Translations under genes and position numbers: made by a program | Shown: positions 1-64,000 of the stretch, one piece after another | Numbering within the stretch: the stretch's first letter is position 1 | Layout: every line of letters starts with the position of its first letter | The notes under the pieces: model-generated | Told to the model about the DNA's origin: nothing | What the model saw: only the letters and a program-made list of their open reading frames with translations | Databases searched by the model: none | NCBI GenBank assembly: GCA_025594325.1 | Contig: JANHCV010000016.1 | Coordinates: 372,001-436,000 of the forward strand | Length of the DNA: 64,000 nt | Direction of reading: 5' to 3' | Source: Blastocladiella emersonii ATCC 22665 | Taxonomy: Eukaryota > Fungi > Blastocladiomycota

Positions 1-146
1 GGCGTCCGGGCAGCGGGACGGGCGAGCGCCAGGCGCGCAGCAGCAGTCGCGGGCGCGATGGGCGCATGGCGCGAGCACGACATGGTCGACGCGAGGCGCG
101 CTCGGGGCGCGCCGCCGGCGCGGGCGGCGAGCAGGCGGGACAGCAT
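1..146 (-). CDS. 5' end of a gene running off the window; N-terminus looks like a mitochondrial presequence
   Basis: gccaacATG context; reads MLSRLLAARAGGAPRARLASTMSCSRHAPIAPATAAARLALARPAARTP, Arg/Ala/Ser-rich with no acidic residues; open to the window edge. Confidence 0.55.
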   Translation of the reverse strand, partial: MLSRLLAARAGGAPRARLASTMSCSRHAPIAPATAAARLALARPAART

Positions 147-443
147 GTTGGCGATGGCGATCAGTTGATGCGTTGCGATGCGTAGAGTGTACGGGGGCGG
201 GCGATACGGGAGCGTATGCGCCGCGGGTGGGGGGAGAGCGGCGAGGCGACGTGGAGCACCGTGTTGACGCAAAGGATGACTGATGTTCGCGACGGCCGAT
301 CGCCCGACAGACGTGGCAGGCGCCCCCGCGGCTGTTCGACTCGGACCAGGGGGACTTAGCCCCCCTGCTCGGACTGCTCCGCCGGCGCGAGCAGCGACTC
401 TCCCCTGCCCGCGCGGGCGAACCATCACCCGCGCGAGCGCTCC

Positions 444-1250
444 ATGCAACACATGACCATGAGCAACTGCGCCGAGGATGTATCCCGCGAAACTGCGGCC
501 GCGGGCCACGCGGCAGCGCTCGCCGACCCGCCGGCGGACCCCATCGCCGAGGACTTCTCCGACTACGCCGCGACCCAGCTCGACGCGGTCCTGGGCGTGC
601 TCCAGATGCACCTGGAGTCTGCAGACCCCTTCGAGCTCCAGACCCGTCCCTTCCGCATCACGCCCGACCTCGTCACGGGGATCATCGCCTTGCTCGAGCG
701 CTGTGGTATGACCCACGAGGAGCAGGACGCAGTCCTCGGCCGCATCGAGTCGGCATTCCATTTTTGGTACCAGAGGCAACCGATGGACCTGTACTATCTC
801 GCCCGCCCGGAAGGCGCCAACGGTTTCCTCAAGGACCGGGCGCGCGCGTTCGCCAGGGACCTCAACCGCGCCGTGTGCCAGTCGCTGCCGCGCGAGTTCC
901 GCCGGCTCGTCACGGGCGTCGCCAAGATCGACTCTCTCCTCCATCCCAATGCCCCGCCCGAAAAGATCGCCTGGGCGTGGACGCGCGAGGAGGTCCTGTC
1001 CCGTATTGGCGGCGATCAGTTTGAAGACGGCGGCGAGCAGCTCGTGTACGGGGTTGCTGCTGCGTCAAAGGTGCGCAGCGAGTCGGCCGCGCACGCCGAC
1101 AGCGACGACGAGCTCGAGGTGGACGTCAAGATGGGTGCTGCGGCACTTGCGACCCGCGCACTGCTCCGCTTGGTCGCTGAGCAGATGGTGTTCGTCGGCA
1201 GGCTCCCTGTTGACTACGAGCTGCCAGCGCCACTTCCCCAATTTCCGTGA
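444..1250 (+). CDS. Hypothetical protein, 268 aa, intronless, predicted helical
   Basis: Single ORF with G/C-ending codon bias and globular composition; no family recognised. Confidence 0.6.
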   Translation: MQHMTMSNCAEDVSRETAAAGHAAALADPPADPIAEDFSDYAATQLDAVLGVLQMHLESADPFELQTRPFRITPDLVTGIIALLERCGMTHEEQDAVLGRIESAFHFWYQRQPMDLYYLARPEGANGFLKDRARAFARDLNRAVCQSLPREFRRLVTGVAKIDSLLHPNAPPEKIAWAWTREEVLSRIGGDQFEDGGEQLVYGVAAASKVRSESAAHADSDDELEVDVKMGAAALATRALLRLVAEQMVFVGRLPVDYELPAPLPQFP

Positions 1251-1429
1251 GAGCTCCATAAAGTGTGGGTTGGCCATCGAAAACACCCGGATTCAACGCG
1301 GTTGAGACGCGCACAACACCTTGTCACTGACGCGCTCGGCCCTCAGCTTGTTCCTTAAAGCTTGCACCATCAAAGAGTCAAGTACGGAATGCTAATTTAT
1401 ATATATAAGCGAGCTCTCCCAAACGACGT

Positions 1430-3532
1430 CTACGCAGTCGAGGTCTCCTCGGACTTGCTCTCGACCTCCTCCGCCGCCGCGGTCTCGGCAGCAGCAGAAG
1501 CAGCGGCAGCAGCCGCAGCGGCCTTGGCCTCCTGCTTGGCCGCCTTCGCCGCCGCGGCCTTGGCCATCTGGCGGACGCGCTGCTCCTCGATCTCGGCACG
1601 CTCCGCGTCCGTGAGCATGGGCCGCGACAGGACGCACACGACCTCCATGTGCTTGGTGTGCGGGAACATGTCGACGGTGCAGGCGCGGTCGAGGACAAAC
1701 GGCTCGCCGGGGAACGAGTTGGACGAGGGGCGGATCAGGTCGACAATGTTCTGCTTGCCCTGGTTGATGTCGCACGACACGAACACGACGCGCGAGATGG
1801 CGCGGCACGCCTTGATGGCCTTGATCACCGACTTGTGCACGCCGGTCCGCGGCGGGTCGAGCACCGCAATGATCTCGCCGTACTCGTGCGACTTGTGCAG
1901 CATCTGGTCCATGAGCTTCTCGGCGGGGCCCGCACGGTACTCGGCGTTGGTCACGCCGTTGCGCGCCGCGTTGGCCCGCGCGTTCTCGATCGCGTCCTCG
2001 ACAATGTCGACGCCCAGGATCCGGTCAAAGTTGCCGCCCGACATGCAGATCCCGATCGTGCCCGTGCCGCAGCACAGGTCCAGCAGCGTCTTGCGCCGGC
2101 CCTCGGGGATCGACTCCATGGCCCAGTCGCGCACCATGCTGTACATGACCTCGGTCGCCGGCTTGTTGATCTGGAAAAAGGACGACGGCGAGATGGTGAA
2201 CTTGAACCCGAGCAGCTCCTCCTCGATCGTCACCGACGTGCCCTCGAGCAGCTCAACGGGCTCCTCGGCCGGGAACAGGTCCGACGACCCCTCGTAGTAC
2301 TGCAGCCCGAGCACCGTCACGGGCAGCGACGCCTTGGCCGCCTCGGCGAGGTAGAACTCCTTGAAATTGGCCACCTCGGCGGCCACCAGCGCCTCCTCGG
2401 TCGTCGACTTGCTGACCTGCAGGATGACCATGGTCTGGCCGGTGGACGTGGTGCGCACCAGGATCAGGCGGAAGAAGCCGCTCACGGTGCCCTTGTCCCA
2501 CACGGGGAGCGCCGACTGCCGCACGAACCGCTCGACAATGTCGACAATGGTCAGCATCGTGTCGCTGATGTGCTTGAGCCCCTTGGGCGACCCGACGGTC
2601 CACTTGCCCGACACGTAGCTGCCCGCGTTGAAGCCGACGGTCGGCTCGCCCTCGAGGTTCTTGCCGATCGAGAACTCGCACTTGTTGCGGTACCCGTCCT
2701 GCACGGGCGACGGCACCGGGGCGAGCAGGTTCAGCTCGTGCTGGTACTTGCTACACAGGGTTAAAAAAAAAAGAGATGTCAGCGGGGGTAGGAAGCACGA
2801 GTAAGGGCAGCGAGACGTACGCTTCCTTCTTGGCATTCTCGATGGCGCACTGCATGACCGCGTGCTTCTGCTCGAGCTGCTCCGCGTACTCGACCTTCCA
2901 CAGCGGCGTCGTCTGGTCGGCGATGCGCTCGGTCGGCGTGCGCTGGTCGTTGGGGTCGATGGTGCGCTGCTGGTACACCTTGGGCTGCTCGTCCACCTCG
3001 GTGATCTGCACGAGCGCGTTGCGCTCCTTGAGGTCGGCGGCCTTGAGGGCGGCCACGGCCAGCGAGCGCTCCTCGACCGACTACACCACAGCGCGTCAGT
3101 TTTGAGGGTTCCAGAGCGACCGCTTGCGGGCGAACGTACGGGGAACGTGAGCCACGCCTCCTTGGACTTGGGCGCCTTCTTGATCTGCACGGTCTGGACC
3201 CAGGCCTCGCTGGCGAGCGTGGGCTGCTTGCCGAGCCACTTGCGGAACACCTTGTTGGTGGCGTGCTGGTTCACGCCCGACAGCTTGACGCGGCGGAGGA
3301 CCGCCTGCGCAGCGGCGTTCATGTTGTCGGCGGCGGGGGCGTCCTCGGTGCGGGCCTTCTTGGCGGGAGCCTCCTTGGTGTCGGGCTCCTCGTCCTCGGC
3401 CGTAGCGGCGGCGGCGGCGGCAGGGGCGTCGTTGGGCGTGAGGGAGGTGGGAGGGGTGACGACAATGTCCTCGGACTCGTCGTGGGCGCGCTTCCGGGGG
3501 CTGCTCGTCTCGGTGCCGCGGTGATGCTCCAT
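1430..3532 (-). CDS. TRM2: tRNA (uracil-54-C5)-methyltransferase, TRM2/TRMT2A family; 3 exons
   Basis: YRNKCEF motif, SAM-binding LLDLCCGTG, LDPPRTG, YVSC-like FVSCD, VDMFPHTKHMEVV; N-terminal RRM-like segment. Introns 3081-3139 and 2751-2820 (GTACGT..TAG) restore the frame. Confidence 0.93.
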   Translation of the reverse strand: MEHHRGTETSSPRKRAHDESEDIVVTPPTSLTPNDAPAAAAAATAEDEEPDTKEAPAKKARTEDAPAADNMNAAAQAVLRRVKLSGVNQHATNKVFRKWLGKQPTLASEAWVQTVQIKKAPKSKEAWLTFPVRSPASGRSGTLKTDALWCSRSRSARWPWPPSRPPTSRSATRSCRSPRWTSSPRCTSSAPSTPTTSARRPSASPTRRRRCGRSSTRSSSSRSTRSCSAPSRMPRRKRTSRCPYSCFLPPLTSLFFLTLCSKYQHELNLLAPVPSPVQDGYRNKCEFSIGKNLEGEPTVGFNAGSYVSGKWTVGSPKGLKHISDTMLTIVDIVERFVRQSALPVWDKGTVSGFFRLILVRTTSTGQTMVILQVSKSTTEEALVAAEVANFKEFYLAEAAKASLPVTVLGLQYYEGSSDLFPAEEPVELLEGTSVTIEEELLGFKFTISPSSFFQINKPATEVMYSMVRDWAMESIPEGRRKTLLDLCCGTGTIGICMSGGNFDRILGVDIVEDAIENARANAARNGVTNAEYRAGPAEKLMDQMLHKSHEYGEIIAVLDPPRTGVHKSVIKAIKACRAISRVVFVSCDINQGKQNIVDLIRPSSNSFPGEPFVLDRACTVDMFPHTKHMEVVCVLSRPMLTDAERAEIEEQRVRQMAKAAAAKAAKQEAKAAAAAAAASAAAETAAAEEVESKSEETSTA

Positions 3533-4041
3533 GGTTGACAGCGGCGCGGCGAACAGGGATCCAGCGCGGTTGAATGAGCGACCTGAGGCGGACGAGGCGG
3601 CCGCCGTGGCGCACGAGGGATCCGCGAAGAGGAACGCGAGGGCGCGAGGCGGTCACGCCGCGCCACATGCGCCGTTGCTGTCTCGCGGCCGCGTCTCACG
3701 CCGCACGTGATGGTCGACACCGACGCGTTTCGCGACGCGTTTTTGCTCCACGCCGGCGACGCATCTCCACCCACGCGCTGCGCCGCGCCGCGCGCGCAAC
3801 AACACGTCCCGCTTTGCCTCCAACCGGCGCGAGACACGGTGCTCGCCCGCCCCTCGCAACTCAATGAAACCTGCTCGCGCCCGCCGTGTGTCCCGCAGAC
3901 CGACGCGTCCCGCCGCCGCGCGCTCCCGCCGGCCGCCGCTGTCTCTGCCGCCGCTGCCGCCGCTGCACAAGAGCCTCCTCCTACCCAAACTCGCAACTGC
4001 CCTCTACAACCCACTCGCCGCCGCCGACTCCGACTCTCACC

Positions 4042-5545
4042 ATGGGGAATAAGCAGTCCATGTATGAGCCCATGCAACATTATCGTATCATGCCGACCTA
4101 TGTTGCTGACGTGCGACCTCGCGTGTAGCCCGGCGGACGAAAGTCTCGACTCGAACTTCAACTCGCCCTGCCCCTCGCCAACCCGTCCTGAGCGTACCGC
4201 GCCGTGCCCGCTGCCCAGCTCGCCCCGCTCGTCCAACCTCGCCACCCTGCCATCAAGCCCGTCGAGCCCCGGTGGTACCACGTCGGGATCCATTACCCCG
4301 ACGCCCAGCAACTATAACACCCCGTACAAGACCGCGCCGGCCCCGCCTGTCGCCCGATCGCCGCTCCGCACCAACCTCAAGAGCAACCTGAGCAACCCGA
4401 CGCTCAAGCTCGACATCGGCAGCCGCGCCACTGCGGCTTCGAGTACCACCACGTCGCCGTCCTCCGCGTCTACGACCAACCAGTTCCGCAACCCGTCGAC
4501 CCCGCAACCGCACCAGCAGCTGTCCAAGACCGCCATCGCCATGGGCAAGGCACCGACGTCCGCGTTCGTACACAACGACGTGTCCGCTTCGGCGGCTGTC
4601 CCTATCGTCGGCCCGCGCCGCTTCGCCGGCACGCTGCCCGTCGCACCGTACCACCTGCCCACACCCAAGACCGCGCCCGCCCGCGACAACCGCATCGACC
4701 ACGGCAGCAGCTCGCGTACCCGCGACCTCGCGTGGCGGCCGATCCCGGTCGGTGCCCCGATCCCCACGACCCCGACAACGGTGGCTGGCACGCGGAAACG
4801 CAAGCGTGTGCCGCCACCCCCGCTCGACGACACGCACCACCGGTCCGCGGGCGACGTCGGGCTTGGCAGCGAGGCCGACTCGGGCCCGCCGTCGCGGTGG
4901 CCCGTCGGCGACTCCGGGTCCGCGGCCGCGTCGTCGCACTCGCTCGCGCACCTGCCGTCGCCCGCGCCCGAGTCGGCTCCGACACGGACGTGCACGTGCG
5001 CTGCGTCGTCACCAGTCCCGACCGTCGCCCCGCCCAAGCCGTACCTCGCGCCGCTCAACTCGGGCGCCAACGCGCAGCGGTGGAAGTTCGAGATCCAGCT
5101 GGTGCACCAGCTGTACTACGCGGGCCTGATCGAGGAGCAGGTGGCGCGGCACGTCGAGATCATCATGCAGCAGTCGGGCGGCGCCATCCACACCAACCTG
5201 CGGTCCGCGTTCGAGTGGTACCACAGCCTGCTGCTCCGCGAGCGCCCGCAGATGCAGGAACTCGCGCGCCGCCTGCGCCAGTTCTCGACCTACGTACGTT
5301 GTCTCTCGCGCGGCTCGCTCTCGGTTGCGACGGATGCTGATTCTCGCGTCGCGTAGAACATATACCTGTGCAAGCTCATGAAGTGGGACCACATGTGGGT
5401 CGAGGTGTCGTCCATCACCAACCGCGCGACGCAGCAGATTACCAAAAACTTCCGCTACAACTCGACGGCCGCCCCACCGCCGTTCCCGCCCGTGGCGGCT
5501 TCCACTCCGCGAGCCGTGTTCTGCCACTGCCGCTCCGCGTATTAA
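4042..5545 (+). CDS. Hypothetical Ser/Pro-rich protein with predicted N-myristoylation signal and C-terminal helical domain; 3 exons
   Basis: Exon 1 4042-4061 (MGNKQS-I), intron 4062-4128, exon 2 4129-5293, intron 5294-5356, exon 3 5357-5545; all splice phases match. Confidence 0.7.
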
Positions 5546-6254
5546 ACCAATAGACTAGAAAAACACTTTGCCTCGCTGTCCATGCTCTCTCAGCGAGCTC
5601 AGCTTCATGGCGACGCGTCATGGTCGCGTAATTCAAAACGAAAGTTGCGAGACTGACGCGGAAGAGAAAGCGCGTCACTCGCGCTTCAACTCGAGCAGGC
5701 CCACGGAGCGAGGAGCGAGAGACAAGCGCTCCGATGCACAGCACCGGCACTACCAAGCCCACTGGAATGTTGTGCGCGCTAAACACCGGTTGGGGAGACG
5801 TGTCACGAACATCCTCGATGGAACGTGAACGGGCGGCGATCGAGCAAAACGACGACAATCCTCGATTGCCCACGGTATCCCTGACGTGCGAGCCGCCGGC
5901 CGATATCGGCGATAGGTGCTGGCGGCGCGTATCGCAGCCGGTGCATGGCCGGTGCATGCCAAGAAGAGCGGACGAAAGTGCGAGACACCTGAAACGCGAC
6001 GCGTCGCTGGATCACATGCTAGGTTTTGAGACGCGTCGCTCATGGGGCAGGGTTCCCCTGTGCCCGCGCGCCCGCAACGCCTTGCCGCATGCTCAGTTGT
6101 GCGCAGATCAGAATAGCCACTACGAAGCGTTCGCGCTCCATGCAACTTTTAGAAGCAGCCTCTGCGCTCGGGTAGCGCGCGCACCTCACTCCACACGACC
6201 ACCTCCACTACGATCTCGCCGAACCACGCAATGCGGAGCGACTCGTCGGCGCCC

Positions 6255-9200
6255 ATGGGCAGCAGCGTCGAGCCCGGCGATCCCGCCGGGCCGTCTTTCT
6301 CTAAAAAGCCGCGGTTTTCGCGGTTCCTCGACTCGTTCTTCTTCGTTCTCTACGTCATGAAGAGCAGGAAGGAAGCGCTGCGACCCAACTACGTCTCGTC
6401 CATTGTCCACCTCATCTTCGAGTTCATCCACTACGCGGGGTTCATCCTAGCGCCCGACAGCTACTTCAACTTGTACGATCGCCGTGGATGATCGACGGGT
6501 CGCCGACCGATCGCTCTCTAACCACTCGATCGCCTTCACCGTGTAGCGGCCCGTTCACACACGCGTACGGGCAAGTCGTGACGTTTCTCCAGTTCCGGAT
6601 CCCCTTCGTGCGCGCCAACATGTTCGCGCCCGACTTTTTGATCGTGTTCTGGCTGTTCGCGGCCCTGGCCGTGGCCATCGCGTCGATCATGGCGCTCGTA
6701 ATGGTCGCCTTCGCGCGGCGCGACTTCAAGCAGCTGTGGGCCGTCAAGGCGCTCAACGTCCTCATCTCGCTGGTGCTGCAGTACTTTGTCGTGTCGAGCG
6801 TCAGCATCCTCTTGAACCCGCTCATGTGCCACCCGGCCACCAACACGCTCGTGTCGTTCAAGTCGACGCCGTGTTTCCAGCCCAGCACGTCGCTCGCGCC
6901 GGCCATCGCGGGCATCCTGGCCACGGCGATCCTCGTCCCGCTGCTCCTCGCCACGACGCTCACGTCCGTCACGCCGCGTTACCCCAAGAACGAGATCCTG
7001 GCGTGCTCGAACCCCATATTCAACATGTTCTCGGTGGTCTTCACCGTCGCGTTCGTCATCATGGGCGAGTACCTCGGCCACGGCGTGTGGCCGCCCGTCG
7101 TCTCGGCCGTGTGCTACCTCGCCATGACCGTGTTCCTCGAGTACCAGCTACTGGCGACGCTGCCGTTCCACCACGCGTCCGCGACGCGGTGGCAGAGCGC
7201 GCTGACGTGCTCGCTCATCTGGTTGTCGTTCTGCGGCCTCGTATCCGCCGCGTCGCCCACCAACTACGTCGCCGAAAACCGCGTCATCGATTTCGTCATG
7301 GTCATCGGTTTGCTGCCCGCCGGGTTCGTCGGGTCGCGCCTCGCCAAGGCGCGCATCACCACATTCAAGCGGCTCGCGATGCTGGTCCAGGTCGAGGTCG
7401 ACGCGGCCATGGCCGCGGGTCCCGACCGCGGCGGGCCCGGCGGCCGCCACCACCACGGCGGCATGCCGTCGACGGCGCACGGGTCACGCACCAACCTCAC
7501 GTCCGAGATCGGCGCGGCGCTCGCGAGCGGTATCGGTGGCAGCATTGGCGGCGCGACGCGCCTGAGCGGCGGCGGCGGGGGCGGCGGGTGCCCGGTGGTC
7601 CGTCTCGACGCGTCGACCGAGATGCTCAACGAGGCGCCGCACTCGGCACACGGCCGGCTGATCGCCAACCCGCTCGTCATGTCGCTGCTCGGCGACGTCA
7701 ACTGCGTCGAGATCGTGGGTCGGATCCTGCAGCGCACGGCGGCCTGGCACGCGGCCGAGGCGTGGTACCGCGCGGCGCTGCAGATCCACCCCAACGACGC
7801 GGCTGTGCACCTGCTGTACTGCTCCTTTGCCGACACGCTGCAGATCGAGCGGGCCGCGACGCCCGACCGCGTGCCCGTGCTGACGACGGACGCGGCGTCG
7901 TGGGACGGGATCCCGCAGCTCGAGCCGTCGCTCGCGCAGCGGTTCCTGCTCTTCTGCCGGAGCATGGACCACGAGCAAAAGGCCGCGACGCAGGACGTGA
8001 TTGCCGGCATGGATAAGCTCGATCTGCTGCAGTACGTCGAGTTCCAGCGCAGCTACACCGAGGCCAAGCGGTACCACGCCAAGTGTGTCGACTCGATCCA
8101 GCAATTCTGGGTGCTGCTCCTGTCTCGCCGCGTGCAGTTCAAGGCGTTCGAGGCGTCGGTGCGCGCCATCATGACCAACACGAGCCGCGCCGACGAGTTT
8201 TACAAGCAGCTGCTGTCGCGGGTACGTCTCGCACGAATTCCTGGCCGTGGCCGTGGTCACTCAGCGCGAGCCTGACCGCACGTGTAGTATCCGAAAGCAG
8301 CCCACATCCTGCAAGCGTACTCGGATTTCTCGCGGCTCGTGCTCAACGACAGCGAGCTGTCGGCGACGTACTCGAACCTGGCCGAGGCGGCGCGCGCCCG
8401 CGAGGAGGAGCTCGCGCGATCCGGCGGCGACCTGTCGGGCGGCGGTGGCGAGGGCGGTGGCGGCGGCATGTCGGGCGCGTCGCTCACGCACTACAGCAAG
8501 TCGGCCGTCATCACCATGGACGCGAACGGCACCATCACGGACGTGAACCCGGGCGCGCTCAAGGTGTTCGGCTACGATTCGAAGCTGAGCCTCGTGTCTC
8601 GGTACGCTCTCGCGATGACCTTTGCCGTGGTCGTGATCACCATGGCCGTGATCATGACCATGGCCGCCACCGACTTCGCGAGCTCGCGACACTCACGCCC
8701 ATGCGTTGTGTAGGAAAATCAACCTCATCGTGCCGCACCCGTGGCGGTCCTTCCACGATTTCTACCTCGAACGGTACCGCCAGACGGGTGTCAAGCGCTT
8801 CATGGGTCCGAAGCAGCGGATCTTCGGGCAGCACGCCAAGGGCTACGCATTCCCCATGGACCTGCAGGTCGTCGAGCTCAAGGGCGCGCAGCGGCTGTTC
8901 GCAGGCCTCATCACGCCCGTGGCCGACCTCGACTCGACGGCCATGATCATCATCAACAAGGAGGGCAAGATCCAGATGCACAACAAGTTTGCGACCACGA
9001 TGCTCGGGTTCTCGTCGAGCCAGATGGTCGGCGAAAACGTAAACATGATCATGCCGCCGGACCACGCCTCGCACCACGACTCGTACCTGCAGCGGTTCCT
9101 CGAGACGGGCGTGCCGCACGTCATCGGTACGACGGGCCGCTGCCTCATGGCCAAGGAAAAGTCGGGCAAGTTCATCCCCGTGTCGCTCGAGGTCAACGAG

Positions 9201-12200
9201 CTCGTCATCAACGGCGACACGTATTTTCGGGGCACGATGCTCGACCTGCGCCAGCTCACGGCCGAGGTGTGCATCACGGGCAGCGGCGAGATCAAGTCAG
9301 TCAACGACGACACGTACATCCTCTTCGGGTGGGCGCGCGACGGGCTCGTGGGCAAGAACGTCAAGATGCTGATGCCCGAGCCGTACCGGTCGTTCCACGA
9401 TAGCTATCTCGACAGGCACCGGCGCACGCGCGCGTGCGTAATGATGACCTCGCTCGAGGGCCGCATCTATCCGGCCGTGCACCGCGACGGCACCGTGTTT
9501 ACGGTGCGGATCCGCGTGCAGGCCGTGCCGAGCTCGTTTGGCGGGACCGAGCCGATGTACAAGGCGACTATTAACCGCATCAACGACAATTACGACCCGC
9601 GCGCCGAGAAGACGCGCGAGGAGAACCGCATCCAGGTCAGCATGTCCGGCCACATCACGGCCACGGGCGCCTTCTTCAAGGAGCGGTGGGCCACGCCCGA
9701 CCTGCCCGGCCGCTCGCTCGCCGTCCTGTTCCCGCCCGTCCCGCAGGCGCCGCACCAGGCCAACCTGCGCACGCTGCTCGACACCATCACGGCGTCGCTG
9801 CCCACGACCCAGTTCTACACGCTCGTCCTGCGCCGCGACAAGACGCTGCTGCCGATGCTGGTCAGCGGGTGCGAGCTCGACGACGGCATCGAGCTGCAGA
9901 CCGAAGACCTGATCCTCAAGGAGGGCCTCATCACGCTCGACGAGGCGGGCAAGATCACGCAGTCCAACGACGACTTTGCCGCGCTGGTCGGCGTCGACAT
10001 TGAGCAGCTGCTCGGCCGGCCGCTCGCGACGCACATCCAGGGCGTCGTCACGCACCCCGAGTCGGGCGGGTACGCGCGGCAGGCGCTGGCCGCGGTGCAC
10101 CGCGACGGGTCGACATTTCCTGTCAACGTCGAGGTGTGCCCGCGCACCGACCCAGAGACGGGCATGGCGAGTTTTATGGTCCGCGTCGTCCACGGGCCCA
10201 TCGCGTACAAGGTCAGCCCCGACATTATCCGCAGCCTGCACCTCGGCGGGACCCGCGGCGGCGCCGGCGAGAGCAGCTCGTCGCTGTCGCCGAGCGCCAT
10301 GTGGACGACGGCGCTGCGCCGGCCCGAGGACGGGTCCGTGCCCGACATTCTGTCGCGCAGCCACAGCCACCGGTCCAGCGACTCGATCCCCGCGGACCCG
10401 AACGGGAGCAGCGGGGGTAGCAGCACCATGGTCACGCCGGGCCAGTCGATGACCAGCCCGCAGGTCACCCGCGCCCGCGTCATCCCGCCGTCTGTCCCCG
10501 AGGACAGCGAGTCGGAGCTCGATCCTCGCGCACCTCGGGCGGCCTCGATTCAGCGCTCGGTCCGCGATCCCGCCGGTCTCGCTCCTCCTGACGAAGACGG
10601 CCTCGCGAGCGGCGGCGGCGGTGGCGGCTGTCCCGTCTTCCACGGCGGCGCAAGCCCAACGCCGACGGGTCCGCGCCGCGTGTCCGTGTCGCTCGGTGCG
10701 GCGTCCGTGATGGGCGCCGGGACCATGGACTCGGGCGCGACCGCGACCGCGACCGGGGCCAAGGTGCTCACGCTCAAGACGCCGCAGCAGCTCAAGTCGG
10801 AGACGCCGGCGAACCCGCGCATCGTCAACTCGGCGTACGACACAGACGACGACACGGTCGCGACGCAGTCGGTGGTCGACAACGCGTCCGTGTCGGGCAG
10901 CGACACGGAGAGCCAGACGACGCGCGGCGACCGCAACTCGCGGCTGATCCTCGCGTGGAAGAGCTCCAAGACGAACCCGCTGCACGGCGCGCTGCAGCGG
11001 CGGCTGTGGGTCAGCTTCATCGTGACGGCGCTCGCGGCCATCGCCGTGGTCGTCGTGTTCAGCGTCAAGGGGAAACCCGACTTCAACATGGTACGCGTCG
11101 CCGCCGACCACGTCCCGATCGTCAGCTCGATCCTGCAGAAGACGGAGCAGCTGTATTTTTGCAACGTGGTGGTGCCCGCGGCGCCCGCGCTCGCGTCGTC
11201 GCCGCTGTGCGCCGAGGACATACGCGGCAAGCTCGTTGCGTACGGCCAGCGACTGTCGGAGCTCAGCACGGCGTTCAACGCCATGTCCCGGCCGAACCAG
11301 CCCCTGCAGATCGACACGCCTGTCGACGTGTCGCTCAAGCTGTTTGTGCTCACGGACCCGCGGGCGGCGACCGAGGCAGTGATCCCCGACGTGTGGCAAG
11401 TGTTCAGTCGCATGTCGGCGGCGTGCGCGGCCATGGCCAACGTCACGGGCGACCCGACGGCCAGCCGGCATTGGAACTTTCTCACGGCCAACAAGGACCA
11501 GCTGCTGTCGACCGTCTTCTTCTTCTCGGACAAGATTGACAACGTGGTCATCAACTTTTCCAACGCAGAAACGTACTCTGTCATCATCGCGACGCTCTCG
11601 CTGCCCATCATCGCTCTCGTACGCCCTCGCTTCGCGTGACTCGAGGCCGGACTCAACACTGACCACTGAGCGACAATGTAGGCCGTGTTCCTCCTCGTGC
11701 TGTGGCCCGAGGTCCGCAACCTGAACCGCGAGCGGTCCAAGGCGCTTGTGCTGCTCACCGGAATTCCGCGGCACGTCATCCAGTATCTCGCGTACCAGGT
11801 GTACGAGCTCGACGACGCCGACTGGGAGGACGAGGACCGCGAGGAGACGCGTCCCGCCGAGGGCGAGCAGTTGCAATCCCTCTCACACTCGAGCCACGAG
11901 CACGGCGACAGCGCCGAGGCCATCGCATCGCACACCGCGGCCGCCGCGGCCGCATCGACGCATGCAGTGACGGGATCCATGGCCGCGGTTCCAGGATCGC
12001 CGTTCAACCCTCTGCACCGCGCGTCGTTCTTCCGGCCGAGCGAAAAGGACAAGAGGTCGTCCAAGCCCATGGTCGCGGGCACCGACTACCGCGCGTACGT
12101 GATCGTCGCGACGCTGTACGCGTGGATCATGATCCCGTCGCTGGTCCTGGTCCTGTTCCGCCTCGCGCGCGTCCAGCAGGGCGTCCAGTGCTCGCTGCAG

Positions 12201-12993
12201 GGGATGCAGACGGCCGTTGCGTTCCACACGACCATTTAGTGCGTTTCCTTCCCCCTTGCGTTCTCTCGTCGCTCAAGCTCACACCACGTCACGGTGTAGC
12301 CCCATGGCGTCGGTCGCCCTCGAGGTTGCGCGTCCGGGCACCAACTGGACGCAGCGCGCAGCGACGCTCAACACGCAGGTGCACGACCTGCGCGTCGCGC
12401 TGCGACAGATCAACTCGCTCGTGTCGCGGTACGATGACCCGGCGCCGACGCGCGCGCTGCTCACGTCGGCGTACGCGTACACGGCGACGTCGAACATTGA
12501 CGCGTCGCTCGCGGGCACGGCTTCGTCGCGCGGGTACGCGTACGTGCTCGAGGACGCGCTGCAGGCGGTGCAGACGATCGCGGGCGCGCCCGGCGGCGGG
12601 TCGGCGCCCGACGCGAACACGCACGCGGCGCTGGCGGCGTTTCTCGGGAGTGTGCAGGGCGACCTGGATCTCGGGACGCGGCTGCTGCTGGAGCGGCACC
12701 TGGGCGATATCGACGCGGCGTCGCAGGCGGACGGCGCCATCAACCTCAACGTGCACGTTGCCGTCATCTTCCTCGTGGTCGTCGTGCACTACGGCCTCTT
12801 TCGGTTCCAGCAGCGCATGCGCGAGGACATCAAGCAGAACTGCCTGCTGCTGCTCATGGTGCCGCAGGCCGTCATCAACCGCCAGAAGCCGCTCAAGCAG
12901 TACCTGCGCGGTATCTCGCAGGGGATCAGACGGCACATGGGCGCGGCAGCGGCGGATGCGCCCGCGGGGTTGCACAGTGTGCGCAGAACGTAG
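6255..12993 (+). CDS. About 2120-aa multi-TM / TmcB-TmcC-like TPR / multi-PAS membrane sensor; 6 exons; intact copy
   Basis: Exons 6255-6472, 6547-8221, 8288-8601, 8714-11618, 11682-12238 and 12300-12993 sum to 6363 nt in one frame. N-terminal TM bundle, TPR-like helical region, three FixL-like PAS repeats with HDxYL, further degenerate PAS, C-terminal TM segments. Confidence 0.85.
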
Positions 12994-13071
12994 ATCTTAG
13001 ATTCATCGTTGATTGACAACACACACTTGGGTGGTGTCCTTGGTCGAGCGGCGGCGGCGTGCTTGTCGGGC

Positions 13072-13239
13072 TCAGGGCGCCTGCGGCTGCGGGAGGGCGA
13101 GCTCGGGCACGTTGAGGAACGGCGACGCGAAGGCGAGGTTCGCCTCGAACTGGACGGGCGCCTCGTCGGTCTTGTCGGTGGGCGCAGCGCGGGCCACCAT
13201 GGCCATGGCGATGAGAGCAAGAATGTAGAAGTGCTTCAT
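13072..13239 (-). CDS. 55-aa secreted micro-ORF, signal peptide plus PhoD pro-segment (left copy); could be a phoD remnant
   Basis: MKHFYILALIAMAMVARAAPTDKTDEAPVQFEANLAFASPFLNVPELALPQPQAP*; accATG context, strong C/G third positions, motif shared with both PhoD N-termini. Confidence 0.6.
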   Translation of the reverse strand: MKHFYILALIAMAMVARAAPTDKTDEAPVQFEANLAFASPFLNVPELALPQPQAP

Positions 13240-13322
13240 GGTGACGACGTTTGAAATGTGGTTCGGTATAACGGAAGTGTGCGTAGCAGAGTGTGTCGAC
13301 CCAGAAGCCGCCTCGTCCGCCG

Positions 13323-13372
13323 CGCGGCGCCACAGCGGTTGTCGGTGCCCCGCCGCACGCTGTGGCGCCGCG
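13323..13372. promoter_or_regulatory. 15-bp perfect inverted repeat with 20-nt loop upstream of the micro-ORF (left copy)
   Basis: Mirror of 24551-24600: CGCGGCGCCACAGCG-N20-CGCTGTGGCGCCGCG. Confidence 0.4.
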
Positions 13373-13667
13373 CCACTTCCCTCCTCGCCTTCACGTCATC
13401 CAGCGGCCCACGTGACGACCTGCGCCACCATCCTTCCCTCTTCTCCGCGGTCGCCCCTCGGCCGATGCTCGCTCCCTTGTGACCGCCACCGTCTACCACA
13501 CGTTTGTCTTCGCTTCCCGCCCAACCCACTCCTGCTCTTCCTGTCACGTCTGGGCCGCTGGCGTCCCCTCCCCTAGCCGTGGGATCGCTGCTCCTCGTGG
13601 CCCTCCCTCGCCCCGCGCCGCGCGCTTGGCGAGGTCGACGCGGCCCGCGGTCGCACGCACCCTGGGG

Positions 13668-14100
13668 ACCGAGCCTCACCTCGGTACGGCGAGTCCGCCG
13701 TTCCTCGGCGGGCGCTACTCAGCTTTTCGCTGGTCCCCAACGCGCGCGTAGCGGATCTACGCATCACCTCCTTCACCTTCACCTTCACCACCTGCTCCCG
13801 CTCCTCGATCCTCTCTCCGGCCGGCACCCAATCTCCGTCACCATCTTTCCGCTCTCCCACTCCTCTCCTTCGCCTTCGCTCGCATCACACCCTCGCCTCC
13901 TGCCCGCTTTCCTCCGCACACCCACCCTCTCGTTCGCCTGCCATCGTCTGCTTTCATATATCGGATTCTGTTTCTCCCAAGCGGCTTCGCCAGGGCGATA
14001 CCCCGTCGGCAAGTCCGAGGAGCCCGGCGGCCACACCGTGCAAGTAGGATGCACTCGCACAGCGTCTCCAAGAGACTCGAGCCTTCTACTAGGGTCCTGA
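13668..14100 (-). pseudogene. Putative 5' portion of a gene interrupted by the duplication (gene Y)
   Basis: Minus strand is open up to the arm boundary (APAEERRTRRTEVRLG) after an acceptor-like GCTGAGTAG; joins in frame to 31181. Start not identifiable. Confidence 0.3.
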
Positions 14101-14138
14101 TGACACGTTGCGGTGAGCTACAATTCGCCAAATATCAT

Positions 14139-14184
14139 GGGGGTAGAGCTCGAGCTAGCCAGGGGGTAGAGATCGAGCTAGCCA
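14139..14184. repeat. Tandem 23-bp direct repeat, 1 mismatch
   Basis: GGGGGTAGAGCTCGAGCTAGCCA followed by GGGGGTAGAGATCGAGCTAGCCA. Confidence 0.85.
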
Positions 14185-14432
14185 AAGTCGGTCGACGTGT
14201 TGGACGACCTCCGCGTCGCGTCGCGTCGCGACGTGCAAGGCTGCGCCACAACGTGATTTCGCGGCGCGTCTCGCAGCGTGTCTCGCACTTCTCCGACGCT
14301 TCAATCCGAGCGACACAACCCTGCAAAAGCGCTCGTAGGTCCACAGAGACGTCAAGAGACCTCACTGAATTGCGCGGATTGAGAGATGAAACATGGAAAC
14401 TGTATGCAATGAGCAGCTCAATACTACTACGC

Positions 14433-16316
14433 CTAGGCAATGTACGACGACGTGATCCGGTTCGACCCATGGGCGCTCTCAAACGCCGCGCCGAGGAGCT
14501 CGGCGTCGCCGTCGCGGCTCTTGATGGAGCGCACGTACCAGTACTCGTTACGGACCTTCTCCTTGGTGAAGGTCGTGAGCATGTACCCGTGGCGGTACAG
14601 GTCGACGTACTTGGCGCCCTTTTTGAACAGCTTCACGACGGGTGCGCCGAGCTTGTTGAGGAAGCCCGAGTCCTGCGCGGGGGTGCTCGAGGTGACGCTC
14701 GGGCCGGCAAACTCGACCATCAGGGACCCCTTGCCGCTCGATTTGTCGTACTCCGAGTCCAGGTACACGTCCAACGCGATACTCGAGTGGAAGTCGCCGG
14801 TAAGCGTGAGGATCGGCGGGTGCTTCTTGTCGCGGAGAACACGCAGGAGGTTGTCGCGCGTCGTCGGGTAGCCGACCCACATGTCGCCCGTGACCGACCA
14901 CTCGTACTCGAAGATCTTCTCGGGCATCTGTGCGATGATCACCTGGTTGGCGAGCACCACCCAGTGCGCCGTCGAGTTGGTGATGGTGCCGTGCAGCCAC
15001 TTCTCCTGGTCGTCGCCCATCATCTTGCGCAGCGGCCGCTCCTTGCCCGTCCATCCGTTGCCGCCGGGGGCCGTGCGCTCGGACCGCGTGTCGAGCATCG
15101 CCAGGTCGATGAAGGACCCGTACTGGAACTTGCGCCAGAACTTGAGCATCTCGCCCACGGCCTGCGGGCGGATCGGCATGTACTCGAAGTACGCGCGGCC
15201 AGCAGCGAGCTAGATAGAGCCCGATCGTTAGCGTGGCACGCCGAGCATGTCTCGTGAGACGCGAATGTACCTTGCGCACGGCCCACGGACCGTCCTTGGC
15301 GTCCGAGTGCTTGAACGAGCCGTTGGTCCACGTGTTGTCGGCAAACTCGTGGTCGTCGGGGATCGCGAGCCACGGGAGCAGGGCGAGCATGGCCTGCTGG
15401 TCCTTGTCGCGCTTGTACTGGGCGTGGCGGGCGCGGTAGTCGGCGAGCGTCGTGATGACCTTGGCCGGGATCGGGTCGCGCTCGGGACCCATGTTGCCGC
15501 CGACCGGCTGGTAGCCATCGAGGTCGTACTCGTAGCTACGGGCGCGAGGAGCGGGAGAGGTCAGTGCGGACCGCGAGTGATCGCGGCAGCGAGTCGCGAA
15601 CGTACATGGCGTCGCCAAGCATCAAGACGGCGTCAATCTCGCTGGCGCGCTTGGCAATGTTGCGGTAGGCGTGGAACAGGCCGTGCGGCATATTGGCGCA
15701 CGAGACGACGGCGAACTTGACCGAGTTGAGGTTCGCGCCGGGCGCGGGCAGCGTCTTTGTGGTGCCGACGGGCGACGTGACGCCGTTGGCCGAGAAACGG
15801 TAGTAGTAGCGCGTCGCGGGCGAGAGACCCGTCACGTCGACCTTGACCGTGTAGTCGATGTCGGCCGAGGTGAGGACCGCGCCGGACTTGATGATGGCCG
15901 AAAAGTCCGCGGTCGTCGCGACCTCGTACGTCACGGCGACCGAGGCGTCCTTGCTCGTCACCTTGGTCCAGAGGATCACGGCGTCGGCGAGCGTGTCTAG
16001 ATGATGCGTGGGTGGGAGTGTGAGCGAACGAAGTGACTGGAGTTCGTCGCGAGAGTGACGTACCGCCCGAGGCGATGCCGTGGTCGAACGTGACTGCGCC
16101 AGCATCGCGCTTGCGCAGGGCATGATCGAGCGCCGCATCCGAAGGCGCCAGCGCGAGATCGGGAAGGTTCGAGTAGGGCGAGGCGTAGGCGAGGTTGTCG
16201 GCGTAGCGGGAGACGAGCGCGGCCGGGTCGGCGGCGGCCTCGGGCGCGGCGGCGTTGGCCACCGCGGCGACCAGGGCCGTTGCCACAAGGAGGAGGGTGA
16301 TGGGAAGGCGCGCCAT
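14433..16316 (-). CDS. phoD: Secreted PhoD-type alkaline phosphatase, paralog 1; 4 exons
   Basis: Signal peptide; pro-segment ending LRKR; FDHGIASGD..VILWT, VSCAN, LGDAIYEY, DDHEFADN, LDTR, TGDFH. Introns 15997-16063, 15536-15605, 15210-15270. Confidence 0.93.
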
Positions 16317-17229
16317 GGTTGCGGCGGCCCAGCAGTCTATAAGTTGTCTATCTGGGGGCAAAGGGGAGGGAGGGCGAGCCGAACCCTGAAAATCGGCAAG
16401 TCGGCGACAACATCCGGTGACACGCGGTACGCGCTTGCATGCAAGGGACCTCATGACCGTGGTGGCGCAGCCGCACCGACAGAAGTGACGCAACCGCGGC
16501 AAGCGTGCATCGGCCCGCGTTTCAGGTCGTGCGGGAGAACCGGCGGCACGCTCGAAATTAATTGCTGTCCACGTGCACGCCCATTGTCCTCGGTGTGGCG
16601 AAGGCGCGCGTACGCGCGGCCGGCGACCACGCTCGCGTGCGGCTGCGACCAGGGCTGCGACCTCCTGCGACCCGCGACTGCACCAAGCTCGCAGCCCGCT
16701 GCTCCATCACCATCGACGACACGAGGCTGCCCGCATCCCAAGTGCCGGACCAAGTCGGCGACGGGCGGGAAGCCACTGCTCGTCAAGTGCAACGGCTGCC
16801 AAACCTTGAGAGGCCGGCGATCCGCTTCGTCCGCGGTCGGGGGTGGCCCACAGTGCGCCGGGGTACGCCAGCTCGATCCCTTGCGCCGGATCACTCGGTG
16901 TCCCGTTTGCAAGCGTGGTGGCCCCACTGTGGCGAGACGCGTCGTCGGTTTGAAACAAGGACGAGCGAGTCCGCGCGTGCCCTCGCGACCGCAAAGGCAA
17001 CGTTGGTTTGCACTGCAAAAATGAAGTTACGCAGGGAGGATCGGGAAATACACCGCGCGCTTGCCTTTCATTTTTAATCACGGCGGGGTCCCCGCACATG
17101 CGGGGGTTTCCGACCTTGGCCGTTGGCCCTTCAAAGGTCGACGTCGCTCTGCCCTCTCTCCTCCCCCATCCTCTACCCATACCTTTGGTTCAGCTGCTTC
17201 GCGAACATCTCTTGAGGGTCCCCCGTCAA

Positions 17230-20200
17230 ATGACTGGGCCGATCTCCTCCTCGCCCGCCCCCGCTACCGCCACCCTCGCTCTCGATCCACCCCCGGAGCC
17301 GCCCACGCCGGTCCCTGCCCCGCCGACCCTCGCCGCCGCCTTGTCGATCCCCTCGGACGCGCTGCATGCCGATCTCGCCATGTCCATGTCCATGACCGCC
17401 AGCACCCACGACGCCGCCCTGCTCCACTCGGGCTGGGACGCGTCGGCGTCGGTGGCGCTTGGCAGCATCGCATCGCACCTGTTCGCCCCGACCGGCCCCA
17501 CGACGCCCGCCGAGGAGATCGCCAGCGGCCAGTTCGAGGCCGCGCAGCTACATCTCGCGCTCCAGGCGGCCGGGATGCACGGCGATCAGCGCCACGATCA
17601 CGGCCACGGCCTCGACCACGACCACGACGCGTCTGCGGCGGCCATGGTCGACTTTGACGCGCTCGCGTCGCACTACGCCGCGACCACGGCGGCTGTCCTC
17701 GGCGACCACTCGGTGGCTGCGTCGCCGTCCGTCGACCTCGTCCACCACGGCCAGTACATGCTCCTGTCCGAGTCCACGATCGTCCACGGTACGCGCGCTA
17801 TCGCCCTCTCCCTCTCCCTCCCTCCCGATCACGGCGCGCTGGGCGACGGACGCGTGGCCAATCAGCGACGGCGGGCGTGTGGCGATGGTATCGCGACGCG
17901 CCGCGAACGCGTGCGAGGCGAAACGTGCCCGGGTGGGGCCACCTTCCCGAACCGCGTTGTCCTCTCCGACCCGAACCGCGCTGCCCGCCTTCGCTCTCCT
18001 TCGCTGCCGCCCCGCTCCCCGTCGCCTCCGCCGAATTCGCCCCTGGCGCGCCCAACTCTGTCATGATGCAACTCTAACCTGATGCAAACGTAATCTCGCC
18101 CGCACCACTCGCGCTCGCAGGCCTCGCCGCGCCAGTTCCCACGCTGCTGCACGGCACCGTCGACAGCAGCTGCAACGGCGAGCACCAGCCTCTCGCCACC
18201 GGCTTCCCCGACGCGCCCGACGACTTTGCCGCCGCTATCGCCATCGCCGATGCGTCTGGTGCCGCGTCCGTGCCCGTCCTGGCAAGCGCGGACACGCCCG
18301 GCGCCCCGGCGAGTCCCGGGTCGCGCTCCGGCTCCGACTCACCGCCGGCCGGGCTCGCCGGGCCCGCCGTCGCGCTCGACGTGAACGCGCAGTGGGACGC
18401 GCTGCTCGGCGACATCGCCGCCGCCCCGCCCGCCTCGCCCTCGTCGGCCAACTGGATCCTCGCGGCCGCTGCGGCTGGCATCACGCCCACCCCGCTGTCG
18501 CTCGTCACCTCGGCTACCAGTGCGCCCGGTAGCACTGTCGGCAGCATCGTCTCGTCGCCCGTCGCTGGCACGCTCGAGTCGTTCGTGGCCGCGAATTCGA
18601 GCGGGCTTCCCGCTCCGCCGTCGCCGCCCTCGACCTCGTGGTACCCGCCGCCCGGCTCATCGATTGACCTCGCCGGCATCACGACCGACCACTCGCTGCC
18701 CGTCGTCGTCTCGCAGCCGTCCACCATCATGCCCGATCTCAACGCCGTCGTGCCGATCCACGACTACGCCTCGAGTTCGGCCCTCCCCTACATCCCCGAG
18801 TTTGCGCAACCGCACCACCACCAGTTCCCGGCCTACCACTTCCCGCACCTCGCCTACCCTCCCTCTCCCGAGTCGCCGCTTCCCCCGCTCCTGTTCGGCG
18901 CTTCCGCGGCCGCCGCCGAGTCCCACGACACCTCGATGCTCGATGCGTTCGTCGCGACCGCTTCCTCCATGCCGCAGTCGGCGCCCGCGATCCTCGAGGG
19001 CCCGATCCAGTCCTACTTCCCGTCGATCCTGGCCGACACCGCGCCGCTCGCCGTGAGCCCGTCCGTCATCATGCACCGCCGCAGCCACTCGCTCTCGTGC
19101 CTGACCTCGGCCTCGGAGGCGGCTGCCGCCGCGACCGCCGCCGCGCTCCACCACGAGCTCGCCTCGACCTCGCCCACCGTGTTCGGCTTCTCGGCGCCCA
19201 ACTCGCCCGTCGTGCTCTCGCAGCCCGACCTCGATGCGTCTCTCGCCGACGCGCTCCAGCCGCCGCGCAAGCGCCCGCGCAGCAAGTCCGAGTCGGTCGC
19301 CCTCGCTTCCGGTACCGGCAGCGGGCATCTCGGCCACCTGCAGCACCTGTTCCACCACCCACACGCGCACTCGCTCCAGCACATGTACAGCCAGCCGCCG
19401 CTCGAGTCGCCGGTGCCTGTCGGCCTGTCGGCGTCGAGTCGCTCGAATCTTCGCCCGCTTCTTCCTGCCCCGACGGCAACCGCTTCTTCGGCTTCCGACG
19501 CACCAGCAACCACGTCGGCCGCGCCTGCTTCGACATCGACGCCCGCCGGCGCCTCGGTCGACCAGATCACGCCCGCCGCCTCGCCCGCCATCACCAAGGT
19601 CGCCAACCTGCTCAAGCGCAAGCGGTCCGTCTCGTTCGTCGACCAGCACCCCGACACGTCGGCGCTTTCGATCCCCGTCTCGACTGCCGGGTCCATGCAG
19701 CAGCAGCAGCGCCCGACGATCCCGATCCCGCCGCCGGCCCGCCCCGTGGTCGTGCGCAGCCAGCTCGACTCTGCCGCCGCCAAGCCGCCGATGCCGTCGC
19801 TCCTCGGCGCGAGCGGCAGCGGCAGCGGCGACTCGGACCCGGACGAGTACGACGGCGGCGAGGGCGAGCTCGGCCTCGACGGCGGCGACATCGACAACGG
19901 CGAGCCGCGGCCGTTCATCTGCGGGTTCGACGACTGCGCGGCGCGCTTCTCGCGCAACCACGACCTCAAGCGGCACGAGCGCATCCACACGGGCGAGAAG
20001 AAGTGGAAGTGCCTAGAGTGCGAACGCGCGTTCGGCCGCCGCGACGCCCTCGCCCGCCATACGTCGGCGCCCGGCGGCCGCTGTAAGGCCGTGTTCGGGA
20101 AGCGCCGGCTCAACCGGATCCGCCGCATCTCGGCCGTCGCCACGCCCGCCGCGCGCGGCGTCCCCGACGAGGTGCTCATCGAGGTCGTCGCGCGTACCGC

Positions 20201-20381
20201 CGCGTCCGAGTCGGCCCCGTCGCCCGCGGTCGATATCAAGGCTGCCGACTCGGCTGTCGCCGCCGCGCTCGCCAACGTCGCGTCCTCGGCCTCGGGGACG
20301 CCGCTGACGAGTCCGTCTCGCACCACCACCACCACCACCACCACCACAACGGCTTCCACCACCACCCCCTCAGCGGCCTGA
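17230..20381 (+). CDS. C2H2 zinc-finger transcription factor, two C-terminal fingers, Crz1-like finger spacing; 2 exons
   Basis: CGFDDCAARFSRNHDLKRHERIHTGEK linker and CLECERAFGRRDALARHTSAPGGRC; basic NLS-like KRKR. Intron 17789-18120 (GTACGC..CTAAC..CAG), phase 1, links the two ORFs. Confidence 0.85.
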
Positions 20382-20883
20382 CGACGGCCGCCGATCCCCC
20401 TTCCTCACCACCCACACCCACGCTCACCTTGTACATCTCATCTCACCCTCGCACCCTCGCACGCTTGCATCGCCGTCCTCCCCTACCTTAGACTATGACC
20501 CCCTCGTCGCCTTGTATAAAATATCCGCCGCTCATTTTGACCATTCCATTCGTTTGCCCGCCCTCCTCGTCGACCGCCAAGGTCAGGCGCGATACGCGGC
20601 GTCGAGGGTTTGCACACAAGACAAGGGGCGGCGAGTTGTGGCGGCGGCCTGCGGCGCTGGGTTCAGCGCCCTGGCCGGCGCCCCATGTGGACCTTTCTCA
20701 CACGGAATCCCTCACAAACGCTCCCGCTCTCCCCGCACTCTCGACGAAGCTGTTGTTGTTGTATCATAGACCTGCGCTTGGCGATCACACACTTAGACAT
20801 AGACGACGGCGGCCATCTCGCAGACTTCCTCGACGCTCCCGTCCCTGCCGCCACCAACCACCACCACCTCCTCCTACACCACC

Positions 20884-23027
20884 ATGGCCGTCGCCCGGAC
20901 CCGCCGCTCGATGCGGTCGACGCACCTCCTCCTTCTCCTGCTCGTCGCCGCGGTGCTGTGTGTCCGCACGACGCACGCCATCGAGATCGGCGGCTCGATC
21001 ACGACTGCCAACACCGAGTCCGTGGCCGCGGCCAACGACGCGGGTGCCGACGACGATGACGACTTCCTGCCGCCCGTCGAGGAGCTGATCGACCACGTCG
21101 AGGACAACATCGCCTTCAAGTCGCCCTTCTCCAACATCCCCGACCTCGCCGTCCCGCTCCACGACGAGCACAAGCGCTCCATCATGCTCGAGCGCCGCGA
21201 GCCCCGCCGTAACGGCGGCGGCAGCCGGCCCAAGGTCGCGCAGGGGTCGGTCCAGTTCAACCACGGCCTCGCTTCTGGCGGTACGATCATGACGGTTGTT
21301 CCGCTGTACTTGAAACGAGCCGCGTCGCGGCAGCCCCAGCCCTCATTGTCTGCGTGCGCCTGACCAGACCCCTGTTTATAGACCCACTCGAGGACCGTGT
21401 GATCCTCTGGACCCGGGTGACGCCCGCGACGCCGCGGCCGGTGCCCGTGACCGTCACGTACGAGGTGGCAACGGACGCGCACTTCCGTCGCATCGTGCGC
21501 CGCGGCGCGGTCCTCACGTCGCCCGACGTCGACTACACGGTCAAGGTTGACGTCAAGCAGCTGTCGCCGCTCACCACCTACTACTACCGGTTCAAGGTGC
21601 CCGCCGCCGGCACCACGTCGCCCGTCGGCCGCACCAAGACGCTGCCGCGGCCCGGCGCCAAGGTCGACGCCCTCAAGATCGCCGTCGTGACGTGCATCAA
21701 CGCCCCGCACGGGTTCTTCCACGCCCTCGGGCATATCGCCGGGCGTAACGATATCGACCTCGTCTACGGCGCGGGCGACTCCATGTACGTGTTTGCGACG
21801 CGTTTGTGGCTCGGATCACGGCTCCCATCACCAACTCACCTCGACCACTCCCACCTCGTGTCTAGCTACGAGTACTCGCTCGAGGCGTACCCGAGCCCCA
21901 TCAAGGCCATGCCTGCGTCGCGGAACCCGCAGCCGGCCAAGATCATCGCCACGCTGTCCGACTACCGCATCCGCCACGCCCAGTACAAGGCCGACGCCAA
22001 CATGAAAAAGTTCCTGGCCTCGGTCCCGTACGTCGTGACGCTCGACGACCACGAGCTCGCCGACAACGCGTGGGCCGGCGGTTCGCAGGACCACCGCGAC
22101 AGCGTCAACGGGCCGTGGTCTGCTCGCAAGGTACGGCCGCTGCATCTTCCTTCGCCCATGTTTGCCACACCCGACTGACCTCACTCCTTGTCTATAGCTC
22201 GCCGGTCTGCGCGCCTTCCACGAGTTCATGCCGATCCGCCCGGCCAAGGCCGAGGGCGAGCTGCTGCGCGTGTACCGCAAGTTCCAGTACGGCAGCCTCG
22301 TGGACATGGTGATCCTCGACACGCGGTCCGACGGCCGCGACCAGCAGGCCAAGGGCAACCGCGACACGCGCCGGCTTATCGGCAAGGCGCAGGAGAAGTG
22401 GCTGTACGACTCGCTCGGCTCGAGTCGTGCGACCTGGCGCCTGATCGGCAACCAGGTCCTGTTCGCGCCGGTCCCGCAGAAGATCCTCAAGTGGGAGATT
22501 GAGGTGACGAGCGATACGGTACGGTGACTGGGTGGGTGGGGAGTGGGCTCGAGTTGTCGCTGACTTACGACTTCATGTAGTGGTCGGGCTACCCCGCGGC
22601 CCGTAGCGGCCTCCTCAACTTCCTCCGCGACCACAAAATCAACGACACCGCGTGTATCACGGGAGACTTACATGCTTCTTACGCCAGCAACCTGTTTATT
22701 GACGGGAAATACGACAAGAGTTCGGGCGCGGGGTCCCTGATGACCGAATTCGTCGCCCCGTCGGTCACCTCGGCCACCCCCGTCAACGACAACTGGTTCC
22801 TCGCCAAGCTCGCCGGCCCGGTCCTCGGCTGGTTCAATAAGGGCGCCAAGTACATTGACCTCAAGCGCCACGGGTACATCACGATCGACTTGACCAAGCA
22901 GCGCCTCCGCACTGAGTACTGGTTCACCGATAATGTCAAGGAGGCCGACGGCGACCACCATTACCTCGGTGCCGCCTTCGAGCAGCGCGCCGGGTCCAAC
23001 CGGATTACGTGGATGCGCGAGTACTGA
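20884..23027 (+). CDS. phoD: Secreted PhoD-type alkaline phosphatase, paralog 2; 5 exons
   Basis: Signal peptide; FNHGLASGDP..VILWT, VTCIN, GDSIYEY, DDHELADN, LDTR, TGDLH. Introns 21281-21381, 21785-21865, 22131-22197, 22519-22580. Confidence 0.93.
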
Positions 23028-23105
23028 GTGCGCGCGAGCGCTAGCAATGAGCATTTTGTACCACTACACAGCCTGATCCTTGACCTGATCGACGTGAGCA
23101 ACGCG

Positions 23106-23106
23106 T

Positions 23107-23141
<35 letters not shown>

Positions 23142-23146
23142 CCCTC
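23106..23146. repeat. Hexamer microsatellite (CTCGTC/CTCGCC)n
   Basis: tcctcgtcctcgtcctcgccctcgccctcgccctcgccctcg read directly. Confidence 0.75.
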
Positions 23147-23561
23147 GAAACGCGTCGTAACCCTGAGTGGTTGATGAACTCCTTGACAGCAGTCAGCGAC
23201 CAGCGCAGATCCGGTTCCGTGGTTCCGAACCAGGTTCCAAACCGTGGTCAGCCTTGGCCCACGTTGGCCACCACGAGCGATGGATGGTTTGCAAACCAGC
23301 TTCCTTTGCGGGGTTAGAGCACCAGACGGCGCCTGCACGAGCACGTTCTCGTCGTCTTCGGTTGACCGCACCGGCTCCCTGCTCTCGCATCAGGATCAGG
23401 GTCTTGATGAAGTTGTAGATCCGGGCTCGACCTCGCTCACACCAACACAACGCGCGAACCCAGCGAGCTCGATCCACCCAAGCGCCTTCCCATCGCCCTC
23501 ATCAACTTCAGCCGCCTAGCGCGCGTCGCGCCGCGAACATCTCGAACCATTGCTCGAAACG

Positions 23562-23567
23562 ATGCGA

Positions 23568-23603
<36 letters not shown>

Positions 23604-24218
23604 TCGCCCGACCGGCCCGAGCCCGTGCGGATCAACCCGTACAGCGGCGAGAGCTTCGCCATGACGGTGAAGCCTGAGTACGAGTACGGGTTCGGCCGCG
23701 AACGCGGCAGCAGCATGTCGTTTGACAACCCGCCGCCCGCGAAGCCTGCGCCTCCACGGCCCCGTATCGACCGAAAATGCTGCTTCGGCTGCATGGACAT
23801 CAAGGCGGGCGTGATCCTCCTGCTCATCCTGAATCTCTTCGTCGGCCTGCTCCTGTTCTGCGCGCTCATCGTCTTCGGCGCGCTGTTCACCAAGGACACG
23901 AGGATCGACTCGGTCTACCTCGTCGCGTACATCGGGATCCTGGCGTGGGGCGCGTGGACGGTCGGCCGCGGCCACCTCGCCGGGTTCCGGTTCTTTGTCG
24001 GTGCCCGAGTCGGCATCACGCTGCTCGAGCTCGCCGCCATGATCGCGCCCGTCATCTTCTGGCCGGCTAACCCGGACCGCGACGACACTTCGCTGCTCCA
24101 GATGATTCCCGTCAACGCATTCGAGGTGTTCATGACCGTCGTATGCTGGCGGTACATTCCCGTCATGGCCGCCGAGTCCGAGGCCAGGGCGGCAGCAGCA
24201 GCGGCCCGGCTCCCCTAG
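23562..24218 (+). CDS. Four-TM membrane protein with CCxxC juxtamembrane motif (LAPTM/tetraspanin-like topology)
   Basis: KCCFGCMDIKAG followed by four hydrophobic segments; SN-repeat N-terminus from an AACAGC repeat; intronless. Confidence 0.75.
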
Positions 24219-24550
24219 TACATGATTGCATCAAGATAAATAGCGTTTTCATTCACCCCAGGGTGCGTGCGACCGCGGGCCGCGTCGACCTCGCCAAGCG
24301 CGCGGCGCGGGGCGAGGGAGGGCCACGAGGAGCAGCGATCCCACGGCTAGGGGAGGGGACGCCAGCGGCCCAGACGTGACAGGAAGAGCAGGAGTGGGTT
24401 GGGCGGGAAGCGAAGACAAACGTGTGGTAGACGGTGGCGGTCACAAGGGAGCGAGCATCGGCCGAGGGGCGACCGCGGAGAAGAGGGAAGGATGGTGGCG
24501 CAGGTCGTCACGTGGGCCGCTGGATGACGTGAAGGCGAGGAGGGAAGTGG

Positions 24551-24600
24551 CGCGGCGCCACAGCGTGCGGCGGGGCACCGACAACCGCTGTGGCGCCGCG
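24551..24600. promoter_or_regulatory. 15-bp perfect inverted repeat with 20-nt loop about 85 bp upstream of the micro-ORF ATG (right copy)
   Basis: 24551-24565 CGCGGCGCCACAGCG pairs with 24586-24600 CGCTGTGGCGCCGCG. Confidence 0.4.
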
Positions 24601-24683
24601 CGGCGGACGAGGCGGCTTCTGGGTCGACACACTCTGCTACGCACACTTCCGTTATACCGAACCACATTTCAAACGTCGTCACC

Positions 24684-24851
24684 ATGAAGCACTTCTACAT
24701 TCTTGCTCTCATCGCCATGGCCATGGTGGCCCGCGCTGCGCCCACCGACAAGACCGACGAGGCGCCCGTCCAGTTCGAGGCGAACCTCGCCTTCGCGTCG
24801 CCGTTCCTCAACGTGCCCGAGCTCGCCCTCCCGCAGCCGCAGGCGCCCTGA
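24684..24851 (+). CDS. 55-aa secreted micro-ORF, signal peptide plus PhoD pro-segment (right copy)
   Basis: Same sequence as 13072-13239; ATG 24684, TGA 24849-24851. Confidence 0.6.
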   Translation: MKHFYILALIAMAMVARAAPTDKTDEAPVQFEANLAFASPFLNVPELALPQPQAP

Positions 24852-24929
24852 GCCCGACAAGCACGCCGCCGCCGCTCGACCAAGGACACCACCCAAGTGT
24901 GTGTTGTCAATCAACGATGAATCTAAGAT

Positions 24930-27900
24930 CTACGTTCTGCGCACACTGTGCAACCCCGCGGGCGCATCCGCCGCTGCCGCGCCCATGTGCCGTCTGATCC
25001 CCTGCGAGATACCGCGCAGGTACTGCTTGAGCGGCTTCTGGCGGTTGATGACGGCCTGCGGCACCATGAGCAGCAGCAGGCAGTTCTGCTTGATGTCCTC
25101 GCGCATGCGCTGCTGGAACCGAAAGAGGCCGTAGTGCACGACGACCACGAGGAAGATGACGGCAACGTGCACGTTGAGGTTGATGGCGCCGTCCGCCTGC
25201 GACGCCGCGTCGATATCGCCCAGGTGCCGCTCCAGCAGCAGCCGCGTCCCGAGATCCAGGTCGCCCTGCACACTCCCGAGAAACGCCGCCAGCGCCGCGT
25301 GCGTGTTCGCGTCGGGCGCCGACCCGCCGCCGGGCGCGCCCGCGATCGTCTGCACCGCCTGCAGCGCGTCCTCGAGCACGTACGCGTACCCGCGCGACGA
25401 AGCCGTGCCCGCGAGCGACGCGTCAATGTTCGACGTCGCCGTGTACGCGTACGCCGACGTGAGCAGCGCGCGCGTCGGCGCCGGGTCATCGTACCGCGAC
25501 ACGAGCGAGTTGATCTGTCGCAGCGCGACGCGCAGGTCGTGCACCTGCGTGTTGAGCGTCGCTGCGCGCTGCGTCCAGTTGGTGCCCGGACGCGCAACCT
25601 CGAGGGCGACCGACGCCATGGGGCTACACCGTGACGTGGTGTGAGCTTGAGCGACGAGAGAACGCAAGGGGGAAGGAAACGCACTAAATGGTCGTGTGGA
25701 ACGCAACGGCCGTCTGCATCCCCTGCAGCGAGCACTGGACGCCCTGCTGGACGCGCGCGAGGCGGAACAGGACCAGGACCAGCGACGGGATCATGATCCA
25801 CGCGTACAGCGTCGCGACGATCACGTACGCGCGGTAGTCGGTGCCCGCGACCATGGGCTTGGACGACCTCTTGTCCTTTTCGCTCGGCCGGAAGAACGAC
25901 GCGCGGTGCAGAGGGTTGAACGGCGATCCTGGAACCGCGGCCATGGATCCCGTCACTGCATGCGTCGATGCGGCCGCGGCGGCCGCGGTGTGCGATGCGA
26001 TGGCCTCGGCGCTGTCGCCGTGCTCGTGGCTCGAGTGTGAGAGGGATTGCAACTGCTCGCCCTCGGCGGGACGCGTCTCCTCGCGGTCCTCGTCCTCCCA
26101 GTCGGCGTCGTCGAGCTCGTACACCTGGTACGCGAGATACTGGATGACGTGCCGCGGAATTCCGGTGAGCAGCACAAGCGCCTTGGACCGCTCGCGGTTC
26201 AGGTTGCGGACCTCGGGCCACAGCACGAGGAGGAACACGGCCTACATTGTCGCTCAGTGGTCAGTGTTGAGTCCGGCCTCGAGTCACGCGAAGCGAGGGC
26301 GTACGAGAGCGATGATGGGCAGCGAGAGCGTCGCGATGATGACAGAGTACGTTTCTGCGTTGGAAAAGTTGATGACCACGTTGTCAATCTTGTCCGAGAA
26401 GAAGAAGACGGTCGACAGCAGCTGGTCCTTGTTGGCCGTGAGAAAGTTCCAATGCCGGCTGGCCGTCGGGTCGCCCGTGACGTTGGCCATGGCCGCGCAC
26501 GCCGCCGACATGCGACTGAACACTTGCCACACGTCGGGGATCACTGCCTCGGTCGCCGCCCGCGGGTCCGTGAGCACAAACAGCTTGAGCGACACGTCGA
26601 CAGGCGTGTCGATCTGCAGGGGCTGGTTCGGCCGGGACATGGCGTTGAACGCCGTGCTGAGCTCCGACAGTCGCTGGCCGTACGCAACGAGCTTGCCGCG
26701 TATGTCCTCGGCGCACAGCGGCGACGACGCGAGCGCGGGCGCCGCGGGCACCACCACGTTGCAAAAATACAGCTGCTCCGTCTTCTGCAGGATCGAGCTG
26801 ACGATCGGGACGTGGTCGGCGGCGACGCGTACCATGTTGAAGTCGGGTTTCCCCTTGACGCTGAACACGACGACCACGGCGATGGCCGCGAGCGCCGTCA
26901 CGATGAAGCTGACCCACAGCCGCCGCTGCAGCGCGCCGTGCAGCGGGTTCGTCTTGGAGCTCTTCCACGCGAGGATCAGCCGCGAGTTGCGGTCGCCGCG
27001 CGTCGTCTGGCTCTCCGTGTCGCTGCCCGACACGGACGCGTTGTCGACCACCGACTGCGTCGCGACCGTGTCGTCGTCTGTGTCGTACGCCGAGTTGACG
27101 ATGCGCGGGTTCGCCGGCGTCTCCGACTTGAGCTGCTGCGGCGTCTTGAGCGTGAGCACCTTGGCCCCGGTCGCGGTCGCGGTCGCGCCCGAGTCCATGG
27201 TCCCGGCGCCCATCACGGACGCCGCACCGAGCGACACGGACACGCGGCGCGGACCCGTCGGCGTTGGGCTTGCGCCGCCGTGGAAGACGGGACAGCCGCC
27301 ACCGCCGCCGCCGCTCGCGAGGCCGTCTTCGTCAGGAGGAGCGAGACCGGCGGGATCGCGGACCGAGCGCTGAATCGAGGCCGCCCGAGGTGCGCGAGGA
27401 TCGAGCTCCGACTCGCTGTCCTCGGGGACAGACGGCGGGATGACGCGGGCGCGGGTGACCTGCGGGCTGGTCATCGACTGGCCCGGCGTGACCATGGTGC
27501 TGCTACCCCCGCTGCTCCCGTTCGGGTCCGCGGGGATCGAGTCGCTGGACCGGTGGCTGTGGCTGCGCGACAGAATGTCGGGCACGGACCCGTCCTCGGG
27601 CCGGCGCAGCGCCGTCGTCCACATGGCGCTCGGCGACAGCGACGAGCTGCTCTCGCCGGCGCCGCCGCGGGTCCCGCCGAGGTGCAGGCTGCGGATAATG
27701 TCGGGGCTGACCTTGTACGCGATGGGCCCGTGGACGACGCGGACCATAAAACTCGCCATGCCCGTCTCTGGGTCGGTGCGCGGGCACACCTCGACGTTGA
27801 CAGGAAATGTCGACCCGTCGCGGTGCACCGCGGCCAGCGCCTGCCGCGCGTACCCGCCCGACTCGGGGTGCGTGACGACGCCCTGGATGTGCGTCGCGAG

Positions 27901-30900
27901 CGGCCGGCCGAGCAGCTGCTCAATGTCGACGCCGACCAGCGCGGCAAAGTCGTCGTTGGACTGCGTGATCTTGCCCGCCTCGTCGAGCGTGATGAGGCCC
28001 TCCTTGAGGATCAGGTCTTCGGTCTGCAGCTCGATGCCGTCGTCGAGCTCGCACCCGCTGACCAGCATCGGCAGCAGCGTCTTGTCGCGGCGCAGGACGA
28101 GCGTGTAGAACTGGGTCGTGGGCAGCGACGCCGTGATGGTGTCGAGCAGCGTGCGCAGGTTGGCCTGGTGCGGCGCCTGCGGGACGGGCGGGAACAGGAC
28201 GGCGAGCGAGCGGCCGGGCAGGTCGGGCGTGGCCCACCGCTCCTTGAAGAAGGCGCCCGTGGCCGTGATGTGGCCGGACATGCTGACCTGGATGCGGTTC
28301 TCCTCGCGCGTCTTCTCGGCGCGCGGGTCGTAATTGTCGTTGATGCGGTTAATAGTCGCCTTGTACATCGGCTCGGTCCCGCCAAACGAGCTCGGCACGG
28401 CCTGCACGCGGATCCGCACCGTAAACACGGTGCCGTCGCGGTGCACGGCCGGATAGATGCGGCCCTCGAGCGAGGTCATCATTACGCACGCGCGCGTGCG
28501 CCGGTGCCTGTCGAGATAGCTATCGTGGAACGACCGGTACGGCTCGGGCATCAGCATCTTGACGTTCTTGCCCACGAGCCCGTCGCGCGCCCACCCGAAG
28601 AGGATGTACGTGTCGTCGTTGACTGACTTGATCTCGCCGCTGCCCGTGATGCACACCTCGGCCGTGAGCTGGCGCAGGTCGAGCATCGTGCCCCGAAAAT
28701 ACGTGTCGCCGTTGATGACGAGCTCGTTGACCTCGAGCGACACGGGGATGAACTTGCCCGACTTTTCCTTGGCCATGAGGCAGCGGCCCGTCGTACCGAT
28801 GACGTGCGGCACGCCCGTCTCGAGGAACCGCTGCAGGTACGAGTCGTGGTGCGAGGCGTGGTCCGGCGGCATGATCATGTTTACGTTTTCGCCGACCATC
28901 TGGCTCGACGAGAACCCGAGCATCGTGGTCGCAAACTTGTTGTGCATCTGGATCTTGCCCTCCTTGTTGATGATGATCATGGCCGTCGAGTCGAGGTCGG
29001 CCACGGGCGTGATGAGGCCTGCGAACAGCCGCTGCGCGCCCTTGAGCTCGACGACCTGCAGGTCCATGGGGAATGCGTAGCCCTTGGCGTGCTGCCCGAA
29101 GATCCGCTGCTTCGGACCCATGAAGCGCTTGACACCCGTCTGGCGGTACCGTTCGAGGTAGAAATCGTGGAAGGACCGCCACGGGTGCGGCACGATGAGG
29201 TTGATTTTCCTACACAACGCATGGGCGTGAGTGTCGCGAGCTCGCGAAGTCGGTGGCGGCCATGGTCATGATCACGGCCATGGTGATCACGACCACGGCA
29301 AAGGTCATCGCGAGAGCGTACCGAGACACGAGGCTCAGCTTCGAATCGTAGCCGAACACCTTGAGCGCGCCCGGGTTCACGTCCGTGATGGTGCCGTTCG
29401 CGTCCATGGTGATGACGGCCGACTTGCTGTAGTGCGTGAGCGACGCGCCCGACATGCCGCCGCCACCGCCCTCGCCACCGCCGCCCGACAGGTCGCCGCC
29501 GGATCGCGCGAGCTCCTCCTCGCGGGCGCGCGCCGCCTCGGCCAGGTTCGAGTACGTCGCCGACAGCTCGCTGTCGTTGAGCACGAGCCGCGAGAAATCC
29601 GAGTACGCTTGCAGGATGTGGGCTGCTTTCGGATACTACACGTGCGGTCAGGCTCGCGCTGAGTGACCACGGCCACGGCCAGGAATTCGTGCGAGACGTA
29701 CCCGCGACAGCAGCTGCTTGTAAAACTCGTCGGCGCGGCTCGTGTTGGTCATGATGGCGCGCACCGACGCCTCGAACGCCTTGAACTGCACGCGGCGAGA
29801 CAGGAGCAGCACCCAGAATTGCTGGATCGAGTCGACACACTTGGCGTGGTACCGCTTGGCCTCGGTGTAGCTGCGCTGGAACTCGACGTACTGCAGCAGA
29901 TCGAGCTTATCCATGCCGGCAATCACGTCCTGCGTCGCGGCCTTTTGCTCGTGGTCCATGCTCCGGCAGAAGAGCAGGAACCGCTGCGCGAGCGACGGCT
30001 CGAGCTGCGGGATCCCGTCCCACGACGCCGCGTCCGTCGTCAGCACGGGCACGCGGTCGGGCGTCGCGGCCCGCTCGATCTGCAGCGTGTCGGCAAAGGA
30101 GCAGTACAGCAGGTGCACAGCCGCGTCGTTGGGGTGGATCTGCAGCGCCGCGCGGTACTACGCCTCGGCCGCGTGCCAGGCCGCCGTGCGCTGCAGGATC
30201 CGACCCACGATCTCGACGCAGTTGACGTCGCCGAGCAGCGACATGACGAGCGGGTTGGCGATCAGCCGGCCGTGTGCCGAGTGCGGCGCCTCGTTGAGCA
30301 TCTCGGTCGACGCGTCGAGACGGACCACCGGGCACCCGCCGCCCCCGCCGCCGCCGCTCAGGCGCGTCGCGCCGCCAATGCTGCCACCGATACCGCTCGC
30401 GAGCGCCGCGCCGATCTCGGACGTGAGGTTGGTGCGTGACCCGTGCGCCGTCGACGGCATGCCGCCGTGGTGGTGGCGGCCGCCGGGCCCGCCGCGGTCG
30501 GGACCCGCGGCCATGGCCGCGTCGACCTCGACCTGGACCAGCATCGCGAGCCGCTTGAATGTGGTGATGCGCGCCTTGGCGAGGCGCGACCCGACGAACC
30601 CGGCGGGCAGCAAACCGATGACCATGACGAAATCGATGACGCGGTTTTCGGCGACGTAGTTGGTGGGCGACGCGGCGGATACGAGGCCGCAGAACGACAA
30701 CCAGATGAGCGAGCACGTCAGCGCGCTCTGCCACCGCGTCGCGGACGCGTGGTGGAACGGCAGCGTCGCCAGTAGCTGGTACTCGAGGAACACGGTCATG
30801 GCGAGGTAGCACACGGCCGAGACGACGGGCGGCCACACGCCGTGGCCGAGGTACTCGCCCATGATGACGAACGCGACGGTGAAGACCACCGAGAACATGT

Positions 30901-31193
30901 TGAATATGGGGTTCGAGCACGCCAGGATCTCGTTCTTGGGGTAACGCGGCGTGACGGACGTGAGCGTCGTGGCGAGGAGCAGCGGGACGAGGATCGCCGT
31001 GGCCAGGATGCCCGCGATGGCCGGCGCGAGCGACGTGCTGGGCTGGAAACACGGCGTCGACTTGAACGACACGAGCGTGTTGGTGGCCGGGTGGCACATG
31101 AGCGGGTTCAAGAGGATGCTGACGCTCGACACGACAAAGTACTGCAGCACCAGCGAGATGAGGACGTTGAGCGCCTTGACCGCCCACAGCTGC
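24930..31193 (-). pseudogene. 5'-truncated, nonsense-carrying copy of the PAS sensor gene
   Basis: Lacks the promoter, exon 1 and the first ~180 nt of exon 2; TGG(Trp) at 7763-7765 is TAG here (30158-30160). Confidence 0.85.
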
Positions 31194-32055
31194 CTGAGGT
31201 CTTCATTCATCCTGATGAGTTGAAGGCGGTCACGGTCAAACGCCCTGACATTCTCTCGCCAAGGTTCTACAACCGTGATAAACAGGATGTTCCGCAGGCG
31301 ATGCGGGCCTTCAATGCGGAAGTGCTCAAGGTGCTTCCCAACGCGCCCCACAGCGTGTGCTTTTGGTTGCTCAACGCTTGCCGCATGCTTCACGACTCGG
31401 TCGACGCCCGCGACCCTTCTTTTGCGCAGCGCTACCAAGAGGTCATGCATTTCCGGCGAGTATGGTGCCGCTTGTTTGCAGGACCGCTCACCGCGACTTC
31501 ATCGCCTCCGCAGCACGTTCTGAACTGGCCGGTTAAAATGATCGAGGGCATGTTCTCCATCGCCGAGTCGTTCTTGTCCATGCACGCCGCTTACGCTCGG
31601 GCGAACGTGGGCAAGCTCAACGTTCCTCCCTTAGTGGCGCGAGTGGGCACGAGCGACGCGGACGAGAACTTGTTCTCGGAAATCCGCTTTGCATTGCAGC
31701 AGGACGGGAGGGCGATCAGCAACCGCTTGTCGCACGCAGACATCTCACTTAAGCTCAGCAAGATCTACGCGTTCATGAGTCTCGCCATGGTTTCACACGC
31801 GGAACGAGGATACTTTCATTTCCCCGTCCGTCGCCACAGCACCCGACCAATGCGATGCTTGGTAGCCCGGACAGCCCGTTCCTCCTCGGCCGGACAATCG
31901 ACATGATCGAGCGCACGAGGACAATCCGTGCTGTACGAGCCCTCGCTCATCGCGATGGCGCAGGCCGAGGTCGCGCACGAGCAGGTCGCTCAGCGCTGCC
32001 CGCGCTGCGCCACAAGTCGCTTGATTCCGTCGCGGTTAGTGATACACGTGTATAA
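31181..32055 (+). pseudogene. Headless 3' portion of an unknown gene (gene Y) abutting the outer end of the right arm
   Basis: About 240 open codons (RPQLPEVFIHPDELK...RGYFHF) of globular composition with no start or promoter, since the upstream sequence is the antisense PAS copy; probable intron near 31826-31864; AT-rich 3' end about 32050-32090. Confidence 0.55.
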
Positions 32056-32287
32056 TAATAAAAAGCGACTGGAATTTATTCCACACGACTAAACGCGGGG
32101 AGGTGGGGCGGGGAGGGGAGGGGCGGCGAGTCGACCCGGCGCGAGACGTGAACCGCGAGACACGCGAGACGCGTCGCGCCACGTCGCGCCACGTCACCCA
32201 GAGTGGCAGGTGGCCGGCCGTTTACCCGCTTGACTATCCCGTGACGAAATGATCCCGCGCTGGCGGCCGATGACCTCCACCCCCCTG

Positions 32288-32480
32288 GCGGCGGGGCACC
32301 GACGACCGCTGTGGCGCCGCACGGCGGACGAGGCGGCTTCTGGGTCGACACACGGCCGTCTCCCGTTCGCTCCGCTACGCACGCTCCGTTATACCGAACT
32401 GCCTCTGGCGGCACAGCACGGCGCGGTGCAACGCGACCAACATCTCGCCCAGCATTTCGAATCTCATCACAAGTTGAAGC
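32288..32480 (+). repeat. Third, degenerate copy of the micro-ORF promoter/5'UTR
   Basis: 32288-32353 matches 24567-24632 at 64/66 nt; then GCTACGCAC..CCGTTATACCGAAC and CATTTC..TCAC..TGAAGC blocks; ATG position reads GTTG and no ORF follows. Confidence 0.8.
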
Positions 32481-32614
32481 GAGCGCAAACGTGTTACATA
32501 TTCTTTCCTCTTCATCATCAAGTCGGTTCCACTTCTTCCACTTCATCTTCAAGGCACGCAAATCGAAATTCAAACTAAACTAATCCTAGCCCTCCTTCCC
32601 CACTCGTGGCGAGC

Positions 32615-35477
32615 TTACACGCCACCGCCGGACCGCTCCGTCGACAGGCCGCGCGAGAAGGCGGGCAACCGGTCGCGCATGGCGGCGAGGTTCTCGTGCA
32701 GCGAGTTGGACGCGCGGAGCTCGCGCAGCGCCACGAGCACCTCGAGCACGTCGTTGAACTCGAGCGCGCGCTTGCGGTCGACGCCCGTCGTCGCGTACAC
32801 CTGCGCGAGCAGCGTCGACTCCTCGTCGGCCGAGATGGGCGTTGATGGCGCCGCCGCTGCCACTGCGGCGGCGGGGGTCGCGGCCGAGCTGCGGCCGAAC
32901 CACGAGGAAGACGAGGAAGCGGGCTTCGCGGCCTTGGCGGAAGCGGCGCCGTCGTGGTGCTGGATCCAGCCGACCTGGGCGAGCAGCGCCTCGAGCATGC
33001 CGCGCGGGATGCTTCCGTCGCTGTCCTTGTCGTAGTTGGCGAAGGCGGCACGGAACGCCTCGACCTCGTCGCGGGTGAAGTAGGCCTGCGAGAGGCCCTG
33101 CGACATGTACTGCTCGAGGGCGGCGCGGGTGGCGGACCGGAGGTCGGCGCGCGAACCCGCCGACGCCGTAGCGACGCCGTTCTCGAGGTTCGGCACCTCG
33201 CGGCCCTCGGGGTACTCGATGAGCGACGGCGAGGGGAGGCCCATGTACGTGAGGAACTCCATGGCGCCGTCGTACTCTGCGCGGCACCGGGCCTCGTCCC
33301 AGCCGAGCTCGTTCTGCATGATGGCAATGACCTTGGGCAGGGCCTGGGCGGCGGCGAGCGAGTTGAGGAACGCGAGGCGGGTGCGGCGCGCGAGCACGTC
33401 GACGGCGGTGCACGCGTACTCGCGGCGGACCGCGTAGCGCACCTCGGCCTCGAGGTACGGATAGTTGCCGACGAGGCGCTTGCCGAACAGCGGCCACGAC
33501 TTGCCCGTGGCGCGGGCGAGGGCGGCGACCGCCCACGCGCGGTCGCCGTACGACGACGCGAGGTGCTTGGCGACCTCGGTCTCGAGGCCGAAATGCTGCA
33601 CGAGCTTGATGAACATGGTCTTGGAGTAGCCGTGCGAGCCAATGAGCAGCGTCGACTCGGTGCGCGACTTGGCGTGGGTCGGCTCGAGCTGGAACGTCTC
33701 GATGGCGAGGTCGACCGTCTCCTCGGCCATGCACCGGTACGTGGTCCACTTGCCGCCGGCGATGGTGAGCAGGCCCGACGGCGTCACGTGCAGCATGTGG
33801 TTGCGGACGAGGCCGGCGGTGGACGACGCGGCGGGGTCGCGGACGAGCGGGCGGATGCCCGACCACGCGGCCAGCACGTCGCCGCGGCGCACCTTGACGT
33901 CGGGCGACAGGTAGCGGCGGACCTCGGACAGGATCCAGTTGATCTCGTCCTCGGTGGCGCGCGGGTTGGCCGAGACGTCGGTCGGGGTGTCGGTGGTCCC
34001 GGCAATGGTGCCGCCCTGCCACGGCAGGAAGAAGATGACGCGGCCGTCCGACGTCTGCGGGTCGAGCAGGCCCATGTCGGCGGGGGCGTAGTAGTTGGGC
34101 AGGATGATGTGCACGCCGGCCGAGGGCGCGACAATCTCCTCGGCGGTCGGCGCGTCGAGCTTGCGGATGCCGTCGGTGAAGGGCCCCGTGGCATTGACGA
34201 CGCCCTTGGCCTTGACGGTGAAGGTCTCGCCGGTGAGCGTGTCGCGGCACACGGCGGCGCAGATCTGCGGCACGTCCTTGCCGTCGACGTCCTTCTTGAC
34301 GAGCTCGACGACCTCGACGTGGTTGGCGACGGTGGCGCCGTGCGAGATGGCCGTGAGGGCGAGGGCGACGTTCATGCGCGAGTCGTTGTGCTGGCCGTCG
34401 TAGTAGACGAGGGCGCCGACGAGGTCGTCGGTGCGCAGCATCGGGAAGGCCTCGAGGGCCTTGGTCTTGGACAAAATGTACGACGACTCGAGCGCCTCCT
34501 TGCCGGCGAGCAGGTCGTAGGCCTTGCACCCGGCCCAGTAGTAGGGCAGCTGCCACCACTTGTAGAGCGGCAGCATGATGGGCAGCTGGTAGGCGAGGTA
34601 GGGCGCGATCTCGAGGAAGGTGGCGCGCTCGTGCAGCGCCTCGCACACGAGCTTGTACTGCTCGTAGTCGAGCTCCATGAACGCCTTTTCGAGGTACCGC
34701 ACGCCGCCGTGGACGAGCTTGGTGGACCGGGACGAGGTGCCTGTTTTCGTGGAAGTGATGATGGGGTGAGTGATTGTGCAGGCAGGGCAGAATTTTCACA
34801 CGGGCGGGCGGCAGGGCGTCGCAGGTAAGGTTGCAGGATCACTGGATGCGAGAATCGAACCCAGCGCCGCGCGCGCGCGCAAACCCCTTGCCTGGGCGCT
34901 GCCCGCGTGAAAACGCAAAGGGCGGGACGGACGGGAGCTGAGCAAAGCGGATGCTGCGGACCGAATCCGAGCCCCACGCGCGCGCGAGGCGAGCGAGCAA
35001 CACAAACAACCCCACAACAAAGGCATGAAAAGACGCACCAGCCGAAAAGTCGTCGCGCTCGACGAGCGCAACCTTGAGCCCGCGGGTCGCCGCGTCGAGG
35101 GCGACGCCGGTGCCCGTCGCGCCGCCGCCGATGATGAGCAGGTCGAACTCGGCGGGGTCGCGCGCCGAGTTGGCGTCGCGCTCGAGCGGGGAGCCGTCCT
35201 TGGCCTTGCCCTGCAGGGCGTTGAGCAGCTCGGAGCGCGTCGGGAGCGCGGGCGGCGCCTCGAGGACGGGCGGGCGGCCCGAGGCGGGGTCCGCATCCGC
35301 CAGAATGCGCGGCATCCAGATCGAGTCCGTGTCGGCGTCGATGCCGCCGGCGCGCAGCCGCTGCAGGCGCGCGCGGTTCGACTGCACCGACGAGTACGTG
35401 AAGACGCCCGCCGCGGTGCCGACGGCCGCCGCGGCGGCGAGTAGTGGTCGGCGTCGGTTCGTGATGGCCCGCCACAT
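32615..35477 (-). CDS. GUT2: Mitochondrial FAD-dependent glycerol-3-phosphate dehydrogenase with C-terminal EF-hand-like domain; 2 exons
   Basis: Presequence; [58 protein letters not shown]. Intron 34741-35038, phase 1. Confidence 0.95.
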
Positions 35478-36056
35478 GGTGTTGGGAGTCGGGAAGTAGC
35501 TACGTGGGAGTGGGCCGCGGGAGCGCGTTCTGTCCAGAAGAAAGAGGGAGCGCGCCGCGCGGCGGGGCCCCGGCGAGCTTTATACGGCCCCGCGCAAGTG
35601 TGGCTCGGCACAACACAGCTGCTCATCCATCTCCCTGCCCGTATCACACGTGCACCGTATCAGCGCGTTGCGCCTCTCCTCTCCCCGCACGCATGCACGC
35701 GCCGCGCCCGAATATAGCGCGCGGCGATGCATTGCGACGCACGGCGCGTCAGCGCGCCAGGCTTGATGGAAATCCACCCACGCGCTCCGACGTCGCCGCG
35801 GTCGCGGGAAACTCCAAGATTCCACGCCGGCGGCCGTCGTCCCTGAATCCCGAGCGTGGGACTCGCGGCGACCATGGAACGTGGCCGCGGCCGTGGAAGC
35901 CGTGGGTGGCCACCATGGGGCCCGTCGCGCGCGAGTCACCCGGATGTCTCGCACCATGTCTCACACCCGCCTCGCGACGCGCGTCTTCGTCTCGGTGGGG
36001 TTGCCGATCAGGGGAGGTGTGGGCAAGCCAAATCCATCTAATTCATACACACATCG

Positions 36057-39000
36057 CTACGCCTTCTTCTGCATGACCAGCCCGAGCGGGACATCGTCGT
36101 CCTCGTCGTCCTCGTCAGCCGCTGCGGGTGCTGGTGGTGCGGCGGGTAGTGGCGGCCGCGGAGGTGCTCCGGCTGCTGCGGTCCGGCCGCGCGACCGGCT
36201 GCGCGACCGCGCCGAACGTGCCTTGGACCCGGTCCCGCGCGGGCGGCGGGGCGCGGCTCCTGCTGCGTCGTCGCCGTCGGCCGCGGACTCGGTGCCGTCA
36301 GCAGCATGCTCCTCGTCACCGCTGCCAGCCTCCCCGTCCTCCTCGTCCTCGTCGTCATCATCATCATCGTCGTCATCGTCATCCTCGCTACTCGAGTCCG
36401 AGTCCGAGTCGGACCCGCCGCCCTGCCCGCTGCGACGCCGCCGAGCGCGGCCCGCGCGCCGAGCGCCCGCTGCATTCGCTCCGCGGCCGTCGGACGTGTA
36501 CCCGTCCTCCCATCGCGGTCCCGCAGCACCGGCGGCCGCGTAGTTGGGTGCAGGGACGACCATTTCGGATGACCGCGGGCCACTGCGCGACCGCGACCCG
36601 GACCCGTTGCGCCGCTTGCGCCGCTTGCCGTTGCCGCCGAGATTCGACTGGAACCGGCCGCCCTTCCACACGATCGCCTTCTGCGGGGCGTCGCCGCCCG
36701 CGCCGGCGGCGGCTGCTGCTGCTGCGGCACCGTCGGCGGACTCGGCGGCAGCCGCTGCGGCTTCGGCGGACGCGGCGTTGGTCGCTGCGGCAGCCGCCGT
36801 CGCGGCCGCCATGGCCGCCTCCTCCTCGGCGCGCCGCAGCGACATGTACCACACCAGCATGTTGGAGATGAGCACCTGGTGGTGGAGCGGGCGCCGCGGG
36901 TTGGCGAGCTTCTGGTGCGCGAGCCGGCAGATGGCGCGCTCAATGTGGATCGGGTACCGCTGCGGGACGCCGCCGGGGGCTGCGGGGAGTTTGGCGGTTG
37001 GCGCCGCGGAGGTCGCGACCGGGTTGCCGCGCGTGGTGGCCGTCGACGTGGATGTGGCGGCGGCCGCAGCCTTCTTGGACGAGGACGAGGAGGACGAACC
37101 CGACTTGAAAAACGACGCGACGAGCGAGTTGCCCTTCTTCTTCCCCGCTGCCGCCGCCGGCGCAGGTGGTGCGGGCTCGTCCGCCATGCTCGCGGCAGCC
37201 GCTGCCGCCGCCGACGGCGTGAGCGTCCCATTACTCTTGCCGTGCCCGCTGCTCGAGCCCGACGAGAACAGCCACCCCCACGACGACGTCTTCTTGAGCT
37301 TCTGCTCCCCGGCGGCCGCCGCCGCGGGCACCGCCGCGACCTGGTTGACGATGGGCGACGCCGGGACCGCGGGCTCGCCGAGCTTGCTCCCGGCCAGGAC
37401 CACGGGCGTGGGCGACACGGCGACCTCGTCCTTTTTGCTGCTGGACCCGCGCTTGGCGAACCCGAAGATGGACGTCTTCTTCTTCTTGACGACCTGCGCC
37501 GGCTGCTGCACCTGCTGCACCGCGAGCGACGGCGTGGCCGGCGACGGCGTCACGGTCGCGGGCACGACGCGCGGCTGCAGCGCCGACGGCGGGGTCGGCG
37601 TCACGGGCGTCACGACGGGCGAGGCGGCGGCGGCGGCCGCGGAGGTGGTGCGCGGCGACGCCTCGATGGTGATGGTCCCGTCGGGCGCCGTCGTGAGGGT
37701 GCCGGCGGCCACTGGTTTCGCCTCGACGGCGACGGCGGCGGGTTCCGCGGCAGCCGCCTTGGGCGCAGCGGCCGCCTCGTGCTTGGCCGACGCGATGCGC
37801 GGGGGCAGCGTGAGTGGCACAATCGCGGGCGCCGGCGCAGGACCCGGCGGGGACGGCGACGCGGTGGGCGAGCTCGGGTCGAACGTGAGCGGCGGGAGCG
37901 CTGGCGCAGCGGCCGCGGGCGTCTCGACGGGCGACGGGACGTCTGCGGCGTCGATGGTCGGGGACGGCGGGCCCTTGGCGTCGGTGTCGACCGAGAGCGA
38001 CGGGCGGACGCGCGCGCGCGTGCGCAGCGACGACGAGCGTTCGGGCGGGATCACGTAGCCGGACGCCGAGTCGGGGGAGGTTGGTGACGTGGACGACTTG
38101 CCCGCCGGGACCAGCAGGTCGAGGACGGGCGGGATCACGGGCGGCAAAGGGAGCGAGCTCGAGTCGAATGTCGGGAGCGTCGGCAGCGTGAGCGCCGGTT
38201 TTGCGGCTGCCGCGTTGGCCGTCGCGGGCGTCGGCGTCACCGAGTCGGACTCGGTCTCGGTGGAGTCGGGGGCACCCGAATCGATCGAGTCGCGGTACGC
38301 GGGCAGGTGAATCGCGAGCGCGCGGTCAGCAGCAACCGGCTCGGGCTCAGCGTCCGCCTCGGCCTCGGCGGTGCGGCCGAGCTTGTGGTGGCGCTGGTCG
38401 GAGCGGCGGCGCTGCAGGCTCGATGGCCCGCTGACGCGGCGGCGAAGCGAGGTGCGTCGGCGCGGGGACAGCGAGGCCGGGGTGACGGGGATGCCGCCCG
38501 TCGCGACGGGGGCGGACGCGGGAGCGGGCGAGGGGATGGCGCCCGCAGCGTCGGCGGTAGCTGCGTCCATGGGACTGTGCGGGCGGCGCATCGGGCGGGT
38601 GCGCACGCTGCGCTTGAGCGTGGTGGCGCGCGCGTGGTCGTGCTCATACTCGTGCTCGTGCTCGTCGCCCTCGAGGTGGAGGTCGTGGTCGGCACCGTCG
38701 AGCGGCTCGGCGAACGGGTCCGCGCCCGCGTCCTCGGCGGCGGCGAGGCGCGACGTGGATGAGTTGGCCGTGTCGGTGGCGGACTCTTCAGGGATGGGCA
38801 CCTCGTGCAGCTCCTAGTCGCCACGCGCGCGCAAGGTCGTCAGCCGGAGGGTACACACGAGTCGAGCGAGTAGAGAACACACGTACGTCGGCGTGGTCGA
38901 CGGGCGAAATGAACATCTGCGACTGGCCCGTGGACGCGTTGCGCTTGAGCGAGACGACCGAGACGGACTCGCGGTACGACTTGCGGCGGCGGACGCGCGC

Positions 39001-39753
39001 GACGGCGGTGCCCGTGAGCTGCATGTCATGGCGGTCGAGCCAGTCCTTGAAGGCGAGCGGCGCGATCTCCGGGTGCTCGTGCGCGGGCACCCAGAACAGG
39101 TGCGGCGCAAGGTCGTCCGTCTTGTCGGCGGCGGCCGCCGCAGCCGCCGTGGCGAGCGGCGGACTCCCGCTCGCGGAACGGGCAGGCGGCGAGGGCGAGC
39201 GGCCGGTGCCGTTCAGACCGCCGTCGCGCGACAGCGAGCGCGTCAGGGCGCGCGGCGAGGTGCCGAGCGAGGAGCGGCGGTTGGGAGGGCTCGAAGAGGC
39301 GGTATCGGCGCCGTCAGCGTCGTCGTGGGCCGACGAGTGGTCGACCATGCCGAGCTGCAGCACGTCGAGCGAGTCGGCGGGGTCGACGGGTTTCGCGGCG
39401 GCGGCGGCGGCGGGTGGGTCGGCGGGCCGCATTGGGCGATCGGCGAGCGAGGCGAGGTCGGGCAGGTCGGCGAGGGCCGCGTCGAGGTCGATGGTGGGCG
39501 AGGCAATGTCGAGGTCGACGACGGGGAGCGGCGGCGGGTTGGACGAGGAGGAGGAAGGCGCGTCGGGGTCGGCGGCAGCGCCGTCGCCCGCAGCGGCCGG
39601 CGCAGCAGCAGCAACGGCTGGAGGCATGGTGAGACTCGCGTCGTCGATGGTGTCGAAGTGGAACGAGTCGCGGTGGCGCTGGGGCCGGGCGGCGCAGGCG
39701 GTGCGATCGGACGCAGGTTCAGAGGGCGCGGGCGGGACGTCGTCGCCCAGCAT
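36057..39753 (-). CDS. ZDS1: Zds1/Zds2-family PP2A-Cdc55 regulator; 2 exons
   Basis: N-terminal LFWVPAHEHPEIAP..F..WL motif and Zds_C motif RYPIHIERAICRLAHQKLANPRRPLHHQVLISNMLVWYMSL. Intron 38814-38886. Confidence 0.85.
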
Positions 39754-40779
39754 GGGGCGGGTCCGAGCGGTCGTTGATGCGTGTGGTTACGTTTCGGGGA
39801 GCCGGTCGCTCGCGAGCTGGGGAGCGGGAGCGGCAATCGAAGCGAGGCAGGCGCGAAGGTCGAGCGAAGCGGTGGCGCAACACCCCGCAGTCGCAGTCGA
39901 CGTGGCGCGGGCAGGGCAGCGATGCGCTGCAGGGTCCAACCCTAATCAATGCAGCTCGATGGTCGGCACGACAACACCCAGGACCGAGGATGGCACCGGC
40001 GCGGTCGCGAGAGGGAGGAGCGACGGTTGCAGCGGCACCGGGGGCGCGAAAATAGCGGGCTGCGCCACGCTGCAGTTCAGAGCGTGCGGTCCAGTTGCTG
40101 CAGCGGATCCACTGGGTGTTCAGTGCGATCGGCACCACTTGCAGCGCCGTGGCGGGGGCAGCGAGTCGGCGGTCGGTGATGGGAGGGGAGGGAGAGCTTC
40201 GAGCCGGCCGGCGCAGCAGGATGCGGGCGAGTCGAGGAGCAGCAGTAGCCGGCGGCACGTTCGCGCCGAGTGCGCCGAGTTGCGTCTGCCGCCGGGAGGG
40301 TCGAGCGCGGTGGGTTGGTGATGGTCCCGGAGTCGCCGGAAGCCAAGCAAGCGGAGAAGCGCGGAGGGGAGAGAGGCAAAAGCGGGCGTCACGTGGCGCT
40401 TACAGGACGCGACACGGGACGCAGCCGCGCCTGCCACGCCCGTCGGCCGCCACGCGCTGCTCTTTTTATCGCTGCCCGAAAACGCAAATTCTGGGTTTTC
40501 GGGAGGAGACCGACGCGCCGCGCGGACTCGCACGCCGCCCCTCGCTTGCGCGCTCCTCGGCCCGCCCCCGACAGATCGTCACCGCGTGCCCCCTCTTGCT
40601 GCAACGAATTTACCCCGGCGCGCTCTGGCAGCTGCCGACGACGAGCCTCGACCACGACCCTTGACGCGTGCTGATAGCGCCGACGCGGTCCGTGCCGCCC
40701 TGACGCGTTCCGCCCGCGACCCCCGCGCTCACCGCTCTCTGCCATCCAGAACCCACACCAAACCACACGACCCGCGAAC

Positions 40780-42696
40780 ATGAACGTCGACCCGCCCTCG
40801 TTCGCCGCCGAGGCCGCGGCCGCCATCAACGCCCCGCCACCGGGCGCCACGGGCGACGAGGTCCTGCCGTTCGCCATCCTCATGGACGAGCTCAAGCACG
40901 AGGAGATCCAGGTCCGCCTCATGGCCGTGCGCCGCCTCACCACCATCGCCCTCGCCCTCGGGCCCGACCGCGCCCGCGACGAGCTGATCCCCTTCCTCGA
41001 GGACTCGACCGACGACGAGGACGAGGTCCTGCGCGCCCTCGCCGAGGAGCTCGCCCACTTTGTCGACTACATTGGCGGGCCCGCCTACGCCCACCTGCTG
41101 CTGCCCACCCTCGAGACCCTCGCCGCCGCCGAGGAGACGGTCGTGCGCGACGCCGCCGTCGAGTCCATTGGCAAGATCGCCGCCGTCCTCTCGGTGCACC
41201 AGGTCGAGGAGTCGCTCGTCCCGCTCGTCAAGCGCCTGTCCACGGGCGAGTGGTTCACCTCCAAGGTGTCGGCCTGCGGCCTCTACCCGCACGCCTACCC
41301 GCGCGCCAAGCCCGAGGCCCAGGACGACCTGCGCAAGTTCTTTGCCAACCTCGCCCGCGACGACACTCCCATGGTCCGCCGCGGCGCCGCCACCCACTTC
41401 CCCGCCTTTGCCAAGACGCTGAACGCCGACCACGCCAAGGCGGACCTGTTCCCCATCTTCATCGAGCTCGCCGCCGACGACCAGGACTCGGTCCGCCTCC
41501 TCGCCGTCCCCATCTTCCTCGCCCTCGCCGAGCGCGTCGACCTCGACACCACCAAGGCCCGCCTCGTCCCGACCCTCCTCCACCTCATCTCCGACAAGTC
41601 GTGGCGCGTCCGCTACATGGCCGCCAACTCGTACCTCGCACTGACCCTCGCCGTCACCGGCGCCTCCCCCGCCTCGGGCACTGCCGGCGCCGCTGGCGCC
41701 GCCGCCCCGGCCTCGCCCACGACGGCCGAGGCCCCGACCATCGTGGCCCCGCCCACGGCCGTCGACCCCGAGCTCGTCCACTCGTTTGTGGCGCTGCTGC
41801 ACGACGTGGAGGCCGAGGTGCGCGGCGCCGCCGCGTCGCAGGTGCCCGGGTTCGCCGCGCAGCTGCACGACCCGGATCTCGTCCTGTCGGCGCTGGTCCC
41901 CTGCGTCAAGGAGCTCGTCACGGACGCGAACCAGCACGTGCGGTCGGCCATTGCCCAGCAGATCTCGGGCCTGGCGCCGATCCTCGGCCGCGACGCGACC
42001 ATCGAGCACCTGCTCGCGCTGTTCCTGCAGCTGCTCAAGGACGAGTTCTCGGAGGTGCGCCTCAACCTCATCTCCAAGCTCGAGCACGTCAACCACGTGA
42101 TCGGGATCGAGTTCCTCGCGCAGTCGCTGCTCCCCGCGATCGTCGAGCTCGCCGAGGACCGCCAGTGGCGCGTGCGCGCGGCCATCATCGAGTACATGCC
42201 GCTGCTCGCGCAGCAGCTCGGGCAGCAGTTCTTCAACGACAAGCTCGGCCCGCTGTGCATGACGTGGCTCGGCGACCCCGTGTTCGCGATCCGCGAGGCG
42301 GCGTGCGTCAACCTGCGCAACCTCGCCCGCGTGTTCGGCAACGACTGGACGCGCGACGTGCTGCTGCCGCAGGTCACGGGCATGACCACCCACGCCAACT
42401 ACCTGTTCCGCATGACCACCGTCATGGCGCTCACCACGCTCGCCCCCGCGCTGTCCGAGGAGCTCCTGCGCGACCCCGTGCTGCCCTCCATCACCACGCT
42501 CGCGCACGACCCGATCCCCAACATCCGGTTCAACGTGGCCAAGGCCATCGAGGCGCTGCTCCCGACGCTCCGCGCCGCCCAGGTCGCCGAGCTCGTCGTG
42601 CCGCTCCTCCAGAAGCTCGGCGGCGACGCCGACGCCGACGTCCGGTTCTTTGCCGGCAAGGCCATGGCCGCCGTCTCGGCCGCGTCCGCTGCCTAA
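40780..42696 (+). CDS. TPD3: PP2A scaffold (A) subunit, HEAT repeats; intronless
   Basis: PFAILMDELKHEEIQVRL, DDTPMVRR, DKSWRVRY, AEDRQWRVR, WLGDPVFAIREAA, NYLFRMT, DPIPNIRFNVAK. Confidence 0.96.
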   Translation: MNVDPPSFAAEAAAAINAPPPGATGDEVLPFAILMDELKHEEIQVRLMAVRRLTTIALALGPDRARDELIPFLEDSTDDEDEVLRALAEELAHFVDYIGGPAYAHLLLPTLETLAAAEETVVRDAAVESIGKIAAVLSVHQVEESLVPLVKRLSTGEWFTSKVSACGLYPHAYPRAKPEAQDDLRKFFANLARDDTPMVRRGAATHFPAFAKTLNADHAKADLFPIFIELAADDQDSVRLLAVPIFLALAERVDLDTTKARLVPTLLHLISDKSWRVRYMAANSYLALTLAVTGASPASGTAGAAGAAAPASPTTAEAPTIVAPPTAVDPELVHSFVALLHDVEAEVRGAAASQVPGFAAQLHDPDLVLSALVPCVKELVTDANQHVRSAIAQQISGLAPILGRDATIEHLLALFLQLLKDEFSEVRLNLISKLEHVNHVIGIEFLAQSLLPAIVELAEDRQWRVRAAIIEYMPLLAQQLGQQFFNDKLGPLCMTWLGDPVFAIREAACVNLRNLARVFGNDWTRDVLLPQVTGMTTHANYLFRMTTVMALTTLAPALSEELLRDPVLPSITTLAHDPIPNIRFNVAKAIEALLPTLRAAQVAELVVPLLQKLGGDADADVRFFAGKAMAAVSAASAA

Positions 42697-43535
42697 GATC
42701 TCTCCTTCTCTTTGTCGTATATTCTTCCTCCCGTCTCTGCCTTGTTTGCTGTCCCCCTCATTTTCACAATATCTTTTGGTTTACCTGCCCGTCCGCCTGC
42801 TGCGCCACGTTTTTTGACCCAACGCGTCTCCCTCCCCTCACGTGGCGGGCGCGCGCGTCTCACGCCCCGCTGACCGGCGCGTCTCTCGCCGGTGTCTCCG
42901 TCCCCTCCCCTCACCCTCCTCCGCCGGCTCGCCAAGCCGGCTCTACCGGGAGACGGCGCGTCGCGTGCACACAAAGGAGTCGGGTCACCCCGCAGCCGCC
43001 GGACGTGGTGTGGTTCGCGGCGCACCGTCTCCCGATCGAGCCCGCGTTGCGCTGGCGCTGGCGCTGGGCGAGGTGATATACGCGTCGCGCCACACTACTC
43101 GATGCCCGCTCTCGAATCACACTTGTACTGCGACGAATCGACTTGAAGAAGAAGCGACTGCACCACTCGCAGCTCAGAAGCATAGGATTTGCCCAGCGCG
43201 ACTGGAAACGTGGGCCCGCGCACCGTCCCCACCATCGATCGCATCGCACAACACGCATTTCGGCGCACCGCTCGCATTTTCCCGCGCACACTCATCGCGC
43301 CCGCCGACCGTCTCCCGCGATCCGCTCCACACCGACCGCGTGCGTGCGCGAGCGTTGCGAGGAGAAAGGGGAAGTGGAAGAGGTCCATCGCGCCGCCCGC
43401 TCTCTCCCATCGACAGCGACCACCGCCGCCGCCACTTATACGAAGCGCATGCACCATCGCAGCTACTACGGCCGCGGCTAGACCATACATTGCACCCACT
43501 GCGACGCGCCCTCGATCGCGACCACTACCGCGACC

Positions 43536-46500
43536 ATGGCCCTCGTCGACATCTCGCTCAACCTGTCGCTGTGGCCGCCCGATGACCTGCTCGTCGCCGT
43601 GGCCGCCGTGTGGTACCTGTTCTGCGTGCTGGTCATGGTGGCCGGCATCGTCACCAGGTGCGTTTCCTCCGCGGGCGGGACGACTGAAACGCGACGTGGT
43701 GCGCCACACTCACTCCCTCCGCGCTCGCCGAATCTAGCTACGTCAAGTACAACCCCGAGAACTGCGCCGCAGACCCGCCGCTCGCCACGCTGCCGCCGAG
43801 CAGGCCGCGGAGCCGCGCGGGCAGCGTCAGCGGGAGTGGTAGTATACGACCGCAGCAGCAGCCGTCCGACCCCAACCACCACCACGGCCTGCCCAAGGTC
43901 ACGATCCTGCGCCCGCTCAAGGGCATCGACTGCAGCATTGAGCGCAACCTCGATGCATGCTTCCACCTCGACTACCCGCGCGACTGCATCGAGATGATCT
44001 TCTGCGTCGCCGACGACCGCGACCCCGTCCTCCCGCTCGTCAAGCGCGTCATGGACACGTACGCCGCCGAGTTTGACGTCAAGCTCTACGTCGGTACGCT
44101 GCGCCTGCCCTTGCTCCTTTGAGACCAAACTGACGCTTGACCACCGCATCGCGTAGGCGAGCAGGACATTGGCATCAACCCAAAGATCCGCAACCTGCTG
44201 CGCGGGTACACGGCGGCGCGGCACGACATTGTGTGGGTCCTCGACAGCAACGTGTGGGTGGCCCCGCCGACTCTGCGGCGCAGCGTGACGGCGCTCCTCG
44301 ACCCGCGCATCGGGCTCGTGCACCACCTGCCCGTCGGGATCCGCGCGCACTCGCTCGGCGCCGAGCTCGAGGCCGTGTTCCTGAACGTGGCGCACGCGCG
44401 GCTGTACCTCGGCATCAACTGGCTGGCGCCCTCGTCGTGCGTGATCGGCAAGTCGACGTTGTTCCGCCGCTCGGACCTCGCGCTGTGTGGCGGGCTCGGC
44501 AGCTTCGCCAAGTACATGGCCGAGGACAACATGATCGGCCAGGCGATCTGGGACCTCGGCCTGCGCCACGCCATGACGCCCGACCGCGCGTGGCAGACGC
44601 TGGGCAGCATGCCCGCCCGCGACTTTTTCGCCCGCCGCCAGCGCTGGGGACGGATCCGCAAGTACACGGTCCGCCTCGCCACCGCCGTCGAGCCGCTCAC
44701 CGAGTGTCTCGTGCTCTCGGCCATCTTCGCGTTCGCGCTCCGCGGCATCCTCGCCCGCGTGTTTGGCGTGCCGCCGCCACCCTTCGCCGCTGCCTGGCTC
44801 GCCCATGTCGCTGCGTGGCTAACTGCCGACTGGGGCGTCGCGCGCAACGTCGCGGGCAAGGACGCCAACATGTCGTTCCCCGCGTTCCTGCGCGCGTGGA
44901 CCGTCCGCGAAGCCTCGGCGCTCGCCACGTATGTCTGGGCCGTCGCTGGATCGACGGTCGCGTGGCGCGACCTCGAGTACGAGCTCCTGCCCGGCGGCAC
45001 CGTCGAGCTCGCCAGCAAGCAGAAGCAGCAGCGCAAGGACACGCCCGCGCTCGAGTTGCAGCAGCAGCAGCAGGTCAAGAAGTCGGGCCGCATCGGGCAC
45101 AAGCCTACGGACAGCGGTGTCGCCGAGTCGCTCGGTGTCGGGCTCGTGCACCTCCAGCGGAAGCGGCAGCAGCAACAGCAGCCGCTCGTCGTGGTCTCGG
45201 TCCGCGCGCTCTCGGCCGCCATTCCGCGGATCCCGCCGCCGCCCGCATCCGTGGTCCGCGTCGGTCTACCCGTCAACTCGGCGGCGGCCGTCCAACTCTC
45301 GGGCGCGGTGTCCCCGAGCATCAAGGCCGCCATCGCGGCCACCGTCCGCGCCGCCGCGGCGGAAGCGAAGCGGGGCGGACCAAGCGCACCACCGCGTGTG
45401 GTCAAGCGTAACTATGCTGTAATTGCGGTCGCTGCGCTCGCCGGCGGCGGGGCGCTACTCCTGAGCGCAGCCGTCGGTTTCCTGCTCTCGTGCCTTTTCC
45501 TGACCGTGCAACTCTTCCGACTGGCGTGGATGCGGGCCACCGGCTCCCCGGTCCCGGCCGGGTACCCGAGCGCCGCCGCCTGGGTCACGTCTATCGACAT
45601 GATGTTGCCGCGCCCGTCCCTCGCCCTGTCGCTCACGCGCCTCGCCACCATGCCTGGTGCCGTGGGCTCAATCGCCCAGCACTTTTACTTCTTGTACTCC
45701 ATCTGCCCGTTCTCACTCGTGGAGGCGATTATGACTGGCACCACGACCCTGCCGCTAGCCACCGCTCCTCAACAGAGTCCCGCCGCCTCGCGCCTGCCCG
45801 CTCCCGTACCTGTTGTCGCACCCTCACCTATCGCGGCCTCGATCACCCTTCCTCCCCTCGTCACCACGGCCGAGGACACGGTCCCGGTCCGCACCGTCTC
45901 TCCGCCCGCGCAGGAGCCGACGCCGCCGCCCGAGGCCTCGGCCTCTGCACCCGCACCCGCGCCGCTGCTCGTCGATTCTGCGGCCGCCACCCTCCTCGCC
46001 TCGGTCCCCGCGTCCTCGCTCGCCTCGCCGCCGCCGTCGCCCACCGTCGCTGCGAGCGACGACACGGCGCTGACCCCGGCCGCGCTCCCGTCGCTCTCCC
46101 CGTCCGCGCCGCCATCGCCCGCGCCGCCATCGCCCGCGCGCTCGTCCTCGCCTGCACCGGTGTCGCCCAAGAAACGCCCGTCGTCGGCGCGCGTCGTCCG
46201 CCGGCGCAAGGGCTCGTCTTCGTCGTCCAAGACGCTCGTGATGCTGCCCGCGACGCCGACCACGTCCGACGCGTTCACGGTGCAGCCGGCCTCGGCGCCC
46301 GTCGTCATCGTCAGCCCGCAGCGCAGCAGTAAGATCGGGCAGCGGCACGATGCCGGGCTGGGAAACTCGCGGGTGCGCGACACGGCGGCGGCACGGCGCG
46401 AGGTGCGTAAGGTGCGACGGTCGAGCGCGAGCAGTAGCGCAACGTGGACCACGACGACGACCTCGGACGCCGACACCGAGTGCAAACTCCTCGAGTCCGT

Positions 46501-46633
46501 GTGCAGCGGGAGCAGCAGCGGAGCGCAGGTCGCCCGCTCGCTTGCCGGCTCGCAGTCCTCGACGACGTCGACGGTGTCCGCGGCCAGCGCCGAGGTGCAC
46601 TCTGGTGCGACGGCGGGGTCGTTTGGCGTGTAA
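43536..46633 (+). CDS. Ceramide glucosyltransferase (GT21) with long C-terminal extension; 3 exons
   Basis: N-terminal TM; VTILRPLKGID, INPKIRNL, WVLDSN, AEDNMIG, RRQRWGRIRKY. Introns 43658-43737 and 44094-44156. Confidence 0.88.
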
Positions 46634-46875
46634 GCGAGGTGCGACTGGTACTTGACGACGACGGGAATCGATTGTGGAAATATAAACCGTGGCTTGCTTT
46701 TGTACCTCGGCGGGAGACGGGGAAGGTGAAAAAGAGACGCGTCGCGAAATGGCGTGACGCGCATGCTCACCCGAAACGCGACGCGTCGGGCAATCGGAGA
46801 CGCGTCGTTCACCACCAACCTCGCATTCAGCTCGACGAGCAACACACACCAGTGCATGTAACGGACAGACACACG

Positions 46876-49800
46876 ATGCAACGAGCCGCGGCGCCATCCT
46901 CGCCGTCCCGCGTCGGGAGCGGCAAGTCGCTTTCCGTAAGTCTGCGGTCCGACCCGACCAAGCTCTCGGACCCGAGCTAACGACCGCATGCCGTATAGAC
47001 GGCACCGGTCCTCGCACCCATCCCGCCACAGCCGAACCCGCTCGCGGGCCTGTCCGAGTTTGAAGCCCGTCTCGCGCGCGCCGATGCCGCCGCCGGCGCC
47101 GCGCCCAAGAGCGCCGGGGGCAAGACGGCGCCGCTGCCGCAGATCGGCACCTCGGGCGACCCTACCCCCGCGCCCACGCCTAGCGACGTCAAGTCGTTCC
47201 TCCGCGTCCGCGCGCCGCTCGACCACGCGCAGCACATGGACCTGCTGCGCTCCGAGTTCCCGTCGGACCGGGTCCAGCGCGACTCGGCCGACTACCTGCA
47301 CCGGATCAAGACGCGCAAGGCCGAGGAGGACGCGCTGCGCAAGGAGCGCGAGCGCGAGCGGCGGCGCAAGCTGCTGGCGCAGCAGCAGGCCGAGGCCGCG
47401 CGGCTCGCCGCCGAGGCCGAGACGGCGCTCCTGGCCCGCCTCGCGCGCCAGTCCAAGCACGAGCGCCGCATCGCGCGCCAGCTGCACGCCGTCAGGCACG
47501 AGAAGGAGGTCATGGCGTGCAACCGCGAGGTCCGCGAGGCGCAGTACGCCGAGCAGCGGCAGCGCGACTACGAGGACGCGCTGAGGCGCGAGTTCGAGTC
47601 CAGCGAGCGGATGCGCGCCGCGTACGCGCACCAGGCCGCGCTCCTCACGCAGCAGTACCGCGACGTGCTCGCGAAAAAGGCCGCCGAGAAGCACGCCAAG
47701 CACCTCGCCATGGGCAAGCAGATCGTGCACGAACTGCTCGACCTCGCATTCAAGGTACGCTGGCCACGCTGACCCCGCTCCCTCACGACTTCTAACGCCG
47801 CGGGCGCACAGGTCGTCGACTACATGGACCTCAACGACGGCACCGTCCCCGCGCCGCTGATGCGCGAGTGGAAGACGCTGTTCGTCAACGCCAAGCCCGT
47901 CGTGCCCAAGTACATCACGGACCCGGCCCAGGACCGCATCACCCTCGATGTCCAGGAAGGCGACTCCGGCACCGCGCTGGTCCTCGCGCCCGGCGTCGCG
48001 GCACCCGACGCGCCGCCCGAGATGTCCGAGGACGCGATCCGCTTGCTCGACGAGAACGAGTTTGAGCAGTACCTCGCCGGCGCGGGCGGGTGGACGTACA
48101 AGCAGACGTACGCGGACCCTTGCAGACATTTGAGCTTCGAGTACTGACCCCCGCACCGCGATGTAGGACCCCGCCACCGCCCAACACGAACGTGACGCTT
48201 GGCAACATCGTGTCGCACATCCTGTCTTACTCGCTCGGCATGGACCACGCGGGGACGCGCGACCGGCTGCCGCCCTTCCCGCTCAAGCTGTGCCTGCTGG
48301 GCAAGCCCTTCAGCGGCAAATCCTCCCTCGCCACGCACCTCGCCTCGCTCTTCGACGTGGCGGTCCTGAGCATCGAGTCGATCGTCGACGGCGCCATCAA
48401 GCTCGCGCAGACGGCCGCGCGCATGCCGTCATCGACGTGGGACCCGACGCTCGTCGCCCTCGGCCAGCGCGCGCGCGACGCGCTCGTCGCGGGGTCGGAC
48501 CTCGACGACGCGACCGTCGTCGCCCTCGTCGTGCACCGCCTCCGCGCGCTGTCGTCTGCGCCCAACGCGCCAGGGTGGATCCTCGTCGGGTTCCCGCGCA
48601 CACGCGCGCAGGCCCAGATGCTCGACCGCGAGCTCACCGGGTACGAGGAGCCGAAACCTGTCAAGCCCGGGAACATCAAGCGGATCCCGGGCAGCGCCAG
48701 CGGAGGCGCGGCAGCGAGCACCTCGACAACGGCGGCCAACTCGTCCTCGGGCGCCGCGGCCGGCTCGGCTTCCGCCGCTCTCTCGTCGTCCGCGGGCGCC
48801 GCCGCGGTCCTGGCCCACGGCGCGTCCGGAGCGAGCTCCGTGAACCTCGGCCCGTCGCCGTCGTCCGCGGGCGCGTCACGGCTCATGGCCAGTGGGGCCG
48901 CCGACAGCGCCAGCAAGCGCAAGTCGCTTATCACGCCCGACGCGGGCGGCAGCGATGCGGGGAACGCGGCGCCGCTCAGCTGTTTCGACGTGGTCATCCT
49001 GCTGCAGGTCGACAACGCGGTCGCATTCAAGCGCGCGGCTGGACGACGGGTCGACCCGATGGACGGGACCGTGTACCACATCGACTTCAGCAAGCCGCCC
49101 ATGAACAAGATGGTACGGAGCAGTGTTGCGAGTGTGGGATGCGTGGGTCCTGACTGCGTGGTGTGTAGGAGCGCCTCGTCCCGCTCGACGCACACGACGA
49201 GAGCCAGGTGCACCTCAAGGTCGCGCTGTTCGAGGAGGAGGAGCCGCGGCTCATCGAGTGGTACTCGCGGTTCAGCAACCTCTCGGTCCGTCCTCACTCC
49301 CTCCTTCCACCCGCCGTCGTCACTAACCCACCTCGTCATCCTAGATCGTGAGCGCCAACACGACCCTGGACGCGACATGGGCGCTGCTCGAGAAGCCCGT
49401 CATGGAGGTCCGCAACAAGAAGATCAAGCTGCTCGAGGAGGCCATGGCCGCGCAGGAGCAGCTGCAGCTGCAACTCCAGCTCCAGCAACAACTCCAGCAG
49501 CAGCAGGCCCAGCAACAGCAGCAGCGCGCCACGTCCCCGCCCCCGCCGTCGGCGACCGGCGAAAAGGGATCGACTACGAGCCCGGGCGGCGGCGTCGGCG
49601 ACGAGAAGAGGTCGTCGTCCCGCGTCGCGTCGGCCAAGTCGCGCTCGTCCTCGGCGCGAGACCGCAAGACCAACCCCGCGGCTGGTGGCGCGGCGGCTCC
49701 AGCGGTCGTTGGCGACGCGGCCAAGCCGGCAGCGACGGCGGCTGCGGTACCCGTCGTCGTGGCTCCCGATGGCGCCGGCGGCAACGCAGGCGACCCGAAC

Positions 49801-52742
49801 GCGGCCTCGGCCACAGCTGCTGGTACCGCGACGACCGCGCTGGTGCCCGCCAAGGAGACGAAGCGCGAGCCGTCGCCGCGGCTGCTGCACGTTCTGGCGG
49901 ACGAGTGGGCCGTGATCGAGACGGCCTTCACCAACACGCTCAAGTTCCTGTTCCGTTCGCTGCGGCGCGAGCGCGAGACGCTGCTCGTGTACTTCCACGA
50001 CGTGAAGCGGCACTTTGAAAAGTACGTGACGCGGCCCGACTCGAAGCAGGACGTGCTGCGGTCGTTCCAGGACGACTTCAACCTGCTGGAAGACGACCTG
50101 CGCGGCGATGCCGAGGCGAAAGCCGAGCTGCACCACCGCACCGAGGACATGCGCGACAAGCTGTGGGCCATCAGCGACGAGCGCAAGGAGCAGGCCGAGG
50201 CCGAGCGCACCGCCATCATCACGAGCCACTTTGTCGAGGACCACTACCTGCTCGTGACCGACGTGTACATAGCCATGATGCAGTGCGAGCTCGACCGGTT
50301 CCTCATGACGCGCCACCTGCTCCTCGACTACGCCCGCGACACGCAGCAGCTGCTCATCGACGACGCCACCCTGCGCACCTGCGTCCTGCCCAAACCCACG
50401 CCCGCCACCGCCGAGAACCCGCTCAAGCTGTCGCCGTCCATGCTCAACATCAAGCGCGAGCAGAGCGCGGGAACCAAGGTCAACAAGGTCCTGGCCGTCG
50501 ACAACGCGGGCGGCGGCGGGAGCGCGGCCGCGGCCGCCGCCAAGGGCCGCCGGCAGACGTCGGCCACGGGCGCCACGCTCGGGATCGGCGGCGGAATCGG
50601 TGCCGCGGGCATGGCCGGCAGCTTCATGGGCCTGCCCAAGCTCGCGTCTATTGCCAACGAGGACAACCCCGAGAACCTCATGTTTGTCGACCTGTACCGC
50701 GCCGTCGAGACCGCGTTCAACTTCCTCAACGGGCTCGAGGAGGAGGACAGCAAGACGCGCCGCGACGGCGGTGCCGGTGGTGGCGCGGCGGCTGGCGGTG
50801 GCGGGAAGCGCGACAGCGGACGCGCGGGGGCCGGCGGTGCCGGAGCTGCGAGCACGGCGGGCGCGGCCAAGGGCGGCGCACCCGCTCCCGCCGCTCCCGC
50901 GGTCGTGCCCCCGGCGGGCGCGGCCGGCGCGCCTGGGACGGAAGAAAAGGCCGAGGTCGAGCTCAATCCCGAGTACACGCAGGCGCTGCAGCTCGAGCTG
51001 GCGACGGTGCAGGCGCGGCTGACGCGGATCGTCGAGGTCGGGTGCGACCACCTGCGCGAGATCCGCGCGCGCGCCGTCGAGGTGTTCACGTACCTCGACG
51101 AGTGCGTATCGGGGTCGTTCAAGGGCGAGATGGCCGCCATCAAGGAGGTGGTGCAGCTCATCAAGCAGGCCATCGAGCTCGAGCTCAAGCTGCCCAACGA
51201 GCTGCTGCTCAACGGCCAGGAGTTTGCCGTCGACTACGCGTCGCTCACGTACGAGCCTGAGCCCGAGCCTCGGCCGCCGAGTCCGACCGAGACCATGTGT
51301 ACGTTTCACTCGTTGTTGTTGCATCGTGGAGTCGCCCGCTGACCATGCCCGCCTCGCGCGCATAGACCCCGACCGGTTCACGGTCCAACAGCTCGCCAAC
51401 ATGAGCGTCCAGCTCCGCGCGATTGCGCGCGGCGGCATGCTCACGTCGCGGCAGTTTGCGGACCTCATGCACCGCTTCACGGTGATTCCGGTACGTGGCC
51501 ACCACCCCTACCACCACGGCCAGCGCACTGACCCGCCCACGCTAGACGGGATTCGAGTACCTCCCGAACTCGCTGCTGCACCCGAGCGAGACGTTTGCCG
51601 AGATCATGAACGCGCTGGACCCGCACGACACGGGGTTCGTGTCGTGGCGCAAGTTCATCCTGTTCGCGACACGCGTGCTGCCCGCGCCCTCCGCGCAGAT
51701 TGCGGCGCTCCACGAGGTCGCCGCGAACAACCCCCACGGGTGGACGTGGACCCGCGACACGTTCATGTCGACCAAGCTGTGGTTCGAGAACGACGACCTC
51801 GGCGAGTCGACCGGGTCGCGCGGGTTCAATCGCGCGCTCAAGGTCAAGCACCTGCTGTTCGGTACACTTAGGTGCGCGTGCGTGGTGGGGACCTCGAACT
51901 GACTTTTGAGGACATTTAGACGCGTTTGCGATTCGGTCGGCGACGAGCGAGCCGTACGCTTCGCCGCCCAGCGACGGCACAGCGGACGCGGTCGATGGCC
52001 ACGCGTCCCCGACCGCGGCCACCGAGCCTCCGGCCGCCGACGCCCCCGCTCCAGCGTCCAGCACCGAGCCGGCGGCCACGGCCACGGCCGACCACGTCGA
52101 TTCAGCGCAGTCGCAGGCTACCACTGCTCCCGCTCCCGTGTCGGCCGACAAACCCAAGTCCGCAATGGGCTCGACGACGGCCGTGGACGCCGCCGCCGAG
52201 ACCATGGACGCGCTCGACTTTGCGCTTCTGTGCTGCTGCGACCGGAACCCGCGGCACGGGCTCGCCAAGGCGTTCCAGGTGTTTGGCGGGAGCGTCACGC
52301 AGGCCGAGCTCGCGCGGATCCTGACCCACACGCTGGTCGCGGACCCGATCTTCCCGCTGGTGCGTGGCCGCGGTGGTTACGGTGGCGGCGACGCGTAGCT
52401 GATCGTGTGGAATGTGTAGCAACTCCTCGACAAGGTGTACGCGGCAGCTGGCGTCGACCCGGCCACGGGCCGCATCTCCATGGACGACTACGTCCGGCTG
52501 ACGGGTCCGCACGTCCGGCCCGCCGACGGGACCACGCTCCCAGAACCGTCAACGACGCCGCTGCCCGTGGTCCGGCTGTACGAGTACGAGGTACGAAATC
52601 GACGTGATTCAGTCTGACGCGACGATGGGCTAATCTGCGTCTCGTGTAGGACGATATGCTCGCCACGTCGCGCCGGCGCAGCGTCGCGGTCACCGCCGAT
52701 CCAGCGACCACGGCCGCGGTCGCGAGCGCACAGCCAAGGTGA
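46876..52742 (+). CDS. SPEF2: Sperm flagellar protein 2 / CPC1 central-pair protein; multi-exon
   Basis: RQSKHERRIARQLHAVRHEKEVM..NR..RE.QY.E.R..DYEDALRRE block; adenylate-kinase-like LLGKPFSGKS and LVGFPRTRAQA; C-terminal EF-hand-like LDPHDTGFVSWRKF. Start at 46876 is inferred (intron 46936-46998). Confidence 0.85.
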
Positions 52743-52814
52743 TGAAGCGAGGAGGAGGGAGAACAGACTGTTGATATTCTATACACACACGCAATTGAAG
52801 CACGCCCACAACTT

Positions 52815-55150
52815 TTACTCCTCCCGCCACCGCTCACCTCCGGAGACAGACTCGACCAGCGAGTCCATGGACGACGCCGACTTGAGCATCTCGTCGCTCG
52901 CGAGCTGCGTGACTGCCGCCGCCGGCTCAGCTTCTGGCGGCGCCGCGCTCTCGTCGGCAAACTCGTCGTCCTCCGAGAGAATTCCGCGCGTTGAGAACGG
53001 CCGGCCGTCGGCTGTCCGCCCGCGGCGGCCGCGGTACCAGCCGGGCCGTGGTGGCGAGATCGCGCCCGGGCGGCCTGCTGCTCCGCTCTCGTCGGCCGAT
53101 GTGCGGCCGGGGAGCCACTGGAGCGGGTTCCACCACGCTGCTTGCGGCGGCGATGGCGGAGCGGTGCGACGCGTGGGCGAAGGGAGGGTCGCGGACGGGC
53201 GTCGGACCAGCGGCGCGGACGCGGCGCGGAAGCCAGTGGTCGAAGTGCCGCCGTAGACGGTCGACGCGAGCCCCGTCACGGACGACGGTCGCTCAGTTGA
53301 TGTTGCGGACGCGCGAGCGCCGGGCAGCAGCGGGGCGGTCGGGAGCGGCGGGACGACGGACGTAGAAGTGATAGGCCCTGCGCGCGGGCGGCCGTACAGC
53401 TGCTGGAGCTGGTACCTGATGAAGAGCTTCTCGGGCGAGTCGGCCATGCGAGCGCGCGCGACGAGGAGCCAATACGCGGACGCGATGGCGGCGAGGACGA
53501 ACAGCGTGCCGAGCAGAATCACGATGAAGACGGGCTCGATGAGGACGGGCGCGATCATGCCGGGTCCGAGCACGATGGCGAGGGCGAGCACGGCCCCGGG
53601 GACGCCGACGGGCGAGACGAACGGGCGCGGCAGCGTCTGCAGGCGGCGCCGGATCACCAGGAAGCTGATCAGCTCGAAGATGTAGCTCACGCAGCACACC
53701 CACGTGCACACGACCCACAGCAGGAGCGCCGTCGTCACGTCGTTGTCGGGGCAGTAGATCGGGCCCATGCTCCCGGCCGCGGACCCGGCGTGCGCGTCGG
53801 GCGACTTGTCGTCAGCGGTCGCGCCGCGGTTCGCGCCGAGCTGGCTGATATCGCGGGACGGCAGCGCCTTGACGAGCCCGACGACGACCATCCCCGCCAT
53901 GCTGGTGACGGTGGTCGCGAGGAGCGGCGCGCCGCGGCGGGTGGTGATAGCGAGCTGCGTCGGCAGGACGCCGGCGCGCGCGAGCGTGTAGACGTGTCGC
54001 GCCGTGGTGAAGGTGCCGGCGAGGAGCGTGAGCAGAAACGGCGGGAACAGCGTGAACCCGACGACGAGGCGCATGGTCGGCGTGCGCTGGTGCAGGAACG
54101 CGCCGCGCGGGTCCGACAGGTCCGGGAAACACATTTCGGCGGCCGCGGCGGTGGGCAGCCGCGAGCACAGGATGTCGAGGGCGTGATCAAAGAGGGGGTG
54201 GCCCGACTGCGCAAACGTCGGGGCCGCGTTCGGCGGCTGCGTGCCGAGCGTCGCGGGCGTCGGCGGCGCCGTCAGGATCATGGTGAAGGCGGCGACCATG
54301 GTTACGACCAGCGTGCTGACCATGGCGCGCGGTGCGGACCGGTGAATGGTCTTGGTCTCCTCGGACACGACGGGAAAGACCTCGAACCCGACGAAGGAGC
54401 AGATGGCGAACGGGAACGCGAGGATGACGCCCGAAAAGGACACGTCGTTGAACGAGAAGCGGTCAGCGACCGAAAGCGAGGTCGCGGCCGCCCCCGTCGC
54501 CGAGGTGGCCTGCATGGCGCCGTCGTAGCGCCCGAACAAAGCGAGAACCAGGTACGCAATGACGATGACGAGGCAGTACATGGCGAGCCCGGTAACGACC
54601 TTGACGGCGAGCGGCGGGCGCGAGTGCAGCGCGAGGACGAACGCCGCAATCACGATCCAGTACACGGGCGCGGGCACCGATTCGCCAAACGGCAGCGCGA
54701 TGGTGAGCATGCTGGTCACGTTGAGCATGATGAAGGCGCCCATGAGCGTGTAGGTTAGTGCGTAGAGGGCGCCCGTGACGGCACCGGCGCCCGAGTTCAT
54801 GGCGACCTGCGCGAACGCGGCGGGCCCGCTGGCGAAGGGCAGCGCGGCGCACATTTCGCACACGCTGAACCCGACGCAGATGAAGAGGACGACGCCGATG
54901 ACGCTCGCGACGACCATGTTCGAGAACCCAAAAAGCAGGCCGACCTGTGGAGAAACACGAGGGTGAGCACTCTCCTCCTCTCGAAGAACTCGAAGCAACG
55001 TACGTTCCAGCCGGTAAACTGGCCCGTGATAATGTTGGCGAACATGATGGCGGCGAGCTGCGGCGTCGTAATGAAGGGGCGGCCGAGCTTCCGCTTGTCG
55101 AGGTAGTTGGCGTCGTGACGGTCCTCGTCGTGGTGCGCGAGCCCTGCCAT
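52815..55150 (-). CDS. APC-family permease, bacterial ethanolamine-permease (Eat)-like, paralog A; 2 exons
   Basis: YLDKRKL..., ITGQFTGWN, EMCAALPFASGPAAFA, GFEVFP.VSEE, LPRPFVSP; about 12 TM. Intron 54945-55003. Confidence 0.85.
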
Positions 55151-55861
55151 CTGGGGGCGAGGTTCGGGGAGGGTATAGCGGTCGTTGGCAGGGACTGGTT
55201 GCGCCAGGTTACAACGTAAGATACATGAAGGGCACGCCGTGGTGCGTGGGTGAGCAGCCGAGCCGAGCTGAGCCGAGCCACCGCCTGCCGCCAACAAAAA
55301 TCGGCTCGTGATGAAAAACCCTTGTCGCGGGCATTGCGGCGCAGGCGGCCAGAGCTTAAGCGTAGCTTTGCAACCCCTTGTGCCCCGTCGCGGGGAAGCG
55401 GGCGCGTCGCGGCGCGTCCGAGGCCCTGGCCGCGTCCAGCAGCCGCTGCGGGGAGCAGGCTGCCCTACCATCCGGTCCCCGAGACGAACGACGTACGTGG
55501 AAGCGCGATCTCGTCGCTGCTGTCAATAGTCTAGGGACCCAGACTAGTGTGGGAGAGCGAGGATGCCCGAGGCCTGAGGCCGACGCCAAGGCCGCCGAGG
55601 CAGCAGCCCGCTCAGACCCGAGACAGCAGCACCGACATCCTCCTCCTCGCGCACGCGAGTTTGGCTGCCGTCGTTGCATCACGGCTGGCCTCGACCACTT
55701 GAGCTTTGCCGACGCGCGAGACAACCCTCGCCTTGCCTCACCTCGCGTGCTCGCTCGCATTCTTCCGACGGCCGCGAACCTCGCAGATCCAGCCCTCACG
55801 GCATTGCGACGCGTGGCACGTGCTGTGTATCAAGGTGTATATATGTTCAAAATTGGTGCCG

Positions 55862-58401
55862 CTATGGCGGCGTAGTGGATGTGCGCGACTGCGCGGCGAC
55901 GTCGGACACGCCCGAGTCGGTCGTGATCGCCGTGGTTTCTCCAACGAGTGCCGCTGCTGCTGGTGGTGGTGGTGGTGGTGGTGGTGCTGGCGCGCCGACA
56001 GCTACTGCCGCGGCCGCAGCGACAGCCGCGAGGACGGCCGGGTCGAGCGCGGGTACTGGCGGCTGGCCGTCGGGTCCGCTGAACATGACGAACGGCGACG
56101 CGACGGGGTACCCGTTGACCGTGGTGACGAGCAGTGGGAGGCCGAGCGACGCCGGCGTTGTTGGTGTTTCTGGCGGCGTCGCGCCCACGGCCGCCGCAGT
56201 CGGCGAGAGTAGATTCGGCGCCGCGGGAGCCGGCGACCCGGTCGCGCCGAGAATCGTGTACCCGCCGAGCTGCTGCGCGCTCCATGGCATGAGCACGGTG
56301 CCCGGCGGGAACGCGGACGGCGGGAGGTGGACGGGCGACGCGAGCGCGGTGCCCGGCTGGTCGCCGCCGTGGTACCGCAGCTCGGGCGACGTCGAGTGCG
56401 GGCGCGGGACCGTGACGGACAGCGACGGCGAGAGGAGCGTCGCCTGTGGCGGGAGCCGCGCGGTCGTGGTATCGCCGAGCTCGCGGACGGGCTGCGTCGC
56501 ATCTGGCAGAAGGCCGAACCCGAACCCGAACGCGCCGGCTGGCCCACCAGCGACGCCGCCGCGCGGGTCCACGGCGCCGCCGTGCGACGACGGCGGCGAC
56601 GAGGTCGTTGGAAGGACCGGCCGGCGGCGCCCGTACAGCGTCTGGATCTGGTGCCGGATGAAGATCTTCTCGGGCGACTCGGCCATGCGTGCGCGCGCGA
56701 CGAGGTGCCAGTACGCGATCGAGAGGCCGACGATCGCGGCCATGACGCCGAGGATCACCGCGTAGAAGACGGGTTGCTGCACGAGCTGTCCGACCATGCC
56801 GAACATGACCGCGATCGTCAGCGAGACGCACGCTCCCACTAAACCGAGCGGGCTCGCGAATGGCCGCGGGAGCGTCGGCAGGCGAAAGTACAGGGCAATG
56901 TAGCTCGCCAACTCCAGCACGTAGCTCGTACACGCGAGCCACACGGCAAACTGCAGGATCGCGAGCGACGTGCTTGCGTCGATGTTCGGGCAGTACACGG
57001 GAAGCACCGCGCTGACCGCCGCCGCGCGCGTGCTGCCGTCGAGCACCTCGCGCACCGTCGGAACCCCGAGATCCGTGCCGTGCGCCTCGACGCTGACGGA
57101 CCCAGGCGTCGGGAGGTCGCGTGACGGGACAGCGTTGAGGACGGCAGCCACGACCATGGCCATGGCGCACGTGAGCCCGGTCGCGAGCAGCGGGGATCCG
57201 TGGAGGCCGGTGCGCGAGATGCGCGTCGGCAGGACGCCCGCGCGCGAGAGCGTGTAGACGTGGCGCGCGGCCGCGTACACGCCGGCGACGAGCGAGAGGA
57301 ACAGCGGCGGGAGCACGACGACGGCGACGATGATGCGCATCGCGGGCGACCGCGCGTGGAGGAACGTCGAGTGCGGGCTGCTCGGGTCGGCCTGGCAGAA
57401 GGTCGCCGACGGGTTCGGCAGGCGCGTGCACACGAGGTACAGGGCATGGTCGAAAAGAGGGTGGTTCGAATCGGCAAACTGCGCGGCGCGGAAACCAGCG
57501 ACGGCGGCCGCGGACGGCGTGCTCGACGCGTCAGGGAACATGGTCTCGGGCGCGGTCGCGAGCAGGCTGAGCGCAAAGAAGGCGATGATGAAGAACGAGT
57601 AGAGCGCCGCGTTGGGCGCGGTACGGAAGATCTTGCGCGCCTCCTCGGACGCCGTCGGGAACGACTCGATGCCGACGTAGAGCCTATACGCGCCAGAGGA
57701 GATCAGCGTGGTCCTGCACAGCGCAGGAGCGGGCAAGCGTACCATGCAGCGTACGGGAACGCGCGCGTGACGCCGCCGAGCGAGAGCCCAGGCGCGACGA
57801 GCGGGACGTTACCCAGCGACGGCGTGGCCGCAAACGCCGGCTGCTTGGCGGGGGTGATGATGAGCGTGAGGGCGAGGTAGGTGACGAGGAGCGCACAGCA
57901 GTACACGGAGAGCACAAACACGAGCTTGAAGAGCCGCGTCGGGCGCCAGTGGACGGCGAGGACGACGAGCGAGAGGGCGAGCCAGTAGACGACGACGGGG
58001 ACCGACTCGCCGCCGGGTATCACGATGGCGGCGAAGGTGCCGAGCGTCTGGAGCACGGTGGCGGCGAGGAGCGTGTAGCTCGCGGCGTAGACGCCGCCGG
58101 TGATGGCGCCGGCGGCCGAGTTCATGGCGACCTGCGCGAAGGCGGCGGGCCCGCTGGCGAACGGCAGGGCGCAGCACATCTCGCACACGCTGAAGACGAG
58201 GCCCGAGTACATGACAGTGGCGAGGACCGTGGCCACGACCATGTTGGACCAGCCGAGCAGCAGGCCGGCGGACCAGCCAAAGAACTCGCCTGACACGACG
58301 ATGCCGACGACATAGCCGGCGAGCTGGAAGGCGCCGATGAAGGGTGACGCGAGCTTGCGCTTGCCGAGGTAGTTAACGGCATCGGACGCGCCGCGGGGCA
58401 T
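55862..58401 (-). CDS. APC-family permease, Eat-like, tandem paralog B; 2 exons
   Basis: YLGKRKL, VSGEFFGWS, EMCCALPFASGPAAFA, WLYVGIESFP.ASEE, LPRPFASP. Intron 57684-57742. Confidence 0.85.
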
Positions 58402-58765
58402 CACGGCGGCCGGAGGCGGGTGGGCGGAGCGGTCAGGGTGAGCGGCGGCGGGACGATGGTGCGGCCGGGAGAGATACAGCGGGTGAGGAAGACGAGGAGG
58501 TAGCGACAAGGTTGGTCGTCGTGGTGCACGGAACGGGGAGCGCGAGCGTCTTGAAGGCGACGGCAGGGACGGGTCCTGCGAGTGGACCCGTTCTGCTTCA
58601 GCCTCAGCGGCGTCGATGGCAAGATATCAGCGTGGCTGCTACAAGCGCGGCGTAGAGGTCAAACGGAGGTCATGAGCGCGCGCCGTGGCGGCGCTAGACC
58701 AGATGAGATGGCGAGGCGGACCTCGGGCGTGCGGCTATCGATCACCAGATGCGATGTGCGTAGCT

Positions 58766-58769
<4 letters not shown>

Positions 58770-58795
<26 letters not shown>
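58770..58795. repeat. (AG)13 microsatellite
   Basis: Direct read of the sequence. Confidence 0.9.
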
Positions 58796-58796
<1 letters not shown>

Positions 58797-59311
58797 CGAG
58801 GTTGAGAGGAGACGAGCGTAGTCGCAGAGGTTCCGGCGTGCGGGGGAGAGCGAGCACGGGAACAGCTCGCCCGGCAACGGTCGCGGCGGGCCGGTTTCGT
58901 CCGCTTGGCGCCGATCAAGGCGTTCGACGAGGTTTATGATGCATGGGTTTCCGAGAGCAAAGCGCTTCGGAGGAGAGAGAGAGCGGTCGGCCAGGCCTCC
59001 GCCGTCGTCAAGTCCGGGGCCGAGGGCTGAGCAGGAAAGCTTTCTCGGAAAAGTCGGCCCGGTCGATCAGAGATCGGCAAGTGGCCGCGTCAACTCGCCG
59101 ACCTGCACGCCGACTCGGAACTCCGCCGGCACCTGCACCCCAACGTACACATCAACGTTCACAAAACATGTATACCAAGGTGCAGAGGGGGGAGGAGGAG
59201 AGGGCCAGCCTTGGGCGAGGCGCAGCCGGGCGAGGAGGGATAGGGGTGTGGGTAGGGTAGAGGTAGGAGGGTTCGGCGATCGTCGCCGCCGCGGCCATCA
59301 CGATATCGCGC

Positions 59312-60193
59312 TTAGCGGTAGACGTGCTCGCTGCGGATGTTGTTGGCGAGGGTGACCTCCCACTTGTCGCCGTTGGCGAGGAGCTTCTCCTTGTTGGCGA
59401 GCAGCTCCTCGTGGGTCTCGGTGGCGTACTCGAAGTTGGGGCCCTCGACAATGGCGTCGACGGGGCACGCCTCCTGGCAGAAGCCGCAGAAGATGCACTT
59501 GGTCCAGTCAATGTCTGTGTGCACATCGCGAGATGCGTTAGTGGTGATCTCGGCTCGCTCTTGCGAATACGAACGTACCGTAGCGCGTGGTGCGGCGACT
59601 GCCGTCGGGGCGGTTCTCGGCCTCGATGGTGATGGCCTGGGCGGGGCACACGGCCTCGCAGAGCTTGCAGGCAATGCAGCGCTCCTCGCCTACAATCGAG
59701 AAGGAGAGCGCGTGAGTTTGGCCCGATTCAGCGCTTGCAGCGGGAACCAAGACGTACCCGAGGGGTAGCGGCGCAGGGCGTGCTCACCGCGGAAGCGGGG
59801 CGACAGCGGGCCCTTCTCGAACGGGTACAGGATCGTGTATGGCGGCTTGAAGAAGTTCTCGAGGACTGGACGCGCGTGTGGGGGGAAGTGAGTGGACCCA
59901 GCGGGAGCAGCAGCAACAGATCAAGGCAACGCACCGAGGTACATGCCACGGAACAGCTCGGTGAGCAGCAGGATCTCGGCGGCCTTGTCGAGCGCCTTGC
60001 CCTTGTACTCGCGCACCTCCATCTGGTACGGGTCGGCGAACCGGTTGTAGATGGACGGCGGCACGGCGCCCTCGCGGTCCGAGTAGATGCCGCGGGCGAC
60101 GCGCGACGTGGACAGCGCGGCCGACGGCGCGGCGATGCGGGTGGCCAGCGCACGCGACGTGCGGGCCATGAGCGTCGAGCGGAGCGAGATCAT
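59312..60193 (-). CDS. NDUFS8: Complex I Fe-S subunit TYKY / NuoI; 4 exons
   Basis: Presequence; [24 protein letters not shown]; two 4Fe-4S motifs [12 protein letters not shown] and [12 protein letters not shown]. Confidence 0.95.
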
Positions 60194-60623
60194 GGTGGCG
60201 GTGGTGGCGGGACACACACTGGCGGGTTGCGAGGCGGCGCAGCAGGAGCAGGAGCAGGAGCAGCAAGAAGCGTGGCGGTTACGCGTTGGTGTAGGCGTCG
60301 TGGCGGAGCAGCAGCAGCAGATACATGGCAGCGGGCGGGGCGGCGCGGTTAGACACGGCGATGATACATGGTTTGCGGGCAGTAGAGCGGCGCGTGCCCA
60401 CCTTCTCGCGCGGCAGGTGTGCGATACGATGGTCGGCGCGCGATCGCAATGGCGGCGCTCATGGTGAACGCCCGGGCCAGCGAGGCCGAAAAAGCGATCC
60501 AAACTAGGTCACCCGCCATCACCTGATGTCTCCGCCGCGCGCTGCCGCGATCGTCGCGAGCCCCATCGCGTCTGTCTCGCACCTCATCTCCCTCTCTCCC
60601 CGTCTATGCATCTTACCGCCACC

Positions 60624-61075
60624 ATGAATCTATTGCATGCAGTTACCCGCACCATGGCCACGGCCGTGCGCGTTGGCCCGCCGCCACTTGGCCGGCCCGC
60701 GCCCGCCGCGAACATGACCCTCAACCACGTCCGTGTTCGCCCGACCGCGCTCTCATAGAGGCTGTTGGCTGACGCTAGAGTCCTCCTTCAGTTCATTCTC
60801 CGGTCACAGGCCCTCGCGCTGTACCGCAACTACCTCCGCCACCTCAAGCGTACGCGCTCGTCCTCCTCGACCAGCCACCGTACCGGCTCCTCACCGAAAT
60901 CTGTACCACAGCATTACAGGACCGCGGCACGCGCGACGAGATGCGCAAGTGGATCCGCGGCGAGTTTGAGCGCACGCGGTTCGAGACGGACACGGAGAAG
61001 ATCCGCACGCTCATCGCGAACGGCCGCACCGAGCTGAAGCGCGTCGTCGCCCTCGTCGGCCTCAGCGTCGCGTGA
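60624..61075 (+). CDS. LYRM2: Mitochondrial LYR-motif protein, LYRM2-like; 3 exons
   Basis: Spliced product ...TLNHFILRSQALALYRNYLRHLKPLQDRGTRDEMRKWIRGEFERTRFETDTEKIRTLIANGRTELK... Introns 60729-60791 and 60850-60911. Confidence 0.8.
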
Positions 61076-61117
61076 TATGACCATTTTGACCCCATGTATA
61101 GATCCACTTGTTTTACC

Positions 61118-63435
61118 TCACTCTGCTCCGACCTGAACCGCTGCCGACTGCCCCGCCCAGTCCTCGGGCACCACCGCCGATGGCGGTCGCTCGAGCAACG
61201 CGCGGTGCCGCTGCATCGCCGCGAGCCTGGCCGCGCGCTTGGGCGCCTTGAGCTCGGCCTTACGCCTTGTGAGCTCCGCGAGCCGCTCCTCGAGCGCGGC
61301 GATCTGGGCCCTCGCGTCGTCCTGCTCGCGGGCCTGCTTGTCGCGCTCTCTTGCCATGCGGCACTGCGACACGTACAGCGGCTGGGTGACGAGCTCAAAG
61401 TACTCGCGCAGGCCGTCGTTGTTCTCGATGCGGACGTACGCCTTGATCGCCTCGCGCATCTCGGCGTCGGCCTGGCCCTCGACGCGCGCGCACTGCGCGT
61501 CCAGGTCGGTTTTGCGGGCGTCGGCGCGCGACTGGATCGCGTCAATCGCGCCGACGAGCGGCGCCGCCTGCGCGTCGAGGAACCCCGGATCCTCGGTCAG
61601 GCACCTCTTGAGCTCGTGCAGCTCCGTGATGGCGCGCGACAGCTCGGCCAGGTCCGTGTGCCGCACCTGGCACTCCTGACGCAGCTCGCGGATCCGTTTC
61701 GCCGCGCGCACGCGGATGTCCTCGCACTCGCGCTGTACCTCGAGCTGCTCGGCGCGCAGACGCGAGCGCAGCTCGAACAGCGACTTGTCCTGCTGCGCCA
61801 GGTCGTTGAGCGCCGACGTCATGCGCGCGTTCTACGCTCGCATGAGGTCAGTTTAGGGATGAGCGGACTGGGGTGAGAGATGTACGTGCGATGCTGTCGG
61901 CCGTCTCCTGGTGCAGCTGGCGAAGCTCTCGCCGCATTACCTCACTACTTTCAGGCGTCAGTCCACGCACTCGTGCCGTGCGGACGAGACACGTACAGCT
62001 TCTCGTAGCGCGCGTGAATGTCGCGGACCAGGCGCGTCTTGGTGATGATCCTACCCGCCGTCCCGCGTCAGTTTCGCCACCCTCACCCTCACCCCTCACC
62101 ACAAGCACCGTACTCGATCCGCAGATTCTCGAGCTTCCGCCTCCTCGTCTCGGCGGCGCGTCGGGACCGCGCGCTCTTAGAGCTGCGCCACGCCATGTAG
62201 TTGGTCCTGCGGCGGTACTGGAGCAGCTTCTCGGCCATCTCCTTGAGCGTGTTGACCTGGACGGGCCGGCCGACGACCAAACCGTCGGCACCGTTGGTCC
62301 CCGCCGCCCCGGCAGCCGCACCCCCGCCCTGCCGCGTCCGGTGGCCGTGGTGCCCGGCGCGGTGCGCATTCGACCCGCGCCCGCCGTGGTGCGGCCCGCC
62401 GGGCTGCTTGCTGTGGCTCGTGCGCGAGCTGCCCGTCTGCGAGCCCGCATCGGGCGGGGTCTCGCCGTCGCCGTCGCCATCCTCACTGCCCGGCGCCTCG
62501 GGCTGCGCGTCGATAGAGAGGGCAGCCGCCGAGGAGGCGGACTTGGCCGCCGCCCGCTCACGCGGGTGCAGCACGACGCGAAAGTGGCGGCGCGGGCGGT
62601 AGATTCGGCGAAGCTCGGCGGCGGGGACGACGGCGACGGGTGATGCCGCATTTGGAGTTGCGGGCGACGTGGTGCCGTGGCCGCGGATGTACACGACGGG
62701 TTTGAGCTTAGTCGGGACCGCGGTCGCGCTGGCCGGCCCGTGCGTCGGATGAGCCGCGACGCGCGGCGGCGCGGGCGAGCGGGGTCGTTGCGGGTCGTGT
62801 GCGGGCGAGAGCGGGAGTGGTGGAGGCGGCGAGGTCAGAGGTGGTGGAGGCGGCTTCGCGGTCGGCGCGTTGGAGAGCGCCTTGGTGCCCGGTGACGCGT
62901 AGCGGGTCGACGGCGCGGCGCGTTCATCCTCGGCCAGCCCGGCAGGCGCGTGCGGGATCAGGCGGCGCATGGACCCGGTGCTCCCGGGCATCGGAGACCG
63001 GATCGCGCGCATGCGGTCGAGCCGCGACATGGGCTTAGTGGGTGCGAGCGAGTTGGAGGAGCCGAGCGGGGAGGCCGGACCCGCGAGCGCGCGCAGCGGG
63101 GGCATCTCGAGTGCGCCGGCGCCGCACGATGCCGAGGGCGATGGCGGGGTTGGCGCGACCGAGGCGAAGGATCCGGCGCGCGAGCCCATGAGGCCGAGTG
63201 ACAGGCGGTCGCCGTCGGCCTCCTGGCTCGCACCAGCGGCGGCGGCGAAGAGCGAGCCGGGCAGCGGGCGCGCGAACCCGGACTTGCGCAGGGCGCGCTT
63301 GACCTTCGGGTGATCATTGGGTTCCCTGGTTGTCGGCAGGCTCACGAGGGTGCCGTGCGAGGTGGCGCGCACGGCGCGGACGTGCAGGGTCGGGACGGCG
63401 TCGCGGTTGGCCGACGCGAGCGAGCGGGCCGACAT
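61118..63435 (-). CDS. Hypothetical protein: disordered N-terminus, coiled-coil C-terminus; about 4 exons including a GC-AG intron
   Basis: ORFs 62089-63435 and 61118-61822 are linked by two short exons (IITKTRLVRDIHARYEKL; EVMRRELRQLHQETADSI); no family recognised. Confidence 0.65.
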
Positions 63436-64000
63436 GGCGGGTTCATTGGCTTCGTTTCATGTGGTTCGCGTGGTTGAGGGAGTGTGAGCACGTCGTCGAC
63501 ACGCTGAGCAAAAGTGTCTCGCACCGGGGCGCGAGAACGTGTCGCGAAACGGCGTGAGGTCACGCGGGCCGCCGCCGCTCGTTTCTCGCCTCTCGTTTCA
63601 CGGCGCCGCACAAGCGGGCGCCACTTTCCGCGCCGAGCTCGGCCACCGCCACACCTCCTCGACCCTGCTTTCCTACGCTCGAGCGATTATAGACGGCGCA
63701 CTGCCACTTGCAGCATCCTGCTCGGTACGGCCATGGCGATGTGATCCTGCCGTGGGCAATGGCGGTGGAGGGGGGTAGAGGCAGACCAAGTGTGCGGCGT
63801 CGGGCTTGCCTGCACTCGCTTGACCAGCTCGGCTGCCCCCACCCCACGACCTCGCTCCCGCACTCTCATTAATCGACGACCTCGCTGCTGCTGCGCACCG
63901 GCCCAACTACAGTGTAGACGCCCACCACCGCTCATCACTCTCCCCAACTGCGTGCTCGCGCATCGTGTTGCAGCATCGCATCTCGCCCTACACCTAGACG

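Follow-up and report, generated by a model that had tools for sequence, protein, structure and literature searches.

Within a 64-kb window of the Blastocladiella emersonii ATCC 22665 genome (the whole stretch of DNA analyzed here), two long and nearly identical segments lie in opposite orientation on either side of a group of genes that includes two PhoD phosphatases, which raises the questions of whether the second segment truly exists, whether the locus constitutes an invertible genetic switch, and how it came to be. A repeat search of the window recovered a single inverted pair with arms of 6,946 nt (Table 1), i.e. two long, near-identical, opposite copies around a unique spacer, as in an inverted segmental duplication. 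Compared base by base (pairing i + j = 37923), the arms differ solely at positions 6725, 6729, 6742, and 7764, whose partners on the right arm are 31198, 31194, 31181, and 30159, respectively, and blastn places their identity at 99.942% over 6,946 nt. The outermost 21 nt hold three of these four mismatches, the remaining one being 7764/30159, and the last 21 nt of the inner edge hold none. By our own arithmetic, such a concentration has a probability of about 1e-7 if the mismatches were scattered uniformly. Arm similarity breaks off sharply at both ends, and local alignment detected no decayed homology outside the arms, as the 500–1,500 nt past their outer ends score no higher than shuffled sequence. 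A preliminary description of this DNA had placed the arms at 6730-13667 and 24256-31193 with two differences, one of them at 30159, and these values are exactly reproduced; relative to them, the homology extends 8 nt further out, which adds two mismatches there. The 64-kb window has no tRNA gene, and a tandem-repeat scan returned nothing relevant at the junctions.

Table 1. Features of the inverted repeat locus, numbered from the first nucleotide of the 64-kb window.
Feature	Position	Strand	Details
Intact sensor gene	6255..12993	+	2,128 aa; TPR_TmcB + PAS domains
Left arm A, parental copy	6722..13667	+	most of the TmcB-TPR/PAS sensor gene + 55-aa micro-ORF
Arm-to-arm mismatch cluster	6725..6742	+	right copy Phe>Leu, Lys>Arg, one synonymous
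Unique spacer U	13668..24255	.	10,588 nt; phoD1(-), C2H2 zinc-finger gene(+), phoD2(+), 218-aa membrane protein gene(+)
phoD1	14433..16316	-	561 aa; PhoD_N + PhoD
C2H2 zinc-finger protein gene	17380..20381	+	889 aa; H9P43_009991
phoD2	20884..23027	+	610 aa; old paralog of phoD1
Predicted membrane protein gene	23562..24218	+	218 aa; ends 37 nt before the insertion site
Target-site duplication copy 1, TTCATTCA	24248..24255	+	abuts inner end of A'
Right arm A', derived inverted copy	24256..31201	-	10.6 kb downstream of parent; 8-nt duplication, depth, bridged junction
Truncated sensor copy	24930..31210	-	annotated 1,975 aa (P0004, starts MNEDLRQ); lacks the conserved N-terminal exon region
Premature TAG in right copy	30158..30160	-	codon 351 from the junction ATG; TGG (Trp) at 7763-7765 in the left copy
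Target-site duplication copy 2, TTCATTCA	31202..31209	+	abuts outer end of A'
Unannotated ORF, P-element/THAP9 transposase-like (lead only)	31202..31906	+	234 codons; GTP-binding insertion domain + RNaseH_C

Near-perfect palindromes are a known type of assembly artifact, a point in favor of regarding the second arm as a chimeric or palindromic mis-join or as an uncollapsed haplotig. The history of the assembly counts in the same direction, since purge_dups as well as hand removal of duplicated contigs were required (PMC9730499). The assembly was produced with LJA from PacBio HiFi reads (SRR19593111) with a mean length of 10.5 kb at ~186x coverage (6.37 Gb / 34.27 Mb) (PMC9730499), and reads longer than an arm therefore existed to thread it. 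The read-side data, which consist of k=31 contigs from three public runs (X1–X3, X1 being the contigs of the HiFi run), argue for two copies. In X1, the arm contigs have word depths of 322.5 and 314.3 versus 148.2 and 147.7 for the flank contigs (2.1-2.2x), the arm depth in X3 is ~2.4x, and the flank depth of ~148 matches full, rather than half, genome coverage. Furthermore, the arm contig stops at 31180, one base short of the arm-specific site at 31181, where a single-depth branch carrying the right-arm allele runs into the right flank. The junction of the right arm with that flank (A'/R) is crossed by an 838-nt single-depth contig (31151-31988) in X1 and X2 and by a 1,331-nt contig (30555-31885) in X3. 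For an 80-mer across the opposite junction of the right arm (U/A', 24255/24256), 4/4 sampled 31-mers are present in X1–X3, at most one of them spanning the junction itself, a result that agrees with this junction being real but supports it only indirectly. Position 30159 reads C in the X1 contig and T in the X2 and X3 contigs. The TAG allele is consequently found in X2, X3, and the assembly, and because the sole X1 contig at this site has TGG, the placement of TAG on the right arm rests on the assembly. The preliminary description had leaned toward a real second copy, and this is borne out by the arm depth, by the branch and contigs leading into the right flank, and by the two alleles at 30159. 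An artifact would entail single arm depth and unsupported junctions; what was found is an arm depth of about 2x and a bridged A'/R junction, and we consider an artifact exceedingly improbable.

It is also evident which of the two arms is the copy. On the left side, alignment to the paralogs P0005, P0007, and P0017 begins at 6276 and runs on through 6722, so that it covers part of the flank as well as the arm edge, whereas on the right side it is limited to the part from 31201-31207 inward. Among full-length relatives, the two nearest to the sensor are P0005 and P0007, both encoded in this genome but on different contigs. The only repeat found at the junctions is the 8-nt TTCATTCA, which occurs just twice among both strands of the 64 kb (expected 0.28), exactly at the two ends of the right arm. 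The reverse complement of its second copy together with base 31210 constitutes the annotated ATG of the truncated sensor gene. Because the right arm is flanked by this duplication, and because its gene is missing the N-terminus and has acquired a premature stop, it is the right arm that is derived and the left arm that is parental. The TGG>TAG change is the sole arm-to-arm difference inside the right copy, i.e. away from the outer-edge cluster, and the annotation jumps it via a 51-nt in-frame “intron” (30158-30208). Devoid of its native N-terminus and interrupted by a stop, the right copy is a dead-end gene fragment. The mirror-like layout previously described is therefore accurate as to gene order, but the copy forming its right-hand “PAS” gene is truncated at the 5' end and interrupted by a premature stop. 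The 55-aa micro-ORF was also considered as a possible pro-segment of PhoD, an idea that was dropped, as BLASTP detected no similarity to either PhoD protein.

Whether the locus flips is a separate matter. A crossover between long inverted repeats is established to invert the spacer, for example in Candida albicans (PMC6591007), and the earlier premise that a crossover between the arms would do so holds for this locus as well, given that its arms are a long inverted repeat. In this respect, it is a textbook example of a structure that homologous recombination can invert. As in any long inverted repeat, flipping by arm-to-arm recombination may be possible, and it would presumably be rare and passive. 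A cassette that actively flips, with both orientations at appreciable frequency and a possible effect upon the phosphate-scavenging genes, might be suspected from the 6.9-kb, 99.94%-identical arms, which form an efficient recombination substrate, and from the inverted repeat-mediated inversions validated in another fungus (PMC6591007). We nonetheless find it very unlikely. By Pfam and annotation, the locus encodes only the sensor, two PhoD proteins, the C2H2 zinc-finger protein, the membrane protein, and micro-ORFs; no recombinase or transposase domain was detected in its tested ORFs (Pfam, large ORFs) or annotated genes, and no short recombination sites were found at the locus. All four spacer genes and their intergenic regions sit inside the spacer, so each gene keeps its own upstream region after a flip, which therefore alters no promoter-gene link. 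The assembled orientation is also the orientation at birth, because it is in that orientation that the right arm has the 8-nt duplication at its two ends. Both isomers share identical local junctions, the arms being identical for 6.9 kb. The locus was assembled as one uninterrupted path within a 561-kb contig by a de Bruijn HiFi assembler, which would argue against a balanced mixture of orientations. Since there is no dedicated recombinase in or next to the element, no short site, and no promoter or coding segment that inversion would pair with another gene, the locus is not a programmed flip-flop switch. Of the candidate invertible locus proposed earlier, what stands is a long inverted repeat that can serve as a recombination substrate. 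The gene content that had been assigned to the spacer is correct, but the notion of a variant centered on phosphate-scavenging genes finds no support, as the phosphatase genes are incidental and the spacer genes retain their own intergenic regions. The mirror symmetry of phoD1 and phoD2, whose amino-acid identity is 50-59%, stems from a much older duplication. The 218-aa membrane protein gene is on record in the same assembly only.

We consider it probable that the locus is an interstitial inverted segmental duplication, either young or copy-corrected, which serves as a passive recombination substrate rather than as a programmed switch. The sequence and the contigs show the repeat, the presence of two copies, a single novel junction, the duplication of 8 nt, and which arm is parental; insertion at a staggered break is our inference. 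A 6,946-bp stretch of the nuclear genome, comprising the 3' ~94% of the TmcB-TPR/PAS membrane sensor gene and the neighboring 55-aa ORF, would have been copied and then inserted in reverse 10.6 kb downstream. Its target would have been an AT-richer intergenic stretch adjoining a transposase-like relic, and a break staggered by 8 nt would have left a TTCATTCA at either end. This second arm would have arrived without the native N-terminus and would since have gained its premature stop. From then on, the arms would act as a passive substrate for homologous recombination in which a crossover inverts the phoD1-ZF-phoD2 block, while gene conversion between them would keep them alike. The mismatch cluster at the outer edge fits error-prone junction synthesis and fits equally well an older repeat with a conversion-homogenized interior. 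Concerted evolution by arm-to-arm conversion does occur in sex-chromosome palindromes, and the present arms could likewise belong to an old palindrome held near-identical by conversion, with the spacer being inverted regularly, as a side effect, over evolutionary time. The clustering of three differences within 21 nt of the outer edge would then reflect the inability of conversion tracts to reach that far. Such an origin is unlikely given the intact 8/8 duplication directly outside the arm, the absence of decayed homology past either boundary, the mismatch-free inner edge, and the nonsense change of the right copy, which has been neither erased nor spread.

As for what made the staggered break of 8 nt, neither terminal inverted repeats nor any other mark explains it. 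Duplications of 8 nt are of the size produced by P and hAT elements, and the inserted DNA is flanked by an exact target-site duplication of this size. In addition, a likeness to P-element/THAP9 transposase domains is seen in the ORF spanning the insertion site, as the whole ORF matches the GTP-binding insertion domain and RNaseH_C in colinear order (language-model features, 0.96) and residues 105-234 alone match RNaseH_C (language-model features). Both observations would favor a transposase-mediated origin, either through integration of the copy by a DDE transposase or through the filling of an excision gap, in which case a P/hAT-type element within the P-like relic would have excised and repair synthesis would have copied the nearby sensor region. 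Despite this, the arm ends CCCCAGGGTGCG... and ...CTGAGGTC form no terminal inverted repeats, the ends CCCCAGGGTGCG... and ...GCCTGAGGTC lack complementarity, and the outer end of the arm falls inside a coding exon. The P-like assignment also failed every sequence-based test, with no Pfam match, no PDB relative, and no homolog in two database searches, and the single-sequence AF2 model of the ORF is poor (pLDDT 45.6). The resemblance of the right flank to a P-element-type transposase fragment is accordingly a lead only, and a transposase-mediated origin seems improbable. We would be similarly doubtful, if not slightly more so, that the derived arm was placed by a transposase-type reaction, whether by direct integration or by repair of an excision gap at a site of 8-bp duplication within a P-element-like relic. 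The idea of a split gene, examined by rebuilding the four possible ancestral joins (L/U-start, U-end/R, L/rcU-end, and rcU-start/R), was rejected; an ORF crosses the join solely in U-end/R when the 8-nt duplication is kept once, and the upstream portion of that ORF is an alternative frame of the membrane protein gene.

When this interstitial inverted duplication is compared with other systems, parallels can be drawn with several, each with its own distinctions. Sex-chromosome spaced palindromes and the human Xq28 EMD-FLNA inverted repeats have gene-bearing arms of >99.9% identity around a unique spacer; their arms undergo gene conversion, and non-allelic homologous recombination makes the orientation of the spacer polymorphic. 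The B. emersonii locus shares the gene-bearing arms of >99.9% identity and the unique spacer, but one of its arms carries a truncated, stop-bearing copy rather than half of a maintained functional pair. The yeast 2-micron FLP/FRT system and the bacterial Hin/Gin/Fim invertons rely upon short defined sites, a nearby dedicated recombinase, and a functional read-out. Like these, the B. emersonii locus has inverted repeats flanking a segment that can take two orientations, but it has no short sites, no recombinase, and no promoter/coding switch. In maize and rice, alternative transposition of Ac/Ds generates rearrangements and composite insertions (PMC3744419, PMC3239180, PMC8225341) in which, as at the B. 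emersonii locus, nearby host DNA is copied to a close new site, with inverted duplications among the products and an 8-bp target-site duplication. However, Ac/Ds junctions carry transposon termini, of which none are recognizable at the B. emersonii locus, and the adjacent transposase-like ORF of B. emersonii is a weakly supported relic. Kilobase-long, high-identity, ORF-containing inverted repeats are likewise found in the nuclear genome of C. albicans, in which inversions of 3.1 kb and ~32 kb have been validated and the longest repeat is 6,499 bp (Todd et al. 2019, PMC6591007). The B. emersonii arms are slightly longer at 6.9 kb and are 99.94% identical, an inversion between them being a possibility rather than an observed event, and their birth junctions with the 8-nt duplication are still readable.

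Little is at stake for this locus alone. One consequence concerns the public annotation, which shows the decaying right-arm fragment as a 1,975-aa protein. If the transposase-type route were true, an early-diverging fungus would possess a transposase-driven path to inverted segmental duplications, and with it a whole set of chromosome segments that could potentially invert. The scars of birth are still legible, in that the 8-nt target-site duplication is exact, the boundary is sharp, and the substitutions cluster close to the junction; this makes the locus a clean case in which to ask how near-identical palindromes of B. emersonii arise. Its arm-specific bases and unique flanks also constitute markers with which mitotic recombination between inverted repeats could be measured in this model zoosporic fungus.

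The window contains a single long inverted pair (repeat search), whose arms are 99.942% identical by blastn and differ at four positions in a base-by-base comparison: 6725, 6729, 6742 and 7764, partnered by 31198, 31194, 31181 and 30159, respectively. In the preliminary description, the arms were placed at 6730-13667 and 24256-31193 with two differences between them, which is exactly correct for 6730-13667; the homology reaches 8 nt beyond that outer limit and gains two further mismatches there. Outside the outer arm ends, alignment over 500-1,500 nt is no better than with shuffled sequence, and similarity thus ends abruptly. The inner edge has no mismatch within its last 21 nt. The outermost 21 nt hold three of the four mismatches, for which our arithmetic gives ~1e-7 if scatter were uniform.

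Coordinates of the features of the inverted duplication and its surroundings
Feature	Position	Strand	Remarks
Left arm	6722-13667		6,946 nt
Spacer	13668-24255		10,588 nt between arms
Right arm	24256-31201		6,946 nt, inverted copy
Direct octamer repeat	24248-24255; 31202-31209		TTCATTCA, perfect, on both sides of right arm
Sensor gene, left copy	6255-12993		2,128 aa, intact
Sensor gene, right copy (P0004)	24930-31210		annotated 1,975 aa; conserved N-terminal region missing
Micro-ORF	13072-13239; 24684-24851	-; +	55 aa, annotated
Unannotated ORF	31202-31906	+	234 codons; after a stop, on to ~32095; P-element/THAP9-like by language-model features only
Partial third copy	32288-32399		112 nt; matches 13261-13356 / 24567-24662
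Local palindrome	13322-13373; 24550-24601		52 nt, imperfect, one in each arm
Direct repeat	53387-54942; 56626-58267		diverged

According to the available part of the genome paper (PMC9730499), which makes no mention of the inverted repeat, 605,547 PacBio HiFi reads (mean 10.5 kb, 6.37 Gb) yielded a 34.27-Mb assembly via the La Jolla Assembler, purge_dups, removal of duplicated contigs by hand and Pilon polishing with Illumina GAIIx reads. Read support was assessed using k=31 contigs from the sample's four public runs that contain the region (X1-X4), compared over 28200-34100, a stretch that takes in the two arm-specific sites, 3 kb at the outer end of the right arm and 2.9 kb of the flank to its right. 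In the 2022 run X1, whose depth fits the HiFi data, word depth was 322.5 and 314.3 for arm contigs versus 148.2 and 147.7 for flank contigs, a ratio of 2.1-2.2; the corresponding depths were 9.71 versus 3.97 in X3 and, more noisily, 51-54 versus 21-39 in X2. The X1 arm contig stops at 31180, one base short of the first arm-specific position, and an 838-nt contig of 1x depth (31151-31988), starting 30 nt upstream of that end, crosses the right-arm/flank junction. In a de Bruijn graph, a repeat present twice is expected to give just such a break with a 1x bridging branch. X2 has the same bridging contig, while a 1,331-nt contig (30555-31885) crosses the junction in X3. Both alleles of position 30159 are present in the sample's data, since the X1 contig carries C and those of X2 and X3 carry T. 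An assembly artefact, which the preliminary description had associated with 1x arm depth and a lack of junction reads, is thus contradicted at the outer right junction by ~2x depth and bridging contigs. At the inner junction (24255/24256), support is indirect: an 80-mer across it has four indexed words, all of them present in X1-X3, but at most one spans the junction. As a de Bruijn assembler presumably emits only junctions found in reads, the remaining doubt concerns the orientation of the spacer rather than the existence of the junctions. The inverted duplication is real. Numerous X1 contigs belonging elsewhere terminate at 30338-30358 (equivalent to 7565-7585), and summed depth spikes to ~800; the GGC-rich, low-complexity poly-Gly run encoded there may explain this pile-up.

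The two arms are not equivalent. The octamer bounding the right arm has no further occurrence on either strand of the 64-kb window (0.28 expected), and no comparable repeat was found flanking the left arm. Most of a large gene for a membrane sensor with TPR_TmcB and PAS domains lies within the arm sequence. Three full-length relatives, P0005, P0007 and P0017, the first two of which are paralogues encoded elsewhere in this genome on other contigs, match the left copy from 6276 through the boundary at 6722 but match the right copy only from 31201-31207 inward, which identifies the left gene as the intact parent. In the annotation, the right copy begins with MNEDLRQ..., from an ATG made at the junction out of the reverse-complemented octamer. 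Furthermore, where the left copy has TGG (Trp, 7763-7765), the sole internal arm difference gives the right copy TAG. The public gene model removes this TAG through a 51-nt in-frame "intron" (30158-30208, minus strand) with an acceptor AG that coincides with the stop codon; this intron is likely an artefact of annotating a pseudogene. Of the three edge mismatches, two change an amino acid (Phe>Leu and Lys>Arg) and one is synonymous. Given the missing N-terminus and the TAG, the right arm holds a truncated, pseudogene-like fragment and no second sensor gene.

The right arm is therefore a copy of 6,946 bp of neighbouring DNA with its introns, reversed and placed 10.6 kb downstream of its source with blunt joins and an 8-nt target duplication. 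Neither join exhibits microhomology, the right arm has no poly(A), and its ends (CCCCAGGGTGCG... and ...CTGAGGTC) lack a terminal inverted repeat. The copied DNA was presumably inserted at a break with an 8-nt stagger. Since 8-bp target duplications are made by P and hAT elements, the size of the scar would also suit a transposase-linked origin. When one octamer copy is taken out, the unannotated ORF at 31202 runs open across the insertion site; no gene is annotated between 31210 and 32615. When searched with a protein language model, the complete ORF resembled clusters with GTP-binding insertion and RNaseH_C domains (0.96, 199 shared features) and residues 105-234 alone resembled RNaseH_C clusters (0.96), colinear with the domain order of P-element/THAP9 transposases. 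However, Pfam, PDB and two homologue searches were negative for this ORF and its single-sequence structure model is too poor for use (pLDDT 45.6); for these reasons, we retain this origin as a minority hypothesis and a distinctly improbable one. With regard to age, an old palindrome kept homogenised by arm-to-arm gene conversion could account for the mismatch cluster, which suggests either an edge beyond the reach of conversion or error-prone synthesis there. Still, the sharp boundaries and intact target duplication, together with an interior divergence of one difference in ~6,900 nt, fit a young event, and we regard an old, homogenised palindrome as unlikely.

Other repeats are present in the window. 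An older, partial third copy of the arm segment upstream of the micro-ORF lies in the right flank; its 112 nt are 80.5% identical to that segment, and the summed depth of X1 contigs over it is 434 versus 148 for the flank (~3x). The palindrome near the micro-ORF upstream region is 81% self-complementary, and the distal direct repeat, detected in repeat and self-blastn scans, has 65-78% identity. BLASTP detected no similarity between the micro-ORF and the N-termini of either PhoD. The spacer zinc-finger ORF is 100% identical to H9P43_009991. A much more ancient inverted duplication accounts for a good part of the mirror-image look of the cassette: phoD1 and phoD2 have only 50-59% amino-acid and 68-72% nucleotide identity.

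The preliminary description proposed that the phosphatase cassette flips, and an arm-to-arm crossover would indeed invert 13668-24255. Such inversion is established for long inverted repeats, among them ORF-bearing repeats of another fungus, Candida albicans, in which inversions of 3.1 kb and ~32 kb have been validated (PMC6591007). As the arms are identical, inversion makes no new local junction and the isomers are distinguishable only by molecules spanning >7 kb. The fourth run, X4, probably comes from a mate-pair library circularised by Cre-lox, since a loose contig end at 31623 reads AATAACTTCGTATAGCATACAT, the loxP sequence; such a library could help probe long-range linkage. The assembled orientation is that in which the insertion was born, because the octamers flank the right arm in it; had the spacer inverted an odd number of times, one of them would now lie beside the left arm. 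Moreover, the locus was assembled as one unbroken path within a contig of 561,733 nt (JANHCV010000016.1), and a balanced mixture of isomers would presumably have given the assembler conflicting arm-spanning reads. Neither a recombinase gene nor short recombination sites were found at the locus, and a flip would rewire nothing, since all four spacer genes and their intergenic regions sit inside the spacer. Together, these features weaken the case for a switch: flipping is unproven and a functional switch is unlikely. The locus is an inverted segmental duplication, a well-known kind of structure and a passive recombination substrate. The present analysis adds three points: the birth scar is still legible as an 8-nt duplication of the target, the event can be given a polarity, and what is annotated as a second sensor gene proves to be a truncated, stop-bearing copy.

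Follow-up and report, generated by a model that had tools for sequence, protein, structure and literature searches.

Small, separately encoded proteins homologous to the N-terminal pro-region of an enzyme are known among the protease inhibitors. The stand-alone propeptide-like inhibitors of MEROPS families I9 (yeast Pbi2, Pleurotus POIA1) and I29 (mouse CTLA-2, Bombyx BCPI) are proteins with measured inhibitory activity that are conserved between species and that fold, or bind, as defined domains. No precedent for a propeptide-like regulator of a phosphatase was found in a literature search. The PhoD phosphatases are defined by the Pfam families PhoD_N (PF16655) and PhoD (PF09423) and are represented by the Bacillus subtilis structure 2YEQ. 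In the B. subtilis enzyme a Bacillus-specific C-terminal helix caps the active site and governs entry to it or its metal loading (PMC4223295). As regards the fungal enzymes, the search found neither a paper on a PhoD propeptide nor a description of the N-terminal arm of the chytrid and blastoclad PhoD proteins. A further class of described elements relevant here is that of truncated duplicates and gene relics, such as the 5' fragments of paralogues that segmental rearrangement leaves behind.

The locus described in this work lies in a 64-kb stretch (hereafter the window) of contig JANHCV010000016.1 (assembly GCA_025594325.1) of Blastocladiella emersonii ATCC 22665, a water mould-like fungus. 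The assembly was made from PacBio HiFi reads with Illumina polishing, and genes were called by funannotate with ab initio predictors; the paper does not mention RNA-seq or a transcriptome (PMC9730499). Among the papers listed in a literature search none described B. emersonii RNA-seq, and a search for sequencing runs listed no RNA run and only four DNA runs of the source sample; contigs of three of them were used to check the duplication described below. A preliminary description of the window had reported an unannotated 55-codon ORF, present in two copies and encoding a signal peptide followed by a segment resembling the region that precedes the basic processing sites of two neighboring PhoD proteins. 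Both copies are present as described, but the ORF is not unannotated: in the NCBI annotation of GCA_025594325.1 each copy is already a called gene of 55 residues. The features referred to in the text are the following (window coordinates):

24684-24851, plus strand: ORF of 55 codons, ATG to TGA; lies in the inverted repeat's right arm; called public gene; codon log-likelihood 0.61 bits/codon
13072-13239, minus strand: second, identical copy of the ORF, in the left arm; called public gene
24684-24737, plus strand: signal-peptide-like first 18 codons of the ORF, with a hydrophobic core and an A-x-A end; aligns with PhoD signal peptides
24783-24830, plus strand: PhoD arm motif of 16 codons, NLAF.SP..N.P.LA; all family consensus positions present
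24852-24929, plus strand: 78-nt spacer from the ORF stop to the stop of the convergent PAS gene; Arg-rich in-frame text, codon log-likelihood -0.37 to -0.99
14433-16316, minus strand: phoD1, 561 aa, H9P43_009990; arm motif at 16149-16196
20884-23027, plus strand: phoD2, 610 aa, H9P43_009992; arm motif at 21106-21153
23562-24218, plus strand: predicted membrane-protein gene of 218 residues between phoD2 and the ORF; no Pfam family
6722-13667: left arm of the inverted repeat, 6,946 bp, 100% identical to the right arm; supported by contigs of the DNA runs
24256-31201: right arm of the inverted repeat, 6,946 bp; contigs of three DNA runs break at 24256
24567-24662, plus strand: block directly upstream of the ORF, with a degenerate third copy elsewhere in the window
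32288-32520, plus strand: degenerate third copy of this block, which may reach into the first codons; contains indels and lacks the ORF

The start codon stands in the context cacc-ATG, in agreement with the accATG noted before, and direct reading bears out the signal peptide as a hydrophobic N-terminus ending in A-x-A; the cleavage site was placed by eye, not by a computed prediction. The motif in the ORF reads NLAFASPFLNVPELAL and is identical to PhoD1 in 11 and to PhoD2 in 10 of its 16 positions, which substantiates the likeness originally claimed. At the DNA level, searches within the window matched the ORF to phoD2 with 78% identity over 68 nt (E 1e-9) and to phoD1 with 77% over 47 nt. The ORF had also been said to sit beside both phoD genes. 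It is indeed near them, the left copy 1,194 nt downstream of the end of the phoD1 CDS (14433) and the right copy 1.66 kb downstream of the end of the phoD2 CDS (23027), but it is not adjacent, as the membrane-protein gene intervenes on the phoD2 side. On its other side a giant PAS-domain gene converges on the ORF, and its stop codon is 78 nt past that of the ORF. Between the divergent phoD1 and phoD2 genes lies a gene, at 18270-20378, whose product has C2H2 zinc fingers close to the C-terminus.

Comparison with PhoD N-termini revealed homology along the whole ORF. A profile built from 30 such N-termini aligned with the ORF from Met1 to residue 54 with a score of 34.9 bits; in tblastn, residues 1-54 of the B. 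britannica PhoD matched it with 41% and residues 8-56 of PhoD1 with 45% identity. Like the chytrid and blastoclad branch of the family, the ORF product thus has a signal peptide followed by the arm motif. What follows in the family is absent. Exon 1 of phoD1, phoD2 and the Catenaria genes extends just past the sequence HG[VI]ASG, with an intron after it, and in all real family members examined the F.HG[VI]ASG block ends exon 1. The ORF does not continue to this block, and its alignment stops at position 57-69 of the 96 positions of the profile. There is no HG[VI]ASG downstream of the ORF on its strand, and a tblastn search of the 64-kb window found no PhoD-like piece outside phoD1 and phoD2, hence no catalytic remnant 3' of the ORF. 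Pfam identified no family in the ORF product; PhoD_N (PF16655), PhoD (PF09423) and the metal ligands are all missing, therefore the product cannot be a phosphatase and the ORF does not qualify as a member of the PhoD phosphatases. Taking into account the alignment over the entire ORF, the lack of any further PhoD piece in the window and the lack of a Pfam domain, sequence comparison indicates that the ORF represents a PhoD-family gene only as far as its first ~50 codons. Nor is there room for further exons, because the convergent PAS gene ends 78 nt downstream.

The coding character of the ORF was assessed with a codon log-likelihood model, for which five secure coding stretches in the window served as the training set. 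The ORF scored 0.61 bits/codon, as compared to 0.66 ± 0.23 for 55-codon windows of real genes, whereas all 796 of the 796 putative non-coding windows were below -0.05. The signal is confined to the ORF and ends exactly at its start and stop codons: the score was -0.55 for the in-frame 81 nt on the 5' side and -0.37 to -0.99 for the 45-69 nt following the stop. GC1/GC2/GC3 values of 0.69/0.40/0.91 follow the pattern of genuine genes, and there is no frameshift or internal stop. The gene-like codon score and GC pattern show that the ORF is not a product of chance. These results also bear on the in-frame text past the TGA, in which the preliminary description had seen a cleavage site plus mature N-terminus. 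The letters are as it quoted them, but, since the coding signal stops at the TGA and the stretch is not coding-like, the interpretation is weak; the Arg-rich text added merely 4.5 bits to the profile match. A longer frame interrupted by a nonsense mutation fits less well than a breakpoint just 3' of the motif followed by a few foreign codons.

The second copy named in the preliminary description is not independent evidence, as both copies are inside a perfect inverted repeat with arms of 6,946 bp located 10,588 bp apart, each copy 428 nt inside its arm. The unique 10,588-bp segment between the arms contains phoD1, the C2H2 zinc-finger gene and phoD2. In Logan contigs of three DNA runs the alternative flank at 24256 is the reverse complement of 13668-13697, and word depth rises from the unique part to the arm from 155 to 310-320, from 32 to 47-51 and from 4.4 to 7.8 in the three runs (~1.5-2-fold). 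The presence of both inner junctions in the reads and the raised depth show that the inverted duplication is real and that the arm exists in two copies. One arm truncates the giant PAS gene (1,975 vs 2,128 residues). Within the same gene, 25072-25108 has ~5-fold word depth in runs X1 and X2, the mark of a small multi-copy segment.

The region directly upstream of the ORF was copied on another occasion as well. The upstream block (~100 nt) matches 32288-32399 with 97% identity in its first 65 nt, and from there the alignment runs on to approximately the twelfth codon, interrupted by several indels. The third copy (32288-32520), located between two convergent gene ends near GUT2, has no ORF, no arm motif and no match to the PhoD N-terminal profile. 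The inverted repeat and this degenerate copy together show that the flank of the ORF was duplicated at least twice and that one of the copies decayed. The better preservation of the first 65 nt of the third copy may point to constraint on an element there or to gene conversion. A guess that 31202-31906 is a fragment of a P-element-like transposase had no Pfam support and was set aside. An Rfam scan of 23500-33000 gave nothing relevant, and neither did a scan for bacterial promoters and terminators, a method not applicable to fungal DNA. A CACGTG E-box is found at 24509-24514, 170 nt upstream of the ORF. As it is a single site, and as CACGTG is under-represented in the window (18 seen vs 34 expected), it was dropped as evidence for regulation of the ORF. 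Further CACGTG sites are at 16570-16575, ~250 nt upstream of the phoD1 ATG, and at 32045-32050, ~240 nt upstream of the third copy; collectively the sites offer a weak lead for Pho4-type regulation.

As to the parent gene, a maximum-likelihood tree grouped PhoD1 with one Catenaria protein (support 100/98) and PhoD2 with another (100/99). Since each pairs with its own Catenaria orthologue, PhoD1 and PhoD2 are old paralogues. The ORF is approximately equidistant from the two, and its likeness to them is limited to the codon-biased conserved motif; from these relationships, it is not a recent copy of either neighbor. One contig of DNA run X3 encodes ..SFEGNLAYQSPF.. and then joins the window sequence at 24797, matching the 3' part of the ORF. 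This contig probably derives from another part of the genome, as a more closely related PhoD paralogue or a further stub, and is a candidate for the parent of the fragment.

We estimate a probability of about 0.6 that the ORF is a 3'-truncated, still intact fragment of a third PhoD paralogue, and probably a leftover. This corresponds to what the preliminary description had put forward as its alternative, the 5' stub of a third phoD, which is the best supported reading given the alignment from Met1 on, the missing catalytic part and the rearranged region. According to this model, a segmental rearrangement with its breakpoint just past the motif probably made, or left behind, the fragment. The fragment retains the start codon and signal peptide together with the first half of the chytrid/blastoclad PhoD arm, and lacks the end of exon 1 with HG[VI]ASG, the PhoD_N domain and the metallophosphatase domain of the parent gene. 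The frame would continue for a few codons into foreign sequence before reaching the TGA, and later the fragment would have been copied passively with the 6.9-kb inverted duplication. Its intact frame and gene-like codons would lead ab initio gene finders to call a 55-residue hypothetical protein. If transcribed, it would yield a secreted peptide of 37 residues, encoded by 24738-24848, with neither catalytic part nor fold of its own, most likely without function. While the sequence data show that the ORF is homologous to PhoD, truncated, duplicated and coding-like, its origin by rearrangement and its lack of function are inferred.

The ORF resembles known truncated duplicates and gene relics in that it consists of the first ~50 codons of a multi-exon family, lacks the catalytic part, and belongs to a region that has undergone a recent inverted duplication and contains a degenerate copy of the flank. 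It differs from them in having no internal lesion, in its gene-like codons and in the retained start codon and signal peptide; on account of these features it could still be expressed. Partial homology with the rest of the gene missing is what is expected of a relic, disabling lesions or a lost coding signature are what the ORF does not have. The intact frame, the gene-like codons, the complete motif and the undecayed state of the ORF as opposed to the decayed third copy of its upstream block thus speak against a relic. However, all these points would fit a recent truncation and selection on the short ORF alike.

The strongest competitor of the truncated fragment, which we consider doubtful, is that the ORF encodes a secreted peptide that stems from the PhoD arm and functions on its own, whatever the function. 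Its appeal comes in part from the properties of the arm in the intact enzymes. The motif NLAF.SP..N.P.LA is conserved at the N-termini of the PhoD proteins of Blastocladiomycota and several chytrid orders. It is found ~10-40 residues past the signal peptide and frequently, though not in every member of the family, a dibasic site comes after it. In an AlphaFold2 model of PhoD1 (alignment of 52 sequences, mean pLDDT 91.4) residues 31-70 (window ~16107-16226, minus strand; motif at 41-56) have pLDDT values of 92-97, and the B. subtilis structure 2YEQ aligns with residues 71-561 only (Z 42.9). In the bacterial PhoDs of the alignment the export signal leads to F.HGVASGDP directly or through a short unrelated linker. 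The high pLDDT of the arm and the start of the bacterial core at residue 71 suggest that the fungal arm is a lineage-specific, well-ordered add-on predicted to dock on the core and to end at the dibasic site, which coincides with the start of the bacterial core.

The main inference of the preliminary description had been a free propeptide that acts in trans. The proposed action, by analogy with free propeptide-like inhibitors of proteases, is that the 37-residue peptide would bind the groove of the PhoD core in which the arm docks, and serve as an inhibitor, a folding aid or a decoy. The target of the decoy or aid might be an arm-less PhoD paralogue; alternatively the peptide could have acquired an unrelated new function. 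In its specific form, in which the free arm peptide would dock in trans on a PhoD core (an arm-less paralogue or processed PhoD1/PhoD2) and tune folding, metal loading or activity, the idea seems improbable. A functional peptide is favored by the intact ORF with its good start context and signal peptide, by gene-like codon usage sharply bounded by the ORF, by the preservation of every conserved position of the motif, by the predicted docking of the PhoD1 arm and by the dibasic sites that follow the arm in many family members. The active-site-capping helix of Bacillus PhoD (PMC4223295) may be regarded as a precedent for regulatory terminal extensions. It is likewise a lineage-specific terminal extension packed on the core, as the fungal arm is predicted to be, but the two extensions are at opposite termini and show no sequence relationship; by this analogy, a capping role of the fungal arm is a possibility.

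Several observations argue against function. PhoD1 and PhoD2 have an arm of their own in cis, from which a free one would face competition. The KR site of the PhoD1 model is inside a confidently predicted helix, which disfavors cleavage. When the 55-residue ORF product was modeled alone, the pTM was 0.25 and only the signal-peptide helix was formed; this lack of a confident fold suggests that, when not bound by a partner, the peptide would be disordered. The 3' end of the ORF is squeezed against the convergent gene 78 nt away, and the gene calls are ab initio, from an annotation published with no mention of transcript data (PMC9730499).

Stand-alone relatives were not found either. Searches of 5.8 billion proteins for products of 30-96 aa, performed with the single sequence and with a profile of 27 PhoD N-terminal sequences, returned only the ORF itself. 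The preliminary description had suggested looking for a conserved short ORF in related genomes, and no stand-alone arm ORF was present in eight PhoD loci (~170 kb) of Catenaria anguillulae, Allomyces macrogynus, A. arbusculus and B. britannica; this is a weak negative, as PhoD1 has no more than 57% identity in these distant relatives and the loci are not syntenic. The Catenaria orthologues of phoD1 and phoD2 are in a different gene neighborhood with no shared synteny. In all eight loci HG[VI]ASG follows the arm motif, and the two apparent exceptions could be explained. A Catenaria "truncated PhoD" of 208 residues was rejected as a stub, as the 4.8-kb, 99.98% identical tandem duplicate holds the whole gene; the two copies are at 1-4779 and 7581-12359 of the C. 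anguillulae MCFL01000024.1 stretch, and one PhoD is publicly modeled as 208 residues. The other exception, an arm-only segment in Allomyces macrogynus, was an artefact of assembly gaps.

The ORF shares with the MEROPS I9 and I29 inhibitors the design of a small, separately encoded protein homologous to an enzyme's N-terminal pro-region. Unlike them, it has no conserved relatives and no autonomous fold, and the PhoD arm itself is only a putative propeptide. As in the chytrid/blastoclad branch of the PhoD phosphatases, a signal peptide and the arm motif are present, but neither Pfam domain nor metal ligands.

It could also be argued that the ORF is the first exon of a longer gene that was modeled incorrectly, or that an assembly or polishing error truncated a full-length third phoD. 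A lone 5' exon could arise as a modeling artefact, given that exon 1 of the phoD genes ends past HG[VI]ASG with an intron. Yet neither HG[VI]ASG nor any other PhoD-like sequence is found downstream on the ORF strand, the convergent gene of 1,975/2,128 residues ends 78 nt past the stop, and contigs of three DNA runs cover 24603-25101, including the ORF and its stop, without a differing letter. We consider both variants very unlikely. A chance ORF with a coincidental resemblance to PhoD, conceivable in high-GC genomes rich in spurious ORFs (144 of at least 50 aa overlap 20 kb here), is refuted by the 34.9-bit profile match from Met1, the phoD2 DNA match within the window and a GC pattern and codon score typical of real genes and unlike those of all non-coding windows tested, which leaves it a negligible probability.

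If the ORF is a relic, as the truncated-fragment model holds, it is an ordinary by-product of segmental rearrangement. For the annotation the result is a caution: the 55-residue "hypothetical protein", present twice in the B. emersonii annotation, is a PhoD gene fragment. The conserved and apparently well-ordered arm of the chytrid and blastoclad PhoD proteins is a small by-product of the analysis worth noting. If action in trans on PhoD were true, no propeptide-like trans regulator of a phosphatase would have preceded the ORF product, which would derive from a truncated duplicate. If the ORF were expressed and under selection, it would clearly exemplify how the 5' end of an enzyme gene can give rise to a new gene for a secreted peptide, and would provide a handle on how the PhoD arm works.
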